IMG/VR virus record: IMGVR_UViG_2713896907_000002
Span: 1-28,746 of that record
Length of the DNA stretch: 28,746 nucleotides
Source: a virus
Lineage: Duplodnaviria; Heunggongvirae; Uroviricota; Caudoviricetes
Strand: one strand, 5' to 3'
Translations under genes and position numbers: made by a program
The notes under the pieces: model-generated
Databases searched by the model: none
The model's input: only the letters and a program-made list of their open reading frames with translations
What the model was told of the DNA's origin: nothing
In this document: positions 1-28,746 of the stretch, one piece after another
Layout: the number at the start of each line of letters is the position of its first letter
Position numbering within the stretch: position 1 is the first letter of the stretch

Positions 1-84
1 GATATTCCGACATGGGCATTCTTCAGGCTATAGCCTTACAGGATCAATCACCACCTCCCCAGGAGGTGGTTTAGGGATAACAAC

Positions 85-107
85 AAAAAAACCCGCAGTT
101 ACGCGGG
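85..107 (-). terminator. Rho-independent terminator candidate downstream of the lysis cassette
   Basis: Plus strand shows an A-run (85-91) followed by stem CCCGC (92-96), loop AGTTAC, stem GCGGG (103-107). On the minus strand this reads hairpin followed by UUUUUUU. Confidence 0.5.
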
Positions 108-282
108 CTTAGAGGTACTTTACTGCTTTTACGTACAGGCTGTTGCCAGACGCGAAATCATTCCCACTCAATTATTTACGACAACTATAACCAATTGAGT
201 GATAACATTTTTCCAAAACCTCATTTTTCCCATACCGTTTTATATACCGTCACCGGAAATCAGTACCATGAAAAATGCCATG

Positions 283-765
283 CTATCTGGTCAGGGTGTC
301 GTACTGTTTTTCACAGACTCTTCCGGCTTCGGCTGCCCGGTCAGCATACTCTGCCAGTTGTCTGTTTCTCTCGAGAGATTTGCTGAGCAAGTCGGCAAGC
401 AAAACTCCGGTGTCTGCGGCTGACGCCCCAGCGCCGACAATGGCGTTATACTGCCTGAGCTGCTCACGGATGGCAACGAGCTGTTGCTGCAACCGGCCAG
501 CGCGAGCGGCAGCATCAAGAGCATCATTGCGCGCCTGGTCGATCCTTTGCTGAGCTTCACGTTCATTGGTAGCTTTCTCCTGTTCGTAGTGCTGACGAAC
601 TATCTCATCTTCGGCTTTGCGATCTTCCTTCGCCTGCGCATACCCGGCTTCGTACTGACGACTGCCGTATGCATTCCAGGCTACAACTCCTGATATGACC
701 AGAACAGCAAGCATCGCCATGATAACCAACTGTTTACTGTATGCTTTTGCGAATGCCCAGATCAT
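283..765 (-). CDS. i-spanin (Rz-like), 160 aa
   Basis: ATG start. N-terminal hydrophobic helix ([18 protein letters not shown]) followed by a long charged, coiled-coil-like periplasmic region. Sits immediately downstream of the endolysin and contains an embedded lipoprotein ORF in another frame. Confidence 0.7.
291..566 (-). CDS. o-spanin (Rz1-like) outer-membrane lipoprotein, embedded in the Rz frame
   Basis: ATG start. Signal peptide ending in lipobox L-A-G-C, then a Pro/Ser-rich mature part of about 66 aa. Lies entirely inside the Rz ORF in a different frame, the classic embedded Rz/Rz1 architecture. Confidence 0.6.
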   Translation of the reverse strand: MNVKLSKGSTRRAMMLLMLPLALAGCSNSSLPSVSSSGSITPLSALGRQPQTPEFCLPTCSANLSRETDNWQSMLTGQPKPEESVKNSTTP

Positions 766-1391
766 ACCGCCAGCACCTTACTGCCAGTGATGTACCGCGC
801 GCGTCTGTCGTCGATTCCGTTCCTGCCACCATTGATAATCAGAGTTACACGTACAATATCTCCGGTATACTTCATGCAGCCTTTACTGGAGAAGAACCAC
901 GCCGCGCTACGAGCCGCGTATTCGTCCTGCGCCAGCAGTTCAGGACTCTCCAGCAGGTCAACTTTCAGGCCGTTTCCGCAGTCACGATAGTTATTCAAAC
1001 CGGTAATCTGGATAAGTCCGCGTCCTCGGTAATTCCAGCCATCACCAGGGGCATTGTTCCCCATGCGTTTGCTGTACACCAGATTTGCAATCGCGCGCTG
1101 GCGCTCTAGTGGCAATGGTGGTTCACCAGCACGGCGACCCAGTGCATTAGCCTGTCCTTGGGTGAGACGCCCAGCCCGAACGAAGTTAGCCAGTCCGGTG
1201 ACGCTGTAGTTGAAATTCTCCTGCAACCGGGTGAAGCCACCAGACTCATGCCCGACCTGAGCAATAAACATTGCTTGATCTTCGGCTTTGCTGATACCAA
1301 ACTCTTTCATCGCAGAAGTTATATGCGAGAACCAGCGTGCAGCAAGCACCTCGCTAATACCAGCAGCTAGCTGGAATTGTTTAATCTCCAT
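762..1391 (-). CDS. Endolysin, glycoside hydrolase family 19 (chitinase-like lysozyme), 209 aa
   Basis: ATG start. Contains GHESGGF and [16 protein letters not shown], which match the conserved GH19 catalytic-region motifs. Positioned between holin-like genes and Rz/Rz1. Confidence 0.85.
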
Positions 1392-1692
1392 GTTTAAATC
1401 TCGTTATTTTGAAAATCTGAACGACGTTACCGCGCGTTTTAATAACCGCAGCAAGCATGACAGCGTTGATAATGACCTCAGATAAATCCACAGCCATTGG
1501 CGTGCGTAACCAGATTGCATAAACAACACGAACTGGAATACTGGCCGCAGCAACAATCAGGAAATAAGCAATCCACCCACCCCATCTTCGGTGTTGGGAT
1601 CCGTTACGCTGGAAAGTGACAACGCGAATTGCTATGCCAGTACAAATAACCGCATTGGTGATCAGCAAAAAAAGCTCATGAGTTACCATCAT
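1381..1692 (-). CDS. Holin-like small membrane protein, 103 aa
   Basis: ATG start preceded by GGGGAG. Two to three predicted transmembrane helices and a charged C-terminus. Its stop overlaps the endolysin start. Confidence 0.6.
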
Positions 1693-2080
1693 CTTTTCTC
1701 CCCGGAATTAACTCGCGTGGATTATCTGAACGGTGATAGAGCCATATACCAATACGCACAGCGACAATTGCTGATACAAATGCACCGGCAGAAAAGACGA
1801 CTCCTTTTTCGAATGATTCCTGCGTGATTGTTGGAATCAGGCTGGCTATGCCGATAAGAATTAATGCTGCTGGCTTGTAGAAAAGAAGACCACATAGAAA
1901 ACTTAGTATCGATAAAAGAACACGACGACGAACAGGATACTCTACCGCTGAGGTAACAAAAATTACCGCGCCCGCTAGTGCACCTAAAGCAACTTCTGGC
2001 GGCACACCAGCGACCACAGACATTAGCGCGCTCATGCTAAGCCCCTGATTCAGCGACCCTATAGTTAATGTGTGCGACAT
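1676..2080 (-). CDS. Second holin/antiholin-like multi-pass membrane protein (about 134 aa from the internal ATG)
   Basis: The track ORF begins at a GTG (2089); the ATG three codons in (2080) has a GGTGG Shine-Dalgarno-like sequence upstream. About four hydrophobic helices; first gene of the lysis cluster. Confidence 0.5.
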   Translation of the reverse strand: MSHTLTIGSLNQGLSMSALMSVVAGVPPEVALGALAGAVIFVTSAVEYPVRRRVLLSILSFLCGLLFYKPAALILIGIASLIPTITQESFEKGVVFSAGAFVSAIVAVRIGIWLYHRSDNPRELIPGRKDDGNS

Positions 2081-2187
2081 AGAGACCACCGTTTAATGTG
2101 CATAAAGTCACCCCCTTAGATGATGAGTCCATTATACACAATAAACCATATTGGGTTCAAAGAATCATAAAAATGCTCTTAACGAAA

Positions 2188-2202
2188 TTACCTTAAAGGT
2201 GA
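2188..2202. promoter_or_regulatory. TTACC-N5-GGTGA near-palindrome (site family member, one mismatch)
   Basis: TTACC TTAAA GGTGA in the divergent intergenic region between the lysis cassette start (2080, minus) and the acyltransferase start (2239, plus). Confidence 0.35.
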
Positions 2203-2238
2203 TATGATAAATAAAATGATTCATGGTAGATATATAAA

Positions 2239-3333
2239 ATGTTCATTACTAACACTGATGTTTTTACCTTTCTTTTCTTAGCTATATCATTAATAGCGGC
2301 TATTTTTGTCAAAAAAATAATCCCATCAACCGTAATAAATGTACATAATGACACAACCTTAGAAGGTTTAAGAGGCATTGCATGCTTATTTGTATTTATA
2401 AATCATGCTTCATATAGCATTCATCACATCGGAATACAAAATTGGCAAATGATGGGTGATTCACCATATACCGGGAGAATGGGAGCTTTCGGAGTGGAGA
2501 TATTTTTCTGTTTGACAGGGTACTTGTTTGCAAAAAAGATTCGCAAAGGAGATATAGACTTGTCATTTTTTGAAAAAAGAATCAGGAGGCTTGCTCCTGC
2601 ATATATATTTGTATCATTTGTAGTTTTTATATATTTCGTATTTATGAACTATAATGTTATTCGTGGTTACTACGATATATCGGCTTTGATCCAACAAATT
2701 TTCGGATTCGGTTTCTTTGGGAATAGAATATCTGTAAACGGTATGGTGGATACATCATTGAATGCTGTTGTGTGGACGCTTCCTTATGAATGGAAGTTTT
2801 ATGCAATAGTCCCCTTCGTAGCGGCTATTTATAAGCTAAGAAGGCCAATCCCTCTACTTATCGCATTTGGAGTAGCGACTGTTTGCATTGACTATTGGTC
2901 GAAAATGTTCTTGTGGGGGTTTTTCGTAACCGGATTCATTGCTTCATTCGTTGGTATTTTAGAAAATAGATATCTTAAGTATATCTCATATTACATAATG
3001 CTATTCCTATTTGCATATGCATTTAAGGGATCATTTGATATTCATGGTTTCCAAATGTTTGTCGTAGTATCTTTATTTTTCATAACATTTATTGCGGCAA
3101 GACCTAAGATATTCTCCATAGGAGTATTTGTTTACCTTGGAACTATAAGCTATAGCATTTATCTACTACATCAGGTAGTTACAACGGTTTTCATGAAATT
3201 AATCTCTGGGGTAATCGATCTACTTACCATAAATATGTATGAATACTTAATGGTCTGCATCATACCAATATCACTTACAATTTACTTATCATCTATTAGT
3301 TACAATAAAATAGAGAAAAAATTCATCAGATAA
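2239..3333 (+). CDS. Acyltransferase family 3 membrane protein (OafA/Oac-like O-antigen acetyltransferase), 364 aa
   Basis: ATG start. About ten hydrophobic helices. N-terminal region LEGLRGIACLFVFINHASY resembles the conserved R/H-containing first-helix motif of acyltransferase-3 proteins. Strongly AT-rich compared with its flanks and on the opposite strand to its neighbours. Confidence 0.8.
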   Translation: MFITNTDVFTFLFLAISLIAAIFVKKIIPSTVINVHNDTTLEGLRGIACLFVFINHASYSIHHIGIQNWQMMGDSPYTGRMGAFGVEIFFCLTGYLFAKKIRKGDIDLSFFEKRIRRLAPAYIFVSFVVFIYFVFMNYNVIRGYYDISALIQQIFGFGFFGNRISVNGMVDTSLNAVVWTLPYEWKFYAIVPFVAAIYKLRRPIPLLIAFGVATVCIDYWSKMFLWGFFVTGFIASFVGILENRYLKYISYYIMLFLFAYAFKGSFDIHGFQMFVVVSLFFITFIAARPKIFSIGVFVYLGTISYSIYLLHQVVTTVFMKLISGVIDLLTINMYEYLMVCIIPISLTIYLSSISYNKIEKKFIR

Positions 3334-3336
3334 ATA

Positions 3337-3368
3337 ATATTGGAGGGTTACTACCTCCAATATGTTTT
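3337..3368. terminator. Bidirectional stem-loop terminator candidate between the convergent acyltransferase and tailspike genes
   Basis: Stem of about 10 bp (3337-3346 / 3354-3363, core TTGGAGG/CCTCCAA) with a 7-nt loop, followed by GTTTT on the plus strand and AT-rich sequence on the minus strand. Confidence 0.45.
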
Positions 3369-3380
3369 GACTGCACTGTT

Positions 3381-5603
3381 TCAGCTGTTCGAGATTTTAC
3401 CAGATATCCTAAATCTTAGCGCTCCAGATTTGATGTAATTGTATGTGAGGAAAGTTCTTGTGCCATCAGATGCCACGGCATAGAACTGAATCTTTGTGAA
3501 GTCTGTAGCTCCTGTAGGAATAAATCCAATAACATCGACAGTTCCTGCTGGTAATGCATTCCCAAGCGCTGTCCTGACCTCTATCTCGCATCCTGCCCCT
3601 GGATAAAAACCAAGCCCTCTGGGAAGGGTGATTGTGATATTTCCTGTACCGCCTGTTGTTCCTGTAACATTTATACTTACATGCAAATCAACATGCTCAC
3701 CATCCCTCCTTGCAGTATATGTGCCAGTTTGTGTTACAGCTGTAGTATCATCGAAACCGATACTTCCAGTTAAGGCCGCATTAACCTGTAGTTCAGATTT
3801 AAATCCGCATATATTATTTCTCCACGGAATCGTTGGTTTATCACCATCCCATGTGATGGGTTGCGATGAAAAATGAGTTATTTTATTACCAAGAAATTTT
3901 AAATTAAACAAGTTGTTATTTATATCGCCAACAAGATAAGCAGCATAAAAAGGTAGCCCTCCCGTAACAACCTGTTCATTGTGAGAAGTTACAACAGCAT
4001 CGTGTATAGTATTGCTGGTTGAGCGAATCACAAACCCATAACCACCATTATCCATCGTTGCGCCAGAATCTGGATCTAATTTTGCAACGCTATCAGCATA
4101 TGGTCTATAAAGTGTATGCCCACCAGATATCAATTCAAAACCGATTAACATTTGCCTGTTAGGATATAAATCATCTGATGTTTTAGGATGTCCCCATGGA
4201 TGAGGATCTACAAGAGTATTCGCTCCGGTACCAGAAATGCGAATGCCTATTGGATAATCTATCGTTATAGGGTTTACAAAATGGCTATCACCAGTGCGAA
4301 TCCACAATCCAACTACCGACTTGCTTTCCCATTTCATAATTCCAAAGCAACTATGCATAATTGCGATTTCATAACCTATTGAAGGAATACCACCAATATC
4401 TGCCCCGCCTCTTAGCATCCCCCACGTTTCCATCTGACCTACCGTAACACCAGCTATATGCGTCATCAGAACACCAATTGCATCAACATGTTGGTAATAT
4501 ACGGTTCCCCAGTCAGTATTCTGCGTATGTCGTATGTGAATTCGTGGAATATAGGTACGCTTATCGCTATATGTGGTCGTTGGTGACATAATGTGATAGA
4601 CAGCCTTATAGCTATTTCCTGCGGCATCTACTGTTTGGAAATCACCAGTTGGATCTGCCCATATAACACCAGTCTGCAATACGCTAAGCCCTGCCAGATG
4701 CTTAATTGATGATTTAACCCGATAGACATTTGGCAGCCAAACTGTTTTGTTATTCTCATAAGCATAGTCATACGCATCCTGAATCATCACAGCCCAGTCA
4801 GTTTCTCCTGGATGATTTGCATAGAACTGCTCAGGTGTAACAAACTGCGAACGCGCAAATAGATCGTTTAAATCTGTTTGCACTGTACCGCTGGACATCG
4901 TGCCTATCAAACAACTTCCTGTTGGCTTCGCTAGTTCTATGAGAACATCAGCAGCAGAACCAGATTCTGGTAGTAGCATGATTGGGTTACCATTATCATC
5001 CATGCCTACAATTTTGTTTTTTCTCAACTCAACTGGTGGTAACTGCGGGATCATTTCTGCCGTGCGTAACGTTCTGCTAAAGAGAAGATCCGTATGCGAA
5101 GTGTTTCCAGCGCTAAGTGAGTCAGCATAATTCTTTGTCGCTGCATCCTGAGGGCGAATAGGGTCTCTTAAGTTTCTAATGTAGTTGTTTAGTGCGTCGT
5201 AATAATTAGCCACGAACGACGGCTTTCGCAGAACAAGGCTAAACCAACTACGCACTTGCTGGATCAGCATCGTCAGCTTATCGAACGCGTCTTCATGCAC
5301 CTCAGCGAAAAACTTTCCCTGATTGCGCAGATCAGTTTCCTGCGTAACCGGTAGCTCTCGTGATATAGAAATCTGATAACCGTTAGCCAACGCCTTCGAC
5401 AGAATTACATTACCGCCGTTATATCCTCCAGCTCCGGTAACTGTATAATCAGTATCAAGAGTCAGCACAGCAATATTTTCGTTAAGGTCAGAGACCTGAA
5501 CAACCAAGTCGGATTTTTTGAAAATACGGAAGGTATACGGAAATGATGTCGTAACGCCGTTACCTGTGTATTCGTTGTGGTCAACTTCGGTTGAGACCGT
5601 CAT
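3381..5603 (-). CDS. Tailspike / tail fiber protein (about 740 aa from the internal ATG)
   Basis: The track ORF starts at TTG (5705); the ATG at 5603 (MTVSTEVDH...) is preceded by GGAG. Large Gly/Thr/Asn-rich protein with beta-rich composition, located next to the host-range/seroconversion genes. Confidence 0.7.
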   Translation of the reverse strand: MTVSTEVDHNEYTGNGVTTSFPYTFRIFKKSDLVVQVSDLNENIAVLTLDTDYTVTGAGGYNGGNVILSKALANGYQISISRELPVTQETDLRNQGKFFAEVHEDAFDKLTMLIQQVRSWFSLVLRKPSFVANYYDALNNYIRNLRDPIRPQDAATKNYADSLSAGNTSHTDLLFSRTLRTAEMIPQLPPVELRKNKIVGMDDNGNPIMLLPESGSAADVLIELAKPTGSCLIGTMSSGTVQTDLNDLFARSQFVTPEQFYANHPGETDWAVMIQDAYDYAYENNKTVWLPNVYRVKSSIKHLAGLSVLQTGVIWADPTGDFQTVDAAGNSYKAVYHIMSPTTTYSDKRTYIPRIHIRHTQNTDWGTVYYQHVDAIGVLMTHIAGVTVGQMETWGMLRGGADIGGIPSIGYEIAIMHSCFGIMKWESKSVVGLWIRTGDSHFVNPITIDYPIGIRISGTGANTLVDPHPWGHPKTSDDLYPNRQMLIGFELISGGHTLYRPYADSVAKLDPDSGATMDNGGYGFVIRSTSNTIHDAVVTSHNEQVVTGGLPFYAAYLVGDINNNLFNLKFLGNKITHFSSQPITWDGDKPTIPWRNNICGFKSELQVNAALTGSIGFDDTTAVTQTGTYTARRDGEHVDLHVSINVTGTTGGTGNITITLPRGLGFYPGAGCEIEVRTALGNALPAGTVDVIGFIPTGATDFTKIQFYAVASDGTRTFLTYNYIKSGALRFRISGKISNS

Positions 5604-5711
5604 GTTAAATCTCCAGATAGTCGCACGCAGCACCCGTTGCGCCGCATATCTGGTTATTCTATTACCCAAAAAACCAGATATGGATAGAATAACTATAAAT
5701 ACCAATAGGTG

Positions 5712-5726
5712 TTACCTTTCAGGTAA
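5712..5726. promoter_or_regulatory. TTACC-N5-GGTAA palindrome (perfect)
   Basis: TTACC TTTCA GGTAA in the divergent intergenic region between the tailspike start (5603, minus) and the 85-aa gene (5803, plus). Identical 15-mer to the site at 24453-24467. A TGTATAAAT extended -10-like element lies at about 5767-5775. Confidence 0.5.
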
Positions 5727-5802
5727 TTTGCATGCCGTGCTGGATAGCAAATAAATCATCTGCTACTGTATAAATATATAGTTATTGCATGGAGAAGATA
5801 AG

Positions 5803-6060
5803 ATGCAGCAGTATCACTATCCACTGGAAGACGGATTTACCGAAAGGATTCACACGCCGGGAGGCGTCAGGTCACTGGTGGAGGGATCGCACTTGATGAA
5901 ATTACTCCGGGATCTCGATAAGGATGGATTTAATGTCGATGGCCCACTTGCCGAACTGACTGCACTGATTAACTACGTCACCAGCTCACAGATGTCTATG
6001 CGGGATCTGCAAACACATCTCGACTATTGTGCCGAACAATTACGAAAACAAACCAGATAA
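5803..6060 (+). CDS. Small protein (85 aa) paralogous to the C-terminal domain of the adjacent antirepressor
   Basis: Track ORF starts at TTG 5785; the ATG at 5803 follows GGAGAAG with a 5-nt spacer. Residues LMKLLRDLDKDGFNVDGPLAELTALINYV...MRDLQTHLDYCAEQ align by eye with LMNLLNQLQEDGHDVSGAAAELTTMFCYI...LRDIQMHAEYINDK of the 231-aa protein, roughly 40 percent identity over about 50 residues. Confidence 0.6.
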   Translation: MQQYHYPLEDGFTERIHTPGGVRSLVEGSHLMKLLRDLDKDGFNVDGPLAELTALINYVTSSQMSMRDLQTHLDYCAEQLRKQTR

Positions 6061-6091
6061 GGTTTGTAATTACCAAATGGAGTGCTTATAT

Positions 6092-6106
6092 TTACCTTTG
6101 CGGTAA
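6092..6106. promoter_or_regulatory. TTACC-N5-GGTAA palindrome (perfect)
   Basis: TTACC TTTGC GGTAA about 30 nt downstream of the 85-aa gene stop and upstream of the structured leader preceding the antirepressor gene. Confidence 0.45.
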
Positions 6107-6133
6107 ATTTACATCGCACTCCTCTTGTGCCAT

Positions 6134-6185
6134 AGTAATCGGGCACTGGCAAAATCCAGTGCCGGGATTGGCGTCCCGGATTACT
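6134..6185 (+). ncRNA. Structured RNA element candidate (multi-stem fold) in the antirepressor leader
   Basis: Outer stem AGTAATC (6134-6140) / GATTACT (6179-6185) enclosing a hairpin GGCACTGG-CAAAAT-CCAGTGCC and an alternative hairpin CCGGGA-TTGGCG-TCCCGG. No ORF of note overlaps on either strand. Confidence 0.3.
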
Positions 6186-6198
6186 AAAAGGCGCATTC

Positions 6199-6218
6199 AC
6201 CGCACAAGCGGTTTTTTT
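6199..6218 (+). terminator. Rho-independent terminator candidate (short stem plus T7 run)
   Basis: ACCGC-ACAA-GCGGT stem-loop followed by TTTTTTT (6212-6218), between the 85-aa gene and the antirepressor gene. Confidence 0.4.
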
Positions 6219-6317
6219 ATGCGTATAGCACGGCCACATTCGTATTATGGTGGGCTGTGTGGGGGCACCGAAAGGTGCGCCGGGTCCTTTTAGCCGGTTA
6301 CGCCAACCCTGCACAGT

Positions 6318-6350
6318 TCACCACCAACCGATTGGCGTCGGTAGTGGTGA
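6318..6350 (+). promoter_or_regulatory. Hairpin immediately upstream of the antirepressor ribosome-binding site
   Basis: TCACCA (6318-6323) pairs with TGGTGA (6345-6350), enclosing CCGA-TTGGCG-TCGG. It shares the 10-nt GATTGGCGTC (6330-6339) with the upstream hairpin at 6166-6175. Lies about 12 nt before the AAGG Shine-Dalgarno of the ATG at 6376. Confidence 0.35.
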
Positions 6351-6375
6351 TTAACCAGACTAAAAGGTAACCACT

Positions 6376-7071
6376 ATGACAGCTACAAAAAGCACGTCCA
6401 TTTTTTCTTTCGAATCCCAAGCCGATATACGAGTAATCGTCATTAATGGTGAGCCATGGTTTATCGCTTCAGATGTTTGTCGGGCTATAGGCATAGCAAA
6501 CCATCGAGATGCTGTTCGAAAACTTGATGATGATGAGAAGGGCGTCGCTTCAACCGACACCCCTGGCGGTGAGCAAGAATCGATCATCATCTCCGAGTCA
6601 GGCCTCTACACACTGATCCTCCGCTGCCGCGATGCGGTGACACCAGGCACTATCCCCTACCGCTTTCGTAAATGGGTTACAGGTGAGGTACTTCCTCAGA
6701 TCCGCCGCACCGGAAGCTACATTAAAAACTCGCTCCCGCAGGAAGAACGGATAAAGATGGTTGCCGACCAGGTAGCCAACGCCACGGCGTCAGCAGTGAT
6801 GCAGGCAATGAAGATAGAGAACAAAACCTACAGTGCCCCGCTGAAGCCCGGATACCGCAGCCTGATTCATTCTCCGTCTGGTGTTCTCGGCCTGACTGAG
6901 AACTCACTTCTGATGAATCTGCTGAACCAGTTACAGGAAGACGGGCACGACGTATCTGGCGCGGCGGCGGAGCTGACCACCATGTTCTGCTACATCGTCG
7001 GTGTGAGCAAATGCCTGCGTGATATCCAGATGCACGCGGAGTACATAAACGACAAGGCAGGGTTCTTCTGA
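6376..7071 (+). CDS. Antirepressor-like protein with N-terminal Bro-N domain, 231 aa
   Basis: ATG start. The N-terminus (FSFESQADIRVIVINGEPWFIASDVCRAIGIANHRDAVRKL) matches the Bro-N / phage antirepressor N-terminal domain pattern. The C-terminal domain is paralogous to the upstream 85-aa protein. Confidence 0.75.
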   Translation: MTATKSTSIFSFESQADIRVIVINGEPWFIASDVCRAIGIANHRDAVRKLDDDEKGVASTDTPGGEQESIIISESGLYTLILRCRDAVTPGTIPYRFRKWVTGEVLPQIRRTGSYIKNSLPQEERIKMVADQVANATASAVMQAMKIENKTYSAPLKPGYRSLIHSPSGVLGLTENSLLMNLLNQLQEDGHDVSGAAAELTTMFCYIVGVSKCLRDIQMHAEYINDKAGFF

Positions 7072-7079
7072 CGGGCGGC

Positions 7080-7098
7080 GGCACAGGGATGTGCCTTT
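7080..7098 (+). terminator. Weak stem-loop terminator candidate after the antirepressor gene
   Basis: GGCACA-GGGA-TGTGCC followed by TTTAAAT; the T-run is short. Confidence 0.3.
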
Positions 7099-7136
7099 AA
7101 ATAATTCTGTACAGATTGCAGGTGAATAGCTTACTA

Positions 7137-7151
7137 TTACCTCACGGGTGA
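7137..7151. promoter_or_regulatory. TTACC-N5-GGTGA near-palindrome (site family member, one mismatch)
   Basis: TTACC TCACG GGTGA about 100 nt upstream of the perfect site at 7238. Confidence 0.3.
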
Positions 7152-7188
7152 TCCATAGCGATTAGGCACCGATACAGGAGGAGCCCAC

Positions 7189-7221
7189 ATGAGAAAATTT
7201 GACGAGTACGAAGGCGTTTAA
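7189..7221 (+). other. Mini-ORF (10 codons, MRKFDEYEGV) with a strong Shine-Dalgarno, possible leader peptide
   Basis: AGGAGGAG (7176-7183), 5-nt spacer, ATG at 7189, stop TAA at 7219-7221. Lies between two palindrome sites upstream of the 211-aa gene. Confidence 0.25.
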
Positions 7222-7237
7222 CATTCGGATAGTTCAT

Positions 7238-7252
7238 TTACCCTAATGGTAA
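7238..7252. promoter_or_regulatory. TTACC-N5-GGTAA palindrome (perfect) overlapping the presumed -35 region of the 211-aa gene promoter
   Basis: TTACC CTAAT GGTAA. A TATATATTAT -10-like block (7273-7282) and GAGGTGA Shine-Dalgarno precede the ATG at 7293. The palindrome centre is about 42 nt upstream of a plausible transcription start. Confidence 0.5.
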
Positions 7253-7292
7253 ATCCCGCTTAAAGAAGCATCTATATATTATGAGGTGATGT

Positions 7293-7928
7293 ATGCCACA
7301 ACAACTGCTGAATCCGGCAAAGGTAACTGAGGTTTTCGCTCATCTGAACGAAACTCCAGACAACCGCGCCCTGTATTCAGAGTTAGTGAACGGCAACGAT
7401 GTCACATCTGATGTCAAAGGCGTTTCTCTGGCTCCTGGATACCGCGTTGTCCGTGTAGACGATCGTAAGAAAGGCGAGATTCCACAGGCGCACTTTGAAC
7501 TGTCATTGATAAATGACCTCACCGAAGAGGTAGTGTATTACAATCGTGTCATTATCCAGCCTGACAGCTATCTTAACTGCCGTCCTGTCACGCAGATATT
7601 GGTATGGAGAACCCAGAAGCCTAAGCATCGTGCTGTGCTTCATGATTTCGCCGGCATCATCTTCATGAACTACCTCTTGGAACGGTACGATATCATCGTG
7701 TCTGATCGCAACCAGACTCATGAAGGCATGTCGTTCTGGCAGGCTCGCATGTATGACGCACTGGAACTTGGCCTCCACCTCTATGGTTACGACATGATGA
7801 CATGCGAGCTGATAGAGATGAATAACGAGGAAGAGCTTGAGAAAGGTGAAACCTGGTTGTGGGGTGATGCGGAAAACTTCCAAAACAGATTGGCCATAAT
7901 TTCAAAGCATAAGCTGCCAATAAAATAG
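7293..7928 (+). CDS. Hypothetical protein, 211 aa (orphan accessory gene with its own regulatory unit and terminator)
   Basis: ATG start with GAGGTGA Shine-Dalgarno. Soluble-looking protein with no motif I recognise. Followed directly by a strong intrinsic terminator. Confidence 0.7.
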   Translation: MPQQLLNPAKVTEVFAHLNETPDNRALYSELVNGNDVTSDVKGVSLAPGYRVVRVDDRKKGEIPQAHFELSLINDLTEEVVYYNRVIIQPDSYLNCRPVTQILVWRTQKPKHRAVLHDFAGIIFMNYLLERYDIIVSDRNQTHEGMSFWQARMYDALELGLHLYGYDMMTCELIEMNNEEELEKGETWLWGDAENFQNRLAIISKHKLPIK

Positions 7929-7935
7929 TTCTTTA

Positions 7936-7958
7936 AGCCCGCGCTGCGGGCTTTTTTG
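7936..7958 (+). terminator. Rho-independent terminator
   Basis: AGCCCG-CGCTG-CGGGCT stem-loop followed by TTTTTT (7952-7957), 8 nt after the TAG stop of the 211-aa gene. Confidence 0.65.
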
Positions 7959-8029
7959 TGGACGAAACGAAAGTCAGTGCTACACTCATTGACGCCACAT
8001 TGAGGTGGCTTATAGATGGAAATTTCACA

Positions 8030-8191
8030 ATGAAAAAAGCATTTGCTGCACTGTTCGTTTTGTTGTCTCTGGTAGCTTCAACTCAGGCCTTTGCCGGTCG
8101 TTGTCAGAACGACAGCGATACTGCTGCTGACGGCTCCCGCTGCGGTGGGCGTTCTGCGGATTCCCGCCCGGGTGGCGGTGGCATTCGTTAA
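8030..8191 (+). CDS. Small secreted protein candidate (53 aa with a signal peptide)
   Basis: From the internal ATG: MKKAFAALFVLLSLVASTQAFA then G, a canonical signal peptide with an A-x-A cleavage site, followed by a Gly/Arg/Ser/Asp-rich tail with two Cys. A TTGACG-N16-TATAGA promoter-like element sits just upstream (7989-8016). Weak Shine-Dalgarno. Confidence 0.35.
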   Translation: MKKAFAALFVLLSLVASTQAFAGRCQNDSDTAADGSRCGGRSADSRPGGGGIR

Positions 8192-8212
8192 AAACAAGGC
8201 CGCGAAAGCGGC
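8190..8212 (-). terminator. Terminator candidate for the minus-strand ejection-protein operon
   Basis: Plus strand shows AAAAA (8190-8194), CAAG, then GCCGC-GAAA-GCGGC (8199-8212). On the minus strand this reads hairpin, CUUG, UUUUU. Confidence 0.4.
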
Positions 8213-8214
8213 AT

Positions 8215-8226
8215 GTGACATGTCAC
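8215..8226. promoter_or_regulatory. 12-bp perfect palindrome GTGACATGTCAC (copy 1 of 2)
   Basis: Perfect inverted repeat between the convergent small ORFs. An identical 12-mer occurs at 27613-27624. Confidence 0.35.
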
Positions 8227-8233
8227 GCTCACG

Positions 8234-8374
8234 TTATGACAAGCCTATGTACCCTGCTACACCAGATAATATCAAAACAACTGCAACAGCAAATTCACCA
8301 TCACCAATGATACATTTACGGTTCATAACGCCAAGTGCAACAAGCGCAAACACAACAAGAATAAAAGCAATCAT
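8234..8374 (-). CDS. Small hydrophobic membrane peptide candidate, 46 aa, last gene of the ejection-protein operon
   Basis: Not in the ORF track (below 60 aa). ATG at 8372-8374 is preceded by AAGGA with a 6-nt spacer, directly after the TAA stop of the 824-aa gene. Sequence MIAFILVVFALVALGVMNRKCIIGDGEFAVAVVLILSGVAGYIGLS predicts two transmembrane helices. Confidence 0.4.
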   Translation of the reverse strand: MIAFILVVFALVALGVMNRKCIIGDGEFAVAVVLILSGVAGYIGLS

Positions 8375-8383
8375 TTCTCATCC

Positions 8384-10858
8384 TTATTGCGGAGTGACAT
8401 CCTGAGGTCGCCACCAGTATGTCTGGTTAAACTCTTTCTTCGAACGTTGCTCCATTTTACGCAAATAGCCTGGTGAAAAATACTCCTGCATCTGGTTAAA
8501 GATCATGTGATCGAGAGCCGCCTTCAAGTACCAGAGATTCGCACCTGGCATCAGCCCCTTCCCCAGCTTAACCAGATCACCACCAGTCTGCTCGTTCTTC
8601 CCTTCCACAGCATTTAGAGGTATGCCCTGAGCTATCTTCACTACGTCATCAACCAGACCAGCTACCGGGCCAAGCATCGACGCCAGCGCGCCACTCCCGT
8701 ACCTAGTGTGGTCAGAGAAAAGAAAATCACCGTACAACCCAGCCCCACCACCTTTTAAAAATGCATTTATCCAGAATTTAACCATGTGGTCACCGGTCAT
8801 TTCCTTTGGATTTCTCCCATTAATAAGATCAGTAATCTGCATGGAAAGAGCACCAAGCATGGTTGTGCTTGCTAAAAACGTTGCTATATATGCTGCACGC
8901 CCACCAGCAGACGGCATACCCATAGCGCGTGACCAGTGACGCATAACAACCGAGATAGGGAACGATTTAAACAGGAAAACACTTCTCGTTAATTCACCTT
9001 TCCATGTTCCACGCTGAAGACCAGACCCTACGAACATCTGTTCACGTGCGCCCGGTGTAATAACAGCCATATCAACTTCTTCAGTTACAGCACCGAGCAG
9101 TTTACGCATTGCCTCAAATTTCACGCGTTCAGGCTCACCAAGATGTTTAACTGCTGAATCAGGGATACGCATAATGCTTTCCGGTGTCAGCATCGTATTA
9201 TTACCGTTCCCCCAGTCCTCCTGTTGCGCCAGCTTCCATACGCTCCAGTCTGTGTCAGTAATCCCTTTGCTTTTCAGGATACGAAAATCAGAGTCATCGA
9301 GGCTATGAAGGTCTGGTGTCCGTGACACTACTTCTCCCAGGCTTCCCATCATGGTTACGCCATAGGCGCGCTTGTGCGCATCTGACCATGCTGTAAGCCC
9401 ACTGGCACGCATTACGGCCGTTGCCGCCCAACGAGACACTGACGGCCCCATATTATCCATCGCCCAGCGGTTAACGCTGCCAAGTAGAGATTCCATCGCC
9501 AGACCAGCGCGGCGCGCCCGCGCAAGTTCTGTACGGTTCGTTGGGTCCATAGCTTCAAGCTGGTTGCGGAATAACTGGTTCATTGGAAGGTTGGTAACCT
9601 TCGCAGACAGATACATGGTTCCAAGATCAGAGAACGATGACAGCAACGCTGATCCGAGTCTGCTGGCAACCAGCCAGTTGCGGATATTGTCAGACCATCG
9701 CGCGATGTGCGGATTCGCTACAGGCTGTGTCTTTCCGGAAATAAAGTTGTACAGATTCTCTGTGTTGTTCGCCAGCCGCTCGACTTTACCGGTTTTACTC
9801 GGGTTAGCTGTTGCCGTTTCTGCCTTAACCTGATCAAGAAGGGAGCGGAAAACATGATCGGGGTTTGGGCCATATGTTTCCACCAGTGCAATATCTTTAC
9901 TGATACCTTCCAGGTGACCGACCATGATTTCCCATAGAGAGCGATCGCCATAAAGTTGCTGATATTGCAGATAGGAATCTGCATCTTTGAAATGTATCTG
10001 TCGTGATGCATTACCACGGTTAGCACGTGCGCCGGAAATTCGCATTCCGGTATCAGTAAGCTTATTCAGCCCACCAGTAGCGATCGTGTTATAAGCCTCT
10101 CCAAGAAATGCAGACAACTCGGCATCGTTCATCAGTTGTCCATCGGCTCGGGTATAATATTTGCGATCCAGCTTACCTATAACATCGCTAACCCATTTAT
10201 CTTTTGATACCGCCCCAACCTTTTCCATAGAATGATGTTGAGGGATTCCCCAGTTTTCGAGATAGCCAATGTCCCCACCAGCATCATTAAACCGGCGGCG
10301 GAGTAGATCTGTCACTTCTCTCCACGCCTTAGCACCTTTTCTTGCTTTAGCATTGCCAGTATTTTGCCCTCGCATTTCATATACCAGGTCACGCACGCCC
10401 GCTTCATCTTCAAACAGGCCAAAAAAGCGAGGATCAACTGCTTCGAATGCCTCCTGCAATTGACTCAATGCATAATCACGAGTGGCTTTTGTTCTGGACT
10501 CAACAGAGAGGAAATTCGATTTACCGTCTGCATTAAAAGCAATAGTACGGTTAAGAGCGCCAAGTTTCCCATCAGCCCCTTGATAGCTATTGATAAATTT
10601 ATCCAATCTCTGACGTGCGGCTATAGTGAGAGCCACACGACGTTTCTTTAATGCCGCTTCTCGCTGTAATTCTTCAGATGCCAATTGTGCTGCACGATAT
10701 AGCCGCTCTGATTCGGAAAGTTGTCTCCACGACATCGGGTCATTACGAGCAATGGAGCGCATATTTCGATAAATGCGGTCTTCAATGTTCTGTATTTCTC
10801 GCGCCGTTAACGTGCGCTGCGCCGCCTGCTGGACCGCTTGTATACATTCCTGTCTCAT
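8384..10858 (-). CDS. Large internal virion / ejection protein candidate, 824 aa
   Basis: ATG start. Third of three consecutive large proteins downstream of the tail tubular genes, the same position and size class as T7 gp15/gp16-type core proteins. Translationally contiguous with neighbours. Confidence 0.55.
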   Translation of the reverse strand: MRQECIQAVQQAAQRTLTAREIQNIEDRIYRNMRSIARNDPMSWRQLSESERLYRAAQLASEELQREAALKKRRVALTIAARQRLDKFINSYQGADGKLGALNRTIAFNADGKSNFLSVESRTKATRDYALSQLQEAFEAVDPRFFGLFEDEAGVRDLVYEMRGQNTGNAKARKGAKAWREVTDLLRRRFNDAGGDIGYLENWGIPQHHSMEKVGAVSKDKWVSDVIGKLDRKYYTRADGQLMNDAELSAFLGEAYNTIATGGLNKLTDTGMRISGARANRGNASRQIHFKDADSYLQYQQLYGDRSLWEIMVGHLEGISKDIALVETYGPNPDHVFRSLLDQVKAETATANPSKTGKVERLANNTENLYNFISGKTQPVANPHIARWSDNIRNWLVASRLGSALLSSFSDLGTMYLSAKVTNLPMNQLFRNQLEAMDPTNRTELARARRAGLAMESLLGSVNRWAMDNMGPSVSRWAATAVMRASGLTAWSDAHKRAYGVTMMGSLGEVVSRTPDLHSLDDSDFRILKSKGITDTDWSVWKLAQQEDWGNGNNTMLTPESIMRIPDSAVKHLGEPERVKFEAMRKLLGAVTEEVDMAVITPGAREQMFVGSGLQRGTWKGELTRSVFLFKSFPISVVMRHWSRAMGMPSAGGRAAYIATFLASTTMLGALSMQITDLINGRNPKEMTGDHMVKFWINAFLKGGGAGLYGDFLFSDHTRYGSGALASMLGPVAGLVDDVVKIAQGIPLNAVEGKNEQTGGDLVKLGKGLMPGANLWYLKAALDHMIFNQMQEYFSPGYLRKMEQRSKKEFNQTYWWRPQDVTPQ

Positions 10859-10863
10859 TTAAT

Positions 10864-12666
10864 TTAACCTCTCAAGAAACACGCCACAGCGACATCAAAC
10901 AGGCTGGAATCCTGTATTGCCTGCTCACTTTCCCTGTTCGCTTCATCCAGTACTTCACGCGCACTGCGCGATTGTGGATTACCATCATCATCCAGCACGG
11001 TGATTATCATGTCAGGTGATTCAAGCAGCGAGTCTTCAGCTATGCGCAGATCAATATCTCCTGCCTGATCTGACATCATTTTTTGTTCTGCCTGTTGCAA
11101 TATTTTATCAGGCTCAAAAGGAGCTACTTCGTCTGGCGTCCTGACCTCTGCTGTTTTATAGAATGAAACAGCCTGAGCATTAAGTTCACTTTCTGCCTGC
11201 TGTCTCCGAGCCAGTTCTGCTCGAGCTTCAAAAAACTGACCGCCAGGCTCGTGCGGTGCCAACGCGTTACGGGAAAATTCCAAGCGTTCTTGTGCCTGCC
11301 GGATTCGTTGATCAATATCGCGAAGTCTGGCCTGTTTATCTGATCGAGCACGAGACAAAGCTTTACCGCTACCGGTTGGCTCTTCTGCAAGAATTTGTGC
11401 ACGCTGTTCAGTGAGATTTTCAATAATTCGTTGGCTATTAGCGATTTCAGACTGGTAAACCTGTCTATCTCCACGCGGCAAAAGCTGCGCGGCCTGTTCT
11501 TCAAGCAACCGATTTTCTATAGCGCGCGCCGTTACTCCATCATCTATAGATGACAGAGCCTCATTAACTGCCTGAGACAGCAGACTCTTGCGCCCAGGAA
11601 TTTCACTGAAAGATGCAGACTCAACAATGCTGGCAACGTCTACAGGTCTCCCCTGGCTAACATCAGACATAGCTTTTCGCAGAGCCTGAATGTGAGAATT
11701 GCGCGAAAGCACGTTGATCGGCACGCCGGGAGCAATATCAATTTCAGCATGATGAGCGGCATTCGCCGCCAGTGCAGCATCGATATCAACTGGTGAAAAA
11801 TTTGGTGCGCTTGTAGACTCGCCGCGAGAGTTAATAAATCTGCCGACACCACCAAACGCCACTCCAAGAACAGCATCAATAGCAATTGCCTGTCGATCCA
11901 ACACATCATACTGGTTAGCCATTTCGCTATAGCCACCATCACGAAGCGTTTTTGCAGTAAGCCCACGCTGTGCCATACCGAACGCAATATTTGTACCTGC
12001 GGCATAGGCAATATCTGGCGTTGCACGTACTGCTGTTACTGCGGCGCGTCGCACTGAACTTTCACCCGTCCGCGTAAGCTGAGCCGCCACACCTTCCGCC
12101 AGCGCACCACCAGCACGTAACCCGAGGCTCATAGGGATCAGTGTTCCGGCACCAGCAGTAATGCCCTGCACTAATCCCGCTTCCTGCGCCGTCCTGAAAT
12201 CAACACCCTGTGCTGTCAGCCGTTCAAACTCAGAAAAACCCTGTAGCGAAGTTACCGCCGCTGCACCTCCGACAGGACCACCGAGCGTTGTACCGACAAC
12301 AGCCTGCCCGCCCATATCGAACAACCCATAAAGAACCTGCCCGGCGGTTCCGGTTGTCGCGGCATCAGGCGTCAGCCGCTTAACCTGCTGCTCTGCTAGT
12401 TTTCTCTGCTCAGCAATGTATGAAACTGAAGTGTCATTGAGCGAGGTGTTTTCGTTAACAAACTGAGCAATCGGGGATACGATTTTATCCATCCCTGCCC
12501 ATAGCAACTGATCTGGCTTTGCCACCAGCCCGGAGTACAAACCAGACAATGCCGCTCCTACAGCATTGTCGAAAAAACCAACATCGCTGTTAAAGCCAGC
12601 TGGATTTGATGCTGCTTCGTCAAGCTGCTGATTCTGGTTTACTGGATTAAGGCCAAAGTAACTCAT
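10864..12666 (-). CDS. Internal virion / ejection protein candidate, 600 aa
   Basis: ATG start overlapping the upstream stop (ATGA). Ala/Gly-rich N-terminal half and a charged coiled-coil-like C-terminal half. Confidence 0.55.
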   Translation of the reverse strand: MSYFGLNPVNQNQQLDEAASNPAGFNSDVGFFDNAVGAALSGLYSGLVAKPDQLLWAGMDKIVSPIAQFVNENTSLNDTSVSYIAEQRKLAEQQVKRLTPDAATTGTAGQVLYGLFDMGGQAVVGTTLGGPVGGAAAVTSLQGFSEFERLTAQGVDFRTAQEAGLVQGITAGAGTLIPMSLGLRAGGALAEGVAAQLTRTGESSVRRAAVTAVRATPDIAYAAGTNIAFGMAQRGLTAKTLRDGGYSEMANQYDVLDRQAIAIDAVLGVAFGGVGRFINSRGESTSAPNFSPVDIDAALAANAAHHAEIDIAPGVPINVLSRNSHIQALRKAMSDVSQGRPVDVASIVESASFSEIPGRKSLLSQAVNEALSSIDDGVTARAIENRLLEEQAAQLLPRGDRQVYQSEIANSQRIIENLTEQRAQILAEEPTGSGKALSRARSDKQARLRDIDQRIRQAQERLEFSRNALAPHEPGGQFFEARAELARRQQAESELNAQAVSFYKTAEVRTPDEVAPFEPDKILQQAEQKMMSDQAGDIDLRIAEDSLLESPDMIITVLDDDGNPQSRSAREVLDEANRESEQAIQDSSLFDVAVACFLRG

Positions 12667-15176
12667 TGCGGAATATCTCCGGAGAATCTCTGACGCTTCT
12701 GTGTCAGATTAAGAACAACGGGAGAACCATCATCTTTCAGCAGATAACCAGTACCAAGTTTCACCAGGTACTGACTATCGCCGTAACTTTGCAAACCATA
12801 CTGACCAGGCGGTGTTTTTATCCCGGAGCCGACAACTTGTTCATTCCAAGCCTGATTAACCTGCTTATCGAATTGCTCTGCAGACATTCCCCACGGCAAA
12901 AGGACATTCCCCATTCCGTTATAGTCATGCACGCCACCTGTAGCTACGTTAACAGCCTGTTTCCAGACATCATTGTCAATTTCGCCTGATACCGCGCCTT
13001 TTTTCGCCATCACACCAGCGTAATAATCCTTTGCGATCTCGTATGCCATTGATGCCCCCTGAGCGTCACCAGCAAATGCATCCTTCACCATGTCAGAAAA
13101 CTCAAGGCGAAGATCAGCATCTTTAGGCATCGGAATACCTTTCGCATCATCAGTACCTTTACGAGCCGCCGCGCCAGCAAGAATTGTCTGCGCAGCGGTT
13201 TCAGGAGACACGGAAACATCCGGATTAAACCAGTTTTTTTCTGCCAAAATACCACCAGGCTTATCCATCAGTATCCCGGCAACGGCAGCAGATGGAGCGC
13301 TGGCACTGATCTGCTGTAGTGCTGACATATACACCTGCCCACCACCAGTGCTCTGCCTGATGGTATCGAGATATGCTGCCTGTTGGGAAACTGGAGCATC
13401 ACGAAAGAAAACACCGATCTGATTGGCCTCGTCTTTGGAAAAGAACGTCAGTGGAGTGCCATATGACTTAGCAAGGTCACTGACCTGAGCGGCACGCAAG
13501 GCAACGCTCTGTCCAAAGTTATCCTTATTGCTCATGTCGATAGGCTTTGCCTGTCCGGAGGCAAGAGAGAACTGCACAGGATCCGACTGCCGCTGCTTTA
13601 TCACCTGATTTGCAGCCGAAACAACGTTGTCATAAAGAGCTGCGCGTGCCGCATACCCCTCCCCTGTATCACCAGTATCCGGGCGTAATTGCTCAACATA
13701 TGCTGTAATGCTGCCTGTCGGCATGTTGCGGAAAGAGCCTATATACTGTCCGGCGATCTGCGTATTCTTAAACTCGGTATATCGCAGGTTTCCTTCTCTG
13801 ACTCCATAAGCTGCAATAAAATCATCCTCACCAGGTGGGTTAGGAAATTCAACGCCACGCATATACGCAGCCGTCGCATCGCGAACCCGGCTGTCGAGCA
13901 TCGTTTTATATTCAGCCTGCTGTTGTCTGGCTAGTGCATCAGTCTGTCGCAACACGCTGGCCTGATCTGATTCACTTAAAGCATCGAACCAGGCTACACC
14001 GGTATAACGTTTATTTTTTGTCGGTAGCTGAGAAAGCCCCAGCGCGGCACTAACACCAGCAGTTAACTGCTGATCACTGTATGGCTGGCTACCGTTTTCA
14101 TGATGGATAATGGCTGCACAAAGCGCCTTCAGGGTATCCGGATTAGATGCATCGAGAGGCTCATCAGCAGAAACGCCAAGTTGTTCGCACACTGCTTTGA
14201 TATACGACATTGTGTCATTTTTATCAGTGGGCGGTGCCCAGCGATTAATTATCTCACTGACGGTATCAATACCCTGCCGCTGATACGACATCAGGTTCCG
14301 CCCTAATGCACGAATACCGTGTTCAGGGGTTTCGAATTTGGCAAAGCGACCATCATCACCAGTCAGCCCAACCCACGGATTAGTTTTGCTGTATTCAAGA
14401 TTTCCGGGGTTATTGTTGCGTATACCGCGGGTACGATCGGAAGATCCACTATCTGCTACAGCACGGCGAGATCCAGCAGCAGTATCGCTTAACTCGCCGT
14501 TTTGCTGCCTTACCTGAAGATAGTTTGCTCCAATAGCATTTTGAGCAGTTGCTTTTGCTGTTGCTTCTTTAAACTCGATTTTCTTGGCCTGGATTTGCTC
14601 GTCACTCCAGCCATGTGCAATGCCGTAATCCTCAATTTGCTGGAAAGTTTGCTTATTAGCCAATACATATGCGGCGTTGTCGCCATACAATGCTGCGGCA
14701 TTTTTACCATTGTTCAGCAGTGTCGCCTGAAACTGGCCTTCTTCGTAGGCATTTATTTGCCCTATCTCGTGCCGCCCGGCCTGCGTAGTGAACTGAATGC
14801 GCTGCTGCTGCGCCTGCTGCATGAAAGCATTACGAGCCTGTTCATCCGGCAGCGACATAGCCAGTTGTTCGATCTGAGCATCAAACTGCTGTGTATACTC
14901 ATGGCCTTTTCCAATAGCATTTTTCCCTTTCAGGTTAAGCAATCCTGTTTCAGGATTATTCAGCAGATCACTGCCTGTCTGACTGAGTTTAAGGGATGCC
15001 TCCTGAACCAAGGCAATATTGGCGCGCTGTTTTGCCTGCCCCAAAACATCAATTGCCTCTTCCCCTGCCCGAACAAAAGCATCACCAATACTTGGCTGAG
15101 AAAACGTCTGCAAGCCTGCTGACTGAACTCCACGGCTCTCAACCTGACGTCCGGATACTGTTGGTACGACTGGCAT
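12663..15176 (-). CDS. Internal virion / ejection protein candidate (about 837 aa from the internal ATG)
   Basis: Track ORF starts at GTG 15251; the ATG at 15176 has a GGAGG Shine-Dalgarno and overlaps the upstream stop (TAATG). Contains a compact segment GIRNNNPGNLEY...; whether this is a catalytic or cell-wall-interacting domain is unverified. Confidence 0.55.
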   Translation of the reverse strand: MPVVPTVSGRQVESRGVQSAGLQTFSQPSIGDAFVRAGEEAIDVLGQAKQRANIALVQEASLKLSQTGSDLLNNPETGLLNLKGKNAIGKGHEYTQQFDAQIEQLAMSLPDEQARNAFMQQAQQQRIQFTTQAGRHEIGQINAYEEGQFQATLLNNGKNAAALYGDNAAYVLANKQTFQQIEDYGIAHGWSDEQIQAKKIEFKEATAKATAQNAIGANYLQVRQQNGELSDTAAGSRRAVADSGSSDRTRGIRNNNPGNLEYSKTNPWVGLTGDDGRFAKFETPEHGIRALGRNLMSYQRQGIDTVSEIINRWAPPTDKNDTMSYIKAVCEQLGVSADEPLDASNPDTLKALCAAIIHHENGSQPYSDQQLTAGVSAALGLSQLPTKNKRYTGVAWFDALSESDQASVLRQTDALARQQQAEYKTMLDSRVRDATAAYMRGVEFPNPPGEDDFIAAYGVREGNLRYTEFKNTQIAGQYIGSFRNMPTGSITAYVEQLRPDTGDTGEGYAARAALYDNVVSAANQVIKQRQSDPVQFSLASGQAKPIDMSNKDNFGQSVALRAAQVSDLAKSYGTPLTFFSKDEANQIGVFFRDAPVSQQAAYLDTIRQSTGGGQVYMSALQQISASAPSAAVAGILMDKPGGILAEKNWFNPDVSVSPETAAQTILAGAAARKGTDDAKGIPMPKDADLRLEFSDMVKDAFAGDAQGASMAYEIAKDYYAGVMAKKGAVSGEIDNDVWKQAVNVATGGVHDYNGMGNVLLPWGMSAEQFDKQVNQAWNEQVVGSGIKTPPGQYGLQSYGDSQYLVKLGTGYLLKDDGSPVVLNLTQKRQRFSGDIPQ

Positions 15177-15721
15177 TATAATCCTCCGGGTAATCTGGTT
15201 CCTGCTGCTGCCCCGATTGGCGCAGGAGTGCTTTGAGTAAACGGACTCCACGTCCCACCAAACATCTGGTACGCACCGTATGCCTTCAGAGGCGCGGTGA
15301 GCAATGTTGTTGCTGCTCCCACATTCCCCTGTTTACGGGCTGAACTGGCTTCTGCTTTATAGTTGGCAGCCTGAACCTGATAACCGTAAGCCTCACGTTG
15401 CGCGTTATTCACCGTCGTCAGCGCATCAAGAGCGCCAAACTGAGCAGTGTCACCAAATATATCCAGCGCGTTACCGGTAGATAAATCAGCGCCGGTAGCC
15501 CCCATTGTCGCCGCTTGTGTGCCAAGCCGCTGCCGGGTCTCTCTGCGCCGTTGCTCAGCTTCAGCGTTACCTCTGTTTATTGCATCATTTGCCTGAGCAG
15601 TGGCTATATCTGCGTTCGCTTCTGCAACCTTCGAGGCATACTTTCCCTGTTGGTACTGGGTGTATGCCTGAATGCCACTCATGGCAAGCATTGCGCCACC
15701 AGCAATAACCGGATCACACAT
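15176..15721 (-). CDS. Internal virion protein candidate, 181 aa (T7 gp14-like position)
   Basis: ATG start. Ala/Gln-rich with a glycine-rich hydrophobic N-terminus. Tightly coupled to flanking genes. Confidence 0.5.
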   Translation of the reverse strand: MCDPVIAGGAMLAMSGIQAYTQYQQGKYASKVAEANADIATAQANDAINRGNAEAEQRRRETRQRLGTQAATMGATGADLSTGNALDIFGDTAQFGALDALTTVNNAQREAYGYQVQAANYKAEASSARKQGNVGAATTLLTAPLKAYGAYQMFGGTWSPFTQSTPAPIGAAAGTRLPGGL

Positions 15722-16185
15722 TATTTTCTCTCCATGTGAAATCTGTGGAAATTAAAACCAAGAGCACCATAAGGCGCGGCTTCTTCAAGCCTGAATCCAA
15801 GCCAGTGCAGCCATGCTTTGGCAACATGGTTTCGCTCGTCGACGTAGTTTTCCAGGCGCGGATAAACTGCCAGCATCTGCTGCAATACAGGGCGGCAGTG
15901 GCGCAGAAATGTCTTCTGATATTTTTCAATACGGCTGGTCCCGACCAGCCAGGGCGTACCATTGCCACCGATCATTGACGCCGGAGATACGCCAAACATG
16001 GTTACCAGTTCTCCGTTCGCGAACCCTGACCAGGCCATAGTCGCAGTGCGCAGACCAACACGCAGCGCATCTTCGGTAGTCATCAGCGATACCGCATACA
16101 GTTCGTCAATATCAGCCTGACGAACATCCGGCAAAATCATCTGAAGATGCTCTTCGGTAGCGGGAATAATTTGAACATCGATCAT
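15721..16185 (-). CDS. Hypothetical virion-module protein, 154 aa (T7 gp13-like position)
   Basis: ATG start overlapping the stop of the upstream 823-aa gene (ATGA). Confidence 0.5.
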   Translation of the reverse strand: MIDVQIIPATEEHLQMILPDVRQADIDELYAVSLMTTEDALRVGLRTATMAWSGFANGELVTMFGVSPASMIGGNGTPWLVGTSRIEKYQKTFLRHCRPVLQQMLAVYPRLENYVDERNHVAKAWLHWLGFRLEEAAPYGALGFNFHRFHMERK

Positions 16186-18656
16186 CAGAATCCCCCAACA
16201 GTAAAGCGAGGAATAACGGCAAGAACAGACAGCGGCAACGGGTCAAGCTGACGGATTTTTACACGTCCGTTTTTTCCCCAGTTACTGTCAAGTTTCACTT
16301 CTACTTTTCCGGTAGCGTCATCAACAGGATCATCGTAGAACTCGAATTCACGCTGTGGATATTCGTACCATTTACCGCCGGGCGTAGTCGCCCAGATGCC
16401 GCGACTGGCATTCACAACCAGAGTAACGGACGGGATCACCTGTTTTTTGTCCAGCAGCGTTTCCTGTCCGTTAATGTTGATATCCAGTGTTTCGAATTCA
16501 GCAGTTATTGGCAGGCCGATGTGCACTACAGCCCCCGGAGATTCCAGCGTGACTTCACCTCCGGAAACCACTTTCTGTGGTTCCACGTTCGCATCAGAGA
16601 GAATGTTTACGGTCTGGCCTTCAAGATGAGACAGGCCTCCAAATGTCCGGCGCGCCATCTGCCAGTTCGTGGTGGCCACATTCCTGAGGGATGGCGGGAC
16701 GTTCCTGTTAGCACGAACCACTACAGCGGTATTGCTGGTTACAGAAATAATGTCGCAACGTAATTCTTTTGACACTTCATCGCCAGTATCAGGAACAGTT
16801 CCGGTATAAGGGAACTGTAGTTGCGCACCGACATCACTACTGGTGAAGTACGCACCACCAGAAACACTGATTGTATATTCCGCGCGGTAATCCCATTCGC
16901 CAGAACCACCAGTGATTGTCATCGTTCTGTCAGACATATTTCTTCCATCATAGCTAAGGCCAGAATCAACAAAGAAAGCGTCTTCATCGCTGGTAAATAA
17001 ACGGCTGGACAGTCTCTCGATGTATCTCACTGTTTGCCCGTTAACGGTTCGGTTAACGACGAAATACACCGCATCTTCATTGCCTTCGCTGATACTGCAT
17101 GTGCTTTCATATTTTCCGGTACTGGATTGTGGTGCCCATGCAAAAACCTGCTGATCACGCAAATAGGTCATCACCAGTAATTTACCGTCATCACGAATGC
17201 AGAAGGCGCTGGAGTAAGGGACAATAGAGAAGCACCAGTCAACAATGCTGTGCTTCTGAAAAAGATGATTGGCAAGGATAGTAAGGTCGTTCCCCTGATA
17301 TCCGTCAACATCGAATGAGTAGGCCAGATCACGTACAACACTGCCTTTCTCCTGGACGAACAGAGCAATATTCGCCACAGCAATTGGTGTGACGTTGCTT
17401 GAGCCATTTGATCCCTGAGAGCTGAATGCAAATGATGATGGGGTTAACACTTTGTTCTGGTCGCCGGTGATGACGTACTCACCTCCGGAAGTCAGCGCCA
17501 CCAGCGAACCAACATCAATCAGGTGGCGGATCTCATTAACCTGACGCCCGGCATAGGTGTAGATAATTCTGTCGTCATCCTGCGTAGGATTGCTTTTGCC
17601 AAAATCCTTATAATCCCCGGTACGGCTGGCCCAGATAGTCTGAGGGAACGCAGTCGATGCGGCGAAGTAAAGACGTTGTTGATAATAAACAACAGTGCCA
17701 GGATAACCATTAACACTGTTCCAGGCATATTTAGCCCATTTATAGCTGGCATTATCCTCGCCAACGACCTGCGAAGGGATATAGGAAATCACCTCGGCAG
17801 TTGCAGTAGTGCCGTTTACAGCAGTGATACGGGCAATGCCAAACCCACTGTGCAGATACTCCCACTCAATGCCAGTATCATCATCACCGGATCCGCCCCA
17901 GCCATCCCATGATGTGCCTTCTGTATGCGAAGGGCGCAAAGTGCCTGTTTTGCCTGCTGTAACGGCGCGATAGTAGTTACTGTCTGCACGGCGAATATCG
18001 CCAATCGATGTACTCTTACTGGTTTCCCATACCGGCACTGAATCCACTGCAGGCTGTTCCAGATAGAACAATTTGCCTACCTGCTCCGCGCCAAAAATAG
18101 AGGCGCTTGCCGTTAACGTAATTGTCCCGGTGCTGGCGCTGGCATAAACCGTCACTGACTCGTCAATATTGATATCTTCAAATGGCCCGTTCTTCGTTAT
18201 CACATCAACCAGTTGCCAGTTGTCATGCGCATAGCGGCGCAACTCCTTCGGCGGGTATGCCGGGTGAACCAGCGTAAGCACGTCTGCGCTTTGCGTGAAT
18301 TTAATTCGGAACAGATCGGCTTCAGTATATGGCGTGGCAATTTCATAAATAACATTGCTGCTGTTCAGCACCAACGCACCATCTTTGATAACGCGCATGT
18401 ACTTGTGTCCGAACTCCAGAGCATAGGTCTGAACCGTCGAGAACTGGAACGGGATCAGACGGCATTTCCGATTTGGGTATTTGGCGGCACCGACAAAACG
18501 CGTACCAGGTCGATTCTCAACGCCGCCATACTGCCGCACGATAAAATTATCGCACTTGCGCAATGCCACCTGGTACTTCGCCATGTCGATACGTCCGTAC
18601 AACGACGGTCCAATCTCACCACCAGCAAAGCTGGGCTGGATCCAACTGATAGCCAT
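16185..18656 (-). CDS. Tail tubular protein B (nozzle), T7 gp12-like, 823 aa
   Basis: N-terminus MAISWIQPSFAGGEIGPS resembles T7 gp12 MALISQSIKNLKGGISQQ. Size and position directly after the gp11-like gene match. Confidence 0.65.
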   Translation of the reverse strand: MAISWIQPSFAGGEIGPSLYGRIDMAKYQVALRKCDNFIVRQYGGVENRPGTRFVGAAKYPNRKCRLIPFQFSTVQTYALEFGHKYMRVIKDGALVLNSSNVIYEIATPYTEADLFRIKFTQSADVLTLVHPAYPPKELRRYAHDNWQLVDVITKNGPFEDINIDESVTVYASASTGTITLTASASIFGAEQVGKLFYLEQPAVDSVPVWETSKSTSIGDIRRADSNYYRAVTAGKTGTLRPSHTEGTSWDGWGGSGDDDTGIEWEYLHSGFGIARITAVNGTTATAEVISYIPSQVVGEDNASYKWAKYAWNSVNGYPGTVVYYQQRLYFAASTAFPQTIWASRTGDYKDFGKSNPTQDDDRIIYTYAGRQVNEIRHLIDVGSLVALTSGGEYVITGDQNKVLTPSSFAFSSQGSNGSSNVTPIAVANIALFVQEKGSVVRDLAYSFDVDGYQGNDLTILANHLFQKHSIVDWCFSIVPYSSAFCIRDDGKLLVMTYLRDQQVFAWAPQSSTGKYESTCSISEGNEDAVYFVVNRTVNGQTVRYIERLSSRLFTSDEDAFFVDSGLSYDGRNMSDRTMTITGGSGEWDYRAEYTISVSGGAYFTSSDVGAQLQFPYTGTVPDTGDEVSKELRCDIISVTSNTAVVVRANRNVPPSLRNVATTNWQMARRTFGGLSHLEGQTVNILSDANVEPQKVVSGGEVTLESPGAVVHIGLPITAEFETLDININGQETLLDKKQVIPSVTLVVNASRGIWATTPGGKWYEYPQREFEFYDDPVDDATGKVEVKLDSNWGKNGRVKIRQLDPLPLSVLAVIPRFTVGGF

Positions 18657-19261
18657 CAGGACAACCTCGCAATGGTAAACTCATCAACCGGTGGCTGTGG
18701 TTCCTGTGATTCATTCTGGCTATGCGAGCCAGCACTAAGAATCACGCGATTGTACATATTGAGGGCAAACGTACCGAGGTCTGCATTCCCAGTCAGCGCC
18801 ATGTTAATAGCTGCCGCAAGACGCCAGGCCAGCGCCTCCATAAAAATGGCATCAAACATGTTCACATCTGTAACGCGAGAGACATACTTGAGCCATGCCT
18901 GCGGCTGGTCTGTGTAGATCAATTTTCCTGTTCCGTTGGTGTCTGCACCAACTTCGTACTGAACGCGCATTGCTGCTGTTGGATTACGTACACCAGGAAG
19001 CATAATTTCAGTAATGCGCAGACAATCGGACGGGTACTGGTACGCATATTCCCAGTCAGGCGGTGGATTGCTCGTATCTGCAAGCTCCACGCGTTTGGTA
19101 GCAAAGTTCCAGTCAAAATCAGAAAGAACAGCATCACGGCAGGCCTCAAAGTGCAGCGAACATTCCCCCGCTTCCTTGCTGGCTTCCGTCAGGCTGTTAA
19201 TGCTGCGGCTGTTGCCAATATTGGACAGCGCACGATTGCAGATCTCTACTACAGAGGCCAT
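18656..19261 (-). CDS. Tail tubular protein A (gatekeeper/adaptor), T7 gp11-like, 201 aa
   Basis: ATG start. The N-terminal region (...CNRALSNIGNS...SLTEASKEA...WNFATKRVEL) parallels T7 gp11 (...NDILASIGEP...TLEGDANAD...WTFNIEEGITL). The 201-aa size is close to T7 gp11 (196 aa). Confidence 0.65.
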   Translation of the reverse strand: MASVVEICNRALSNIGNSRSINSLTEASKEAGECSLHFEACRDAVLSDFDWNFATKRVELADTSNPPPDWEYAYQYPSDCLRITEIMLPGVRNPTAAMRVQYEVGADTNGTGKLIYTDQPQAWLKYVSRVTDVNMFDAIFMEALAWRLAAAINMALTGNADLGTFALNMYNRVILSAGSHSQNESQEPQPPVDEFTIARLS

Positions 19262-19584
19262 TACTCCCCCCCATTGCCGTACAGAGTTTCAGCCGCTGAT
19301 TTTTCTACATCCCCGGAAACAGGAGCGATCGCCATATCAGTGATCTGCAGATCGGCGCTGCGATTAACACCATCGTCAGTTTCTCTGGCAGACAGGCCTC
19401 GAATAACAGCCTTTGCAGTTATCATCACTTCTGTTCCGACGCCCTGAGGTTGCGCCTTCAGCTTATTCAATGTGTCGTTATTCAGCGTGATGCACAGCCC
19501 CCACGGGTATTCATCGCGAGTTCTGGTTTCTCCGCTCTCATCCTGGTAGCTGTCAGTGCCGGTTTTGAGGTTTACGAGTTCCAT
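19261..19584 (-). CDS. Hypothetical head-tail module protein (about 107 aa)
   Basis: Track ORF starts at GTG 19590; the ATG at 19584 is preceded by AGGAG with a 5-nt spacer. Confidence 0.5.
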   Translation of the reverse strand: MELVNLKTGTDSYQDESGETRTRDEYPWGLCITLNNDTLNKLKAQPQGVGTEVMITAKAVIRGLSARETDDGVNRSADLQITDMAIAPVSGDVEKSAAETLYGNGGE

Positions 19585-19600
19585 ATACACTCCTGCAATA

Positions 19601-19618
19601 AAGGGGCCGAAGCCCCTT
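19601..19618 (-). promoter_or_regulatory. Intra-operon stem-loop with UUCG tetraloop (on the minus-strand transcript)
   Basis: AAGGGGC-CGAA-GCCCCTT on the plus strand, a 7-bp stem. Sits in the 44-nt gap between two minus-strand genes, just upstream of the GGAG Shine-Dalgarno of the 107-aa gene. Confidence 0.4.
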
Positions 19619-19634
19619 GTCTGATTCGCGAGGC

Positions 19635-19970
19635 TTACACGCCCAGTTCTTTACGCTTATCTGCGATCTTCTCGCGGAGCGTTTCTGCTTTGGCGTTATG
19701 GTGTGGCTTCTCGTTAAAGAGCAATTCGTACTCTTCACGGAGCTTATCCAGTTCACCATCATCTGACGCATCGTTGATGATTTTGGTGCTGGTTGCTGCC
19801 ATTGACACCTTTCCTGCAACTTTTGCTTTTGCCTGTCTGGCTGCATCGTTAACAGGTTCCAGTGCGCTACCAGGCTCACCTTCGTATTCGATTTCTGCTC
19901 CCTCCGGCCACAGTGTGTTATGGATATGAGAGAGGCGCAGAACGCGGTATCTTGGTTTCTCACCAGACAT
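19635..19970 (-). CDS. Hypothetical head-module protein (about 111 aa)
   Basis: Track ORF starts at GTG 19979; the ATG at 19970 is preceded by AAGGTGA. Confidence 0.5.
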   Translation of the reverse strand: MSGEKPRYRVLRLSHIHNTLWPEGAEIEYEGEPGSALEPVNDAARQAKAKVAGKVSMAATSTKIINDASDDGELDKLREEYELLFNEKPHHNAKAETLREKIADKRKELGV

Positions 19971-19980
19971 CGATATCACC

Positions 19981-20418
19981 TTAACCAGTTATTTTTGAGC
20001 GGATCGGGTACGGTGTATTGGCATCAACATCCAGACTGATACCCGCAGTGAATTTGCCGGCCGTTAGTGGGCCAGTTGCGACGGAGTAGTTAACACGCAA
20101 ATATCGCTGAACACCGGCAGGCACCTTTGCAGAGACAACTCGTTTACCTGCTGTCAGGGTGGCCTTTGCCAGTGCGCCACTATCATAAATAGTGGTCCAA
20201 GAGCTGTTATTCTCACTCGTCTGCAACTGGATGTTTACAGTTGCCTCACCACTTGCCGTGGCGGCTTCGTTAACCAGCGCCCAAAACTCAAGCGGGTAAC
20301 CCACGCCGATATCGCGACGGTTTCCATCAATTGGGCCGAGATCGATTACGTCAGTAGAAGCCGCGGTATCAGTTACCGCCTGTGCTTCGGAGAACATCAA
20401 CAGTTTGTCGGTGATCAT
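19981..20418 (-). CDS. Hypothetical protein, 145 aa, possible capsid decoration/accessory protein
   Basis: ATG start with GGAGAAAG Shine-Dalgarno. Ala/Thr/Gly-rich beta-type composition, immediately downstream of the major capsid gene. Confidence 0.45.
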   Translation of the reverse strand: MITDKLLMFSEAQAVTDTAASTDVIDLGPIDGNRRDIGVGYPLEFWALVNEAATASGEATVNIQLQTSENNSSWTTIYDSGALAKATLTAGKRVVSAKVPAGVQRYLRVNYSVATGPLTAGKFTAGISLDVDANTPYPIRSKITG

Positions 20419-20433
20419 CTTCTTTCTCCATTA

Positions 20434-20453
20434 GTGGGTCTGTTACGACCCAC
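20434..20453 (-). promoter_or_regulatory. Stem-loop immediately downstream of the major capsid gene
   Basis: GTGGGTC-TGTTAC-GACCCAC, a 7-bp stem, between the capsid gene stop (20470) and the next gene start (20418). No U-run follows, so likely a partial terminator or mRNA-stabilising hairpin. Confidence 0.4.
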
Positions 20454-20469
20454 AGGTTAATAACAGGCG

Positions 20470-21456
20470 TTACACCACGCGGGCTTCTGTTTCCAGAAGC
20501 GCATCAGTTTCACGGATTGGTACACCACGGAATGAAGTCCACCACTCGCCTTCAGTCTCTTTTACGCTGATAGCCAGAGATGTTTTCTCCAGAGACTGCA
20601 GATCAAGAGCCTGGCCTACAGTGCGGTTCATGTAGAACACCGGGCGGCCCATGCCACGGTTTGGAATGCGATGCAGTGCTTTAACCATCAACTTCGCAAT
20701 ATTTGCGGCAGAGGAAGGTTCTGAAAGATTGCTGACATCGATGTTTGCAATGCGAACAACATAACGCCAGTCACGCAGAACAAGTCCGTTGTCCCATTTG
20801 TAATGGGTGCGATAGCCTTCGTACTTGCCGCCATTAGCATCTTCCAGTGTCACCTGGCCTTTATCTTCCATCTGAATGCCAGCCTTCTGCCCTTTCGGGA
20901 AGATGCCATGCACGGTGTTTTCTCCCCACACTACTAACCAGATTGAGGTGTTATCTGTACCCGTGCCACCAGCATCAATGATGTTCTGAGCATTACCCGC
21001 AGACAGGCTGGAATAGCGGGAGGACAGTCCCATAAACTGCTGAGGGTTAACGCTGGAATCACCATAAAACAGCGTCTGCGCCATCTGCTGATTCATCGCT
21101 TCAATAAATGCGCGGTCTTCAGACAGGCGGAATTCGGCGGTATTACCGTTCAGATCAGCCAGTGACTTATCGACTTCAGCATAGGTTTCCAGCATGCCAA
21201 CGGAGTCGGTGACCTGCACTGTGGTTGATTTGCTTGGCTGTACGCCATAGTTCAGCAAACGCCAGGTAGCTGAAGGTAAACCAGAACGAATGGTGGTTCG
21301 GTGTCCGGTAGGAAGGTTCCCTTCGACAAAAGGCATATCCTGAAGGATCGGGTTAGTTTTACCGAGAAGCTCGATAATCTTATCGACTTTCCCGTTTTGA
21401 TCGACGCGCTTACCCCAGTCAGCCAGCGTTAGCGCAGTTAAGCCTTTAACAGCCAT
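20470..21456 (-). CDS. Major capsid protein, 328 aa
   Basis: ATG start with GAGG Shine-Dalgarno. Size and position directly after the scaffold gene, followed by a stem-loop, match a T7-like head module. Assigned by context, not by a recognised motif. Confidence 0.7.
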   Translation of the reverse strand: MAVKGLTALTLADWGKRVDQNGKVDKIIELLGKTNPILQDMPFVEGNLPTGHRTTIRSGLPSATWRLLNYGVQPSKSTTVQVTDSVGMLETYAEVDKSLADLNGNTAEFRLSEDRAFIEAMNQQMAQTLFYGDSSVNPQQFMGLSSRYSSLSAGNAQNIIDAGGTGTDNTSIWLVVWGENTVHGIFPKGQKAGIQMEDKGQVTLEDANGGKYEGYRTHYKWDNGLVLRDWRYVVRIANIDVSNLSEPSSAANIAKLMVKALHRIPNRGMGRPVFYMNRTVGQALDLQSLEKTSLAISVKETEGEWWTSFRGVPIRETDALLETEARVV

Positions 21457-21470
21457 TGTTATTTCCTCTC

Positions 21471-22166
21471 TTATTTGCCATAGAGCACTTCGGCCGCACT
21501 ACGCTGGCCTTCATTACCACCGGTGACCATGCCATCTTCAGACATCGCCTTTCCGATTTTCACGAACGTTTTGACCAGATCAGGGTGATTACCCAGTCCG
21601 GTTGTGTTCAGATATTCTTTGAGTTCAGGTGTCCCGAACTGGTCAAGCGCACGCTGTGCGGCGCTAAGGTTAGAAATCAACTTGTCGCCACCGATTTCTT
21701 TGTCAGCTTTTACATCAGCAGCCCACTGCTCGGTCGTTTTCTGCCAGGCTTCTGCCTGACGCTGCTGCACACCTACCAGAATCTTCGGATAAGCATCAAC
21801 CAGCTTTTGCGCTTGCTCGTTGGTCAGGTTAAGTTCTCGCGCTACCGGCTCGAATTCCTTCAACGCATCTGTATCCAGCTCTACGCCTTCGGCAGCATGA
21901 AATTGGTACTTCTCCGGCGCACCATCTGGTTTATCGCCGTCCTTTTTTTCATCCTGCTTATCGTTTTCAGGCTTTTTGTCATCAGCAGGTTTATCGCCAT
22001 CAGCAACAGGTTGTGGCTTATCACCTTCCTGTTGTGATGGATCACCAACTGGAGCAGGGTTATCACCTGCAGGCGCTGACGGTTCTGACGCAGCCGGAGC
22101 TGCTCCACCATCGACTGGTTGCTCATTGCAAAGACGGCGATACAGCAAACGCTCAAATAAATTCAT
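21471..22166 (-). CDS. Scaffolding protein (about 231 aa)
   Basis: Track ORF starts at GTG 22172; the ATG at 22166 is preceded by AGGAG. Highly acidic, Pro/Asp/Lys-rich low-complexity N-terminal region and a helical C-terminus. Lies between portal and capsid genes. Confidence 0.6.
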   Translation of the reverse strand: MNLFERLLYRRLCNEQPVDGGAAPAASEPSAPAGDNPAPVGDPSQQEGDKPQPVADGDKPADDKKPENDKQDEKKDGDKPDGAPEKYQFHAAEGVELDTDALKEFEPVARELNLTNEQAQKLVDAYPKILVGVQQRQAEAWQKTTEQWAADVKADKEIGGDKLISNLSAAQRALDQFGTPELKEYLNTTGLGNHPDLVKTFVKIGKAMSEDGMVTGGNEGQRSAAEVLYGK

Positions 22167-22168
22167 GA

Positions 22169-22465
22169 TCACTCCTGTTCACTGGCCTCTTTGGCCATCT
22201 TCAAATACTGTTCAGGGCAATGCGCCATAACGCGCTGAAACAGTTCCAGCGCCAGATTGCGTTGCCCCTCATTAAATGCCATTGCCATAGCGTCCATCGG
22301 TGAGATAACGGAAAACACACGGCCTTTCTCCAGCACCGACCAGACAACGCGACGCCCCTGTTCACTGCTCATGACAAAGCGAATGTCATCAATTTCACGC
22401 TGTGCCATGTCACGTTGCTTACGGGCGTTTTCTTCTTTCAGTTGATCGTCTTCGTAATCTGTCAT
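22169..22465 (-). CDS. Hypothetical protein, 98 aa
   Basis: Overlaps the portal gene stop by 4 nt. Charged helical protein of unknown role. Confidence 0.45.
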   Translation of the reverse strand: MTDYEDDQLKEENARKQRDMAQREIDDIRFVMSSEQGRRVVWSVLEKGRVFSVISPMDAMAMAFNEGQRNLALELFQRVMAHCPEQYLKMAKEASEQE

Positions 22466-24141
22466 TGTGATTGCCCACCCTGACCACTAACTGCATTCGC
22501 CATAGCTGACAAAACACTCGGATCCGAAGTTTTAGCTTCGCTTAGCGTCTTGGCACCCTGTGCCGCCGCCATCCCCATCGCCATCATTTGTTGCTGCTGT
22601 TGCTGCTGTGCCCGTTGCTGGCGAGCCTGCTCAACCTGTTCCTGCGGAACAATGACGGTTGGAGACACTCCGGACATATCAGCGAATGCATCGATCGCCT
22701 GATCAACGTTGAGTTTGTCGAGAGCTTCTGGTTTCGCTTGCGCAAGTTGACCAATGAAGTTAACCGTGGACGCCAGACTGGACAGGCCGATAGACTTCTG
22801 CGCCTGAGCCATGACGGAAATGTATTCGACCTTCAGGGGCATGCCTTCCATCGCGTCAGGCGGTGGCGGAAGCATGTTTTTACGCACCATCATCGAGAAA
22901 GCGCGGTCAATGAGAGGATTAAGACATTCGTCGTTCAGACGCTCCAGAACCGGCCCCAACATCAGAAGTTTTTCTTCTTTCATTTCGATCACCGCTTCAA
23001 CAGGCATCGAGCGGGTATTGATGTTCTGTAACATCATGAACAGATCGACAAAGTAGGCGCTGTTAATGATTTGACGAGTGTCCTGAATGTCTGCCACCAA
23101 ATCTGCTGTACTGGGGTTAACCAGATAAGCAGGCCTGAAACCATCCTGACCAGTAATCTGATCGATATACGTGATGTCGCCAGGAAGAAGGGAGGCACGC
23201 TGATTCTTGAGGGAAGTCGGAGCAACCATCGGCGGATTGGTGGCTTTATCAATCAACTGCGACTTGCGCTTCTGGAGAAGCTGCAATGCCTTAACAGGTC
23301 CAAGCGCCAGCATGCCCGGGCATGATGATCCATAAACATCTTCGCCGTTAACTTCCCAGCGCGGAGCCATAATTGGAAACTCATCGAATCCGGATTCACG
23401 TAACAACTTGTCGTTGTCGCCGCCAACCTCGTAATAAACCGATTTGAATGGCTTGTTCTTGCTATCCAGCTTCGATGTATCGCGGTCAATGTTCGGGTAA
23501 ACCGAATGCATAACTTCAATCCACTTCTCGTAGGTGCCGCTTTCCCACATGCTTTTTACGGATTCGCTAACGTTATTTAGCCCGAACTCCTGAACAAGCT
23601 GACGAACAGTCATAGAGAACTTGCGAAAACAGGTGTCCACACTGCCACGAGGTGAGTTAGCCAGGTAGTAACTGCCTATCGGGAATGGCATTGTGCGAAT
23701 GATGTCCTCGTCATCCTCCAGCACCGCCATTGCACCAGTGCTGTATGTACCGAGGCTTCCGTATAACTGCGGCAGCGACTGGTAGAGATTCGACTTATTG
23801 AACATATCGTTCATGCGGTTCTGCACCGCCTCAAGCCACAACTTAACAGGTCCATAATCCATCATTTCAGGATCTGGCGTAGCCAGGCGAAACCACGGAC
23901 GCGCGGGGCTTGTGATGCCTGACATCATGCCGCTGGCGAGAGTGCGCGCCGCCATAGTCCCGGTCGAATCAATAATGCGTGTATTGCGCCGATCGTTACG
24001 GTTGACCTCAGAAGTCAGAAAGCGGGAACCACGCGGGTTGATGTAATCACTCAACTCGCGCCAGTGCGGCTCGAACGACTGACGCTCGCTTTCAAGTTGT
24101 GCGAACTGTTTGTTCAATCGCTCTTTAGTTGTTTCCGCCAT
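22462..24141 (-). CDS. Portal (head-to-tail connector) protein, 559 aa
   Basis: ATG start with GGAG. Size and position downstream of the terminase match a portal. C-terminus carries a poly-Gln / Met-Ala-rich tail. Confidence 0.75.
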   Translation of the reverse strand: MAETTKERLNKQFAQLESERQSFEPHWRELSDYINPRGSRFLTSEVNRNDRRNTRIIDSTGTMAARTLASGMMSGITSPARPWFRLATPDPEMMDYGPVKLWLEAVQNRMNDMFNKSNLYQSLPQLYGSLGTYSTGAMAVLEDDEDIIRTMPFPIGSYYLANSPRGSVDTCFRKFSMTVRQLVQEFGLNNVSESVKSMWESGTYEKWIEVMHSVYPNIDRDTSKLDSKNKPFKSVYYEVGGDNDKLLRESGFDEFPIMAPRWEVNGEDVYGSSCPGMLALGPVKALQLLQKRKSQLIDKATNPPMVAPTSLKNQRASLLPGDITYIDQITGQDGFRPAYLVNPSTADLVADIQDTRQIINSAYFVDLFMMLQNINTRSMPVEAVIEMKEEKLLMLGPVLERLNDECLNPLIDRAFSMMVRKNMLPPPPDAMEGMPLKVEYISVMAQAQKSIGLSSLASTVNFIGQLAQAKPEALDKLNVDQAIDAFADMSGVSPTVIVPQEQVEQARQQRAQQQQQQQMMAMGMAAAQGAKTLSEAKTSDPSVLSAMANAVSGQGGQSQ

Positions 24142-24155
24142 TTCAATGACTCCGG

Positions 24156-24362
24156 TTACTGACCAAGCAGCGTCTTACCGCTGGTATTAGCGGTTGATGT
24201 GTCGCCCTGAGAACCGGTAAGCAGCGTAGAACTACGACCAGCAGCAGCGCGACGGCGACGTGTTTCTTCGTCGCGGGCATCAACAACGGCGGCATCCTGC
24301 TCCTGTGGTGCTGCCTGAACTTCTGGTGTTGCAGGCACTGATGGTGAGCTACCCATGCACAT
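24156..24362 (-). CDS. Hypothetical small protein, 68 aa (uncertain)
   Basis: ATG start. Its upstream 11 nt, GGAGTCATTGA, are identical to the portal gene translation-initiation region. Low-complexity Ala/Arg/Ser-rich composition lowers confidence. Confidence 0.3.
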   Translation of the reverse strand: MCMGSSPSVPATPEVQAAPQEQDAAVVDARDEETRRRRAAAGRSSTLLTGSQGDTSTANTSGKTLLGQ

Positions 24363-24452
24363 ATCAATGACTCCGTACGCAATTAAATTATTACCAATTT
24401 AACCATATATGATTTATTTATCGTAGACAGTTGACATTTAACGCACGAATTA

Positions 24453-24467
24453 TTACCTTTCAGGTAA
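24453..24467. promoter_or_regulatory. TTACC-N5-GGTAA palindrome (perfect)
   Basis: TTACC TTTCA GGTAA, about 100 nt upstream of the portal-side operon start (minus) and upstream of the tRNA island (plus). A TTGACA hexamer lies at 24431-24436. Confidence 0.5.
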
Positions 24468-24788
24468 CCAAAGAGTTCATTCCGGTTACTAACCTGACTG
24501 GCTTGTCGTTAAATTGAACAGGTGGAGTGAGCTTTTATTTTGAGCAGTACGGCGTATGGCACATGCGCCGATAGCGGTCTGGATACGTTTAAGGGGCACC
24601 CTCCCTTGCTCGGGCAAACGAACCAGGTAGCCGGAATGTGCAAGTCGAGCGGTTTTATTCCGCGCACAGGGTTCACCATCCCGGCGATTCGGTGTGACAC
24701 CTCGGAAGAGACGAGGGTACAACGATGAGAGCATTTATGGAGCCGCGACAAAGTGTGGTGCCTTAACAGGCTAAGTTCTCTCAGCGTT

Positions 24789-24865
24789 GTGGCATTAGAT
24801 CAGTTGGACAGAGCAACCGCCTTCTAAGCGGTTGGTCGCAGGTTCGAATCCTGCATGCCGCGCCA
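24789..24865 (+). tRNA. tRNA-Arg (anticodon UCU), phage-encoded, with encoded CCA
   Basis: Manual cloverleaf: acceptor GTGGCAT/ATGCCGC (one G-U pair), D-arm GATC-AGTTGGAC-AGAGC (one A-G mismatch), anticodon stem ACCGC/GCGGT with loop CTTCTAA, T-arm GCAGG-TTCGAAT-CCTGC, discriminator G, then CCA. Closely resembles enterobacterial argU. Confidence 0.8.
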
Positions 24866-24908
24866 GAATCACGCCTAAGGACCGTGATGCCAGAAGTTCC
24901 AGGGGCTT

Positions 24909-24950
24909 GGCGGTGATGGTTTCCCTTGAAGGACTATCACCGCCCTTTTT
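24909..24950 (+). terminator. Rho-independent terminator candidate after the tRNA
   Basis: GGCGGTGAT (24909-24917) pairs with ATCACCGCC (24936-24944) around an 18-nt loop, followed by CTTTTT. Confidence 0.45.
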
Positions 24951-25028
24951 ACAGCAGGACGCCATTGCGATGACTTCATGCTGTAAACCAGTACAGCCAC
25001 GGAAGGCATAACTCATAGCTTCCAGTTC

Positions 25029-25052
25029 GCCCGGTTCGCCGGGCATTTTTTT
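25029..25052 (+). terminator. Rho-independent terminator (UUCG-loop hairpin plus T7 run)
   Basis: GCCCGG-TTCG-CCGGGC followed by A and TTTTTTT (25046-25052). Confidence 0.65.
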
Positions 25053-25122
25053 ACTTGAATTTTACCCTCAACAAACCAACATAGAACTTGGCATTTGCCA
25101 TAACTTTCACAAGGAGTCAGCC

Positions 25123-25422
25123 ATGAATGGTTGGAATAGAAAAAAGACTCAATATTTAGCTGAGTGCATCCACGAACACGAAAAAGCCGACGGAGTAACC
25201 TACGATCCTAACGGTATGGTTAGCTACTGGAACACAAAATATAACCTCGTTCCTGCTGAACAGTTGCCAGCATTACAAAATCAGGTATCTCTCGAATTAG
25301 AAGCTCTACGCGGTGCTGAGACTAACCATGTAACAATTAGCAACATTGGTGCCGCTAAGTTTGGATTCGACTCTGTAATAGGGAATCATCTACCTAACTT
25401 CGATCCGGAGCCAGTTAAGTAA
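25123..25422 (+). CDS. Hypothetical protein, 99 aa (plus-strand moron between terminase and portal)
   Basis: ATG start preceded by AAGGAG with a 7-nt spacer. Opposite strand to the surrounding structural operon, co-located with the tRNA island. Confidence 0.55.
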   Translation: MNGWNRKKTQYLAECIHEHEKADGVTYDPNGMVSYWNTKYNLVPAEQLPALQNQVSLELEALRGAETNHVTISNIGAAKFGFDSVIGNHLPNFDPEPVK

Positions 25423-25433
25423 TTTGCTGACCA

Positions 25434-26909
25434 TTATGCATAAGGGTCATAATCCGTTATGGCCCTTCCCTGCTGGCTTTGCTGTCCTGGTATATTTATG
25501 CGTTTCGAGACCGGGAAAGCAAACGTCAGCAGTAGCGCATCGCCTTTACCAGGAGAACGCCCAAGACGCTCTTTGATATCTTCCTTCGGTTCGATAACGA
25601 TTTTACCGTCCACACGAACTTTGTACTCTGCCGCCGACAGGTCGTCTGCAGTTTCCTGGTCATCCAGCATGCCGCCCAGCCTCAGCCATGTCTTACATGA
25701 GTTGAACATCTCCCCACGCTTGTTAAGCATCTGCGGGTCAGTGGACGCACCGCTGAACGGAACAAGTTGCCATGTACGTCCCCAGCCATCACCGATTGAC
25801 TTCAAACCGGTTCCGTAACCGAAGTCGATGAACACCGCGTCAGCCTGGTACTGGTCTTCAAAGTCAGCGATACGCTTCGCCATAATCAGATCGTCGGTGG
25901 TCTTGTTGCCGGTCCACAGCACCTTACTGTGCAGCCCCTGCCGCAGGTATATCACCGCGTCATCAACACCGGAGTATGCAGGGTCAACGCCGATTATCAC
26001 CGGAGCATGTGCCACCTGCGCAGCAGTTACCACCCGTTTCATTGCCTCGTCAGTAAGACCGGTAGGGATAAACTGCAATTCAGATGCATCAGGGAATATA
26101 CCGCGCACACGTATTTTAACGAAGTCGCTGTCTTCCCCGTAGTCATCAACCCATTTCTGCAACTGCTGTTTGTTGGTGCCTTCCACCGTCCGGCTGTCAA
26201 TCTGCGCAGTTTTCCAGCGGTGTTTATATTTGCGGAAACATTCGCGGAAACGTCCGGTATTACGCGTCGGGTTTCCGAACGCCACCCAGATAATCTCAGT
26301 GTCTTCGTCCGTTAGCGCACCCTCGGCAACTTCCCACACCAGATCCGCAATGTTCGACGCTTCATCGAATACCACGATGATGCGTTTGCGCTCGTTGTGT
26401 AGTCCGGCGAATGCCTCAGTGTTGTGCTCAGACCAGGGGATTGCGTCAGCTCGCCACCGCTTGTCGTGCCCAGGATCATTGCTGTACATCGCGGTAGCGG
26501 TACAGGTAAACCAGTCTTTCGTGATAGCAAGGTTCGACCACTTGATAATTTCCGGCCAGGTCTTCGTTCGTAGCTGGTTGTCGGTGTTGGCGGTCACCAC
26601 GACCTTACAATCCTCGCAAGTGGACATGCCCCAGTTGATGAGCATTGAGATGAATGCGGATTTACCAATACCGTGACCAGAAGCACGTGCCAGCATAAGC
26701 GGCTGATAACGCGTCTCTGGATTCTGCAGGTGATCACGTATCTCTCGGAACGCATCGGCCTGCCACTGACGTGGACCGGTAGCATGTGCCAGTTCAGTCC
26801 CCTCTTCCCCCCAAGGGAACGCATAGAGGGCATAGCCAAGCGGATCGTGAGTGAACCCTGCAATATCTTCGATTAACTGCTCTTCAGGAGATAACGCTGC
26901 ATCTGTCAC
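25434..26909 (-). CDS. Terminase large subunit, 491 aa
   Basis: GTG start overlapping the small-subunit stop. Walker A-like ASGHGIGKS, Walker B-like IIVVFDEAS, and a C-terminal nuclease-type acidic segment (VIIGVDPAYSG). Confidence 0.85.
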   Translation of the reverse strand: MTDAALSPEEQLIEDIAGFTHDPLGYALYAFPWGEEGTELAHATGPRQWQADAFREIRDHLQNPETRYQPLMLARASGHGIGKSAFISMLINWGMSTCEDCKVVVTANTDNQLRTKTWPEIIKWSNLAITKDWFTCTATAMYSNDPGHDKRWRADAIPWSEHNTEAFAGLHNERKRIIVVFDEASNIADLVWEVAEGALTDEDTEIIWVAFGNPTRNTGRFRECFRKYKHRWKTAQIDSRTVEGTNKQQLQKWVDDYGEDSDFVKIRVRGIFPDASELQFIPTGLTDEAMKRVVTAAQVAHAPVIIGVDPAYSGVDDAVIYLRQGLHSKVLWTGNKTTDDLIMAKRIADFEDQYQADAVFIDFGYGTGLKSIGDGWGRTWQLVPFSGASTDPQMLNKRGEMFNSCKTWLRLGGMLDDQETADDLSAAEYKVRVDGKIVIEPKEDIKERLGRSPGKGDALLLTFAFPVSKRINIPGQQSQQGRAITDYDPYA

Positions 26910-27502
26910 TGATTACCATCCTGACGTTCTTTGAGTCGCTTCCTGGCTGCCGCTATGCGATCAGCAATTGTCACATTCACATTAACATCCAAGCGTTCTT
27001 TGAATGCGTTGACGTCGACGTGCTTACCAATCAGTTCTAGGTTCTTCACCTTGTCAGGCCATTTAATTTTTTTGAGGATTGTCTCTATCGAGTCCTCGTT
27101 CATGTTCATGATGGTCGATGACAGATCAAAGCCGCTAAGCGTAGTGCGCCATATTTTCGGCCACTCGCGGATTGGCTTAAGGCTCCCATCGTCGTTGAGG
27201 ATATCAATCACGTCCATCTGGTCGATCTCCACCAGGCGCATGAGAACGTAATCAGCACTGACGCGCATTCGTTTGTTGCGCTCCTCCATCAACTCGGCAA
27301 TCCGTTTTTGAATGCGTTCATCGCGCATCATGACACTGGCTTTAACTGCCGCTGTATTTGGGGAGAATCCTGCGTTAATCGCAGCCTGAGTCTGGTTTTC
27401 AGGCGTTTTGATGTATGACTGGCAATAAGCCTCCTGCATTGCTGTGAGCGGCTTAAATTGCGTTGATTTGCGTTTATAGGTTTTAGGTTCAGCAGGCATC
27501 AT
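26906..27502 (-). CDS. Terminase small subunit (about 198 aa from the internal ATG)
   Basis: Track ORF starts at TTG 27580. The first ATG (27502, MMPAEPK...) is preceded by AGGGTGG. The N-terminal extension would translate the palindrome as low-complexity VTITTTVTIT, so the shorter form is preferred. Helix-turn-helix-like region AAINAGFSPNTAAVKASVMM; directly upstream of the large subunit. Confidence 0.65.
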   Translation of the reverse strand: MMPAEPKTYKRKSTQFKPLTAMQEAYCQSYIKTPENQTQAAINAGFSPNTAAVKASVMMRDERIQKRIAELMEERNKRMRVSADYVLMRLVEIDQMDVIDILNDDGSLKPIREWPKIWRTTLSGFDLSSTIMNMNEDSIETILKKIKWPDKVKNLELIGKHVDVNAFKERLDVNVNVTIADRIAAARKRLKERQDGNQ

Positions 27503-27519
27503 AACCACCCTGGTAATTG

Positions 27520-27534
27520 TTACCGTTGTGGTAA
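27520..27534. promoter_or_regulatory. TTACC-N5-GGTAA palindrome (perfect) immediately upstream of the terminase small-subunit start
   Basis: TTACC GTTGT GGTAA, with an extra GGTAA half-site at 27512-27516. Centre is about 25 nt upstream of the ATG at 27502. Confidence 0.45.
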
Positions 27535-27612
27535 TAGTAACATGCAAAATAAAGCCGCCATAGTTGGCGACAGTATTCAAAACCCATCAAATTCATCATG
27601 CATAATCTACTC

Positions 27613-27624
27613 GTGACATGTCAC
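27613..27624. promoter_or_regulatory. 12-bp perfect palindrome GTGACATGTCAC (copy 2 of 2)
   Basis: Identical to the 12-mer at 8215-8226. Overlaps the stop codon of the 112-aa gene, about 110 nt upstream of the terminase small-subunit ATG. Confidence 0.35.
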
Positions 27625-27959
27625 ACTATTAATTTCGTTTCATGCCAGCCTTTAGTCACCCAGCATTGCGAGTCACCATTACACGGGCATGAATTAACTG
27701 GAACTCTCTCGCCGCACTTACCGCAACATTTTCTGCTGATCGATTTTATACGCCCGCGCACGCGTGCATCATCCTGGCGAATCAGTAAAGCTATATACTC
27801 ACCAAATTCGTAAGGCGCACGCCCGGGGCGACGCGTGGCACAGTTACGCTCCAGCATTTCAATTTCCTGAGCATCAAGCACAATTTCCAGCTTACGCACA
27901 CCAGATGCAGCTTGTCTGGCTCTCTGAGCGGCTTTGCGCTCTGCTGCTGATTTAGCCAT
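27621..27959 (-). CDS. Hypothetical protein with C-terminal Cys-rich (putative zinc-binding) region, about 112 aa
   Basis: ATG at 27959 preceded by AGGTGA. Basic N-terminus and a C-terminal CCGKCG...CPCNGDSQC cluster. Confidence 0.5.
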   Translation of the reverse strand: MAKSAAERKAAQRARQAASGVRKLEIVLDAQEIEMLERNCATRRPGRAPYEFGEYIALLIRQDDARVRGRIKSISRKCCGKCGERVPVNSCPCNGDSQCWVTKGWHETKLIV

Positions 27960-28233
27960 CAATATTCACCTTTATCGCGTACACCTTTACCGGTTTATCG
28001 CCGAAGTGCGGATGTGTGATTGTCTTGATTTCATATCCGTCATACGGGACGTCAATTCTGCGGCTGGAATCGTCGCGCTTCGGATATCCCTTTGTGATAA
28101 TCAGGCGGTCATGCTTACGGTTAACGAGGCGCTTTTTCCAGTAGTCATTACACAGGCGATACTCTTCCGTTTTCTCTCCGCGAATCATGGCATCGAAGTA
28201 TTCACCTTTAACGGCAAGTTGCAGGTTAGCCAT
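27952..28233 (-). CDS. ASCH-domain-like protein (about 93 aa from the ATG at 28233)
   Basis: Contains GEKTEEYR, which fits the ASCH GxKxxExR signature. The ATG at 28233 has a strong GGAGGTGA Shine-Dalgarno and TAATG coupling with the upstream gene; the track's longer form starts at 28254. Confidence 0.5.
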   Translation of the reverse strand: MANLQLAVKGEYFDAMIRGEKTEEYRLCNDYWKKRLVNRKHDRLIITKGYPKRDDSSRRIDVPYDGYEIKTITHPHFGDKPVKVYAIKVNIDG

Positions 28234-28493
28234 TACCTCACCTCCAGTCTCCATATCGCCTGACCAATCCGGCTGGCATGGTTATCTTTAGATACTGTTC
28301 CGTCTTTAGCCATCTCCATAAGAATTTTGCGCAAATCTGCCGAACGCCATTCTTCATCAGGAAATTCCTTCTCCATTGCCAACCGCAGATTCCAGGTTGC
28401 TATCGTGAATGGATATTCCCCGCCGAGAGCTTTATCTTGCAGGGCAGCCCGAGAACGCATCACCTGCAAAACCTTCTCTTTTACATCCATCAT
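28233..28493 (-). CDS. Hypothetical protein, 86 aa
   Basis: ATG start preceded by AGGAGG with a 5-nt spacer. Charged helical protein. Confidence 0.5.
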   Translation of the reverse strand: MMDVKEKVLQVMRSRAALQDKALGGEYPFTIATWNLRLAMEKEFPDEEWRSADLRKILMEMAKDGTVSKDNHASRIGQAIWRLEVR

Positions 28494-28746
28494 TTCGCCT
28501 CCTGCGGCGGTTCCGGTAGCGGCATCCAGTGGGTTACTTTCGATGCCGGTTCTTCCCCATTGTCAGTAACTGCCCACCATTTGTTTCTCGAACAATCGTA
28601 ATACCCTTCGAAGGTATCGCACTCAGTCCAGCCGTAAGACTTACCCCAACACCAAACATATTGTTTATCGTTCGGCATTCGCTCACTACAGCTTATCCAA
28701 CTATCCGGAGTTACCGGAGAGTTGCCAGCCACTCTACGCAAAACAG
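28490..28746 (-). CDS. DUF551-like phage protein, C-terminal part (5' end runs off the window)
   Basis: C-terminal ...WISCSERMP...W...VTHWMPLPEPP matches the DUF551 pattern common in enterobacterial prophages. No credible start inside the window. Confidence 0.5.
   Translation of the reverse strand, partial: VLRRVAGNSPVTPDSWISCSERMPNDKQYVWCWGKSYGWTECDTFEGYYDCSRNKWWAVTDNGEEPASKVTHWMPLPEPPQEAK

Follow-up and report, generated by a model that had tools for sequence, protein, structure and literature searches.

The window, by which we mean the whole stretch of 28,746 nt analysed here, has the backbone of a phiV10/epsilon15-like Uetakevirus prophage of E. coli. Between the lysis cassette (holin/endolysin/Rz) and the tailspike gene we found an ORF of 364 aa with an ATG start that lies antisense to both neighbours, as the preliminary description of this DNA had stated. 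The genes, domains and exchanged block of the locus are the following:

1676..2089, minus strand: gene for a Phage_holin_8 membrane protein (PF16931, E = 3e-12), gene 1 of the lysis cassette, corresponding to phiV10 p27.
2239..3333, plus strand: gene for an AT3-only membrane O-acyltransferase (PF01757, phrog_3333, conserved AT3 residues).
3381..5603, minus strand: tailspike gene, 740 aa, whose real start is the ATG at 5603 and not an upstream TTG.
3381..4901, minus strand: receptor-binding/enzymatic domain of the tailspike, aa 235-740, part of the exchanged cassette.
4902..5603, minus strand: N-terminal virion-adaptor domain of the tailspike, which belongs to the backbone and not to the cassette.
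2209..4944, unstranded: block replaced relative to phiV10, delimited by a gap in blastn homology and made up of the acyltransferase gene, a hairpin and the receptor-binding domain of the tailspike.

Assignment of the ORF product to the acyltransferase-3 (AT3) family, proposed in the preliminary description, was borne out by a match of 99.7 bits to PF01757 (Acyl_transf_3; E = 2.2e-28, gathering cut-off 31 bits), in which residues 41-350 covered positions 4-324 of the 326 positions of the model, and by a match to phrog_3333, 'O-acetyltransferase' (E = 8.9e-41). NCBIfam held no family for the protein, the PADLOC defence profiles gave no match, a sequence search of the PDB returned nothing meaningful, and a scan of positions 1500-6500 against Rfam found nothing within 2081-3380. 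Four features are invariant or essential in characterised carbohydrate acetyltransferases, namely R/K-X10-H, FFXISG, RXXR and a glycine in TMH6 (Pearson et al., PMC7448272), and the window protein has all of them. Its conserved residues are R45-X10-H56, F89/F90/G94, R114/R116/R117, W179, E184, G232, Y308 and H311. In an alignment of 14 sequences that included Sf6 Oac, Sf101 OacB and phiV10 Oac, the TMH1 residues R45 and H56, 11 residues apart, were invariant, as were F89 and G94 of the FFXISG-type motif, which here reads FFCLTG (89-94). In a second set of 60 homologues H56 was again invariant and R45 was conserved in at least 90%. The RXXR motif is RIRR at 114-117; its R114 and R117 were invariant in both alignments, and it aligns with KRARR of Sf6 Oac. 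The TMH6 glycine is G232, likewise invariant in the two alignments. The counterparts in OafA are the catalytic H25, F41 and G46 of TMH2, and R69/R72 of the TMH3 RXXR (PMC7448272). The spacing between H56 and F89 is 33 residues compared with 16 in OafA, and a long TMH1-2 loop replaces the GG-F/Y-XGV-D motif. The protein consists of a single Pfam domain, ends at residue 364 just past the last core helix, and has neither an SGNH domain nor a C-terminal 11th helix. It is therefore AT3-only, so that of the earlier label 'OafA/Oac-like' we keep the Oac half; the other half does not apply, OafA being an AT3-SGNH fusion.

An AlphaFold2 (AF2) model of the acyltransferase was all-helical (pLDDT 90.5, pTM 0.89), with helices consistent with the 10-TMH core plus one extra N-terminal helix and with a structured loop at 137-179. 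The extra transmembrane helix, residues 5-27, is common to OacB and all close homologues and is absent from Sf6 Oac and phiV10 Oac. We know of no AT3 structure that has been solved. A Foldseek search of the PDB with the model returned nothing significant; its weak neighbours were human HGSNAT, an acetyl-CoA transmembrane transferase, with probabilities of 0.35-0.60, TM scores of 0.36-0.42 and E above 0.1. This weak likeness fits the TmAT superfamily as proposed in PMC12423673.

Among 50,697 phage records and 5,426 complete E. coli genomes we found no near-identical DNA of the acyltransferase gene, and only 127 bp of upstream backbone matched; a more distant DNA search gave partial relatives at 66-72% identity. 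Three independent E. coli assemblies encode exactly the same protein (100% identity), and in them ppk-ppx and a MASE1/EAL gene adjoin the integrated prophage. Lysogens include the strains of GCA_019368345.1, GCA_040721795.1 and GCA_020416765.1. The ORF was intact in every copy compared, and comparison with L003, an E. coli prophage, revealed purifying selection (dN 0.072, dS 0.794, dN/dS about 0.09). All in all, the gene is an intact AT3-only O-acyltransferase, a new allele of a well-known class that leaves the established mechanism unchallenged.

The regions on either side of the gene contain the following sites:

2131..2160, minus strand: promoter-like site TTGAAC-18-TATAAT facing the lysis genes (10/12 in the consensus scan).
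2144..2157: second palindrome, AACCATATTGGGTT, which overlaps the promoter-like site at 2131-2160 and is kept in 5/5 aligned Uetakevirus loci.
2179..2208, plus strand: candidate sigma-70 promoter for the acyltransferase gene, with -35 TTAACG, an 18-nt spacer and a TG-extended -10 TATGAT, 31 nt before the ATG.
2188..2202, unstranded: palindrome-family site TTACCTTAAAGGTGA of the TTACC-N5-GGTRA family, a candidate operator in the promoter spacer.
3337..3363, unstranded: bidirectional hairpin resembling an intrinsic terminator, with a 10-bp stem, a 7-nt loop and T-rich tails on both strands.

Up to about position 2208 the window shares a conserved intergenic region with phiV10 and L003, and the candidate promoter (9/12 plus TG in the consensus scan) is kept both in L003 (TTAACC ... 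TGATATAAT) and in phiV10. Consensus matches were not enriched over shuffled sequences (6 versus 7.4 expected), so it is position and conservation that argue for this candidate. No clear Shine-Dalgarno sequence precedes the acyltransferase ATG. The preliminary description had placed a palindrome-family site upstream of the gene and a bidirectional hairpin downstream, and both were confirmed. Counting the upstream site, the window has 7 distinct TTACC-N5-GGTRA sites (12 strand matches versus 0.08 expected). The family is also represented upstream of the tailspike gene and close to the antirepressor region, and a copy occupies the equivalent position upstream of phiV10 oac (L002, 2772-2786). Because this palindromic candidate operator sits in the promoter spacer, expression of the acyltransferase in a lysogen is not guaranteed. 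The AACCATATATGGTT-like family gave 6 matches versus 1.33 expected. The vB_EcoP_ZX5 paper reports nothing on palindromes or operators. The free energy of folding of the hairpin was -19.1 kcal/mol (z = -4.8) on one strand and -16.0 kcal/mol (z = -4.5) on the other, values reached by 0/200 shuffled sequences. Related loci have their own hairpin, of different sequence, at the same place between the two genes, and in Sf6 a terminator is annotated at this position.

The tailspike gene, convergent with the acyltransferase gene, is a composite. Its adaptor domain is 80% identical in amino acid sequence to the N-terminus of the phiV10 tail fiber, and beyond aa 234 the two proteins are unrelated. An AF2 model of the receptor-binding domain (pLDDT 88.8) folded into a right-handed beta-helix followed by a C-terminal beta-sandwich; its best PDB matches were the Det7 gp208, HK620, CBA120 TSP2, Sf6 and P22 tailspikes, followed by capsule depolymerases. 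By sequence, the domain is 35-38% identical to tailspikes of Kuttervirus, which are O-antigen-specific. The beta-helix model and these matches indicate a glycan-cleaving tailspike, and its most likely target is the O-antigen; the capsule depolymerases among the fold matches mean that the fold does not separate O-antigen from capsule as target. The same receptor-binding domain was found on three different adaptor types. Three phages carry a related receptor-binding domain with no acyltransferase beside it; at least two of them look non-temperate, and two have replication or helicase genes next to the tailspike gene. Absence of the acyltransferase from such phages fits an accessory gene of lysogeny.

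We then considered how the gene reached its present position. The preliminary description had judged it AT-rich relative to its flanks, and in sliding windows of 1095 nt the acyltransferase gene turned out to be the lowest-GC segment of the 28.7 kb, its GC content of 0.331 lying about 3.7 sd under the window average of 0.487 (sd 0.042). Its GC3 of 0.318 is matched by that of the tailspike receptor-binding domain (0.312), and the backbone genes range from 0.41 to 0.59. Blastn homology to phiV10 was confined to 156-2208 and 4945-7082. Compared with L003, the acyltransferase gene and the receptor-binding domain showed 84.7% and 84.3% nucleotide identity (90% amino acid identity for the latter), whereas the flanking backbone was more diverged (70-79%), with 70-77% for the holin genes, the tailspike N-terminus and orf5785. 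The backbone of the window is nearer to that of phiV10, with up to 94-99% identity. Equal divergence of the two parts, below that of their flanks, indicates that they moved together at shallow depth. In the closest comparisons the exchanged unit is the acyltransferase gene plus the receptor-binding domain of the tailspike, and not the acyltransferase gene alone. Of the separate horizontal acquisition proposed earlier, the exchange stands, with homology breaking at 2208/4945; its restriction to the acyltransferase gene does not, since the block 2209-4944 includes the receptor-binding domain.

The low GC could also stem only from amino acid composition, Phe, Ile, Leu, Tyr, Lys and Asn being abundant in so hydrophobic a membrane protein, rather than from a foreign origin. 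The window protein is indeed extremely hydrophobic, and every phage AT3 gene examined had a GC content of 0.29 to 0.34, whatever the phage. We nevertheless regard this explanation as quite improbable: GC3 is lowered as well, the soluble receptor-binding domain shares the bias, phiV10 homology breaks exactly at the two ends of the block, and the cassette is shared with L003 while the backbone is nearer to phiV10.

Several attributes of a moron were found, including a statistically supported terminator hairpin, a promoter given only as a conserved consensus match, the GC deviation of -3.7 sd and the absence of AT3 from phiv142-3, where a different small ORF fills the slot. The exchanged unit also takes in the receptor-binding domain of the tailspike, which qualifies the use of that term. 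Strict co-inheritance of the two parts was rejected as a general rule. Co-variation of acyltransferase and receptor-binding domain was weak across 13 loci (Mantel r = 0.26, p = 0.08), and two of the loci are counter-examples: in L014 a receptor-binding domain of 76% identity is paired with an unrelated AT3, and in L005 an acyltransferase of 62% identity stands beside a receptor-binding domain of 27% identity. At greater divergence the two parts reassort.

The arrangement of the gene pair is retained more widely. In 8/8 distinct prophage contexts sampled, the AT3 subfamily to which the window protein belongs lies tail-to-tail with a tailspike gene, on four backbone types (podovirus-, siphovirus-, myovirus- and P22-like). 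In E. coli these contexts comprised homologues of 87% and 51% identity in the Uetakevirus slot, one of 42% on a P22-like backbone and one of about 33% on a siphovirus-like backbone. The remaining homologues came from Citrobacter (62%, siphovirus-like), Proteus (43%), Salmonella (42%) and Hafnia (38%, myovirus-like). Other AT3 lineages have the same convergent geometry in Sf6, Sf101, L014 and BTP1. An origin of the subfamily in chromosomal O-antigen clusters found no support, every sampled context being a prophage.

By analogy with characterised systems, we consider it likely that the product of this gene, an AT3-only O-acyltransferase, modifies the glycan that the neighbouring tailspike recognises, leading to serotype conversion, superinfection exclusion and protection from the phage's own tailspike. 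Acylation of the receptor glycan is supported by the parallel with the phiV10 slot, the gene geometry in Sf6, Sf101 and BTP1, the 8/8 pairing with tailspike genes and the presence of the identical gene in integrated prophages. The acyl donor, the acceptor sugar and the position modified on it, expression in the lysogen and the exclusion phenotype are what we infer. In the proposed mechanism, the acyltransferase gene would have a promoter of its own, run antisense to the late operon and be shielded from it by the bidirectional terminator. Acetyl-CoA would enter a cytoplasm-facing cavity lined by R45, R114 and R117, as in the models for Oac and OafB, and H56, close to the periplasmic face, would present the acyl group for transfer to a hydroxyl on a sugar of a surface polysaccharide, most likely the O-antigen repeat unit. 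This polysaccharide would be the same one that the adjacent beta-helix tailspike binds and cleaves, and once acylated it would be a poor substrate and receptor. A lysogen would then change its serotype, resist superinfection by the same and related phages, and be protected from the tailspikes released by spontaneous induction.

The substrate might instead be another envelope glycan, such as group 1/4 capsule or K antigen, colanic acid, ECA or peptidoglycan, with the tailspike acting as a capsule depolymerase. The AT3 family also has members that acylate capsule, ECA, peptidoglycan or secondary metabolites, and AT3-only proteins acting on other envelope glycans, WecH and IcaC among them, are on record (PMC9558356); capsule-modifying prophage acetyltransferases have been reported too (PMC13123978, PMC13228068). 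Among the fold matches of our tailspike are the Phi92 colanidase and capsule depolymerases of Acinetobacter and Klebsiella, and the profile phrog_6117, 'colanic acid degradation', was matched weakly. This alternative seems to us unlikely, however, because the top structural matches are the O-antigen tailspikes listed above, the receptor-binding domain is related in sequence to Kuttervirus tailspikes, the characterised members of this backbone, phiV10 and epsilon15, use O-antigen (PMC9558356), and the nearest characterised enzyme, OacB, acts on O-antigen rhamnose.

The role for which the gene is selected may differ from exclusion of incoming phage: it could mainly protect the lysogen's own O-antigen from the tailspikes of spontaneously induced siblings, or provide immune or serotype variation that benefits the host. 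In BTP1, a convergent AT3-family acetyltransferase is needed for long O-antigen, and deletion of the tailspike restores the phenotype (PMC4413052). Furthermore, two Citrobacter genomes (L006 and L008) keep an intact acyltransferase gene beside a tailspike gene that is IS-separated or fragmented, which suggests a benefit to the host independent of a working phage. On the other side, the demonstrated phenotype of the phiV10 gene in the same slot is exclusion (PMC11854483). We hold such a main role to be somewhat unlikely, although by no means negligible, and it does not compete with superinfection exclusion at the level of biochemistry, which is identical. It appears highly improbable that the gene is now functionless, a decaying or silent passenger. 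Its weak ribosome-binding site and a promoter seen only as a consensus match would agree with decay, but the ORF is intact in every copy, evolves under purifying selection, keeps all its catalytic motifs and encodes the same protein in independent isolates.

If acylation of the tailspike receptor is correct, E. coli lysogens of this phage would carry an O-acylated surface glycan, and with it altered serology and phage susceptibility, that is invisible in the O-antigen gene cluster, a matter of relevance for in-silico serotyping, for phage therapy and host-range prediction, and for the design of glycoconjugate vaccines. The tail-to-tail rule also offers a practical way to pair a receptor-binding protein with the modification that blocks it. 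What goes beyond textbook serotype conversion is that acyltransferase and receptor-binding domain were exchanged as a block and that the promoter may contain an operator. Tentatively, and as a rather doubtful extension, the AT3 subfamily with the extra N-terminal helix might, instead of being a constitutive moron that stands alone, form half of a selected, linked 'receptor key plus receptor lock' module that moves between backbones as a block, its promoter wired in through TTACC-N5-GGTRA operators, so that a phage regulator would switch masking in step with tailspike and lysis expression.

Among known systems, Sf6 Oac (OacA) is the archetypal AT3-only serotype converter and has the same layout of own promoter, shared terminator and convergent tailspike gene. 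Its essential residues R73/R75/R76 align with R114/R116/R117 of the window protein; it differs in its length (333 aa), in the lack of the extra N-terminal helix, in its P22-like backbone and in an identity of about 24% in the alignment. Epsilon15 belongs to the same phage lineage as the window, and its conversion genes presumably sit next to the tailspike gene in the corresponding variable region. Those genes (Kropinski et al. 2007, cited in PMC9558356) likewise alter the O-antigen receptor; they are proposed to do so by inhibiting host O-acetylation and changing the polymerase linkage, with no acyl group added. The Salmonella prophage BTP1 encodes a rhamnose acetyltransferase of the GtrC(BTP1)/OafB type, convergent with the tailspike gene, that shields the O-antigen from the phage's own endorhamnosidase (PMC4413052). 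That enzyme is of the fused AT3-SGNH type and possesses an 11th C-terminal helix as well as a periplasmic SGNH domain, unlike the window protein, which has no SGNH domain.

The closest characterised homologue is OacB of Sf101, with 27-28% identity over about 350 aa (E about 1e-19 to 1e-21). It is also AT3-only, has the extra N-terminal hydrophobic segment and is convergent with a tailspike gene, although it resides on a P22-like backbone beside the integrase. OacB carries out 3/4-O-acetylation of O-antigen rhamnose; given the low identity, the acceptor sugar is not transferable by homology. The closest system in position is phiV10 Oac (PhiV10p26), from the same genus, whose gene fills the same slot, flanked by the genes for the Phage_holin_8 protein and the tail fiber/tailspike, and has the same antisense orientation. 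Its gene shares the conserved upstream region with the palindrome site, the AT3-only architecture and a low GC content (0.31), and is annotated as 'acetylates the host O-antigen; functions in superinfection immunity', the antigen being O157; its characterisation is credited to Perry et al. 2009 (cited in PMC9558356). Orthology with this enzyme was considered and rejected, as BLASTP detected no similarity between the two proteins (E = 0.52). They share 19% identity in the multiple alignment, in which only the AT3 motifs align; in addition, phiV10 Oac is devoid of the extra N-terminal helix and its partner receptor-binding domain is unrelated. Judged from these comparisons, the window gene and phiV10 oac are positional analogues drawn from different AT3 lineages.

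The 15-bp palindrome TTACC-N5-GGTRA, whose family has the core TTACCT-N3-AGGTAA, was found at seven distinct sites in the window, compared with 0.08 matches expected, and most of these sites were intergenic:

TTACC-N5-GGTRA motif matches: 2188-2202, 5712-5726, 6092-6106, 7137-7151, 7238-7252, 24453-24467 and 27520-27534

At three places (2144-2202, 5672-5726 and 24401-24467) a AACCATATATGGTT-like palindrome was located ~40-50 bp from a member of the family. Analysis of phiV10, a related phage with a characterised oac in the same slot, showed that copies are kept both upstream of oac and upstream of the tail fiber gene. The sites probably serve as an operator set for some phage regulator.

Two further arrangements look regulatory, and comprise the following features:

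2131-2160, minus strand, sigma-70-like site TTGAAC-18-TATAAT (score 10/12), directed at the lysis cassette
6130-6182, plus strand, c4-a1b1 target, Rfam match
6143-6218, plus strand, isrK, Rfam match (76.9 bits)
6243-6328, plus strand, C4 antisense RNA, Rfam match (77.7 bits)

The spacer of the sigma-70-like site contains the conserved palindrome AACCATATTGGGTT. Because the bidirectional terminator at 3337-3363 is predicted to halt late transcripts arriving from the tailspike gene, the lysis genes may require a separate promoter at 2131-2160. The Rfam matches (6130-6328, plus strand) lie directly upstream of a Bro-N antirepressor ORF (6376-7071), and together they look like a P1/P7-type antisense-RNA immunity module adjoining the tailspike gene.

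Comparison with related prophages pointed to a further variable region beyond the antirepressor. In L027 and L028, two near-identical E. coli prophages, positions 6074-7302, the counterpart of ~7230-7930 in the window, contain a DUF4760 gene together with a transposase of the IS3 family (HTH_Tnp_1/rve); in the window and in L029, a third such prophage, this position is occupied by a 211-aa ORF (7293-7928). By this comparison, the region ~7230-7930 is a second variable accessory slot, across the antirepressor from the first. Homology of the window to phiV10, to L027-L029 (otherwise 99% identical) and to L003, an E. coli prophage with close relatives of the acyltransferase and the receptor-binding domain, begins at 155-156 in all of them, and bases 1-154 showed no homology in any. 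Matches in complete E. coli genomes begin at 79-82. The junction, as aligned, differs in the window isolate.

The receptor-binding domain (3381-4901, minus strand) recurs at 67-90% identity on at least three adaptor types among proteins P0068-P0109, namely the Uetakevirus N-terminus, PF09008 (P22 head-binding) and PF18668 (Tail_spike_N). A remoter clade, at 35-39% identity, is found in Kuttervirus phages having multiple tailspikes.

An intact 62%-identical acyltransferase (gene at 8001-9149) is present in two Citrobacter freundii chromosomes, L006 and L008, where it seems to outlast the phage; this persistence hints at a benefit for the host. In L008 an IS (rve transposase) lies between the acyltransferase and the tailspike gene, and in L006 only fragments were called in the tailspike region.

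At the N-terminus of the window acyltransferase (protein residues 1-38, window 2239-2355), an additional transmembrane helix (residues 5-27) precedes the canonical AT3 TMH1 and implies a predicted topology of 11 helices with a periplasmic N-terminus. This extra helix is conserved in the subfamily and is present in Sf101 OacB, in contrast to Sf6 Oac and phiV10 Oac, which lack it.

Follow-up and report, generated by a model that had tools for sequence, protein, structure and literature searches.

Among phages of the epsilon15, phiV10 and SPC32H type, the prophage state is maintained by the repressor Rep. The literature describes Rep as having an N-terminal helix-turn-helix, a dimerisation domain in the middle and, at the C-terminus, a tetramerisation domain, and it binds DNA as a tetramer whose tetramerisation domain is of the loop type (PMC9638917; PMC9986798). 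In phage ZX5, overexpression of Rep leaves no free phage and takes away more than 99.9% of the holin and endolysin mRNA (PMC9782041); the ZX5 Rep is identical to that of phiV10. The epsilon15 record (NC_004775) carries seven features of the kind "protein_bind / repressor / lysogeny," and all seven coincide with matches to one palindrome, TTACC-N5-GGTAA. These features may themselves be predictions, and five further epsilon15 copies of the motif (33341, 33358, 33388, 24704, and 35969) stand in the record without annotation. The palindrome that we discuss here is this already annotated, already known repressor binding site of epsilon15/phiV10-type phages, and because it sits at the promoters of most transcription units, a set of such sites is ordinary for this known phage family.

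The prophage and its palindromes

The window, that is, the whole stretch of 28,746 nucleotides of viral DNA that we analyzed (IMG/VR record IMGVR_UViG_2713896907_000002), is an integrated phiV10/epsilon15-like podophage. It is placed in the genus Uetakevirus by its identity to phiV10 (~95% over 83% of the first 25 kb) and by an attachment core, ATTGAGTGGGAATGATT (156–172, minus strand), that exactly matches the attP/attB core reported for ZX5 (PMC9782041). Homology to phiV10 also begins at position 156; bases 1–155 are host flank, the prophage starts at the core, and the integration is at a guaA-type att site. From there the order is attachment site, lysis, tailspike, structural, and terminase genes. 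Compared with complete E. coli genomes, the window matches best at 97% identity over 93% of its length.

The initial annotation had drawn attention to the palindrome, placing five perfect copies in this DNA against a chance expectation of 0.03. We find the five where they had been placed (5712, 6092, 7238, 24453, and 27520), and 100 dinucleotide-preserving shuffles of the window give the same expectation of 0.03, with none of the 100 reaching five. Allowing up to one mismatch, there are nine sites where 0.58 would be expected by chance. These comprise, besides the perfect copies, the two reported ones with a GGTGA right arm (2188 and 7137) and two that had been overlooked (27502 and 1942). The identity of the 15-mer TTACCTTTCAGGTAA at 5712 and 24453 also holds. 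When all 5+5 palindromes with gaps of 0 to 11 are counted without bias, TTACC with a gap of 5 comes out first, both in the window and in three relatives. The spacers had been called T-rich; they are A/T-rich, and the richness in T reflects only the strand being read. The central base pair of the spacer is A/T in 98% of 72 perfect sites from eight genomes. The result has the sequence make-up of an operator set, a palindrome of 15–17 bp, (A)TTACC-N5-GGTAA(T), around an A/T-rich spacer.

That the sites are non-coding is borne out for all real sites once gene starts are corrected: the tailspike start lies downstream of 5650, not at 5705, and alignment with relatives moves the start of the terminase small subunit from the program-called TTG 27580 to ATG 27499. 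The intragenic exception is the one-mismatch match at 1942–1956, inside a holin-like gene. Since 0.58 such matches are expected and phiV10 has no counterpart at the equivalent position, this one is probably a chance match outside the operator system.

We scanned seven relatives (phiV10, epsilon15, Tyrion, SPC32H, TL-2011b, 65FD, and Klebsiella phage BUCT711), and the motif is conserved in all seven, with 13–19 sites each at up to one mismatch and under 1 expected. Two or three of these sites lie between rep and the cro-like gene and others at early promoters, a clustering seen in all seven relatives; in the complete ones, more than half of the sites fall in early and immunity regions. Alignments show three of the epsilon15 repressor features to be orthologous to sites in the window: feature 12–27 to the site at 27520, feature 2931–2947 to 24453, and feature 19895–19911 to 5712.

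Promoters at the sites

Promoter-like sequences lie within 30 bp of the sites more often than expected, 3 versus 0.57 in the window (P = 0.02), 8 versus 0.9 in phiV10, 7 versus 1.0 in SPC32H, and 5 versus 0.5 in BUCT711, and in 11 promoter-site pairs, at 10 sites, the offset is 0 or +1. At four window sites the −10 element and the operator share a T, the last of the one and the first of the other, so that the operator would cover about −7 to +8. The promoters concerned are those of terminase and tRNA-Arg, the one after the antirepressor gene ant, and the one after the Bro-N gene. Such an overlap with core promoter elements argues for repression.

At the terminase genes, the perfect candidate operator O1 (27520–27534) abuts the extended −10 promoter TGtTACTAT (27534–27542, minus strand), and alignment shows that TG-n-TACTAT next to TTACC is kept in the six relatives that have sequence there. 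A second candidate with one mismatch, O2, TAACCACCCTGGTAA (27502–27516), lies 18 bp from O1 and overlaps the GGTGG ribosome-binding site of the small subunit; the O1/O2 pair with its 18-bp spacing is also found in phiV10, epsilon15, Tyrion, TL-2011b, and 65FD. The perfect candidate at 24453–24467, between the portal operon (minus strand) and a rightward unit, covers about −7 to +8 of TAGACA-18-AATTAT (24424–24453, plus strand). Its distance to the start of the first portal-operon gene is 105 nt in six relatives and 106 nt in BUCT711. The likely product of this plus-strand promoter is a tRNA-Arg(UCU) found by ARAGORN (24789–24865, plus strand), which is followed by terminators at 24909–24944 and 25029–25044.

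The divergent region between tailspike and ant holds a perfect candidate operator at 5712–5726, one base upstream of a −35-like hexamer, TTGCAT, on the ant side. Alignment and reading of the sequence also give a LexA box before ant, CTGTATAAATATATAG (5766–5781, plus strand), whose last tetramer is ATAG in the window versus ACAG in all seven relatives. The ant gene itself (5803–6060, plus strand) encodes a small antirepressor that inactivates Rep, matching PDB 5D50 chain E with E = 1.9e-46. Just downstream of it, the perfect candidate at 6092–6106 shares its first T with the −10 of a rightward promoter, TTGTAA-17-TATATT (6064–6092, plus strand), and phiV10 has the identical 15-mer and promoter geometry at 20497. 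Downstream of the Bro-N gene, the GGTGA-arm candidate at 7137–7151 would cover the same stretch of TGTACA-18-TACTAT (7108–7137, plus strand), reading into a gene for 211 amino acids (7293–7928). We infer this promoter, since its score lies below the threshold of the promoter scanner; the junction of its −10, TACTAT, with the operator is identical to that of the terminase promoter. In the leader of the same gene, 101 bp downstream of 7137, the perfect candidate at 7238–7252 is probably an auxiliary or roadblock partner. The proposal that this last site is centered near −42 of a promoter is doubtful, because the start of transcription would then fall within the 211-aa gene's ribosome-binding site. 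Neither 5712 nor 7238 overlaps a convincing core promoter, and the direction of regulation at these two is one that we infer.

Between the lysis cassette (minus strand) and the acyltransferase gene (plus strand), the candidate with the variant arm, TTACCTTAAAGGTGA (2188–2202), sits in the spacer of the acyltransferase promoter TTAACG-18-TATGAT (2179–2208, plus strand), and its GGTGA arm supplies the TG of the extended −10. By alignment, the variant arm is kept in phiV10, Tyrion, SPC32H, and 65FD. The acyltransferase is a lysogenic-conversion gene, expected to be on in lysogens, and yet there is an operator in its promoter spacer. Simple repression accommodates this poorly, even if the operator is a weakened variant that is conserved.

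The sites had been described as lying upstream of the major transcription units. This is right for terminase, but the promoters near the portal, tailspike, and lysis sites appear to point away from those operons, to tRNA-Arg, ant, and the acyltransferase, respectively. The portal, tailspike, and lysis promoters share a different conserved element, CATAT-N2-GGTT, 58–80 bp from the operator. It is a tentative reading, to which we give somewhat less than even odds, that the operators of the structural half, terminase excepted, serve divergent accessory units in a frozen, flat regulon, while the late promoters use CATAT-N2-GGTT. The accessory units meant are tRNA-Arg, ant, the Bro-N gene, the orphan 211-aa gene, and the acyltransferase; operator and recognition helix would be frozen in the phages of four host genera (Escherichia, Salmonella, Enterobacter, and Klebsiella), and one tetramer would loop the operator pairs whose 62-bp distance is strictly conserved.

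The protein that probably binds the palindrome

We propose, with a probability of roughly 0.85 and from sequence comparison, that the palindromes are operators of Rep. The initial annotation could not identify the regulator in the window, and its gene indeed lies outside: the phiV10 equivalent is ~5–6 kb beyond the right end. PhiV10 Rep matches the SPC32H Rep structure (5D50_A, E = 4e-42), and Reps with only 43–78% overall identity all share the predicted recognition helix, NLVNRW, an invariance that accords with that of the half-site. Of the suggestion of a single dimeric phage regulator, what stands is one phage-encoded protein with two-fold symmetric binding; a simple dimer does not, Rep being a tetramer (PMC9638917). 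The spacings between sites fit a tetramer with two binding units, since 13 pairs in seven genomes are 62 bp apart center to center, plus one at 63 bp, and 10 pairs are 17–18 bp apart. Paired sites may be joined by looping. We found no heteroimmune relative in which the operator co-varies, and so the link between Rep and the sites rests on location and annotation, not on covariation.

If Rep is the binder, each 15-bp site would take one pair of its DNA-binding domains, and a tetramer would carry two such pairs. In a lysogen, Rep would then occupy an operator at nearly every transcription unit, the units being bracketed by terminators, and would exclude RNA polymerase from five promoters, the four with a −10 junction and, through its spacer, that of the acyltransferase. 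Upon DNA damage, LexA would let go of ant, and Ant would take the Rep tetramer apart, so that all units would be de-repressed together.

The initial annotation had left the choice between a late-gene activator and a repressor with dispersed sites. The repressor is favored, as all seven relatives carry the motif most densely in their immunity and early regions. For an activator that would act from about −42 on four late operons (terminase, portal, tailspike, and lysis), one can say that there are sites in the intergenic regions adjoining all four late units, and that a −35/−10-like pair can be drawn one base after the operator at 5712, 6092, and 7238. But such sites would be expected at late promoters only, and at a fixed position upstream of the −35. 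We find instead that the motif is commonest in early and immunity regions in every relative (more than half of the sites in the complete ones), that the recurrent geometry is an offset-0 overlap with −10 elements, and that the conserved late −10s lie about 70–82 bp from the operator center; CATAT-N2-GGTT is what the portal, tailspike, and lysis promoters carry instead, a motif other than the palindrome occupies −33 to −20 of the late promoters, and the promoter proposed at 7238 would start within a ribosome-binding site. We regard the activator as very unlikely. Equally hard to believe is that the palindrome is bound by a small, Cys-rich "transcriptional regulator" whose gene in the window lies just upstream of those for terminase (27621–27962, minus strand). 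This homologue of phiV10 gp55 and epsilon15 gp49 carries a regulator annotation (phrog_536, E = 1.7e-54) and is kept in all relatives, adjoining the terminase operators. Yet the 48 kb of Pectobacterium phage ZF40, which encodes a homologue with 67% identity, lack any TTACC-N5-GGTAA site, members of the family are found in phiKO2 as well as in Yersinia and Vibrio phages with unrelated immunity systems, and a late-expressed protein would leave the sites at the rep/cro switch unexplained.

The cro-like protein (phiV10 gp41 type) might share the operators and, in lytic growth, be the protein that matters at some of the dispersed sites. Its gene is divergent from rep with operators between them in every relative, and operator sharing by repressor and Cro is standard for lambdoid switches, lambda Cro using the operators of CI. 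Such binding would complement that of Rep, not replace it, and the cro-like protein as sole binder would contradict the epsilon15 annotation; we consider such sharing improbable, and at each window site the binder would presumably be Rep and not also the cro-like protein. Least credible of all is a site for a host factor, or a structural role in RNA or DNA (as a terminator, as a 5-bp hairpin, or as a target for packaging or methylation). In its favor, the motif can formally be read as a LysR-type box of the generic pattern T-N11-A, and it is identical across phages of four host genera; but the sites occur only in promoter regions, with clusters at the immunity switch, and the Rep recognition helix is itself invariant. 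For a structural role, the sites occur in both orientations and inside promoter spacers, the predicted starts fall inside the palindrome so that the hairpin would not be transcribed whole, and a terminator would lack its T-run.

With Rep as the binder, the yield for annotation is that the window can be placed as a phiV10-like prophage with the dispersed Rep operator set known from the epsilon15 record. For phage biology it is modest, a testable map of promoters and operators that includes a directly repressed terminase promoter, and in which operators beside late operons may serve divergent accessory genes instead. Current understanding is not overturned. The invariance of the operator across four host genera predicts cross-immunity among these phages, which could matter for phage typing, phage-therapy cocktails, and reporter phages; phiV10 is in use as one.

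Comparison with other repressor systems

Rco of the Bacillus plasmid pLS20 has a homologous DNA-binding domain and a similar C-terminal tetramerisation domain, used for DNA looping, and is likewise antagonized by a partner protein (PMC9986798). It acts on a plasmid conjugation operon through two operator clusters, and not on a phage-wide set of operators.

The sites had also been likened to stoperators. As in mycobacteriophage L5, where one immunity repressor (gp71) has many dispersed sites including in the structural region, the sites here would be dispersed sites of one repressor. The L5 stoperators are asymmetric 13-bp sites, strand-biased, in transcribed regions, where they block elongation (PMC1934351). 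The perfect window sites are perfect palindromes, and most window sites overlap −10/+1 or a promoter spacer, so the analogy is loose; only 27502 and 7238 are placed in leaders, where a roadblock would act. The repressor of Streptomyces phage phiC31 has many palindromic operator copies at individual early promoters genome-wide; that repressor belongs to a family unrelated to Rep, and phiC31 is not known to have an antirepressor switch.

The CI/Cro operators of lambda (OR1-3, OL1-3) are likewise palindromic, bound by a helix-turn-helix repressor, and clustered where the repressor and cro genes diverge and at the leftward early promoter; there too operators overlap −35/−10 elements, and sites that lie apart are bridged by oligomers. 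The lambda operators number six, at two loci, whereas the relatives studied here have 13–19 sites over nearly every transcription unit. The late genes of lambda are controlled indirectly, via Q antitermination, while here an operator lies on the terminase promoter. Induction works here through an antirepressor and, as reportedly described by Kim and Ryu in 2013, not through RecA-stimulated self-cleavage as in lambda.

The closest system remains that of epsilon15 (NC_004775) and SPC32H Rep-Ant (PDB 5D50, 5D4Z). The palindrome, ATTACC-N5-GGTAAT, is the same as in the window, Ant is the same, and Rep is of the same family as in the close relatives of the window. Orthologous positions are held by the epsilon15 sites in front of the portal operon and of the terminase small subunit gene, and by the one in the gap between ant and the tail fibre gene. 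The differences are that the phage in the window is of the phiV10 kind, whose Rep shares only about 42% identity with the epsilon15/SPC32H one, and that the window has three extra operators (6092, 7137, and 7238) in an accessory module with the Bro-N and 211-aa genes that epsilon15 lacks.

Palindromes in the window and in its relatives

The palindrome TTACC-N5-GGTAA has five perfect copies in the window, at 5712, 6092, 7238, 24453 and 27520 (sites are named by their start coordinate), where 0.03 are expected and 0 of 100 shuffles reach five, which confirms the claim of the initial annotation that these copies are far beyond chance. Allowing one mismatch, the number grows to 9 sites versus 0.58 expected, and it recovers both of the sites with a GGTGA arm that had been proposed, 2188 and 7137. 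Also at one mismatch are 27502, which lies 18 bp from 27520 and is kept in relatives, and 1942, which falls within a holin-like gene, has no phiV10 counterpart, and is most simply a chance match. In a blind count of all 5+5 palindromes with gaps 0-11, the window and three relatives all have TTACC with a gap of 5 as the top-ranking entry.

The enrichment over shuffled sequence also holds outside the window, at 13-19 sites per genome. Across seven complete genomes of relatives, the sites with at most one mismatch number 14 in phiV10 (L001), 15 in epsilon15, 15 in Tyrion, 18 in SPC32H, 14 in TL-2011b, 19 in 65FD, and 13 in the Klebsiella phage BUCT711, with fewer than one expected in each wherever the shuffle control was run. 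In all seven, two to three sites separate the repressor gene from the divergent cro-like gene, two to three more lie at the leftward early promoter, a pair of sites precedes the second rightward early unit, and a conserved one-mismatch site precedes the integrase.

In its first 25 kb the window aligns in reverse orientation with Escherichia phage phiV10, covering 83% of that stretch at about 95% identity. Positions 156-172 carry the attachment core that was reported in ZX5, a relative, for the guaA 3′ end, and thus bases 1-155 are host flank. The lysis cassette is the first feature after the core, followed by the Acyl_transf_3 gene (2239-3333), the tailspike gene, the small gene ant (5803-6060, which matches 5D50 chain E with E = 1.9e-46), the Bro-N gene (6376-7071), and, behind two operators, an orphan 211-aa gene (7293-7928, + strand). 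The structural operon, the terminase genes and then the last early-right genes occupy the right part. The integrase and the immunity region are located past the window's right end according to the phiV10 map, in agreement with the earlier remark that the regulator is not identifiable in the window. The 211-aa gene, without any Pfam or NCBIfam match, belongs to an accessory module that varies between relatives. Two genes have mechanically assigned TTG starts, at 27580 (terminase small subunit, 26906-27580) and at 5705 (tailspike, 3381-5705), that cross operators and promoters; the phiV10 reference small terminase subunit (41-715) is over-extended likewise, and ATG 27499 agrees with the epsilon15 and TL-2011b annotations.

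Position of the sites relative to promoters

A consensus promoter scan results in an overall promoter density equal to that of chance, and yet several promoters sit exactly on operators. In TTGTAA-17-TATATT (6064-6092) and in TAGACA-18-AATTAT (24424-24453, + strand), the last T of the -10 is the operator's first T. In TTAACG-18-TATGAT (2179-2208), with a TG ahead of the -10, the operator occupies the spacer. Using the same scan criteria in four genomes and counting promoter-like matches at most 30 bp from the sites, we observe 3 versus 0.57 expected in the window (P = 0.022), 7 versus 1.0 in SPC32H (P = 0.0015), 8 versus 0.9 in phiV10, and 5 versus 0.5 in BUCT711, where for the last two none of 2,000 permutations reached the observed number. 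Eleven promoter-site pairs at 10 sites have an offset of 0 or +1, including the leftward early promoter in all three relatives scanned.

The terminase site behaves in the same way. Beyond the terminator that comes before it, the window has TG-n-TACTAT abutting TTACC, as do the six relatives whose sequence covers this point, and a second operator, 18 bp onward, overlaps the GGTGG ribosome-binding site and ATG 27499. The same TACTAT|TTACC junction is found at 7137 behind a TGTACA -35-like hexamer, read by eye and below the scanner threshold. An operator at about -7 to +8, or in the spacer, is in the classical position to exclude RNA polymerase, and this placement is our main argument that the sites repress. 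On this reading, repressor-controlled starts are predicted near 24460 (+), 6099 (+), 7144 (+), 27527 (-) and 2215 (+).

Transcription from the operator-controlled 6064-6092 promoter would begin near 6099 and meet a strong terminator (6199-6212) ahead of the Bro-N gene, which suggests that the repressor controls an RNA of about 110 nt, or that the terminator is regulated. In phiV10 the counterpart of the 6092 operator has a perfect 39-bp palindrome (20485-20523) centered on it.

The initial annotation placed sites in front of the terminase, portal, tailspike and lysis units. That assignment stands for the terminase operon, which appears to be under direct repressor control; at the other three, the operator looks to overlap or abut a promoter that points in the opposite direction. 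In the alignments of these three upstream regions, a fixed distance separates the operator from the downstream start codon. At the portal locus it is 105 nt in six of the relatives and 106 nt in the other one; here the + strand promoter (24424-24453) leads into a tRNA-Arg(UCU) at 24789-24865, and the alignment has an invariant TTGACA, on the + strand as well. At the lysis locus, where five relatives have 120 nt and the window 113 nt, the operator is within the acyltransferase promoter; in the window, and likewise in the four relatives with the acyltransferase gene, the conserved "mismatch" arm GGTGA provides the TG of an extended -10. At the tailspike locus, a -35-like TTGCAT on the ant side adjoins the operator. 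The acyltransferase is expected to be expressed in lysogens, yet its promoter contains an operator, one whose weak but conserved arm may tune occupancy.

The tRNA-Arg(UCU) gene (+ strand) separates the terminase unit from the portal unit and is read in the direction opposite to the late genes. A mechanical ORF at 24795-25046 (- strand), the counterpart of the annotated phiV10 gene p04, overlaps it in antisense and is probably spurious.

Two options had been left for the regulator, a late-gene activator or a repressor with dispersed sites, and it is the repressor that we retain. In favor of an activator bound at the palindromes, an arrangement of operator, one base, -35, 17 bp and -10 recurs at 5712, 6092 and 7238. 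But for 6092 the better explanation is the promoter upstream, whose end falls on the operator, and at 7238 the start of an activator-type promoter would land in the ribosome-binding site. Both the geometry of the sites and their early and immunity distribution speak against a late activator, which we disfavor, even if 5712 and 7238 may have auxiliary, loop-forming, roadblocking or even activating roles. Nor does a host factor or an RNA hairpin fit as an explanation of the sites, since either clashes with how they are distributed.

Neighboring sites have strikingly preferred spacings. In the seven genomes, 13 pairs are 62 bp apart center to center, all of them in one of two places, the leftward early promoter or the second rightward early unit (31953/32015 and 35070/35132 in phiV10), and one pair, at one of these two early promoters in BUCT711, is 63 bp apart. 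Another 10 pairs have a spacing of 17-18 bp. The window has the pairs 27502/27520 (18 bp) and 7137/7238 (101 bp). In a 62-bp pair, one operator is on the -10/+1 region and its partner lies beyond the -35, about 19 bp farther upstream. This spacing fits, and suggests, a single tetramer on both sites, which would grip them as a fixed small loop.

A separate motif at the late promoters

On the late-gene side, the aligned upstream regions of the portal, tailspike and lysis units have in common CATAT-N2-GGTT, followed 7 bp downstream by a conserved -10 (TATGAT, TAATAA or TAATAG), and no conserved -35 is found in these alignments. In the window the motif occurs at 24401-24411 (-), at 5672-5682 (-) with an inverted copy at 5645-5655 (+), and at 2147-2157 (+). 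There are 6 copies in phiV10 versus 0.27 expected (3308, 20921, 20948, 24736/24739, 33132), and 4 in epsilon15 versus 0.30 expected. At the phiV10 lysis promoter the motif forms part of the palindrome AACCATATATGGTT. As a second motif, the full palindrome AACC-N6-GGTT is weakly enriched, and the half-motif is the robust form. The late starts, predicted near 24378 (-), 5649 (-) and 2124 (-), lie about 70-82 bp downstream of the repressor sites, and they would be used later and require an early gene. Because the late promoters share this enriched motif by a conserved -10, they probably depend on a factor other than the repressor; the PerC-like activator that relatives encode in their early-left operon is a candidate binder of the motif.

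The repressor as the probable binder, and known systems

We propose that the binder of TTACC-N5-GGTAA is the main prophage repressor, Rep. A match with E = 4e-42 links the phiV10 repressor to that of SPC32H, whose structure is solved (5D50 chain A). Secondary sources describe the latter as having an N-terminal DNA-binding, a dimerisation and a C-terminal tetramerisation domain, and as a tetramer on palindromic DNA that the antirepressor Ant dismantles (PMC9638917; PMC9986798). The repressors of five genomes have only 43-78% identity to that of phiV10, and the stretch NLVNRW..G.K.IG...AR.IE is invariant among them. We take it to be the helix-turn-helix, and its invariance fits that of the half-site. 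Among the relatives, BUCT711 included, we found none with both a diverged Rep and an altered palindrome: repressors 42-45% identical to that of phiV10 retain the same operator, and with an invariant recognition helix there is no covariation to score.

The Cys-rich 112-aa protein at 27621-27962 (- strand), a homologue of phiV10 gp55, is a "transcriptional regulator" encoded in the window itself. But Pectobacterium phage ZF40 encodes a 67%-identical homologue and has zero copies of either motif, so this protein is disfavored as the binder of the palindrome and unlikely as that of CATAT-N2-GGTT. It has a basic N-terminus and a Cys-rich C-terminal CCGKCG...CPCNGDSQC, no Pfam or NCBIfam family, a label that comes from phrog_536 only, and homologues in ZF40, phiKO2, and Yersinia, Vibrio and Aeromonas phages. 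As in lambdoid phages, the cro-like protein may well use these operators too; this would complement binding by Rep and not replace it.

The antirepressor Ant is encoded in the window, and a LexA box precedes its gene. In the window this box (5766-5781, CTGTATAAATATATAG) has ATAG in place of the ACAG conserved in all seven relatives; a weaker LexA site could lead to higher basal antirepressor and more spontaneous induction. A point mutation in the LexA box reportedly rendered SPC32N lytic.

The ZX5 repressor is identical to that of phiV10. Its overexpression results in no free phage, with holin and endolysin mRNA down by more than 99.9%, while overexpression of the ZX5 Bro-N "anti-repressor" lowers repressor mRNA by 75% (PMC9782041). 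This last effect hints, indirectly, at positive autoregulation.

Full-text literature searches on the motif, and on operators of this genus, returned nothing relevant. The epsilon15 reference record includes seven features typed "protein_bind, repressor, lysogeny". All seven coincide with motif matches, and by alignment three are the orthologues of the window's 27520, 24453 and 5712. The finding in the window thus rediscovers an operator set that had already been annotated. What is modestly new is limited to the refined promoter-operator map and the late promoters' separate motif; the palindrome set itself is already known for the epsilon15/phiV10 phage family.

Follow-up and report, generated by a model that had tools for sequence, protein, structure and literature searches.

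The window analyzed here, 28,746 nucleotides of an E. coli phage or prophage of the epsilon15 type (Uetakevirus), carries a locus which is best read as encoding two antirepressors that share one repressor-binding fold, one of them gated by the SOS response and the other controlled through an RNA switch of the P1 immI or Gifsy-1 isrK type. That two proteins built on one such fold answer different signals in the Uetakevirus antirepression region is an explanation we hold to be probable, with moderate confidence. Both open reading frames are present on the plus strand, at 5803-6060 (85 aa, the small ant) and 6376-7071 (231 aa, the Bro-N gene), and the 316-bp intergenic gap contains two RNA genes at the Rfam level, isrK and C4, which the earlier note had missed and which put the two protein genes in separate regulatory units. 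After the small ant, the order is promoter, isrK, C4 antisense RNA, Bro-N::Ant-like gene, and variable cargo. This is a common prophage arrangement assembled from known parts, and both protein genes occur together in 237 of 5,426 complete E. coli genomes (about 4%). The earlier note had regarded the pair as not being a characterised module, which stands for the paralogy of the small Ant and the Bro-N protein and for their dual arrangement, neither of which was noted in any paper found in our literature search. It does not stand for the parts, because SPC32H Ant-Rep, the overexpression of ZX5 ORF4, and the c4/isrK control of antirepressors have each been studied separately.

The 85-aa protein (5803-6060, plus strand) is the canonical and structurally solved type of antirepressor, an orthologue of SPC32H Ant (SPC32H_020). 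It shows 86.7% identity to the annotated SPC32H ant (tblastn), matches PDB 5D50 chain E at E=1.4e-46 (residues 2-84 against 3-85 of 86), and matches PHROG phrog_450 end to end at E=7e-48. The gene starts with an ATG at 5803 preceded by a Shine-Dalgarno sequence, GGAG, at 5791-5794, and stands alone, with the divergently oriented tailspike gene on one side and virion-structural genes on the other, which is the same position as that of SPC32H ant. Its regulatory region and Shine-Dalgarno sequence are conserved among related loci, so the earlier claim that the small gene has the same orientation as its neighbour and real signals of its own was borne out, as was the claim that its product lacks a Bro-N part. 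A truncated remnant of the Bro-N protein was also considered and rejected, because the length is kept in more than 30 phages, the gene has its own signals, and the orthologue is solved and functional; the small protein is not derived from the large one. Moreover, ant is found without a Bro-N companion in SPC32H and epsilon15. In the E. coli RefSeq rows among the matches listed, and in most phage records, the 85-aa gene is annotated as a hypothetical protein. According to previous work, SPC32H Ant is a tetramer which dismantles the Rep repressor by acting via the C-terminal CAD domain of Rep (PMC9986798), and SPC32H ant is under LexA control (cited in PMC7380047). By homology, the Ant encoded in the window would likewise form a tetramer, bind the C-terminal tetramerisation domain of Rep, and split the DNA-bound Rep tetramer into inactive dimers.

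A LexA box, TACTGTATAAATATATAGTT, is located at 5764-5783 on the plus strand, where a substitution at 5779 gives CTGT-N8-ATAG instead of ACAG. The sequence CTGT-N8-ACAG was found in 13 of 13 related loci, and the window alone reads ATAG. Transcription of the small ant from this LexA-box promoter would make induction SOS-dependent. As a separate and striking observation, the box is mutated at the same nucleotide which distinguishes SPC32N from SPC32H (ACAG to AAAG in SPC32N). A palindrome, TTACCTTTCAGGTAA (5712-5726), lies one base upstream of the candidate -35 element of the small ant (TTGCAT, 5728-5733) and is a putative Rep operator. A second TTACC-N5-GGTAA palindrome (6092-6106) is placed in the same way, one base upstream of the -35 element of the isrK promoter, and two further palindromes of this type (7137-7151, with one mismatch, and 7238-7252) are found ahead of the cargo gene. 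The motif occurs nine times in the window against an expectation of 0.58. SPC32H has three copies in the interval that separates rep from the divergent gene and another three downstream of rep; the palindrome upstream of ant is kept in SPC32H, Tyrion, and ST11, and the arms of the one at the isrK promoter are invariant over 10 loci, with a variable 5-nt spacer. Taken as a putative operator, the palindrome suggests that Rep may repress the promoter of the small ant, in which case, as a point against the preferred reading, LexA cleavage alone might not suffice for induction. Both promoters sit one base downstream of an operator-like palindrome, and the loss of Rep might raise both transcripts, a positive feedback that would lock in lysis.

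The 231-aa protein (6376-7071, plus strand) is a predicted Bro-N::Ant-like antirepressor, which matches phrog_130 (Ant) at E=1.6e-62. By the AF2 boundaries, it consists of a Bro-N domain (about residues 5-112), a long helix (122-147), and an Ant-like domain (about 148-229, window positions 6817-7062). PHROG Ant families match residues 1-138, and the Bro-N call is based on these PHROGs together with precomputed Pfam labels of homologues, PF02498 being recorded for the 99%-identical cluster P0001 and for 120 of the 120 homologues listed. The C-terminal part matches phrog_450 (residues 148-229, E=7e-35) and PDB 5D50_E (residues 150-226, E=6.8e-13). The AF2 model of the protein has a mean pLDDT of 67 with a low-confidence C-terminal region (block means of about 41-73) that contains three helices at 167-228, and a Foldseek search of this model, including its low-confidence C-terminal domain, gave no match at E<=0.001 in the PDB. 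Matches of the Bro-N part to SKI/Dachshund-homology domains (Foldseek probability 0.8-0.9, E about 0.14) were mildly consistent and were not relied upon. As well, searches of four proteins against NCBIfam were uninformative, and PADLOC gave no defence-system match for the two antirepressors or the cargo genes.

A close relative of this protein has been studied in phage ZX5. The ZX5 gene annotated as anti-repressor (1078-1773), which was taken as ORF4 of the ZX5 paper by its N-terminal Bro domain, encodes a protein 100% identical to the window protein in its N part and 98.9% in its C part. Overexpressed ZX5 ORF4 was reported to lower lysogens from 1e9 to 1e6 (about 1000-fold) and rep mRNA by 75% (PMC9782041). 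In that assay the protein was a GST fusion made at a strongly raised level, and what was scored was lysogenisation on infection and not prophage induction (PMC9782041).

The C-terminal similarity of the two proteins, noticed earlier by eye at about 40%, was recovered by BLASTP, in which 31 of 74 residues (42%) are identical without gaps between residues 2-75 of the 85-aa protein and 150-223 of the 231-aa protein (E=1e-15 for the pair), and profile and structure-sequence searches agree in that both proteins match phrog_450 and 5D50_E. Orthologous small proteins are 60-99% identical, and orthologous fused domains 52-99%. A recent within-genome duplication was rejected, because within each genome, over four host genera, the two paralogues share 37-46% identity; rather, the Bro-N C-terminal domain is an old paralogue of Ant, with both copies maintained. 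The homology extends across the whole Ant fold, with 18 residues invariant in both Ant subfamilies and in four host genera, and SPC32H Ant works as a homotetramer, which would be compatible with the Bro-N C-terminal domain co-assembling with Ant, either to poison it as an anti-antirepressor or threshold setter, which would be the idea of the earlier note with the roles exchanged, or to add a Bro-N-mediated activity. Such mixed oligomers would also fit the absence of any fused gene without the small ant in phage records and the DGHDVSGAAAE stretch which the small Ant of Klebsiella phages has in common with the fused forms. We nevertheless consider them quite unlikely, because overexpression of ZX5 ORF4 pushed the phage towards lysis, where a poison of Ant would have favoured lysogeny, and because the 37-46% identity within genomes and the subfamily-specific C-terminal helices look more like insulation. 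Moreover, one Klebsiella prophage has kept the fused gene and lost the small ant to an IS insertion. In the same improbable case, the paralogues would form mixed tetramers, and two inputs, DNA damage and the state of the C4/IsrK RNAs, would be integrated at the protein level into the decision for lysis. If true, Bro-N domains would give the Ant-Rep complex an additional activity directed at DNA or at the host, making it a combinatorial antirepressor, a kind which to our knowledge is undescribed for any phage. As for the three functions suggested earlier for the small protein, that of a second antirepressor fits best, with the roles reversed, since the small protein is the canonical form and the Bro-N version the accessory one; nothing was found in favour of a competitor or anti-antirepressor role.

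Judging by the gene order of ZX5 and SPC32H, rep should lie beyond the window, and the presence of Rep here is therefore inferred from relatives. In ZX5, phiV10, and TL-2011b, which are nearly identical to the window in the region discussed here, Rep matches 5D50_A at E=4e-42. The E. coli-type Rep (ZX5/phiV10) is 42% identical to SPC32H Rep, and both tetramer-interface positions stay aromatic in ZX5/phiV10, where Phe187 aligns with Tyr and Phe190 with Phe. Ant-family and Rep-family genes are present in essentially the same 34-37 records of the phage collection. The C-terminal domain of the fused protein is at least 95% identical while its Bro-N domain is below 80% in 53 of the 120 homologue clusters listed, and the Ant-like domain is also joined to two other N-terminal domains, one of which is phrog_1760. 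These comparisons suggest that the Ant-like domain is the constrained module of the Bro-N protein, which may act on the same Rep as Ant.

Against this, the fused domain is only about 40% identical to Ant and could have a different partner. The Bro-N protein might then act on the repressor of a co-resident prophage or on a host protein, and its cassette would be a mobile moron beside ant. This identity leaves room for an altered specificity, antirepressor crosstalk is established for the Salmonella prophages Gifsy and Fels (PMC3121763), and the isrK/C4 part of the cassette is about 80% identical to Stx phage sequences. The accessory nature of the cassette points in the same direction: the cargo after it varies, it travels as one piece, and at some loci it is inverted or split off by insertions. 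We regard such a different target as unlikely, because the fused domain is confined, over 50,697 phage records, to genomes which also have an SPC32H-type Rep and the small Ant, and its divergence follows the phage lineage as that of Rep does (77% for the fused domain and 78% for Rep against Enterobacter; 52% and 45% against Klebsiella). Among E. coli prophages, in which Rep is 98.5-100% identical, the C-terminal domain is nearly invariant and the Bro-N domain is swapped; furthermore, ZX5 ORF4 altered the lysogeny of ZX5 itself.

In the preferred reading, with two antirepressors acting on one Rep, the Bro-N protein of the self-contained downstream cassette would use its Ant-like C-terminal domain against the same Rep. 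The cassette is about 1.9 kb long and ends with an intrinsic terminator (7935-7953, plus strand; terminator scan), which is preceded by a cargo gene for a 211-aa protein (7293-7928, plus strand) of phrog_1349, a family with no assigned function, in a slot that is variable in relatives. It is missing from PAS61, YDC107_2, BUCT554, and BUCT711. The Bro-N gene is absent from 12 of 12 Salmonella phage records in the collection, although there are Salmonella prophages with both genes, and certain phages of E. coli, Enterobacter, and Klebsiella lack it as well. The C-terminal domain is frameshifted in phiV10 and in O157 typing phages 9 and 10, all of them viable, temperate, and equipped with the same Rep. 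As a further point against the preferred reading, the cassette is dispensable; the Bro-N protein is an accessory, cassette-borne version of the antirepressor. The idea that presence of the fused gene tracks the Rep type was rejected, since phages with identical Rep occur both with and without it.

The RNA switch begins with a promoter-like site, TTTACA-17-CATAGT, which is TG-extended (6108-6136, plus strand) and predicts that transcription starts close to 6143, where isrK begins; its -35 and -10 elements are conserved in 9 of 10 aligned loci. The isrK-type sRNA (6143-6218, plus strand; RF01394, 76.9 bits against a cut-off of 50) contains the C4 targets b1 (6168-6174) and a1 (6184-6191) and an intrinsic terminator (6199-6218), and RF03163 (c4-a1b1) scored 45.1 bits at 6130-6182, just under its cut-off of 46.7. 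The C4-type antisense RNA (6243-6328, plus strand; RF01695, 77.7 bits against a cut-off of 45) carries the recognition elements a' (6286-6293, CCUUUUAG) and b' (6300-6306, ACGCCAA), both of which have exact complements in isrK upstream and in the Bro-N leader downstream. In that leader (6332-6367, plus strand), the targets are b2 (6332-6338) and a2 (6360-6367, CUAAAAGG), and a2 spans the Shine-Dalgarno sequence of the Bro-N gene, with its last base 9 nt before the ATG. Eight loci displayed three-way compensatory covariation of C4, isrK, and leader, with four a-variants and three b-variants. The b variant changes jointly in all three at every locus, and the a variants match too; the exceptions are two of the isrK a1 copies and, at two loci, the leader copy a2, each with one G-U wobble, the a2 pairing being judged by eye only. 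Of 10 loci scanned, 10 have both RNA genes upstream of the Bro-N gene; SPC32H has neither.

By this arrangement, C4 would block translation of the Bro-N gene by pairing with b2 and a2 in the leader, the second of which covers the Shine-Dalgarno sequence, and the isrK transcript, with decoy copies of both target sites, would relieve the block, following the logic of P1/P7 immI and of Gifsy-1 isrK. No leader ORF of the icd/orf45 type was conserved in frame or length in nine loci, and the details of the switch may accordingly differ from the P1 and Gifsy-1 models. The 37-aa 'ash family protein' of ZX5 was rejected as a leader peptide, because it overlaps C4 and is unconserved.

The architecture resembles P1/P7 c4, with targets flanking C4 and one of them over the ribosome-binding site, and several C4 specificity variants exist, which is reminiscent of P1/P7 heteroimmunity. 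The Bro-N protein might thus serve at the time of infection, being made in a naive cell before C4 accumulates and favouring lysis, with the C4 of a lysogen silencing a superinfecting copy as a secondary immunity like that of P1 immI and with little part in prophage induction. The ZX5 assay, which scored lysogenisation on infection and not induction, would agree with this. On balance we think it improbable as the main role, since the homologous Gifsy-1 isrK system drives prophage induction in stationary phase (PMC4825925) and the operator-like palindrome in front of isrK points to derepression once Rep is lost; the infection-time role differs from the explanation by two differently triggered antirepressors in timing only and is compatible with it. 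In that preferred explanation, the present analysis supplies the homologies, both RNA genes, the covarying complementarity, and the conserved arrangement, and the SPC32H mechanism and the ZX5 ORF4 phenotype are taken from the literature; Rep binding by the fused domain, the operator role of the palindrome, and the feedback are inferences.

These results correct an annotation, as the 85-aa 'hypothetical protein' is an orthologue of a structurally solved antirepressor, and they bear on ZX5-type phages, in which the Bro-N protein has so far been taken as the sole antirepressor. The C-terminal domain of a widespread Bro-N family, which is without a Pfam entry, gains a probable fold and a likely partner, so that a putative repressor-binding module can be told from an exchangeable Bro-N module. 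One effector fold in two copies with two candidate sensors, LexA and the C4/IsrK switch, would offer a tractable case for the combination of SOS-dependent and SOS-independent induction. Such prophages are carried by about 4% of complete E. coli genomes, EHEC included, and the induction logic thus bears on prophage stability and serotype conversion.

Among known systems, P22 immI (mnt, arc, ant, and the sar antisense RNA) is also an antirepressor region by the tailspike gene with antisense-RNA control, serving secondary immunity. Its ant gene answers to Mnt and Arc rather than to LexA or C4, and the proteins and RNA of P22 immI are unrelated to those of the window. In P1/P7 immI (c4 antisense RNA, icd, and ant), as reported by Citron and Schuster and by Heinrich, a1/b1 and a2/b2 targets flank C4 and the elements covary between P1 and P7. 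The window is like P1/P7 in having a C4-family RNA (RF01695) between target pairs, a downstream target over the antirepressor ribosome-binding site, and covarying elements. It is unlike P1/P7 in lacking a conserved icd-like leader ORF, in that a2 covers the Shine-Dalgarno sequence of the antirepressor gene itself, and in that its antirepressor is of the Bro-N::Ant(SPC32H) type in a podovirus with an unrelated Rep.

Gifsy-1 isrK-orf45-anrP shares with the window an isrK that has a terminator of its own, after which a C4-like region (STnc1160 in the case of Gifsy-1) and an antirepressor gene lie on the read-through transcript. In Gifsy-1, IsrK activates antirepressor translation in trans, and control runs through the translation of orf45 (Hershko-Shalev et al. 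2016, PMC4825925), whereas no orf45-like ORF is conserved at window-type loci. The Bro-N protein was rejected as a homologue of Gifsy-1 AnrP (STM2616), as BLASTP found no similarity between them; an AnrP-type N-terminal domain is fused to the Ant-like domain elsewhere (phrog_1760).

The SPC32H Rep-Ant system (PDB 5D50, 5D4Z; Kim & Ryu 2013, Kim et al. 2016) has an Ant of the same length and 87% identity, an ant beside the tailspike gene, and a conserved upstream region including the LexA box, and relatives of the window carry a homologous Rep. The differences are that SPC32H has the small ant only, with a terminator directly after it, where the window has the cassette of about 1.9 kb with the fused Ant-like protein, that the LexA box of the window is altered at 5779, and that Rep of the E. 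coli type and Rep of SPC32H have only 42% identity. Finally, vB_EcoP_ZX5, whose paper (PMC9782041) treats ORF4 as the sole antirepressor and the 85-aa gene as hypothetical and leaves the RNA genes and the paralogy unmentioned, has essentially the same Bro-N gene at the same locus, preceded by an identical small ORF.

The 85-aa ORF (5803-6060) and the 231-aa Bro-N ORF (6376-7071) lie in the same orientation, both on the + strand, and the resemblance of the small protein to the C-terminus of the large one, proposed in the earlier note, holds up, at a level well beyond chance. Over its residues 2-75, the small protein aligns without gaps to residues 150-223 of the large protein at 42% identity (BLASTP, E=1e-15), and the profile search carried out on both proteins recovered a common family, phrog_450, which was matched end to end by the small (E=7e-48) and the large protein (E=7e-35). 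Residues 150-226 of the large protein also match SPC32H Ant in a PDB sequence search (E=6.8e-13), while its N-terminal 138 residues match several "anti-repressor Ant" PHROGs. Each of the 120 homologues listed for the large protein has a recorded Bro-N Pfam domain, and none of their recorded Pfam families extends over the C-terminal third.

A single strong match was obtained for the 85-aa protein among PDB sequences, namely 5D50 chain E ("Anti-repressor protein", 86 aa, E=1.4e-46), which is the Ant of Salmonella phage SPC32H; the small ORF and the SPC32H gene annotated as ant share 86.7% identity. The window represents an epsilon15-like podovirus (Uetakevirus), with an antirepressor region 94-97% identical to those of phiV10, TL-2011b and vB_EcoP_ZX5 (ZX5), and the small gene holds the same position in these three phages and SPC32H, divergent from the tailspike gene and adjoining virion-structural genes. 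Because of this match, identity and shared position, the free-standing paralogue is the canonical antirepressor of epsilon15-like phages and no derivative of the Bro-N protein. The earlier suggestion of a second antirepressor therefore stands in that there are indeed two, but with the roles reversed, the small one being canonical. SPC32H Ant works through the C-terminal tetramerisation (CAD) domain of the repressor Rep (PMC9986798), and its synthesis is preceded by LexA inactivation (PMC7380047).

In the window, the small ant gene has a LexA box (5764-5783) that reads CTGT-N8-ATAG versus ACAG in 13 of 13 related loci, a T at 5779 standing in the CAG half-site where C is conserved. At the equivalent base, SPC32N departs from SPC32H (ACAG to AAAG). 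This single-base change in SPC32N, described by Kim and Ryu in 2013, reportedly renders Ant constitutive and drives lytic growth. Since SPC32N differs at the same base, the small ant of the window may, by analogy, escape LexA control; alternatively, the base at 5779 may be a sequencing error.

A collection of 50,697 phage records contains 34-35 with the Ant-like domain and 36 with an SPC32H-type Rep, essentially the same set. Both copies are intact in 15 records, with three copies in TL-2011b and HEMP4; the small gene stands alone in 16 (all 12 Salmonella phage records, PAS61, YDC107_2, BUCT554 and BUCT711), and no record holds the fused gene without the small one. Four records, those of phiV10 (7184-7446 of its locus) and of O157 typing phages 9 and 10, have a frameshift in the fused domain. 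In bacterial genomes, the layout of the window recurs in Escherichia and Salmonella, and the pair is found at a query coverage of at least 80% in 237 of 5,426 complete E. coli genomes; Salmonella prophages with both genes exist, although none of the Salmonella phage records has both. The Bro-N gene is oppositely oriented in a Klebsiella variant, and one Klebsiella prophage has lost the small gene, with an IS element where relatives hold it. Two E. coli prophages carry a frameshifted small ant (4362-4615 of loci L009 and L010) as well as a two-gene insertion between it and the Bro-N gene with its upstream RNAs, so that natural decay strikes either partner.

The two copies are 37-46% identical within any one genome, versus 60-99% among orthologues of the small protein and 52-99% among those of the fused domain; the duplication or fusion is thus old, with both copies maintained. 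Eighteen residues are invariant across the small and fused subfamilies. The Ant-like family is narrow: clustering at 50% identity gives only 55 clusters in a set of 1.84 billion representatives. Most members are of 80-95 aa, with a few longer fusions. In small Ants of two Klebsiella phages, residues ~40-52 contain a stretch, DGHDVSGAAAE, common to fused domains and absent from other small Ants, which may reflect local gene conversion between paralogues. The rep gene itself should lie outside the window, judging by synteny with ZX5 and SPC32H; the Rep proteins of ZX5 and phiV10 match 5D50 chain A (E=4e-42, 42% identity) and keep aromatic residues at both tetramer-interface positions, Phe187 aligning with Tyr and Phe190 with Phe. 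That the fused protein has a target other than the resident Rep is argued against by the strict co-occurrence of the fused domain with Rep and by a divergence that tracks phage lineage.

The ZX5 gene annotated as anti-repressor is 100% (N part) and 98.9% (C part) identical to the Bro-N protein of the window, and is taken to be ORF4 of the ZX5 paper because ORF4 was described with an N-terminal Bro domain. When ORF4 was overexpressed, lysogens fell from 1e9 to 1e6 per mL and rep mRNA dropped by 75%; the same paper is silent on the upstream 85-aa gene, the RNAs and the paralogy (PMC9782041). This phenotype speaks against the idea that the fused protein acts as a poison by forming mixed tetramers with small Ant. 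In 53 of the best 120 homologue clusters of the large protein, the C-terminal domain is at least 95% identical and the Bro-N domain less than 80%: constraint falls on the Ant-like domain, and Bro-N is exchangeable. The same C-terminal domain also occurs on other N-terminal domains, in a 314-aa TL-2011b protein and in phrog_1760 (N-terminal part AnrP-like). The TL-2011b protein (7280-8221 of its locus, minus strand), a little downstream of the Bro-N gene and convergent with it, carries behind a different N-terminal antirepressor domain (phrog_524/245) a third Ant-like domain, which shares 88% identity with the fused domain of the window.

In an AF2 model of the Bro-N protein, the Bro-N domain (~5-112) is predicted with reasonable confidence and is followed by a long helix (122-147) and a helical C-terminal domain of low confidence. 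A fold search with the model was uninformative, giving no significant match; the Bro-N domain (6376-6711) weakly resembles SKI/Dachshund-homology (winged-helix-like) domains, at a Foldseek probability of 0.8-0.9 and a non-significant E of ~0.14. Downstream lies a 211-aa cargo ORF (7293-7928, + strand, phrog_1349), with no PADLOC match, followed by an intrinsic terminator (7935-7953, +). The cargo slot is variable, relatives carrying a SocA_Panacea-domain protein, a faint YafO-toxin-like protein or a P22_AR_N fragment.

In SPC32H, a terminator directly 3' of ant is followed by oppositely oriented membrane-protein and structural genes, whereas the window has an extra ~1.9 kb there. On its + strand, this segment contains a promoter-like site (TTTACA-17-CATAGT, 6108-6136) with the start placed at the first base of isrK (6143-6218; Rfam 76.9 bits, cut-off 50), an intrinsic terminator ending isrK (6199-6218) and a C4 antisense RNA (6243-6328; 77.7 bits, cut-off 45); a c4-a1b1 target motif (6130-6182) scores slightly below the Rfam cut-off. 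The C4 element a' (CCUUUUAG, 6286-6293) is exactly complementary to a1 in isrK (6184-6191) and a2 in the Bro-N leader (6360-6367), and b' (ACGCCAA, 6300-6306) to b1 (6168-6174) and b2 (6332-6338), respectively. The a2 sequence (CUAAAAGG) corresponds to the Shine-Dalgarno region of the Bro-N gene, its last base 9 nt before the ATG. A 37-aa ORF inside the C4 RNA gene (6257-6370; 1779-1892 in the ZX5 locus), annotated in ZX5 as "ash family protein", is not kept in other loci; its annotation is probably an artefact caused by the conserved RNA.

Four a-variants and three b-variants were distinguished among eight loci from Escherichia, Salmonella, Enterobacter and Klebsiella (the window and compared loci L004, L005, L006, L009, L012, L015 and L018). 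The b variants change jointly in C4, isrK and leader in 8/8 loci, and the a variants match too, apart from one G-U wobble each in two of the a1 copies (isrK) and, in two loci, in the a2 copy (a2 pairing assessed by eye). This covariation is good comparative evidence that the C4 pairings are functional, and the variants suggest that several C4 specificities, insulated from one another, exist among these prophages, as in the heteroimmunity of P1 and P7. isrK and C4 lie upstream of the Bro-N gene in 10/10 scanned loci, also where the cassette is inverted or parted from small ant by an insertion, while the RNA scan found neither in SPC32H. The two genes are therefore separate regulatory units, in keeping with the earlier proposal that the small gene has its own promoter and Shine-Dalgarno.

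The palindrome TTACC-N5-GGTAA occurs at nine sites in the window (1942-1956, 2188-2202, 5712-5726, 6092-6106, 7137-7151, 7238-7252, 24453-24467, 27502-27516 and 27520-27534) versus 0.58 expected, ~15-fold over-represented, and at 14 sites in the ZX5 genome. It marks the start of most transcription units, including lysis/oac, both ant units, the cargo ORF and the small terminase subunit gene, and lies one base 5' of the -35 in both the small-ant and isrK promoters. In SPC32H it flanks rep with three copies on each side, and it clusters near rep in ZX5 too; it is probably the Rep operator. A tRNA-Arg gene (anticodon TCT, 24789-24865) separates the large terminase subunit gene from the block of head genes that the portal gene opens.

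The two antirepressors would thus share one Rep-binding fold, the small one being gated by SOS and the fused one by the C4/IsrK RNA switch. If the palindrome is the Rep operator, loss of Rep would raise both transcripts and create positive feedback. An action of the fused antirepressor mainly at infection time, as in P1, is compatible with this scheme, differing from it solely in timing.

The earlier note had regarded the arrangement as uncharacterised. Its individual parts are already known, but we found no paper describing the paralogy that links Ant to the C-terminus of the Bro-N protein, the conservation of the two genes as a pair, the domain-level mosaicism of Bro-N::Ant-like proteins, or control split between LexA and C4/IsrK over two antirepressors. 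The C4 switch has the same design as immI of P1/P7, and a palindrome acting as Rep operator would imply that its regulon is scattered, as is that of P1 C1. The design is also shared with the isrK locus of Gifsy-1, where IsrK turns on translation of the antirepressor AnrP; however, immI and Gifsy-1 have a leader ORF (icd and orf45, respectively), none of this kind being conserved across 9 loci, and AnrP is unrelated to the Bro-N protein.

Follow-up and report, generated by a model that had tools for sequence, protein, structure and literature searches.

As drawn here from the GenBank annotation of P1 and from secondary citations, the immI operons of phages P1 and P7 (RF01695, RF03163) run from tandem promoters, one of them controlled by the prophage repressor, and an operator through a first pair of target elements, a1 and b1, and a terminator-like hairpin to the antisense RNA C4, and then to a second pair of targets, a2 and b2, the latter with the ribosome-binding site. 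In P1, the gene icd lies between c4 and the antirepressor gene ant, and its translation is needed for ant. Repression in P1 works partly via, and ends in, Rho-dependent polarity. That C4 is processed by RNase P is noted, by citation, in PMC11143913.

A related arrangement, isrK-orf45(STnc1160)-anrP (RF01394), is found in the Salmonella prophage Gifsy-1, where transcription of anrP is driven by the isrK promoter, basal translation is absent, a short RNA provided in trans activates it more than 100-fold, and either G28A or G31A abolishes this activation (Hershko-Shalev et al. 2016, PMC4825925). Processing at the C4 position yields a stable RNA, STnc1160; mutating a1 by itself increased basal translation, and STnc1160, when co-expressed, strengthened the IsrK effect instead of relieving it (PMC4825925). 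A simple model in which C4 represses and IsrK titrates accounts for neither of the last two results.

We compared these systems with a 28,746-nt stretch of viral DNA (positions 1 to 28,746 of IMG/VR record IMGVR_UViG_2713896907_000002, Caudoviricetes; hereafter, the window), in which a preliminary description, made from the sequence alone, had singled out the interval 6061-6375 as a highly structured, non-coding leader of an antirepressor gene. The interval is a further copy of a known phage RNA switch, unannotated in phiV10-like prophages, and represents no new type of element. Most likely, it controls a P1-type immI operon at the RNA level in an E. coli prophage of the phiV10/epsilon15-like (Uetakevirus) group, with C4 masking the ant ribosome-binding site.

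The gene downstream of the interval, ant (6376-7071, plus strand), encodes a 231-aa antirepressor with a Bro-N domain and an Ant C-terminal domain (Pfam Bro-N, 2.4e-21; PHROG 130 'anti-repressor Ant', 1.6e-62). Its ATG at 6376 lies 51 nt past the inferred 3' end of C4 (6325) and is preceded, across an 8-nt spacer, by the Shine-Dalgarno sequence AAGG at 6364-6367. No icd-like ORF is present between C4 and ant in the window; in SfV-like loci, a 77-aa ORF occupies the C4-ant position. The DNA of phage ZX5 is 96.9% identical over the region 5600-7100, and over-expression of its anti-repressor, ORF4, brought the prophage titre down about 1000-fold (PMC9782041).

The leader is indeed highly structured, its minimum free energy of -135.1 kcal/mol comparing with -96.6 +/- 5.1 kcal/mol for 100 dinucleotide shuffles (z = -7.6), none of which was as stable. 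It also proved to be non-coding, as claimed, the overlapping ORFs having just 35-37 codons and no Pfam or NCBIfam match. Because the reverse strand is likewise stable (z = -6.9), fold energy alone cannot pick the strand; the plus strand was chosen on the evidence of the Rfam matches, together with the T-run and the direction of the genes. A small RNA on the opposite strand was considered and rejected: a permissive Rfam scan of both strands gave noise alone on the minus strand (E > 1), and the z-score of that strand merely mirrors that of the plus strand. All the hairpins and sites previously listed were recovered in place. The twin hairpins with the common sequence GATTGGCGTC are present in exactly two copies in the 28.7-kb window, at 6166-6175 and 6330-6339, with TTGGCG looped in both. 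The compact fold described at 6134-6185 is present as a three-way structure (-26.1 kcal/mol), but its outer stem strand (6134-6140), which overlaps the -10-like box CATAGT, precedes the inferred RNA 5' end at ~6143, so that this stem could form only in transcripts begun further upstream.

Three options had been offered for the function of the leader, namely, a small RNA, an attenuator, or a pair of hairpins recognised by a protein. The third found no support, whereas the first two were right in kind: the Rfam search that had been proposed matched two small RNAs, one IsrK-like and the other C4, with a terminator between them. In the IsrK-like, or c4-a1b1, module (6143-6218, plus strand), hairpin 1 (6143-6162) and hairpin 2 (6163-6178) are followed by an unpaired stretch and the intrinsic terminator. 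Two 5' hairpins and then a Rho-independent terminator are the arrangement that marks the IsrK family, which is further characterised by short and read-through isoforms and by Hfq binding. It matches RF01394 (isrK) over its full length with 76.9 bits, against a gathering score of 50, and RF03163 (c4-a1b1) with 45.1 bits, slightly below the gathering score of 46.7. Across 20 loci, 10 of its base pairs show double changes, and 89.8% of the cells are paired, compared with 31-49% in slid controls. The terminator (6199-6218, plus strand), an ACCGC/GCGGT stem followed by seven T residues, coincides with the 3' end of the isrK model and is the predicted end of a ~76-nt transcript. It is the sole plus-strand terminator-like site in a scan of 5550-7300; its stem, of only 5 bp (-6.8 kcal/mol), co-varies across loci. 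The terminator is enclosed by a clamp helix between GCGCAU (6191-6196) and AUGCGU (6219-6224; whole element 6191-6224, plus strand), which can form in read-through RNA alone and, with differing sequences, appears in the minimum-energy fold of 18 of the 20 diverse loci, including P1.

The second RNA is C4 (RF01695; Rfam extent 6243-6328, plus strand), matched with 77.7 bits against a gathering score of 45, over model positions 1-87 of 87 (E = 7.7e-14). Antisense control of antirepressors had also been invoked in the preliminary description. Alignment with the annotated C4 of P1 predicts a mature RNA of 77 nt (6249-6325) ending in ...ACC(A). The C4 fold (-45.6 kcal/mol) has a long acceptor-like stem enclosing two hairpins, which was predicted independently in all 20 homologues folded; its CC-A-CC 3' end is invariant, 96.4% of the cells are paired, and 10 pairs show double changes, the slid controls reaching 33-55%. 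The compensatory changes in the helices of both RNAs, a check that had been suggested together with the Rfam search, are well above slid and shuffled controls. The GAAA-tetraloop hairpin (6265-6278, plus strand; -7.7 kcal/mol) is part of C4; that it belongs to a tRNA-like RNA of 77-86 nt had gone unrecognised. An alternative hairpin (6318-6350, plus strand; -17.0 kcal/mol), with a2 in its loop, joins UCACCACC, the 3' side of the C4 stem, to the conserved downstream sequence GGUGGUGA, retained in 20 of 20 loci; this hairpin and the full C4 stem are mutually exclusive.

The antisense elements of C4 are b' (CCTTTTAG, 6286-6293), in the loop of its hairpin 2 and the sole copy of this 8-mer in the window, and a' (ACGCCAA, 6300-6306), in its single-stranded junction. 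On the same plus strand, a' is complementary to a1 (TTGGCGT, 6168-6174), in the loop of hairpin 2 of the IsrK-like module, and to a2 (TTGGCGT, 6332-6338), 6 nt past the inferred C4 3' end, whereas b' is complementary to b1 (CTAAAAGG, 6184-6191) and to b2 (6360-6367), which overlaps the ant Shine-Dalgarno. The complementarity is exact over 7 nt for the a elements and 8 nt for the b elements. The repeated GATTGGCGTC hairpins are, accordingly, the two "a" target sites. The second complementary pair, CTAAAAGG with CCTTTTAG, had been overlooked; CTAAAAGG occurs at 6184 and 6360 only, and no second target elsewhere for the C4 elements was found within the 28.7-kb window.

The same relationships hold in each of the 20 loci compared, where a' and b' fit their own upstream and downstream sites despite the sequence differences between loci. 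For example, P1 combines CACTAAC with GTTAGTG, APSE-7 has CCTTGTTAGC and SfV has CCTTGATCA, and the a' variants across loci include GTCTCAA, AGACCAA, GTGCAAA and GTAGCAA. Cognate helices scored 31.1 compared with 21.8 for non-cognate ones, and none of 10,000 permutations reached the observed value, a result for 20 diverse phages in which a within-locus linkage effect remains. Whole-molecule RNAduplex comparison of C4 with its flanks was uninformative because C4 gets unfolded, and the analysis was restricted to the loop and junction instead. The tandem order, isrK followed by C4, was found at the gathering threshold in 19 of the 20 loci, Salmonella SW-37 passing for C4 but not for isrK.

A consensus scan of the plus strand yielded two promoter-like sites as pattern matches. 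The upstream site (6064-6092; TTGTAA, 17-nt spacer, TATATT) corresponds in position to P2c4/P51a when the tandem layout is set against the P1 annotation. The downstream site (6108-6136; TTTACA, 17-nt spacer, TGc-CATAGT; predicted RNA start ~6143) aligns with P1c4/P51b of P1 (-10 TATAGT) and with the Gifsy-1 isrK promoter; the block CTTGTGCCATAGT is invariant in 52 relatives. We infer that these sites serve as promoters, both being weak consensus matches of a kind no more frequent here than in shuffles. Between these two sites, past the -10 of the first and ahead of the -35 of the second, lies the palindrome TTACCTTTGCGGTAA (TTACC-N5-GGTAA, 6092-6106, no strand), which we consider operator-like based on site count and half-site conservation. 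With at most one mismatch, 9 such sites are found in the window against 0.58 expected, and in 52 distinct relatives the half-sites are retained, the 5-nt spacer being variable. The window ORFs that were scanned included no recognisable repressor gene.

Reasoning from P1 and Gifsy-1, we propose that transcription starts at one or both of the promoter-like sites, which flank the operator-like palindrome, and that the first part of the RNA would be a decoy C4 target, with a1 in a hairpin loop followed by b1. Some transcripts would end at 6218, producing the short IsrK-like RNA of ~76 nt, whereas read-through RNA would carry the C4 fold, and this C4 would be cut from the longer precursor by RNase P, as in P1, and trimmed at its 3' end to the 77-nt tRNA-like RNA 6249-6325. 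With b' (CCUUUUAG) offered in the hairpin loop and a' in the single-stranded junction, C4 would pair with a2 and b2 in the ant leader; because b2 covers the Shine-Dalgarno, the antirepressor would not be translated, and the prophage repressor would stay active. The a1/b1 elements may compete for the same C4 elements, either in cis within the precursor, as in the predicted minimum-energy pairing, or in trans as the short RNA, so that the balance between short RNA and C4 would decide whether Ant is synthesised.

A more elaborate version of this scheme can be suggested only tentatively, and we would not expect it to hold: a three-RNA switch in which the terminated IsrK-like RNA acts as an anti-antisense "sponge" that titrates C4 and thereby triggers Ant synthesis, while a and b jointly form a two-part address code shuffled between prophages. 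Among phiV10-like relatives with an Ant at least 75% identical to that of the window, there are at least four a'/b' combinations, and in most E. coli and Stx-phage copies a' = ACGCCAA is shared and b' alone differs. Moreover, the b' of the window also fits b2 of WGPS8, an Stx2a phage, with a helix score of 8.5 and an a' score of 7, so that co-resident prophages could cross-talk via shared RNA addresses. In that case, a Uetakevirus and an Stx phage residing in the same cell could cross-repress or cross-induce each other's antirepressors. The ant leader of one Stx2a phage has GAAAAAGGA as its b2 element.

The same elements could be read as an IsrK-type self-activating mRNA, in which cis pairing of a1b1 with a'b' locks the read-through RNA, the short RNA opens it in trans, and the C4 segment serves as a cis element or small ORF only. 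We consider this reading unlikely, although it draws on the predicted fold itself: when 6143-6322 or 6143-6400 is folded, the minimum-energy structure pairs a1 with a' and b1 with b' in cis. In addition, the homologous locus of Gifsy-1 has been studied by genetics and on native gels (PMC4825925), and mapping of the mutated bases on the Gifsy-1 LT2 sequence confirms that the published G28 and G31 fall in a1 (IsrK nt 26-32) and C159 and C162 in a' (nt 158-164), the compensatory mutations G28/C162 and G31/C159 being within the a1:a' helix. This numbering fits Gifsy-1 itself, which was used in place of SW-37, a possible stand-in with a different hairpin 1 and an isrK below the gathering threshold. 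However, a self-activating mRNA leaves unexplained both the conservation of a2/b2, with their co-variation with a'/b' in every locus, and the placement of b2 on the Shine-Dalgarno, and in the cis fold of the window the ant ribosome-binding site is mostly unpaired. The orf45 frame needed for coupling in Gifsy-1 stops 22 nt short of ant here (ORF 6247-6354), and in 50 of the 95 related copies the ORF that begins at the conserved ATG breaks off after 14-15 codons. Furthermore, the Gifsy-1 double mutants did not regain the basal level (PMC4825925, Table 1D), as predicted for a trans-acting C4 with a mutated a'.

We give little credence to control of the P4 CI type, whereby the main effect of pairing between the processed RNA and its upstream and downstream sites would be to stop transcription early, at 6218 or through Rho inside ant, and not to block the ribosome. 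The terminator directly 3' of a1/b1 and the conserved clamp helix, which joins b1-adjacent sequence to the segment past the T-run, would suit such a mechanism, as would the known end of P1 repression in Rho-dependent polarity. The analogy with P4 seqA/CI/seqC was made by the Gifsy-1 authors themselves (PMC4825925). Yet, in most loci as in the window, b2 and the Shine-Dalgarno overlap, which points to a translational block as the primary event, and in Gifsy-1 the transcriptional fusion changed 8-fold compared with 139-fold for the translational one (PMC4825925).

It is highly improbable that the interval is conserved due to coding constraint on a small protein of 35-37 aa, "Ash family" or orf45-like. 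The ZX5 equivalent of 6257-6370 is annotated as an "ash family protein", Pfam Phage_ASH matches long ORFs spanning the same module in SfV-like phages, and translation of orf45 has been reported in Gifsy-1 (PMC4825925), but the window ORFs of 35, 37 and 88 codons showed no family in searches of Pfam, NCBIfam and PHROGs. The small-ORF frame is interrupted by TAG at 6226 and TGA at 6352, and ORF length varies even among close relatives (14, 15, 17, 35 and 100 codons), whereas substitutions obey base pairing, with 10 compensatory pairs in C4; with no family found and ORF length unconserved, we rejected this reading. Finally, binding of a coat-protein-like or antiterminator-like protein to the two hairpins can practically be dismissed despite their identical 10-nt sequence, because the loops (TTGGCGT, TTGAGAC, TTGACAG, TTGGTCT, TTTGCAC, TTGCTAC) each fit the a' of their own phage, and such concerted change of the loop and the C4 junction from phage to phage is the signature of RNA-RNA recognition.

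Control of ant by C4 would account for the silence of the antirepressor in phiV10/epsilon15-like prophages. In the ZX5 study, the antirepressor drives the lysogeny-to-lysis switch, and its control was left open there (PMC9782041). Of 5,426 complete E. coli genomes, 293 cover 80% or more of the 1.5-kb region, and 999 have some match to it. At this position, the RefSeq/GenBank records of these phages have no feature at all, a "terminator" with no further detail, or a CDS named "ash family protein", and the assignment of C4 and IsrK corrects this annotation. The multi-phage comparison also provides a clean natural compensatory series for the target rules of C4.

Among the systems that this locus resembles in part, P22 immI (sar, Arc, Mnt, Ant) likewise places an antirepressor under post-transcriptional antisense control, in a temperate podophage and beside the gene for the tailspike. 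The P22 sar RNA, however, is made from the other strand and spans the ant ribosome-binding site, whereas the regulator proposed here lies on the same strand and would act in trans. A P22-type sar/Arc/Mnt arrangement was not found: Rfam gave no sar or credible minus-strand RNA match, and the neighbouring ORFs lack Arc/Mnt domains. P4 immunity, by description, relies on a processed CI RNA located between two complementary sites, seqA and seqC, of the same transcript, as in the window, but its outcome is premature transcription termination of replication genes, in contrast to the antirepressor ribosome-binding site addressed here. In the APSE phages of Hamiltonella (Rouil et al. 2020, PMC7313666; LR794147), the annotation places isrK-family and C4-family RNAs in tandem immediately ahead of a Bro-N protein and marks a' and b'. 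Their a/b sequences (GTCTCAA and CCTTGTTAGC) differ from those of the window, and the authors also report a match in a distant DNA polymerase gene (PMC7313666), whereas the window has no second target.

The correspondence with P1/P7 immI comprises the same RNA fold, the same order of elements from the promoters to b2 and the ribosome-binding site, the antisense elements likewise in the hairpin-2 loop and the junction, and an antirepressor likewise as the regulated function; that the whole layout is the known design of P1/P7 immI and Gifsy-1 IsrK had been missed in the preliminary description. The spacing is also similar, with 9 nt in the window compared with 7 nt in P1 for a1-b1, 21 versus 22 nt for a2-b2, 8 versus 10 for b2 to the ATG, and tandem promoters 44 versus 40 nt apart; a2 lies 3 nt past the annotated C4 3' end in P1 and 6 nt past the inferred end here. 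The tandem promoters and operator of P1 are represented by promoter-like sites and an operator-like palindrome, TTACC-N5-GGTAA, as opposed to the asymmetric C1 site of P1. The a/b sequences differ from those of P1, and the specificity hence differs; the Ant of the window is of the Bro-N type, with no relation to P1 Ant1/2 found in these searches; and the host element is a 39-kb integrated podophage rather than a plasmid prophage. Because ant follows directly without icd, b2 masking its ribosome-binding site itself, the Rho-dependent polarity step of P1 cannot be the same here.

With Gifsy-1, the window shares the full-length isrK match, a C4-shaped RNA directly upstream of the antirepressor without icd, and the same a element, UUGGCGU with ACGCCAA, whereas the b elements are of the CGGTGAT class in Gifsy-1 and CCTTTTAG here. 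The stop of orf45 overlaps the anrP start (ATGA), allowing translational coupling, in contrast to the unconserved ORF that ends upstream of ant in the window, and isrJ was not found downstream in the window by the Rfam scan. The Gifsy-1 "structure A" matches the cis fold of the window, in which the a1:a' helix is the predicted ground state. The multi-phage comparison ties the genetics of Gifsy-1 IsrK to the a1:a' helix of P1, leaving the known concept unchanged.

The leader at 6061–6375 lies between an 85-codon ORF (5803–6060, + strand) and the 231-codon antirepressor gene ant (Bro-N; 6376–7071), and every structural element that the preliminary description had placed in this interval was found in its position. 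When both strands were folded against dinucleotide shuffles, the plus strand of the leader reached −135.1 kcal/mol, compared with −96.6 ± 5.1 (z = −7.6); the opposite strand was nearly as stable (z = −6.9), so the strand was chosen on evidence other than fold energy. Searching the entire window with Rfam at gathering thresholds produced three matches, all on the plus strand: C4 antisense RNA (RF01695; 6243–6328; 77.7 bits against a threshold of 45) and isrK (RF01394; 6143–6218; 76.9 bits against 50), both full length and within the leader, and an unrelated phage-borne tRNA (24789–24862; 60.8 bits). A permissive scan of the window added c4-a1b1 (RF03163) at 6130–6182, slightly short of its threshold (45.1 bits against 46.7), and no credible RNA match on the minus strand. 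Hairpin 1 of C4 accounts for the previously noted GAAA hairpin; the compact multi-stem fold corresponds to the pair of 5’ hairpins in the IsrK/a1b1 module, whose terminator is the hairpin followed by seven T residues. The suspicion of RNA control was correct, and the element belongs to the known C4/IsrK immI family.

C4 carries two antisense elements, b’ (CCTTTTAG; 6286–6293, +), in the loop of its second hairpin, and a’ (ACGCCAA; 6300–6306, +), in a single-stranded junction, and the exact complement of each is present twice. The a’ complements, a1 and a2 (TTGGCGT; 6168–6174 and 6332–6338, +), form two identical hairpin loops, within the sequence GATTGGCGTC that occurs in the whole window only at 6166–6175 and 6330–6339. 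The b’ complements, b1 and b2 (CTAAAAGG; 6184–6191 and 6360–6367, +), flank C4 likewise, b2 including the ant Shine-Dalgarno sequence AAGG, 8 nt 5’ of the ATG; CCTTTTAG and CTAAAAGG have no further copies in the 28.7-kb window. In the predicted minimum-energy folds of 6143–6322 and 6143–6400, begun at the inferred RNA start (6143), a1:a’ and b1:b’ are paired in cis.

Beyond its anatomy and complementarity, our analysis demonstrates covariation of the module across related loci, with compensatory changes in both RNAs. For C4, standard pairs make up 96.4% of pair cells (slid-partner controls, 33–55%), 10 pairs have changed on both sides, and none of 500 shuffles reached the observed values; for the IsrK module, the fraction is 89.8% (controls, 31–49%), again with 10 pairs changed on both sides, and shuffles reached the observed values in 0 of 500 cases on four measures and in 2 of 500 on pair types. 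The covariation between RNAs is more telling than that within them. The loop and junction sequences vary by locus, b’ taking forms that include CCTTTTAG, CCTTGTTAGC, CACTAAC, CCTTTGTAG, CCTTTTTC, CCTTGATCA, CATGTGCGA, CCGATAAC and CCACTTAG, among others, and a’ the forms ACGCCAA, GTCTCAA, CTGTCAA, AGACCAA, GTGCAAA, GTAGCAA and CTGCGAA, yet they fit the upstream and downstream sites of the same locus (mean helix score, 31.1 cognate versus 21.8 non-cognate), and at least four a’/b’ combinations occur among close phiV10-like relatives alone. None of 10,000 permutations reached the observed total, be it the combined score or that of b’ by itself, in a test that is inflated by within-locus linkage. 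The preliminary description had also offered a pair of protein-recognised hairpins; here, the loops change in step with the C4 elements, and such matched three-way changes are expected of RNA–RNA recognition, not of a protein-binding hairpin.

Two additional structures were recognised. A covarying clamp helix (6191–6196 with 6219–6224), shared by 18 of 20 related loci, P1 among them (L004, about 48272–48298), and absent from the Rfam isrK model, encloses the terminator, joining b1-adjacent sequence to bases just past the T-run, and is possible only after read-through. Downstream of a2, the conserved GGUGGUGA (6343–6350) has the 3’ strand of the C4 stem (6318–6325) as one possible partner, giving the hairpin described earlier at 6318–6350; alternatively, AGUGGU (6343–6348) can pair with ACCACU (6370–6375), which abuts the ant AUG, leaving b2 and the Shine-Dalgarno sequence in the loop. 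These two partners are mutually exclusive, suggesting that start-codon access is conformationally coupled to the folding or processing of C4.

The window is an E. coli prophage of the phiV10/epsilon15-like (Uetakevirus) kind, and its region 5600–7100 is 94–97% identical to phages ZX5, TL-2011b and phiV10; matches span 80% or more of it in 293 of 5,426 complete E. coli genomes. An Acyl_transf_3 gene adjoining the tail fibre gene (2239–3333, +) probably corresponds to the phiV10 O-antigen acetyltransferase. Most of the leader length is matched, at 82–99% identity, in 78 of the 79 viral contigs with a close Ant relative, the single exception (L012) ending 75 nt upstream of ant, and some 279 phage records, such as those of Stx phages, SfV, APSE, Hafnia yong2, a Klebsiella phage and Salmonella SW-37, contain more distant matches. 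In 20 diverse loci scanned at Rfam gathering thresholds, C4 was present in all and isrK, about 20–25 nt upstream of C4, in 19; Salmonella SW-37 has C4 and isrJ above threshold and isrK below it. The isrK-like hairpin 1 of SW-37 has diverged, and, as in Gifsy-1, its C4-regulated gene is followed by the isrJ match (L087:2017–2091; 101.7 bits).

The C4/IsrK element is unannotated in this phage genus: no RNA is annotated at the leader position in phiV10, ZX5 or RefSeq E. coli records, and the ZX5 record labels part of C4 as an “ash family protein”. Pfam PF10554 (Phage_ASH) maps onto the isrK, C4 and leader module in long annotated CDSs of SfV-like phages (E = 1e-12 to 1e-18; L085:1173–1455, SfV orf37; L086:1189–1471, Hafnia yong2; L092; L096); the corresponding window frame (6226–6354), interrupted by stop codons, has no Phage_ASH match. 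The “Ash” family may represent these RNA genes read as protein, yet in SfV-like phages the Ash frame is open from the upstream through to the downstream gene.

The ORF at 5803–6060 is a stand-alone copy of the antirepressor C-terminal domain (42% identity to Ant residues 150–223; both match PHROG 450), and its product might act as a modulator or competitor of Ant. Some relatives have another gene in place of this ORF. Palindromes of the TTACC-N5-GGTAA family occur at nine sites in the window (0.58 expected), perfect at 5712–5726, 6092–6106, 7238–7252, 24453–24467 and 27520–27534 and with one mismatch at 1942, 2188, 7137 and 27502. Several genes, among them the 85-aa ORF, the C4 operon, ORF 7293 and the small terminase gene, are preceded by a site of this kind. 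Comparison of 52 distinct relatives shows conserved half-sites around a freely varying spacer; the sites look like operators for a DNA-binding protein.

Extrapolating from P1 and Gifsy-1, transcription would start at promoter-like sites flanking such a palindrome; some RNA would end at 6218, producing a short RNA with a1 and b1, and read-through RNA would be processed to C4, which would pair with a2 and b2 and mask the ant ribosome-binding site. Competition for C4 would come from the a1/b1 copy, both in cis, inside the precursor, and in trans, when carried by the short RNA.

Hershko-Shalev et al. 2016 (PMC4825925) carried out a genetic dissection of the Gifsy-1 isrK-orf45-anrP locus of Salmonella. 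There, anrP is transcribed from the isrK promoter, basal anrP translation is absent, and short IsrK in trans raises it more than 100-fold, an activity lost with G28A and with G31A; the pairings are G28–C162 and G31–C159, and a stable processed RNA, STnc1160, arises 3’ of IsrK (PMC4825925). Placing this numbering on the Gifsy-1 LT2 sequence, where all eight mutated bases agree in identity, puts G28 and G31 within a1 (UUGGCGU, nt 26–32) and C159 and C162 within a’ (ACGCCAA, nt 158–164); the cis fold of the window corresponds to Gifsy-1 “structure A”. The double mutants failed to regain the basal level (Table 1D, PMC4825925), which is the expectation for C4 acting in trans while carrying an altered a’. 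Two results misfit the simplest version of the model, namely, that a1 mutations alone raised basal expression and that co-expressed STnc1160 enhanced the IsrK effect (PMC4825925), so the a1/b1 role is the least certain step. The orf45 stop overlaps the anrP ATG in Gifsy-1, whereas the window frame ends 22 nt before ant, and this frame is shortened to 14–15 codons in 50 of 95 relatives; coupling by way of an orf45-type ORF is therefore not conserved. In ZX5, whose corresponding DNA is 96.9% identical to window 5600–7100, over-expression of the ORF4 anti-repressor lowered prophage titre about 1000-fold (PMC9782041).

For phage P1, the GenBank record marks the Oc4 operator, the P2c4 and P1c4 promoters, a1, b1, a 77-nt C4 RNA, a2, b2, icd and ant. 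The P1 C4 hairpin-2 loop CACTAAC pairs with b1 and b2, and the junction CTGTCAA with a1 and a2. The spacings are similar in the window and P1, respectively: 9 and 7 nt between a1 and b1, 21 and 22 nt between a2 and b2, 8 and 10 nt between b2 and the ATG, and 44 and 40 nt between the two promoter-like sites, with the −10-like CATAGT (6131–6136) aligned with TATAGT of P1c4. Aligned with its P1 counterpart, mature C4 in the window would span 6249–6325 (77 nt), and this predicted RNA ends in an invariant, tRNA-like CC-A-CC; RNase P is documented to act on C4 (cited in PMC11143913). Unlike P1, the window has no icd ORF, and ant follows C4 directly, whereas SfV-like lambdoid phages (L085, L086, L089, L094) have a 77-aa ORF (MATVPALTRLND...) in the icd position. 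The element is real, and its direct ant layout, shared with APSE, Stx Pankowvirus phages and Gifsy-1, has been seen before in Gifsy-1 and in APSE, where, in APSE-7, isrK-family and C4-family RNAs with marked a’/b’ are annotated directly 5’ of a Bro-N gene (PMC7313666).

Follow-up and report, generated by a model that had tools for sequence, protein, structure and literature searches.

A predicted GNAT-fold protein as exchangeable cargo in a putatively repressor-controlled slot of epsilon15-type phages

Architecture of the slot and exchange of its cargo

The window, that is, the whole stretch of 28,746 nucleotides analysed here, represents a prophage or phage of the epsilon15/phiV10 type (Uetakevirus). 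The flanks of the locus under study match phiV10, TL-2011b and other Uetakeviruses at 95-97%, and the gene order is the same in phiV10. An antirepressor gene preceded by C4 and isrK-like RNAs forms the left neighbour of the locus, and a gene for a 52-aa signal-peptide protein forms the right one (Table 1). Rfam cmscan of positions 6130-6328 returned RF01394 at 76.9 bits (gathering threshold 50) and RF01695 at 77.7 bits (45), with RF03163, at 45.1 bits, falling just under its threshold of 46.7. The immI region of P1 and P7 (c4 antisense RNA, icd, ant) has a similar layout, and the P1 C1 operators are dispersed over the genome much as the repressor operators described below are scattered at most transcription units. 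This likeness covers the neighbourhood and not the 211-aa gene, and P1 C1 has another operator sequence and belongs to another repressor family.

Table 1. Coordinates of the features at and around the slot (positions in the window)
Feature	Positions	Strand	Remarks
c4 target a1b1	6130-6182	+	upstream of antirepressor gene
isrK-like RNA	6143-6218	+	upstream of antirepressor gene
C4 antisense RNA	6243-6328	+	upstream of antirepressor gene
Bro-N antirepressor gene	6376-7071	+	left slot neighbour; Pfam Bro-N 2.4e-21; PHROG anti-repressor Ant 1.6e-62
Hairpin GGCACAgggaTGTGCC then TTTAAATAATT	7080-7095	+	just 3' of antirepressor stop; invariant in 6/6 aligned loci; possibly a weak terminator
Candidate sigma-70 slot promoter (TGTACA, 18 nt, TACTAT)	7108-7137	+	script score 7.5/12
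Putative operator 1, TTACCTCACGGGTGA	7137-7151		palindrome family; left slot boundary; kept in all cargo variants
AGGAGGAG and 10-codon mini-ORF	7176-7221	+	within leader segment 7152-7234
Putative operator 2, TTACCCTAATGGTAA	7238-7252		palindrome family; recombination junction; no abutting promoter
211-aa protein gene	7293-7928	+	PHROG 1349, large uncharacterised family; predicted divergent GNAT fold
Intrinsic terminator	7935-7958	+	right slot boundary, common to all cargo types
52-aa signal-peptide protein gene	8033-8191	+	right slot neighbour, phage backbone; PHROG 14503 1e-37

The 211-aa gene is well conserved and has an ATG start preceded by GAGGTGA at 7283-7289. Comparison with a Dickeya homologue revealed 88 synonymous and 23 nonsynonymous codon differences, which shows that the gene is real and, as read from its codons, under purifying selection. 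Its GC content (47.6%) is not deviant from that of the window (48.7%). The first-pass annotation had described an orphan gene in a self-contained unit with two palindromes, a leader ORF with a strong Shine-Dalgarno sequence and its own terminator. The palindromes, the ORF, the mini-ORF with AGGAGGAG and the terminator are all present. The gene is no orphan, with 94 close homologues and 916 cluster representatives at E <= 1e-3 (>900 clusters, counted at 50% identity). PHROG 1349, labelled 'unknown function', matches the protein over its full length (2.9e-78); the protein is cytoplasmic and belongs to a large unnamed family.

Of 5426 complete E. coli genomes, 518 have the slot flanks but only 12-13 the 211-aa gene; E. 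coli IAI39 (NC_011750) carries it at 98.8% identity. At exactly the same site in hundreds of E. coli prophages, unrelated cargo takes its place: DUF4760, a 108-aa gene with DUF2335, a 59-aa gene with a YafO toxin, or a pair of 55-aa and 147-aa genes. The phiV10 slot holds no cargo at all. A second allele of the family, WP_001260052.1 (30% identity, E = 2e-17), occupies the same slot. On the left, the boundary formed by the promoter and operator 1 is conserved across all cargo variants; on the right, every cargo type is followed by the same terminator (stem AAGCCCGC/GCGGGCTT at 7935-7953, T-run to 7958; -16.1 kcal/mol, z = -2.8) and adjoins the 52-aa signal-peptide gene. The terminator of the E. 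coli prophage L007 carries a compensatory stem change (GCCAGC/GCTGGC for GCCCGC/GCGGGC). An Rfam Trp_leader match at 7852-7959 (E = 0.15, 22.8 bits against a gathering threshold of 41) is merely the terminator hairpin and was set aside.

These comparisons establish the architecture of the slot and the exchange of its contents, and the 211-aa gene itself is very likely exchangeable accessory cargo. Like lambda bor, phiCTX ctx and the cargo of the P2 old/tin hotspot, it stands singly between a promoter and a terminator and is present or absent at a fixed site among otherwise near-identical phages, and in this respect the earlier description of a moron-like regulated accessory gene is borne out. 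Unlike in morons, promoter/operator and terminator do not travel with the gene; they are phage backbone, common to all slot cargo types, and only the coding cargo is swapped. The unit is not self-contained, and the hairpin credited to the gene as its own is a conserved right flank that it has in common with unrelated cargo.

Candidate control elements of the slot

In the window, the palindrome TTACC-N5-GGTAA (with at most one mismatch) occurs at nine sites against 0.58 expected, a number reached in 0 of 100 shuffles. The same family has 14 sites in phiV10 (0.65 expected), two of them between the repressor gene and the cro-like gene. ATTACC-N5-GGTAAT sites are annotated as repressor binding sites in the epsilon15 RefSeq record and, as befits the Uetakevirus Rep operator family, the motif is found at intergenic starts of transcription units, including the divergent repressor/cro region. 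The Rep protein of SPC32H is a tetramer that binds palindromic sites (PMC9638917), and overexpression of the ZX5 repressor lowered holin and endolysin transcripts by >99.9% (PMC9782041). Most of the palindromes share their first base with the end of a -10-like hexamer, and candidate promoter context at the palindromes scored 7.0 on average compared with 4.2 at random positions.

The candidate slot promoter follows this geometry, its -10 ending on the first T of operator 1. A matching promoter-operator arrangement is seen at 6064-6092 (9/12) and in four further loci (L003, L005, L007, L012). Although the slot promoter scores below the threshold of the promoter scan (9/12), we infer that it is used. 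By analogy with the annotated sites, Rep probably controls the slot through 7137 and 7238. As the palindromes correspond to annotated repressor operators, expression upon induction or infection is argued for over constitutive expression in the lysogen. In L007-type prophages the cargo matches H46 and H47 both begin at query position 159, i.e., exactly at 7238, which places operator 2 at a recombination junction; judged from these alignments, cassettes seem to have been exchanged at an operator here, with the second palindrome as the scar.

Several other elements were considered. The palindromes could be read as boxB-like RNA hairpins, but their loops are unconserved and the sites strand-symmetric, which is more in keeping with a DNA operator. 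On inspection, the spacing of a LexA box near 7105-7120 was wrong, and it was discarded. The hairpin directly behind the antirepressor gene was not called by the terminator scan.

The mini-ORF (MRKFDEYEGV) runs from an ATG at 7189 to a TAA at 7221, with AGGAGGAG at 7176-7183, 5 nt upstream. The strong Shine-Dalgarno sequence noted earlier is thus in place; the arrangement is not beyond chance, since AGGAGG occurs nine times in the window and three copies have an ATG 3-10 nt downstream. The leader segment 7152-7234 is 100% identical in DUF4760-carrying prophages, with identity reaching 7234 in L005 and L006. The mini-ORF is absent from L003, L012 and L007, the last of which still has the 211-aa gene. 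All copies found are identical and therefore give no evidence of coding. By these alignments the mini-ORF is part of a DUF4760-type leader and dispensable for the 211-aa gene, and not a leader ORF belonging to that gene. A role as attenuator was rejected, because shuffles of 7160-7310 fold at least as stably as the native RNA (z = +0.98) and the gene is found without the mini-ORF.

Predicted fold of the 211-aa protein

Sequence searches gave the protein no annotation. Pfam returned zero matches for it and zero for 98 diverse relatives at E <= 1, NCBIfam zero for the protein, and PDB sequences zero for the family in a single-sequence search and with two profiles. A second large-database search using a profile of diverse members yielded zero named proteins. 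PADLOC-DB 2.0.0 produced 0 families at E <= 1, and no PADLOC-DB 2.0 matches were obtained among the alternative slot cargo proteins tested. Literature searches on the accessions of the protein, its PHROG number and GNAT-type defence genes of prophages turned up nothing specific.

The first-pass annotation had recognised no motif in the protein; an AF2 model (pLDDT 85.6, pTM 0.82) does reveal a recognisable fold. Foldseek comparisons with the PDB and BFVD gave concordant GNAT matches, including phage proteins labelled NAT_SF, and the model displays the mixed beta-sheet, the V-shaped splay of beta4/beta5 and the flanking helices of this superfamily. On the strength of the model we assign the protein, with high confidence, a strongly diverged GNAT (acyl-CoA N-acyltransferase) fold. 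The likeness is at the level of the fold, with 5-13% identity in structural alignments; the protein differs from the GNAT superfamily by an extra N-terminal helical segment, an extra strand and an apparently non-canonical motif A. No sequence-level link to any GNAT family was found with Pfam, NCBIfam, PDB profiles or hhalign; in the latter, the family against the E. coli RimI profile reached a probability of 0.2%, the RimI profile being shallow (Neff 1.4, homologues at >=80% identity).

The conserved polar residues form clusters (Q101, W105-R106 and D138-x-x-Q-T-x-x-G145-x-x-F-W149) and are located on those strands and helix starts that hold CoA in GNATs. Met-Pro at the N terminus, which would offer a candidate catalytic proline, is found in only 69 of 127 diverse family members. 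Extensions were seen in single distant relatives, a DUF5397 domain at the C terminus and a Phd/YefM-like one at the N terminus; none of the fetched loci has a counterpart of either.

Possible roles of the cargo

As the overall best explanation, with a probability of roughly 0.55, we propose a repressor-gated slot with a swappable GNAT-fold acyltransferase as cargo that acts in phage-host or phage-phage conflict. The slot lies at a fixed place directly downstream of the antirepressor operon, with a weak candidate sigma-70 promoter and a putative Rep operator on its left and a terminator on its right, and the cargo of different phages would be swapped by recombination at the conserved slot ends. 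During lysogeny, Rep on the operators would keep the slot silent or weakly expressed; induction or fresh infection would give rise to a monocistronic early message. The 211-aa protein would then bind acyl-CoA and acylate an amine on a host or competitor protein or on a small molecule, and thereby alter host physiology in the conflict. That its slot, putatively under repressor control, takes up other cargo in other phages makes the 211-aa gene a reasonable but unproven candidate for a function in phage-host conflict; for a conflict-related role taken by itself the odds appear even. AcrVA5, a GNAT-fold anti-CRISPR that acetylates Cas12a, and the GNAT toxins TacT/AtaT are small GNATs of mobile elements that acetylate a macromolecule in conflicts, and are precedents for the mode of action proposed here.

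The foremost alternative, which we consider possible but clearly less probable, is a classical moron, expressed in the lysogen to the benefit of the host, either by warding off phages or excluding superinfection on its own or by conferring resistance through acylation, and so inactivation, of an incoming toxin or antibiotic. In every relative the gene stands singly, with a terminator of its own behind it, and no conserved neighbour gene was found in 54 genome loci and about 10 other contexts. Several occupy positions of lysogenic conversion equivalent to the moron hotspots of P2-like and lambdoid phages: beside the portal gene Q at the end of a Pseudomonas P2-like prophage, next to the integrase in a Serratia P2/186-like prophage, and directly after Rz/Rz1 in the lambdoid phage LLS, the position of bor in lambda. 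The Erwinia and Serratia copies have a common sigma-70-like promoter (TTGATT-17-TACACT) and their own terminators, and Photorhabdus and Xenorhabdus carry stable chromosomal copies, two paralogues per genome. The slot's neighbours also include a toxin-antitoxin pair and membrane proteins, and the presence of two such divergent alleles in one slot suggests diversifying selection. Unlike the usual lysogen-expressed moron, however, the 211-aa gene has before it a candidate promoter that abuts a prophage-repressor operator of the Uetakevirus family, which predicts repression in the lysogen. Zero PADLOC 2.0 model matches and the occurrence of homologues or structural relatives in the jumbo phages Burkholderia BCSR5 and Agrobacterium Atu_ph07 also speak against a moron.

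The settings of the relatives are diverse. A Dickeya prophage holds one in the same slot with the same palindromes. Many others, from Photorhabdus, Xenorhabdus, Erwinia and Enterobacter, are flanked by housekeeping genes and lie behind a plain sigma-70-like promoter; this speaks against the best explanation, as a constitutive function that benefits the host fits as well as or better than one in the lytic cycle.

A somewhat less probable alternative is a non-catalytic GNAT-like protein that binds acyl-CoA, another ligand or a partner and serves as a sensor, regulator or inhibitor. The nearest solved structures are the C-terminal domain of M. tuberculosis ICL2/Rv1916, Naa40/NatD and Hat1, and the best match is the ICL2 domain, a non-catalytic acetyl-CoA sensor. 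Residues 117-121 of the 211-aa protein read H-D-F-A-G, so that the canonical Q/R-x-x-G-x-G/A loop of motif A appears to be absent and its first glycine missing, and Pfam acetyltransferase models match 0 of 98 relatives; both are in accordance with a non-catalytic protein. Against it, many GNAT cofactor and substrate positions carry conserved residues (D138, Q141, T142, G145, R106, Q101, Y82 and Y164), and the more distant members of the family retain a G-L-A/P-G loop. At the place of motif A, assigned from the secondary structure of the model and a non-significant hhalign alignment, the wider-family consensus has this loop before helix alpha3, followed by V-F-F-x-Y-L-L. Acyl-CoA binding and catalysis are putative, and an active acyltransferase has about an even chance.

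It is tempting to speculate further that PHROG 1349 and its distant relatives are a new class of single-gene conflict effector, a cryptic GNAT-fold counter-defence enzyme with divergent alleles swapped in a repressor-gated early slot, which acylates an immune component, a signalling molecule or an anti-phage chemical, and of which the Photorhabdus, Xenorhabdus and Erwinia copies were domesticated. This extension we regard as unlikely as it stands.

Far less probable is a GNAT-type toxin of a TacT/AtaT-like toxin-antitoxin module, silenced by Rep or a small antitoxin. TacAT and AtaRT require an adjacent co-transcribed antitoxin (RHH/DUF1778), whereas no conserved partner gene was found beside the 211-aa gene in any context examined, with the gene standing alone between housekeeping genes, and the 10-codon mini-ORF is absent from L007. 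Known GNAT toxins are matched by Pfam Acetyltransf models, which the 211-aa family is not, and structural scores are higher for other GNATs than for toxins. A core structural or housekeeping gene, e.g., a tail or ejection accessory protein, as might be suggested by the tail-fibre region on one side and the internal virion protein genes on the other, is the least credible reading: phiV10, epsilon15 and most related prophages lack the gene, unrelated phage types and non-prophage chromosomal sites have it, and the fold is enzyme-like. The first-pass annotation had named homology to such a protein as the result that would speak against an accessory gene; none was found in the searches run, and its proposal thus stands on this point.

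The 211-aa gene is at present a well-characterised candidate for a new function. If it does encode an active acyltransferase in phage-host conflict, a widespread family of >900 clusters, absent from Pfam and PADLOC 2.0, would join the few enzymes that act as single-gene effectors. Whatever the protein does, the slot is of use in itself: with its putatively repressor-gated promoter and its terminator both fixed and the cargo between them variable, it offers a simple rule for harvesting accessory genes from ~10% of complete E. coli genomes. Two alleles of 30% identity in the same slot provide a natural comparison for experiments.

The 211-aa gene and the annotated repressor-operator family

All elements that the first-pass annotation had described here, i.e., the ORF, two palindromes, a mini-ORF and a terminator, were recovered at their positions. 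The ORF differs from its Dickeya homologue by 88 synonymous and 23 non-synonymous codon changes, and on this comparison it is certainly a real gene. Its Met-Pro N terminus (residues 1-2, 7293-7298) is shared by all of the 40 closer relatives and by 69 of 127 diverse members; in several relatives annotated with N-terminal extensions, MP(Y/K/Q) lies internally at the family start point.

Features of the window and of related loci
Feature	Position	Strand	Description
Lysis cassette and Acyl_transf_3 O-acetylase gene	2239-3333 (O-acetylase)		first in gene order
Tail fibre gene	3381-5705	-	
gp19-like gene			between tail fibre and Bro-N antirepressor genes
Operator	6092-6106		flanked by promoter-like hexamers, 6064-6136
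c4 a1b1 target	6130-6182	+	45.1 bits, slightly below gathering threshold
isrK-like RNA	6143-6218	+	76.9 bits
C4 antisense RNA	6243-6328	+	77.7 bits
Bro-N antirepressor gene	6376-7071		
Candidate promoter	7108-7137		TGTACA-18-TACTAT
Operator 1	7137-7151		TTACCTCACGGGTGA
Mini-ORF	7189-7221		MRKFDEYEGV, 5 nt 3' of AGGAGGAG (7176-7183)
Operator 2	7238-7252		TTACCCTAATGGTAA
211-aa gene	7293-7928	+	preceded by GAGGTGA
Slot terminator	7935-7953 (stem), T-run to 7958		8-bp G+C-rich stem, -16.1 kcal/mol, z = -2.8
52-aa signal-peptide protein gene	8033-8191		after the 211-aa gene
Internal virion and structural genes		-	after the 52-aa protein gene
Equivalent of epsilon15 gp13	about 15721-16185	-	
Operator pair	27502-27534	-	within 5' end of longest terminase-small-subunit ORF (26906-27580, TTG start)
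CATATGTGGTT	5645, 5672, 24401		window
CATATGTGGTT	3308, 20921, 24739, 33132, 35116		phiV10 (L004)
Second allele, WP_001260052.1	L084 1019-1651; L085; L025 1360-1991		210 aa; E. coli prophages, same slot, including an ST131 genome

With up to one mismatch allowed, the window has nine copies of the motif TTACC-N5-GGTAA where 0.58 would be expected, a count reached by none of 100 shuffles, and phiV10 has 14 where 0.65 would be expected. In phiV10 nearly every transcription-unit start has such a site, frequently directly 3' of a terminator; two are in the divergent HTH repressor/cro-like intergenic region and two more just downstream of the repressor gene. The epsilon15 RefSeq record labels seven ATTACC-N5-GGTAAT sites at equivalent places "protein_bind: repressor, lysogeny", and by sequence the window palindromes are members of this annotated operator family. 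The repressor of the related phage SPC32H is described as a tetramer on palindromic sites (discussion of PMC9638917). Overexpression of the ZX5 repressor, reported to be identical to that of phiV10, lowered holin and endolysin transcripts by >99.9% (PMC9782041).

At most sites the first T of the palindrome ends a -10-like hexamer, and the mean promoter-context score is 7.0 at sites versus 4.2 at random positions. The candidate promoter at operator 1 is weak, scoring below the threshold of the scan tool; the same promoter/operator geometry precedes the cargo of TL-2011b, DUF4760 prophages, E. coli strain YZLc4-1 and a Dickeya prophage. The promoter region of the slot, the interval between the antirepressor and 52-aa protein genes, firmly carries the annotated repressor operator, and no promoter abuts operator 2. 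In some variants (window 7114-7121 versus loci L001, L003 and L025) a 7-nt indel (GACTGTG or GACTGGG) between the candidate -35 and -10 changes the best -35 match: TGTACA with an 18-nt spacer gives way to TTGCAG with a 17-nt spacer, and a plausible promoter remains in both versions.

Elsewhere in the window, the coding strand of the terS operator region reads ...GGTGGTTATGATGCC, as in phiV10 (sites 87 and 105). Translation of terS probably begins at the ATG directly after the second operator, which would place both operators just 5' of the gene. Another motif, CATATGTGGTT (at most one mismatch), occurs seven times in phiV10 against 0.74 expected, often about 10-40 nt from a repressor operator and overlapping the -35 region at the lysis promoter. 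It was not found in the cargo slot and may be a site for another regulator, e.g., a late activator. The RNA matches at 6130-6328 lie 5' of the antirepressor gene and resemble the antisense control arrangement of the antirepressor in P1/P7 immI, here in a Uetakevirus.

A slot for exchangeable cargo with a probably recombinant leader

The gene order of the window is that of phiV10 and epsilon15, and across 2.2 kb around the 211-aa gene the Uetakevirus phages (phiV10, TL-2011b and O157 typing phages) match the flanks only, at 95-97%. Of 5426 complete E. coli genomes, 518 contain the flanks and only 12-13 the gene. In other prophages the interval between these flanks is filled by DUF4760, a 108-aa gene with DUF2335, a 59-aa gene with a YafO-family toxin, or a 55-aa and 147-aa pair; the phiV10 slot holds nothing of note. 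A second family allele, 30% identical to the window protein (E = 2e-17), occupies the slot in further prophages; a frameshift within a T-run, probably a sequencing error, interrupts the copy in the unverified Phi05_2388 B contig. This differing cargo, together with the small number of genomes that have the gene, bears out the proposal of a moron-like gene, and we firmly regard the 211-aa gene as exchangeable accessory cargo.

The gene had also been described as a self-contained unit with its own leader ORF and terminator, which does not hold. In the aligned left intergenic region, all variants have operator 1, the candidate promoter and a hairpin just 3' of the antirepressor stop codon. On the right, identity between the window and the DUF4760 locus restarts at 7934, and the same terminal hairpin closes the YafO and second-allele loci; because it follows unrelated cargo, the terminator belongs to the slot. 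In YZLc4-1 (L007 3195-3225) its stem carries a compensatory double change (GCCAGC/GCTGGC instead of GCCCGC/GCGGGC), evidence from sequence that the hairpin is under selection.

The mini-ORF likewise belongs to a leader of DUF4760 type. By itself it is not beyond chance, since three of nine AGGAGG copies in the window precede an ATG; every copy found of this putative mini-ORF has an identical sequence. From operator 1 past the mini-ORF and up to 7234, the window sequence is identical to that of DUF4760-carrying E. coli prophages (L005 1558-1710 and L006). There, 13 nt separate the Shine-Dalgarno and 10-codon mini-ORF from a strong terminator-like hairpin (GGGGCC-atta-GGCCCC plus TTTT), beyond which DUF4760 lies; the leader folds with z = -2.3, and the layout resembles that of a leader peptide or attenuator serving DUF4760. 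In YZLc4-1 the 211-aa gene directly follows a single operator without a mini-ORF, and matches to this cargo begin exactly at 7238. The arrangement in the window is therefore best read as a recombinant in which a DUF4760-type slot leader meets, at operator 2, a cassette of "operator half plus gene". Compared with shuffles, the window leader RNA has no structure beyond chance, hence a leader-peptide mechanism has no apparent basis for the 211-aa gene.

A divergent GNAT-fold protein

The first-pass annotation had recognised no motif in the protein, and indeed searches of Pfam, NCBIfam and PADLOC gave no match, but its predicted structure has a recognisable acyl-CoA N-acyltransferase (GNAT) fold. 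Its full length aligns with PHROG 1349 ("unknown function"; 2.9e-78). The 94 close homologues are all from Enterobacterales and all named "hypothetical" or "phage protein"; a diverse-profile search widened the family to Pseudomonas and Azotobacter. Among 1.84 billion representatives, 916 proteins scored E <= 1e-3 in a profile search, almost all of them stand-alone proteins of about 200 aa, and a Pfam scan of 98 diverse members gave no recurrent family. The AlphaFold model from 40 sequences is confident (pLDDT 85.6, pTM 0.82), with low confidence over the first 12 residues. The Foldseek search that had been suggested as a check agreed with a GNAT fold in the PDB; in BFVD, uncharacterised proteins of phages ranked first, with TM up to 0.72-0.82 and one of them from Agrobacterium jumbo phage Atu_ph07, and NAT_SF-labelled proteins came next. 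Profile-profile comparison with RimI, whose template profile is shallow, gave no match. From the model, we firmly assign the gene product as a divergent GNAT-fold protein.

Family-wide conserved residues are N24, Y82, Q101, W105-R106, F124, D138-x-x-Q-T-x-x-G145-x-x-F148-W149, A156, Y164, W190-G191 and I203-S204. Judged by secondary structure in the model, they would correspond to beta4, alpha3, the beta5-alpha4 turn and beta6, the elements at which GNATs bind CoA and substrate. At the place of motif A, before alpha3, the family consensus is G-L-A/P-G and the window protein has H-D-F-A-G, so that cofactor binding by the latter is plausible rather than assured. The epsilon15 record (L027 11122-11586) lists an HHpred hit of gp13, an internal virion protein, to the GNAT acetyltransferase 3fbu; should the hit be real, this would be a second, unrelated GNAT-like protein in these phages, packaged in the virion.

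Proposed role of the slot and its cargo

We infer that the slot would be silent in the lysogen and fire on induction or infection, and that the 211-aa protein would bind acyl-CoA and acylate a target. On which partner benefits, the sequence evidence points both ways. Operator control and relatives in the jumbo phages BCSR5 and Atu_ph07 favour a role in the lytic cycle, e.g., host takeover or counter-defence; for this phage only, the operator alone gives that reading a slight edge.

Relatives are always single genes, usually with an intrinsic terminator directly 3'. A Dickeya prophage has one in the same slot with the same palindromes; others adjoin the portal gene Q at a P2-like prophage end in Pseudomonas lundensis or the integrase at a P2/186-like prophage end in Serratia, directly follow Rz/Rz1 in lambdoid phage LLS, or lie in an island with RelB, ART-PolyVal and MksE-like genes. 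Islets of one gene, set among housekeeping genes, occur in Erwinia (between ihfA and btuE), in Enterobacter (after ssb) and in Photorhabdus and Xenorhabdus. The Erwinia and Serratia copies have a common sigma-70-like promoter, TTGATT-17-TACACT. Photorhabdus and Xenorhabdus genomes (L028-L081) usually hold two paralogues, which share about 62% and about 52% identity with the window protein, at conserved chromosomal sites, e.g., between ycgM-ycgN and hslJ-ldhA, which suggests that the family has long been kept outside prophages. A benefit to the host through expression in the lysogen, e.g., defence, exclusion or detoxification, is favoured by the moron positions seen in P2-like and lambdoid phages and by chromosomal copies that are stable and have plain promoters; against it stands the repressor operator at the slot in this phage. 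A non-catalytic, ligand-sensing role is a serious alternative, the top structural match being the C-terminal domain of M. tuberculosis ICL2/Rv1916, a non-catalytic acetyl-CoA sensor. A toxin-antitoxin role is unlikely, no conserved partner gene accompanying the family in the contexts found, and so is a structural one.

Morons and GNAT-fold enzymes are both known kinds, and the family was already catalogued as a PHROG, which makes the 211-aa gene a good experimental candidate rather than a surprising discovery. What is new here is the predicted fold, the correction that mini-ORF and terminator are not the gene's own, and the definition of a slot, probably gated by the repressor, together with its range of cargo and a pair of divergent alleles.

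Follow-up and report, generated by a model that had tools for sequence, protein, structure and literature searches.

The 3′ end of the late operon in this phiV10/epsilon15-type temperate podovirus is probably a cargo junction, where two independent accessory genes, here called orfS and orfM, encode products that are both bound for the cell envelope. Our analysis establishes the gene status of the pair, the anatomy and mobility of the region and the predicted envelope targeting of the products. They lie where the structural operon of a Uetakevirus-type (phiV10/epsilon15-like) E. coli prophage ends. In the window (the whole stretch of 28,746 nucleotides analysed) the locus comprises the following elements.

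7935–7959, + strand: Rho-independent terminator of the upstream cargo gene (211-aa ORF, 7293–7928), a stem-loop AAGCCCGCGCTGCGGGCTT with a T-run, found by scan
7959–7986, + strand: candidate sigma-70 promoter of orfS (−35 TGGACG at 7959–7964, 16-nt spacer, −10 TACACT at 7981–7986)
7994–8009, + strand: conserved hairpin in the predicted 5′ leader of orfS (GCCAC / GTGGC, 6-nt loop)
8030–8191, + strand: orfS, 53-aa precursor MKKAFAALFVLLSLVASTQAFAGRCQNDSDTAADGSRCGGRSADSRPGGGGIR (ORF listing, phrog_14503, dN/dS)
8189–8212, − strand: late (structural) operon terminator, GCCGC-TTTC-GCGGC with a T-run after it
8215–8226, no strand assigned: perfect palindrome of 12 bp, GTGACATGTCAC, separating the orfM stop from the terminator
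8234–8374, − strand: orfM, 46 aa MIAFILVVFALVALGVMNRKCIIGDGEFAVAVVLILSGVAGYIGLS (ORF listing, phrog_7892, phiV10p21, dN/dS)
8381–8385, − strand: Shine-Dalgarno sequence AAGGA of orfM, overlapping the TAA stop (8384–8386) of the 824-aa gene
8384–10858, − strand: gene of the 824-aa virion/ejection ("pilot") protein, homologue of epsilon15 gp17 and phiV10 gp20 (phrog_684, E=0)

The two small genes are convergent and 42 nt apart, with exactly the coordinates and lengths that an earlier note on this DNA had given them.

Coding status of orfS and orfM

Small ORFs are so frequent in this region (27 of at least 20 aa in 1.5 kb) that orfS and orfM by themselves do not go beyond chance, and the evidence that they are genes is comparative. 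On that evidence both are genuine conserved protein-coding genes under purifying selection. The comparison of synonymous and nonsynonymous changes, which the earlier note had proposed as a check on the frames, gave dN/dS values far below 1 in both. In orfS, where synonymous sites were saturated, the signal peptide had a ratio of 0.19 and the mature part one of 0.075; in orfM the ratio was about 0.17 against about 1.05 in a shifted frame, with variable sites distributed 25/9/40 by codon position.

Neither gene is new: both are present in databases as phiV10 gp21 and TL-2011b gp43, in phrog_7892 and phrog_14503, and as exact NCBI entries. Over its full length orfS matched the profiles of phrog_14503 (E=4.4e-39, 1–53/53) and phrog_3117 (E=6.3e-35), and its exact sequence is WP_059254487.1. 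The orthologue in TL-2011b, gp43 (phrog_14503, WP_000708858.1), is 98% identical and named "putative transmembrane anchored protein". The orfM product matched phrog_7892 at E=1.2e-31 over 1–46/46; beyond that family the PHROGs gave just phrog_31821, at E=0.78, whose function is likewise unknown. Its orthologue is phiV10 gp21 (PhiV10p21, YP_512275.1; phrog_7892), also of 46 aa and 93.5% identical, annotated as [quoted passage not shown] and placed in the same way, past the 824-aa gene and ahead of the terminator, with no substantive difference. The 46-aa ORF was thus not "missed", as the earlier note had it, having been on record as phiV10p21 for years and being also a RefSeq protein. Sequence searches of Pfam, NCBIfam, PADLOC and PDB returned no meaningful match for either peptide (among the PADLOC defence models none for orfS and a noise-level one, E=0.2, for orfM) or for ten diverse relatives that bear the orfS motif, and a literature search on the accessions, protein name, palindrome and peptide motif found no papers.

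The orfS cassette

By its sequence organisation orfS is a self-contained moron, with a predicted promoter, on the strand opposite to the late operon. The lambdoid moron, a concept from the HK97/HK022 comparisons, is a gene with its own promoter and terminator placed between conserved genes. Like these, orfS has flanking terminators (7935–7953 upstream and the 8199–8212 hairpin downstream, which lacks a T-run on the + strand), a conserved predicted promoter, an operon-end location and a predicted exported product. Phages that are otherwise near-identical may have it or lack it, the breakpoints falling at the edges of the cassette. It differs in that its leader contains a conserved hairpin and that a conserved palindrome adjoins the cassette. 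The cassette would be read as terminator, weak sigma-70 promoter, 5′ hairpin leader, gene and terminator, and the small exported moron product proposed earlier for the 53-aa ORF agrees with this terminator-promoter-terminator arrangement of its own.

The terminator at 7935–7959 is the left edge of the mobile unit, as homology to TL-2011b and to hundreds of E. coli prophages starts exactly there (query positions 35–37). The gene occurs in Uetakevirus, lambdoid-type and other prophage contexts, and the viable phage phiV10 retains just its last 6 codons. TL-2011b shares the whole series of terminator, promoter, gene, terminator and palindrome. However, its gp43 follows a YafO-family toxin gene and converges on an Ant/Arc-like module, whereas orfS of the window follows the 211-aa ORF and converges on the ejection operon.

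A consensus promoter scan of the + strand found nothing reaching threshold upstream of orfS. The conserved candidate at 7959–7986 matches the consensus at 8/12 positions, under the scan threshold, and has a weak −35, but in the −10 element (TAnnnT) the T, the A and the final T do not vary among the 12 loci, of 8 genera, in alignment A3. It would place the transcription start near 7992–7995. The promoter-like element of the earlier note is thus confirmed in part: the one probably meant there, TTGACG(7989)-17-TATAGA(8012), lacks the final T and is not conserved in relatives, and the conserved element is a different one. In the leader hairpin 88% of cells are paired, against 23–38% for slid pairing, compensatory double changes occur in 3/5 pairs, and the covariation score is above all 500 shuffles.

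The terminator that had been noted downstream of the 46-aa ORF was recovered by the scan as a − strand stem, 8212–8199, followed by CTTGTTTTTA. It is kept across loci with compensatory loop and stem variants, and the same 8199–8212 hairpin lies 3′ of orfS on the + strand, there without a T-run.

The boundary palindrome and the mature orfS motif

Every related locus examined has kept the palindrome, even those of epsilon15 and of Klebsiella phages, where the flanking genes differ. The window holds a second exact copy at 27613–27624 and encodes a 113-aa regulator at 27621–27962, epsilon15 has three exact copies, each adjoining a terminator, and in 71/80 loci the palindrome lies 22–25 nt past the orfS stop. 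Because RNA folding in five contexts gave no consistent hairpin at this sequence, we prefer to read it as a DNA site, and an RNA-level (nut/put-like) reading was dropped. It could be a boundary element that delimits the orfM slot, either controlling termination and read-through or acting as a hotspot of cargo exchange.

A profile search found the motif of mature orfS, C-x12-C-G-x-R-[AS]-A-x2-R-P-G-G, in 471 representative protein clusters. Across Proteobacteria it is found alone, on the N-terminal side of TM proteins, or on the C-terminal side of lipoproteins and TM proteins, the copies being preceded by signal peptides or TM segments. The motif itself had no match in Pfam, NCBIfam or PDB, and orfS and 10 diverse proteins that bear the motif had no Pfam match at E<=1; one relative also carries a bacterial SH3 domain of the cell-wall-binding type. 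The presence of the motif in chromosomal, non-phage proteins suggests that its biochemical role is general and not necessarily anti-phage. The genomic context of the alphaproteobacterial motif proteins (Mesorhizobium lipoproteins and others) showed no recurring partner gene. In orfS itself C25, D30, A32, G35, S36, R37, C38, G40, R41, S42, S45, R46 and G49 are invariant, and at position 27, a nearly invariant His in the family, the window copy carries Asn.

It is possible, though we propose it tentatively, that the mature orfS peptide is a widespread, uncurated periplasmic mini-domain and that GTGACATGTCAC is a protein-binding boundary element. The mini-domain would be about 27 residues long (G-N-C-x3-x-D-x-A-x-D-G-S-R-C-G-x-R-[AS]-A-x2-R-P-G-G); in phages it would be a captured module, secreted on its own as an effector and binding some conserved target in the envelope.

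The Excalibur extracellular Ca-binding domain (PF05901) has the motif DxDxDGxxCE. Mature orfS resembles it as a short extracytoplasmic Cys-bounded module with D-x-A-x-D-G-S-R-C-G, but the middle Asp is Ala in 91% of 145 copies of the orfS motif. With Ala at position 3 and no Pfam match, orfS was not accepted as an Excalibur/EF-hand-like Ca-binding loop.

Export of the orfS product

The textbook signal peptide that the earlier note saw in the 53-aa ORF has all the rule-based features: the n-region MKK, a 13-residue hydrophobic core AFAALFVLLSLVA and A-F-A before G23. It corresponds to codons 1–22 (8030–8095) and leaves a mature peptide of 31 aa (8096–8188) that contains Cys25 and Cys38. The positive n-region, the h-region of at least 10 residues and the small residues at −3/−1 (alignment A1) are those of a Sec/signal peptidase I substrate. 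The precursor would be exported by Sec and cut by signal peptidase I after Ala22, the Cys25-Cys38 loop would be oxidised, and the peptide left free in the periplasm would weigh about 3 kDa, with about 3,035 Da expected for the oxidised form that starts at G23.

Alternatively the peptide might not be released at all, the N-terminal hydrophobic segment being an uncleaved signal anchor that tethers the motif to the inner membrane. The NCBI and PHROG names ("transmembrane anchored protein") say as much, and in many longer relatives a lipoprotein anchor or a true TM segment tethers the same motif. Nevertheless, A-x-A or V/S-x-A followed by Gly is kept family-wide while the remaining leader varies freely, the core of about 13 residues is typical for cleaved Sec signals, and dN/dS falls from the leader to the mature part. 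We consider this alternative unlikely.

Two other ideas about the precursor were rejected. Processing as a lipoprotein by signal peptidase II fails because orfS lacks a lipobox [LVI][ASTVI][GAS]C, Cys25 being preceded by G-R (G-N in relatives). An arbitrium-like communication peptide is ruled out by the near-invariance of the mature sequence across unrelated phages and chromosomal proteins, which is the opposite of a diversifying signal code.

We infer that the free peptide binds a conserved periplasmic target. AlphaFold2 modelled the mature part poorly (pLDDT only 45–60), which leaves no structural clue in favour of any particular target.

The orfM slot

The description of orfM as a two-helix membrane peptide of 46 aa agrees with the AF2 prediction, a hairpin with pLDDT 92 in which helices 2–19 and 25–43 are joined by the turn K-C-I-I-G. 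Its GRAVY is 1.84. A BFVD fold search with this hairpin returned its own orthologue plus non-significant helical hairpins. The good Shine-Dalgarno sequence claimed at the stop of the 824-aa gene is also there: AAGGA overlaps the TAA and lies 6 nt ahead of the ATG. This stop-SD-ATG junction is kept in 50/50 IMG/VR loci despite base differences (e.g. in loci L136 and L137). No sigma-70-like site of at least 8/12 was found in the 200 nt upstream of orfM, which is the 3′ end of the 824-aa gene, where a weak embedded promoter is possible. As the last cistron of the late operon, with its ribosome-binding site on the ejection-gene stop, orfM would be made late by coupled translation, and its product would enter the inner membrane as a helical hairpin of 46 residues.

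Of the conserved genes in the late operon the 824-aa gene comes last. By tblastn it is 97% identical to that of phiV10 and 27.5% to epsilon15 gp17, and the Piluca homologue of the protein is annotated as "pilot protein". Synonymous, or third-position, variation is lowered in its last ~135 nt.

Between the stop of this gene on one side and the palindrome with the terminator on the other lies a slot whose content varies. Among 80 prophage loci seeded with orfS, the 824-aa gene was found in 48 and orfM in two, and most prophages whose 824-aa gene is more than 60%, mostly more than 95%, identical lack orfM. The slot is filled elsewhere by 137-/138-aa lipoproteins, a 98-aa 3-TM protein, 186-/283-aa secreted proteins or a 152-aa protein, and in epsilon15, Klebsiella and Buttiauxella relatives by non-homologous small multi-TM proteins. 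Base composition is 38% GC (GC3 26%) in orfM and 49% GC (GC3 45%) in the 824-aa gene. Such a hypervariable slot, with unrelated proteins beside near-identical ejection genes, suggests that orfM is cargo and not ejection machinery.

The earlier note had taken orfM for a possible small membrane component of the ejection machinery, and this suggestion is not supported, given the absence of the gene from most prophages with a near-identical 824-aa gene and its foreign GC3. In a fuller form, orfM would be a dedicated small ejection component or an assembly/insertion helper, serving virion function or a trans-envelope channel. It is indeed the last cistron of a block of three large ejection proteins, joined to it by the stop/SD overlap, the terminator appears only past it, and the synonymous dip at the end of the 824-aa gene hints at a functional junction. 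In epsilon15 the same position is held by gp18 (NP_848226.1, phrog_29212), a two-TM protein of 64 aa whose gene overlaps the gp17 stop and is followed by the GTGACATGTCAC palindrome and a terminator, as orfM is. However, gp18 belongs to another PHROG family and has no detectable homology to orfM (hhalign probability 0.5%), unrelated lipoproteins and secreted proteins replace orfM next to near-identical 824-aa genes, the position is without a small ORF in Piluca, BcepC6B and an Acinetobacter-labelled contig, and the base composition is foreign. A dedicated ejection role thus seems distinctly unlikely, and we retain the view of orfM as cargo.

Possible functions

Our best guess is that orfS and orfM are envelope-level accessory genes of the lysogenic-conversion or superinfection-exclusion type, although neither matched a PHROG family with known exclusion function. 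A positional parallel for orfM exists in P22, where SieA, an inner-membrane exclusion protein, is encoded in the interval that separates the last ejection gene from the tailspike gene, stops DNA injection, and is escaped by mutations in ejection proteins (PMC10883804). The orfM product is likewise a predicted inner-membrane protein at the equivalent position. In contrast to orfM, with its 46 aa, two helices and no detectable promoter of its own, SieA has 162–164 aa and 3 TM and is expressed from the prophage, and searches of PHROG, Pfam and NCBIfam showed no sequence similarity of orfM to SieA-type exclusion proteins. Since no lysogenic promoter was detected for orfM, a SieA-like prophage role would need an unseen promoter, or the role would fall late in infection.

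As annotated hypothetical genes, orfS and orfM add little. The corrected picture is that the late-operon end of Uetakevirus is a point of cargo exchange with a preference for envelope-directed proteins, which makes it a sensible place to search for superinfection-exclusion and lysogenic-conversion functions; such functions would concern prophages of pathogenic E. coli, Salmonella and Klebsiella. Two by-products could outweigh the ORFs in importance: a highly conserved Cys-loop periplasmic motif that has no curated family or structure, and a conserved palindrome of 12 bp, found at the boundaries of operons, with a possible role in the control of termination or of mosaic recombination.

More specific functions are harder to defend. 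T4 Sp acts on gp5, and Ivy, whose active loop is Cys-bounded and contains H, acts on lysozymes. By analogy the orfS peptide might be a periplasmic inhibitor of peptidoglycan hydrolases, directed against the lytic transglycosylase domain of an incoming ejection protein or against lysozymes. Its predicted disulfide-bounded loop begins with C-Q-H-D in the enterobacterial subfamily, the ejection operons beside which orfS recurs have a gp15 homologue with an annotated lytic transglycosylase fold, and the SH3-bearing relative joins the motif to a bacterial cell-wall domain. Yet the His is not kept in the wider family (Y, C or H) and is Asn in the window copy, such ejection genes are missing from the lambdoid and other contexts in which orfS also occurs, and orfS has no sequence or profile match to the Ivy, MliC and PliC families. 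We regard an inhibitor of this kind as very improbable.

An equally slight chance attaches to orfM as a factor of lysis timing or membrane depolarisation, that is, as a small hydrophobic peptide of late synthesis, either toxic or similar to a holin/antiholin. Its late position, its hydrophobicity and a two-helix hairpin that resembles class II holins speak for it. On the other hand, the lysis cassette of phiV10/epsilon15 is complete elsewhere (membrane protein, holin, endolysin, Rz/Rz1), so that orfM lies outside it, no holin family was matched in Pfam, PHROGs or NCBIfam, and other phages put non-membrane cargo in the same slot.

The idea that one or both ORFs are chance open frames within intergenic DNA, suggested by the abundance of short ORFs nearby and by the lack of a Pfam or NCBIfam family for both, is already effectively refuted by the comparative data, in which strong purifying selection is confined to the named frames, start, SD and stop are kept across genera, and frameshifted copies are few and rare (loci L142 and L126–L130).

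Two small genes at the end of the structural operon

The prophage is of the phiV10/epsilon15 type (genus Uetakevirus); the minus strand carries its structural operon. The two small ORFs, here called orfS and orfM, lie exactly where the earlier note had placed them; they are convergent, and their stop codons are 42 nt apart.

8030-8191, plus: orfS, 53 aa
8234-8374, minus: orfM, 46 aa
8381-8385, minus: orfM ribosome-binding site AAGGA, overlapping the TAA stop (8384-8386) of the 824-aa gene, 6 nt 5' of the ATG
8212-8199, minus: GC hairpin and T-run 3' of orfM (terminator scan)
8215-8226: perfect 12-bp palindrome GTGACATGTCAC, between the orfM stop and the terminator

The Shine-Dalgarno sequence at the stop of the 824-aa ejection protein gene and the terminator downstream of orfM are thus present as described. 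The observation is confirmed, and its interpretation proved partly right. ORFs of such length are common by chance here (a 1.5-kb stretch contains or overlaps 27 that reach 20 aa or more), so the evidence for genes rests on comparison with relatives.

As genes, both are ordinary and already catalogued. RefSeq entries from E. coli genomes exist for both (WP_000708858.1, WP_000559990.1). orfM is phiV10p21, annotated as a putative integral membrane protein with two predicted transmembrane helices (phrog_7892, unknown function), and its exact sequence occurs in 226 NCBI contigs. orfS is gp43 of TL-2011b, annotated as a putative transmembrane anchored protein; its PHROGs family (phrog_14503) is named membrane associated protein, in the moron category, and its exact sequence is WP_059254487.1. 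Pfam and NCBIfam searches returned no family for either ORF, and our literature search found no paper mentioning them.

Both reading frames are kept in relatives, with dN/dS well below 1. A Nei-Gojobori comparison of 26 distinct nucleotide versions of orfM from IMG/VR prophages gave a median dN/dS of 0.17 where pairwise dS exceeded 0.2; in a shifted frame the ratio was about 1.05, and the variable sites split 25/9/40 over the three codon positions. In the IMG/VR loci the stop-SD-ATG junction is retained even where the bases differ, and frameshifts occur in a few copies (L142, L126-L130). For orfS, compared across 15 enterobacterial loci of eight genera, synonymous sites are nearly saturated; dN/dS came to 0.075 for the mature part and 0.19 for the signal peptide. 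The nucleotide comparisons indicate purifying selection on both genes.

orfM occupies a cargo slot

AlphaFold2 predicts a confident helical hairpin for orfM (pLDDT 92; helices 2-19 and 25-43; GRAVY 1.84), in agreement with the two-helix peptide of the earlier note. The further suggestion there, that orfM may be a part of the ejection machinery, is weakened by its distribution and composition, which speak against a core role. Among 80 prophage loci collected with orfS, the 824-aa gene is present in 48 and orfM in only two. In other such loci the slot between the 824-aa stop and the palindrome or terminator is filled by unrelated genes:

lipoproteins, 137 and 138 aa
three-TM protein, 98 aa
signal-peptide (secreted) proteins, 186 and 283 aa
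soluble protein, 152 aa

In more distant relatives this position holds small membrane proteins that are not homologous, or nothing: epsilon15 gp18 (64 aa, two TM; hhalign probability 0.5% against orfM), 57-aa and 98-aa proteins in Klebsiella phages, a 91-aa protein in Buttiauxella, and no gene in Piluca and BcepC6B. Finally, orfM is compositionally foreign, with 38% GC and 26% GC3 against 49% and 45% in the 824-aa gene.

Scanning, which included the 3' end of the 824-aa gene, found no promoter for orfM, so the simplest reading is a late cistron translated by coupling. The slot (8375-8233) is hypervariable among otherwise similar prophages (loci L013-L092, 150-1150 nt beyond orfS). Third-codon-position entropy falls to 0.15-0.59 at the end of the 824-aa gene (final ~135 nt; 8387-8520, minus), against 0.7-0.9 upstream (34 distinct sequences). 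No sigma-70-like promoter was found that would explain the fall; an embedded signal or a tract of recent recombination might account for it.

orfS is a mobile cassette

The orfS gene, together with its flanking signals, forms a cassette:

7935-7953, plus: upstream terminator, left edge of homology with other prophages
7981-7986, plus: candidate -10 TACACT; T, A and final T invariant in 12 loci
16 nt upstream of the -10, plus: weak candidate -35 TGGACG (window sequence)
7994-7998 paired with 8005-8009, plus: 5-bp leader hairpin at the predicted transcript 5' end

Prophage homology begins exactly at the upstream terminator, whichever gene precedes it: a 211-aa ORF in the window, a YafO-family toxin in TL-2011b, a DUF2335 protein in Klebsiella. 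The 211-aa ORF (7293-7928, plus; phrog_1349, unknown function, no Pfam match) fills the cargo position upstream of orfS. Leader pairing is kept at 88%, against 23-38% after sliding, with double-sided changes in three of the five pairs. TTGACG-17-TATAGA, probably the promoter-like element meant in the earlier note, is not conserved in relatives.

The signal peptide claimed for orfS is borne out by rule-based prediction: it is of the cleavable type, with MKK, a 13-residue core and A-F-A before G23, and inspection of the sequence revealed no lipobox. In the alignment the leader peptide is freely variable and the mature peptide almost invariant (C25, D30, A32, G35-S36-R37-C38, G40-R41-S42, S45-R46 and G49 are fixed). 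By prediction the product is a basic ~3.0-kDa peptide with one putative disulfide; AlphaFold2 could not model the mature form (pLDDT 45-60). At codon 27 (8108-8110) the window has Asn where the enterobacterial family has near-invariant His (CQND versus CQHD), and this exact variant is rare (four contigs, the name coming also from Escherichia albertii).

orfS is mobile and dispensable. It lies convergent to an epsilon15-gp17-type pilot gene in the window, in Klebsiella phages, a Buttiauxella prophage, Alcaligenes phage Piluca and an "Acinetobacter phage" contig; elsewhere its neighbors are lysis/terminase genes in lambdoid-type prophages or a cI-like repressor, and it also occurs where other podovirus structural operons end. 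In phiV10 only the last six codons remain (GGGGIR*), fused to the 3' end of the Bro-N/Ant(irepressor) gene region (L002; 19523-19550 of L165, the phiV10 locus), and the same scar occurs in ten IMG/VR loci collected with orfM (L100, L114 and others). The annotated 29-aa phiV10p22, which overlaps the scar junction, is probably not a gene.

Possible function

On balance we favor, with some reserve, the view that both are real accessory envelope cargo rather than ejection machinery; we are more confident of the structural part of this picture taken alone. Gene status, the make-up of the cassette, the coupling junction, mobility and dispensability rest on what was observed, export and membrane insertion on prediction. 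Both the slot and the moron would deliver envelope proteins. A role in exclusion or conversion is our best guess for each gene, a tentative and rather doubtful one drawn by analogy, mainly with SieA of P22 and secondarily with lambdoid morons. SieA, a protein of the inner membrane, is encoded between the genes for ejection proteins and for the tailspike; it stops DNA from being injected, and the mutations that allow escape map to ejection proteins (PMC10883804). Separately, in the window a 364-aa ORF with an Acyl_transf_3 domain (2239-3333, plus) adjoins the tailspike gene, at the position of the phiV10 O-antigen acetyltransferase (oac).

The orfS motif in other proteins

Searching 1.84 billion representative proteins with a profile gave 471 clusters at E<=1e-3. 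Among the best 147 hits, 35 are short secreted proteins, 33 carry the motif N-terminal to more sequence (often a TM segment and cytoplasmic domain), 45 carry it C-terminally behind a TM segment or lipoprotein anchor, and 15 in mid-protein. Over 145 copies the consensus reads G-N-C-x-[YCH]-P-x-D-x-A-x-D-G-S-R-C-G-x-R-[AS]-A-x-x-R-P-G-G. Among the hosts are Enterobacterales, Tolumonas, Mesorhizobium, Methylobacterium and an acidobacterial MAG. None of ten diverse carriers matched a Pfam or NCBIfam family across the motif, and the profile matched no PDB chain. Judged from these matches, the Cys-loop motif is widespread and uncurated, and it offers a modest lead.

The boundary palindrome

The palindrome does not vary among the related loci examined, epsilon15 and Klebsiella phages with different neighbor genes among them; about 0.002 exact copies of the 12-mer are expected by chance per 28.7 kb. 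Further copies lie in the window:

27613-27624: second exact copy, overlapping the stop codon of the gene for a 113-aa Cys-rich regulator (phrog_536), shortly ahead of a terminator and the small-terminase gene
22402-22413: copy with one mismatch

Epsilon15 (L164) has three exact copies (2142, 19517, 39612), each beside a terminator at a transcription-unit end, and phiV10 has two (2262, 19493) plus a one-mismatch copy across the record ends. In Uetakevirus genomes the palindrome always adjoins a terminator hairpin at a transcription-unit end, and twice it overlaps a TGA stop. It lies 22-25 nt past the orfS stop in 71 of the 80 loci, TL-2011b included, and a mosaic breakpoint falls inside it in eight loci. 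It is absent from the loci of the more distant gp17-bearing phages Piluca, BcepC6B, Shamal and YeP4, is unannotated in the epsilon15 and phiV10 records, and was not found in the literature searched.

Folding of the RNA yielded no consistent hairpin, which makes a DNA target of a dimeric protein the likelier reading, and this boundary element too is a modest lead. The 113-aa regulator (27621-27962, minus), a homologue of epsilon15 gp49 and phiV10 gp55, may be a late regulator and a candidate binder. It is annotated as a transcriptional regulator, has a Cys-rich C-terminus (CCGKCG...CPCNGDSQC), and has a Q-like position, closing the early-right genes shortly ahead of a terminator and the terminase genes. 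The terminase ORF called from TTG (27580) would include the terminator, so the true start probably lies downstream. Just upstream of the small-terminase start, ATTACCACAACGGTAA (27520-27535, minus) agrees in 15 of its 16 positions with a site of the epsilon15 record (12-27) that is annotated "repressor, lysogeny".

Follow-up and report, generated by a model that had tools for sequence, protein, structure and literature searches.

We identified a conserved structured RNA within the leader of a plus-strand island that sits in the minus-strand structural operon of a tailed phage (Caudoviricetes; IMG/VR record IMGVR_UViG_2713896907_000002, whose full 28,746 nucleotides are referred to here as the window). 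Comparison of related loci shows that positions 24549-24784, consisting of a core and a 3′ domain, are a copy of a widespread, uncatalogued family of predicted pseudoknotted RNAs, hereafter the element; the suspicion in the original prediction that the leader might hold a second RNA was correct. The island as a whole is best explained as an early transcription unit controlled by the phage repressor, in which the element would serve as a cis-acting processive antiterminator, put-like in its action but not a member of the put family. We assign this reading a probability of roughly 0.4.

A conserved pseudoknotted RNA in the island leader

The leader of about 320 nt (24470-24788) had been described as containing only shadow ORFs, and only short overlapping ORFs were found on both strands. 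A protein-coding leader was rejected because relatives show indels that are not multiples of three together with compensatory base-pair changes, and the hypothetical ORFs called across the element in phiV10, mEp460 and other phages are very likely spurious.

The structure was tested on alignment A2, comprising 53 diverse copies of the element, in which 96 % of the tested pairs are canonical and 13 show compensatory change (Table 1). Covariation reached 0.245 compared with 0.112 in shuffled alignments, none of 500 of which attained the observed value, and with ≤ 0.071 in slid controls. Compensatory changes were seen in P1, P2, P4, P5 and PK2, so that one pseudoknot is included. The window copy obtains 160 bits with the covariance model R1, and RNAalifold independently recovered P2, P4 and P5 along with an alternative 5′ fold lacking P1. 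Folding of single sequences gave no useful signal, with z = -1.35 for the core and z = -2.9 for the leader plus tRNA. In the 3′ domain both strands of P7 are conserved in 74 of 155 loci, enclosing an insert of ~40 to 140 nt and followed by a conserved tail, AGCGUU(G); the window copy carries a private G-to-U change at 24777 giving a C·U mismatch in P7.

An Rfam search had been proposed for the leader, and it identified no family there, the tRNA being the only match: Rfam 15 returned nothing for 24470-24788 at the gathering threshold, nor at E up to 10 with permissive filters. A full-text literature search for the conserved sequence strings of the element likewise gave no match. Self-cleaving ribozymes (HDV-like, theta, hammerhead and others) appear unlikely, there being no Rfam match and a different topology. 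G·U pairs occur only in the plus-strand, sense reading and the orientation is always along transcription, making a DNA-level element such as an origin or pac site unlikely.

Table 1 Features of the plus-strand island and its flanking genes, with positions in the window
Feature	Position	Strand	Evidence or remarks
Portal/head-tail connector ORF	22462-24141	-	PF12236, 1.6e-187
Conserved 68-aa ORF between portal and island	24156-24362	-	phrog_831
Sigma-70-like promoter, TAGACA / 18-nt spacer / AATTAT	24424..24453	+	consensus scan
Repressor operator palindrome TTACCTTTCAGGTAA, overlapping -10 and start region	24453..24467	+	motif count and epsilon15
Leader 5′ hairpin followed by UUUUAUUU	24471..24543	+	folds, -10.3 kcal/mol; upstream of conserved core
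Conserved core of structured RNA	24549..24735	+	alignment A2, 53 diverse copies; covariance model R1
P1 helix	24550-54 / 24566-70	+	core
PK1	24559-64 / 24636-41	+	core
GG/CC pairing	24576-77 / 24631-32	+	core
P2 helix	24578-82 / 24623-27	+	core; variable insert 24583-24622
Invariant 19-mer	24626-44	+	core
P3 helix	24649-52 / 24660-63	+	core
P4 helix	24668-71 / 24679-82	+	core
PK2	24674-77 / 24691-94	+	core
P5 helix	24700-04 / 24712-16	+	core
3′ domain: P7, GAGAGCAU (24727-34) with GUUCUCUC (24775-82), around variable insert	24727..24784	+	comparison of 155 loci
tRNA-Arg(UCU), encoded CCA	24789..24865	+	ARAGORN; Rfam RF00005, 60.8 bits
Intrinsic terminator T1	24909..24950	+	hairpin 24909-24944, 14 bp then CTTTTT, ~-22.8 kcal/mol
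Spacer between T1 and T2, conserved, with GGAAG...CUUCC hairpin	24951..25028	+	phiV10-like phages and epsilon15
Intrinsic terminator T2	25029..25052	+	25029-25044 GCCCGG-UUCG-CCGGGC then ATTTTTTT
Cargo ORF, 99 aa, variable	25123..25422	+	RBS AAGGAG 25111-25116
Large terminase ORF	25434-26909	-	phrog_2, 9e-53

A repressor-controlled promoter

The island had been placed between the genes for the large terminase subunit and the portal, and all of the features listed for it were found where expected, in the order promoter and operator, structured leader of ~330 nt, tRNA-Arg(UCU), two intrinsic terminators and a variable cargo ORF. At the homologous position epsilon15 has TTGACA where the island promoter has TAGACA. 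The operator motif TTACC-N5-GGTAA occurs nine times in the window against 0.58 expected (0 of 100 shuffles reached nine), and the identical palindrome at the equivalent place in epsilon15 carries the annotation of a repressor binding site. The overlap of the promoter with an operator of the phage repressor led us to reject the island as a lysogenic-conversion moron. Between the operator and the conserved core, the leader begins with a hairpin whose predicted fold looks like a terminator or a processing site; its conservation is limited to Uetakeviruses and the matching stretch of epsilon15 is annotated as an RNase III site.

Distribution and genomic settings of the element

The element core is present in 1,843 of 5,426 complete E. 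coli genomes (34 %). The invariant 19-mer was found in over 120 contigs of IMG/VR as well as in 24 from the species genomes of GTDB, almost all of them Enterobacterales. Among the matches listed, RefSeq has no RNA feature under the element and a few carry only a 'hypothetical protein'. Comparison of these loci places the element in three temperate phage groups that are unrelated to one another, always in the sense orientation and a short way past an early promoter under repressor control. In lambdoid phages with no annotated N gene, including mEp460, cdtI and Stx2c, it lies in the pL leader. The mEp460 copy begins ~40 nt past a promoter with a CI operator (TTGC-N7-GCAA, present also at oR) overlapping its -35. 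The cI terminator precedes this copy, and a terminator of -21 kcal/mol and the first early-left ORF come after it. This ORF (phrog_204) is not arginine-rich and does not resemble N, and the mEp460 annotation includes a Q-like protein and no N. Phage LLS has an mEp460-like immunity region in which its authors also found no N, guessing at a put-like RNA (PMC12315714). In P1 and P7 the element falls between trnI and ban, inside the C1-controlled ban operon, and the P1-like copies lack the 3′ domain and terminator and lie directly in the ban 5′ UTR. In the window and epsilon15 the promoter bears a repressor operator; epsilon15 is a viable phage although most of the element and the tRNA are gone from it.

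These settings also show the element to be independent of the tRNA. A tRNA adjoins it in 49 of the 155 loci, where the element lies either upstream of a tRNA-Arg or 14 nt downstream of a tRNA-Ile2, and is absent beside the other 106, on which basis a tRNA-specific leader was rejected. A strong terminator usually follows: between +200 and +400 the density of same-strand terminators reaches 0.18-0.52 per locus per 100 nt, over a background of ~0.05, and they are present in ~10 of 16 independent downstream contexts, at which level the enrichment is modest. The distance from element to terminator varies from ~60 to 550 nt, and none was detected before ban in the P1-like copies.

The sRNA-17 locus of E. 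coli K1

The sRNA-17 locus of E. coli K1 strain RS218 (PMC7719688) is the same genetic module, carried by an mEp460-like prophage. The published 'promoter of sRNA-17' fragment (primers ATTTGGTTGTAACACGGCGTAT and GCTGAGAGCACTTAGCCAGTTAC) is the element itself, read in that paper as promoter DNA with ArcA sites and not as an RNA (PMC7719688); by our analysis the fragment is itself a structured RNA. The forward primer of the qRT-PCR in RS218 lies inside the element (PMC7719688), whose 3′ boundary is where 'sRNA-17' has its mapped 5′ end; together these imply transcription of the element followed by cleavage that removes it. Deletion of the adjacent sRNA-17 region altered host transcript levels (PMC7719688). 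The 193-nt sRNA-17 spans from the element 3′ boundary to the terminator, and in the window its place is occupied by the tRNA-Arg.

Comparison with put RNAs and proposed function

The put RNAs of phages HK022 (putL and putR) and HK639 (putL) are cis-acting processive antiterminators that bind the zinc-binding domain of the RNA polymerase β′ subunit; they need no protein factor for read-through, and rpoC mutations affecting that domain block them. The element resembles them in that, among lambda-like phages for which no N is annotated, it lies within an untranslated leader just past an early promoter repressed by CI, with terminators following; in having no dedicated protein gene linked to it; and in the layout terminator, promoter, RNA, terminator that genuine put loci share. 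A location of the put type, within an early-operon leader that is under repressor control and has terminators after it, was found in mEp460, the window and epsilon15. Both RNAs have a CGGCG/CGUCG helix with CAUG before its 3′ strand and, further on, GCGG-hairpin-GG(C)AAUG; the CAUG of put includes U28, a polymerase contact (PMC9378689). The common motif, CAUGCGUCG, could be due to chance (p ~0.05 by our own estimate). The element differs from put in its size and complexity (~190-240 nt with at least six helices and two pseudoknots, against ~70 nt and two stems) and in occurring also in P1-like and epsilon15-like phages.

Membership of the put family was rejected, as models of each RNA miss the other. 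A put covariance model (R2) built from 48 put sequences found putL at 91.3 bits and putR at 37.5 bits and nothing in the element, with filters off and E up to 10, and a put HMM searched against the 53 element copies reached only E ~1. Conversely, R1 gave no match to put, and when HK022 and HK639 were searched by nhmmer with the element model only a chance 15-mer inside nun came up. The element and put co-occur in none of 155 + 107 loci. HK022 putL itself has no match in Rfam, which is without a put family.

We propose a cis action like that of the HK022 and HK639 put RNAs, in which the newly made element RNA works on its own transcribing polymerase and would make elongation resistant both to Rho-dependent termination in the long untranslated stretch and to the intrinsic terminators T1 and T2. 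Transcription from the single promoter could then reach the tRNA and cargo ORF, with RNase P cleavage at the tRNA 5′ end releasing the leader as a discrete RNA; in P1 the read-through would extend to ban, and in lambda-like phages without an annotated N to the early-left operon. Terminator read-through is the activity predicted by this analogy, and the portability of the element between unrelated phages argues for a host target over a phage-specific partner. Held more loosely is the wider proposal that this pseudoknotted RNA of ~200 nt is an antiterminator representing a second class of RNA able to reprogram E. coli RNA polymerase or its termination factors, structurally unrelated to the first, and drives early transcription in lambda-like phages that have no put and no annotated N, in P1-like phage-plasmids and in epsilon15-like phages.

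P1 and the lambda-like phages are among the best-studied genetic systems, yet an RNA of ~190-240 nt has gone unannotated in their early operons. An antiterminator of this kind, if true, would explain early-left expression in many lambda-like prophages without N and put, Stx2c-converting and cdt-converting phages included, and would provide, next to put, a second natural RNA modifier of RNA polymerase, useful in comparisons between the two and as a part for synthetic biology. If the element acts otherwise it would still be a new host-directed phage RNA with a target worth finding.

Alternative explanations

Some features of these loci run against antitermination. Read-through beyond the cargo ORF of the window phage would run antisense into the terminase gene, and with one copy of the element per lambdoid genome the pR operon would need another mechanism. 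The P1-like copies with no detected terminator before ban and the viability of epsilon15 with most of the element and the tRNA gone also count on this side. The element and terminator seemingly travel as one module, which fits equally well a self-contained non-coding RNA gene made up of promoter, structured RNA and terminator. We consider it unlikely, though deserving of attention, that the product of such a gene acts in trans in early lytic growth, for example as a host-protein decoy, as an anti-defence RNA or by regulating host mRNAs, with the terminators merely ending the gene. Co-inheritance with the terminator (the T1 stem of Tyrion is that of the mEp460 terminator) and the invariant loops and pseudoknots would suit an RNA that binds a conserved host factor, the element 3′ boundary falls at an RNA end both in the window (tRNA 5′ end) and in RS218 (sRNA-17 5′ end), and the deletion phenotype of the sRNA-17 region points the same way. 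However in lambda-like phages the unit lies between pL and the early-left genes so that polymerase must still pass the terminator, the P1-like copies in the ban 5′ UTR have neither 3′ domain nor terminator, and no target is known. An improbable alternative is a nut-like site recruiting a protein antiterminator, whether phage N-like or Q-like or host NusB/NusE-SuhB. The pL-leader position is that of nutL, P5 (a 5-bp hairpin with a purine-rich GAAGAGA loop) would be the boxB-like hairpin and the 3′ tail UGCUCUCAGCG the boxA-like site, matching the boxA consensus UGCUCUUUA at six of the first eight positions, and the probable need to shield a long untranslated transcript from Rho is one that the element shares with lambda nut/N and rrn boxA (NusB/NusE/SuhB). 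A lambda-type nut site combines boxA and boxB with a downstream N gene, whereas mEp460 has no annotated N-like gene and no phage protein is known to be common to the three phage groups. The tail is off consensus at positions known to matter and is paired within P7, for which a boxA/NusB-E site was rejected, and it is missing from P1-like copies; order and spacing also differ from nut sites and the fold is much larger and far more elaborate.

Quite improbable in our view is a processing or stability module, acting as a 5′ cap against RNases or directing RNase P or RNase E cleavage for a neighbouring tRNA or small RNA. Such a role would account for the tRNA adjoining 49 of the 155 loci, for the mapped RNA end at the 3′ boundary and for the location of the element close to the transcript 5′ end in every context, but not for the 106 copies without a tRNA; leaders of this sort are not required by tRNAs, and simple stabilising hairpins need no ~45 invariant positions and two pseudoknots. 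The strongly conserved junctions and pseudoknots, the 5′ leader place with a terminator downstream and the alternative RNAalifold fold excluding P1, which hints at two conformers, could be read as a riboswitch-like small-molecule sensor controlling that terminator. This is very doubtful, as the element is separated from T1 by a whole tRNA in the window, and in mEp460 from the terminator by ~190 nt of other RNA, so that no expression platform can overlap the conserved core as it does the sensing domain of a riboswitch; the terminator distance is moreover variable and P1-like copies are without one. We give almost no credence to the minimal reading, in which a long functionless leader belongs to an island that exists only for a rare-codon tRNA. 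The tRNA appears real, AGR codons are enriched and epsilon15 manages without the element, but the leader is conserved more widely than the tRNA, most element loci have no tRNA and covariation in the leader is extensive and compensatory.

tRNA-Arg(UCU) and codon usage

Judged on its sequence the tRNA-Arg is genuine. ARAGORN accepted it as tRNA-Arg(tct) with the anticodon at position 35, the outcome that the original prediction had expected of a tRNA-finding program, and the score with the Rfam tRNA model stands well above the gathering score of 29. The A-G mismatch described in the D-stem is present, A11 (at 24799) facing G24 in the stem GAUC/GAGC. All eight other variants of the tRNA (29 loci) have C11-G24, and because A11 is a private substitution of the window copy the mismatch says nothing on the function of the family; a single mismatch in a 4-bp D-stem would not by itself make a pseudogene of the predicted tRNA. 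Identity elements for E. coli ArgRS are A20, C35 and A or G at position 73, and the phage tRNA has A20 in its D-loop AGUUGGACA, C35 in the anticodon UCU and G as discriminator.

The claimed close resemblance to host argU holds in overall identity, which is 82 % to what we take to be the argU sequence, but the acceptor and anticodon stems differ and the phage copy has its private C11A change. A chromosomal E. coli tRNA-Arg gene contains a 56-nt stretch that is 91 % identical to the phage tRNA-Arg. As with argU and the tRNA-Ile2 gene trnI of P1, this is a rare-codon tRNA, with the expected A20, C35 and purine discriminator and with AGR-rich phage genes in the same genome. The suggested supplementation of AGA/AGG decoding agreed with codon counts for the phage overall but not for its late head and packaging genes, which are AGR-poor. 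AGA and AGG are used at 8.5 and 4.3 per 1000 codons (21 % of arginine codons) compared with roughly 2 and 1 per 1000 in E. coli K-12. The neighbouring portal, terminase and major capsid genes contain 1, 2 and 0 AGR codons respectively, while these make up 11 of 13 arginine codons in the O-antigen acetyltransferase and 18 of 35 in the tailspike, and are found also in some virion/injection proteins. The tRNA-Arg would most likely supplement AGA/AGG decoding for the AGR-rich tailspike and O-acetyltransferase genes.

Terminators and cargo ORF

The two terminators predicted downstream of the tRNA are both present, each a GC-rich hairpin directly before a U tract. A terminator scan of the region found three against 2.0 ± 1.3 in shuffles, a count no higher than chance, but T1 is considered real because it is kept with compensatory stem changes across relatives from E. 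coli, Klebsiella, Salmonella and Enterobacter. The T2 homologue in epsilon15 has the compensatory stem GCCCAC/GUGGGC. In phiV10-like phages a block of 98 % identity reaches 25053, and the conserved spacer between T1 and T2 possibly encodes a small RNA.

The well-initiated 99-aa ORF is located as predicted, with AAGGAG 6 nt before its ATG. No Pfam or PHROG family matched it and only five homologues were found among 5.8 billion proteins, so that no function can be proposed. It appears to be rare, since ≥ 80 % coverage of the 1071-bp island is reached by only one of the E. coli genomes with a match, and in relatives different ORFs occupy its position.

Organisation and repressor control of the plus-strand island

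By its sequence the window is assigned to a phiV10/epsilon15-like podophage or prophage of the genus Uetakevirus. The original prediction described a plus-strand island of a promoter-like site, a non-coding stretch, a tRNA, two terminators (T1 and T2) and a 99-aa ORF lying between the portal and large terminase genes, and we could confirm every detail of it. The first 690 of its 1071 bases match phiV10, O157 typing phages 9 and 10, TL-2011b and others at ~98 %. The cargo ORF 3′ of the terminators differs from phage to phage among the Uetakeviruses; the 99-aa ORF matched no protein family and has five homologues only.

Features of the window and of the RNA element in the island leader
Feature	Position	Strand	Support or remark
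O-antigen acetyltransferase	2239-3333		AGA/AGG 11 of 13 Arg codons
Tailspike	3381-5705		AGA/AGG 18 of 35 Arg codons
Portal ORF	22462-24141	-	
Promoter-like site TAGACA-18-AATTAT	24424-24453	+	sequence scan
P1	24550-54 / 24566-70		covariation; one pair GC in 27, AU in 25 sequences
PK1, candidate pseudoknot	GCACAU 24559-64 / AUGUGC 24636-41		perfectly complementary, invariant
P2	24578-82 / 24623-27		covariation; CG 40, UA 13
P4	24668-71 / 24679-82		covariation
PK2, pseudoknot of P4 loop with downstream GGUG	24674-77 / 24691-94		covariation; CACC/GGUG vs AACC/GGUU, 47 to 6
P5	24700-04 / 24712-16		covariation in 4 of 5 pairs
P7	24727-34 / 24775-82		closes variable insert of 40-140 nt, then conserved tail AGCGUUGUGG; 74 loci including window
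tRNA-Arg(tct)	24789-24865	+	ARAGORN; Rfam tRNA model, 60.8 bits
T1, canonical intrinsic terminator	24909-24944	+	
T2, canonical intrinsic terminator	25029-25044	+	
99-aa ORF	25123-25422	+	good Shine-Dalgarno
Large terminase ORF	25434-26909	-	
TTACC-N5-GGTAA	1942, 2188, 5712, 6092, 7137, 7238, 24453, 27502, 27520		

The window contains nine TTACC-N5-GGTAA palindromes where 0.58 would be expected. They cluster around the isrK/C4/Ant immunity region, with other copies at further promoters, and are predicted to be repressor operators scattered over several promoters, a pattern that recalls C1 control in P1. The copy at 24453-24467, identical to that at 5712, overlaps the island promoter at its -10 and start region, and the same palindrome at the same place in epsilon15 is an annotated repressor binding site, which suggests that the island should be silent in the lysogen and transcribed upon induction or infection. 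A reading of the island as a moron was rejected, since a promoter overlapping a repressor operator marks an early unit.

isrK (76.9 bits) and the C4 antisense RNA (77.7 bits) occupy 6143-6328 and 6376-7071, directly 5′ of an Ant/BRO anti-repressor gene, a set that appears to be a P1/P7-type immI immunity module within an epsilon15-like podophage. The T1-T2 spacer together with T2 (window 24951-25052; epsilon15 locus 2612-2712) is conserved between phages of E. coli and Salmonella (epsilon15), with an internal GGAAG...CUUCC hairpin of variable loop in the spacer and compensatory stem changes in T2 between the E. coli and epsilon15 phages, and could represent a separate candidate small RNA of ~100 nt.

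A conserved pseudoknotted RNA family in the leader

We conclude firmly that the island leader belongs to a pseudoknotted phage RNA family, new and widespread, that is carried in early, repressor-controlled transcripts. The earlier suspicion of another RNA element in the leader was thus borne out by a conserved, covarying family, and the leader itself matched nothing in Rfam 15, even when filters were relaxed and E values up to 10 allowed. BLAST showed the mid-leader (24549 to ~24735, sometimes 24795) to be 72-83 % identical to non-coding DNA of unrelated phages. These include lambda-like phages (mEp460, cdtI, 2H10, Stx2c- and Stx2a-converting phages), P1-like phages (P1, P7, D6, SJ46, RCS47) and phages of Klebsiella, Enterobacter and Stenotrophomonas, all of which share the invariant 19-mer GGTAGCCGGAATGTGCAAG (24626-24644). 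The 19-mer is found in >120 IMG/VR contigs among the matches listed and in 24 contigs of GTDB species genomes, essentially all Enterobacterales, together supplying at least 118 distinct core sequences. The core is present in 1,843 of 5,426 complete E. coli genomes at up to four copies per genome, and no RNA feature lies beneath the E. coli matches listed, only a 'hypothetical protein' in a few. A tRNA-Arg follows the element in only 30 of 155 copies and a tRNA-Ile2 precedes it in 19 (the P1-like ones), while 106 have no tRNA nearby.

A hand-derived structure was tested against an alignment of 53 copies <94 % alike. Canonical pairs fill 96 % of its pair cells compared with 24.9-44.1 % after shifting the partners by 1-3 columns, compensatory double changes occur in 13 pairs, and the covariation score of 0.245 exceeds that of shuffled (0.112 ± 0.006, reached by 0 of 500) and shifted (≤ 0.071) controls. 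The strand that folds is the sense strand, as shown by its G·U pairs and by an orientation that stays constant with respect to transcription. RNAalifold independently recovered P2, P4, P5 and PK1; its preferred fold of the 5′ end leaves out P1, yet double covariation there is found only in P1, making two conformers possible.

Opposite-strand 'hypothetical protein' genes over the tRNA or element, including phiV10p04 (phiV10 locus 2827-3078), mEp460_037 (mEp460 locus 2943-3311) and L010 2323-2613, are very likely spurious. The element model also hits window 1102-1145 weakly through its P4/GGCGA part (5.2 bits, E 1.9), probably by chance.

Genomic position of the element

In mEp460 the cI stop is followed by a terminator, a promoter (TTGCAT-17-TATCTT), the element ~40 nt 3′ of it, ~190 nt of non-coding RNA, a -21 kcal/mol terminator and the first early-left ORF. 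The -35 lies across one of two TTGC-N7-GCAA operators, a motif that recurs at oR. The element site is the pL leader, the same place as lambda nutL and HK022 putL. The first early-left ORF (phrog_204) is not N-like, and the mEp460 genome annotation holds a Q but no N. Phage LLS has a repressor closest to mEp460_4F5; no N was found there either, and a put-like mechanism was guessed (2025; PMC12315714). In phages P1 and P7 a gap of 14 nt separates trnI from the element, which is ~100 nt 5′ of ban, within the C1-controlled ban operon.

Across all 147 distinct element contexts same-strand terminators peak just 5′ of the element, at the end of the repressor gene, with a second peak of 0.18-0.52 terminators per locus per 100 nt (background ~0.05) between +200 and +400 of the 19-mer; a terminator lies ≤ 700 nt away in ~10 of 16 independent downstream contexts. 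T1 is conserved in Uetakeviruses with compensatory stem changes, and in Enterobacter phage Tyrion its stem (GGCGGTACCAG/CTGGTACCGCC) equals the mEp460 terminator stem, an identity by which element and terminator seem to travel as a single module.

In epsilon15 (its locus, 2532-2691) the element is reduced to P1 plus the 5′ half of P2, the deletion joining the P2 apical loop to the T1 loop through a common TTCCCTTGATGCT with loss of the remaining element and the tRNA. TTCCCTTGATGCT is common to both loops in other relatives too.

A published sRNA adjoins the element

A 193-nt 'sRNA-17' has been reported from an mEp460-like prophage of E. coli K1 RS218 (Song et al., Front Microbiol 2020, PMC7719688), the element not being recognised there as an RNA. 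Placing the Table S2 primers on mEp460 shows that sRNA-17 runs from CGTTGTGGTGAATG... to the terminator, starting at the 3′ boundary of the element, equivalent to the point where the tRNA begins in the window. The 'promoter of sRNA-17' fragment is the element itself, and the qRT-PCR forward primer lies at the 5′ end of the element, so that the amplicon covers both the element and sRNA-17. This indicates a transcript that includes the element and the RNA 3′ of it, with an RNA end arising at the 3′ boundary of the element. sRNA-17 (mEp460 locus 3236-3428) stands where the window has its tRNA. Its first bases are likewise GUGG, and it could form an acceptor-like stem (GUGGUGA with UCACCAC) beside a CCGG hairpin, which may make it a tRNA-like substrate of RNase P.

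Comparison with put and possible function

The put RNAs, cis-acting antiterminators (putL and putR of HK022, putL of HK639), are absent from Rfam; a 'putL-like antiterminator RNA' is annotated in HK639, by similarity to which we located HK022 putL. put loci share the terminator, promoter, RNA, terminator layout of element loci, and no put and element occur together in 262 loci covering 2.5 Mb. The CGGCG/CGUCG helix of put, with CAUG before its 3′ strand, is present in the element as well; in both RNAs it is followed by GCGG, then a hairpin, then GG(C)AAUG. U28 of put, which is the U in CAUG, inserts into the β′ zinc-binding domain (PMC9378689). The likeness is suggestive but below significance. 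The element model did not match put, a put HMM gave E ~1 against the 53 copies, and a put covariance model with all filters off found nothing in the element while readily finding a diverged putR (37.5 bits); membership of the put family was rejected on these mutual misses. Two put-like IMG/VR loci (L224 and L242) carry put stem I followed by a perfect boxA string (CGCTCTTTAACAA) rather than stem II, which suggests hybrids with a Nus-type site.

Our favoured mechanism, with a probability of about 0.4, is a put-like, cis-acting antiterminator or anti-Rho element. In its favour, the element occupies exactly the position of putL and nutL in phages without annotated N, a terminator stands in the path of early-left transcription, long untranslated stretches lie 3′ of the element, and the element is portable among unrelated phages, pointing to a target in the host. 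Under this model the element would let polymerase in the window cross the tRNA and both terminators and so reach the cargo ORF. However, such read-through would go antisense into the terminase gene, P1-like copies lack a terminator, and epsilon15 is viable despite deletion of most of the element and the tRNA.

The element-plus-terminator module is equally compatible with a stand-alone non-coding RNA gene, and a processed trans-acting RNA is the less probable but next reading. A nut-like protein recruitment site appears unlikely, a processing or stability module slightly more so, and we give least weight to a riboswitch.

The tRNA-Arg and codon usage

The tRNA was recognised by both ARAGORN and Rfam, and the predicted D-stem mismatch is present (GAUC/GAGC, A11 opposite G24). 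The same leader precedes this tRNA in 30 loci with nine distinct tRNA sequences, the other eight (29 loci) having C11-G24; the mismatch is thus a private substitution of the window copy and not a property of the gene. A20, C35, the purine discriminator and the encoded CCA are all kept. Two private substitutions in the window copy each break a conserved pair, C11A in the tRNA (24799) and G-to-U in helix P7 (24777), and could stem from early prophage decay, neutral drift or sequencing errors.

AGA and AGG are used at 8.5 and 4.3 per 1000 codons in 33 window ORFs, jointly 21 % of Arg codons and about four times the host level as given by E. coli K-12 usage. The proposed codon supplementation therefore stands as regards elevated usage but not for the neighbouring late genes, which are AGR-poor (major capsid 0, portal 1, terminase 2). 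By far the richest genes are the O-antigen acetyltransferase and tailspike, which fits recent horizontal exchange of host-range modules, and supplementation for exchangeable AT-rich modules rather than neighbouring late genes is plausible.
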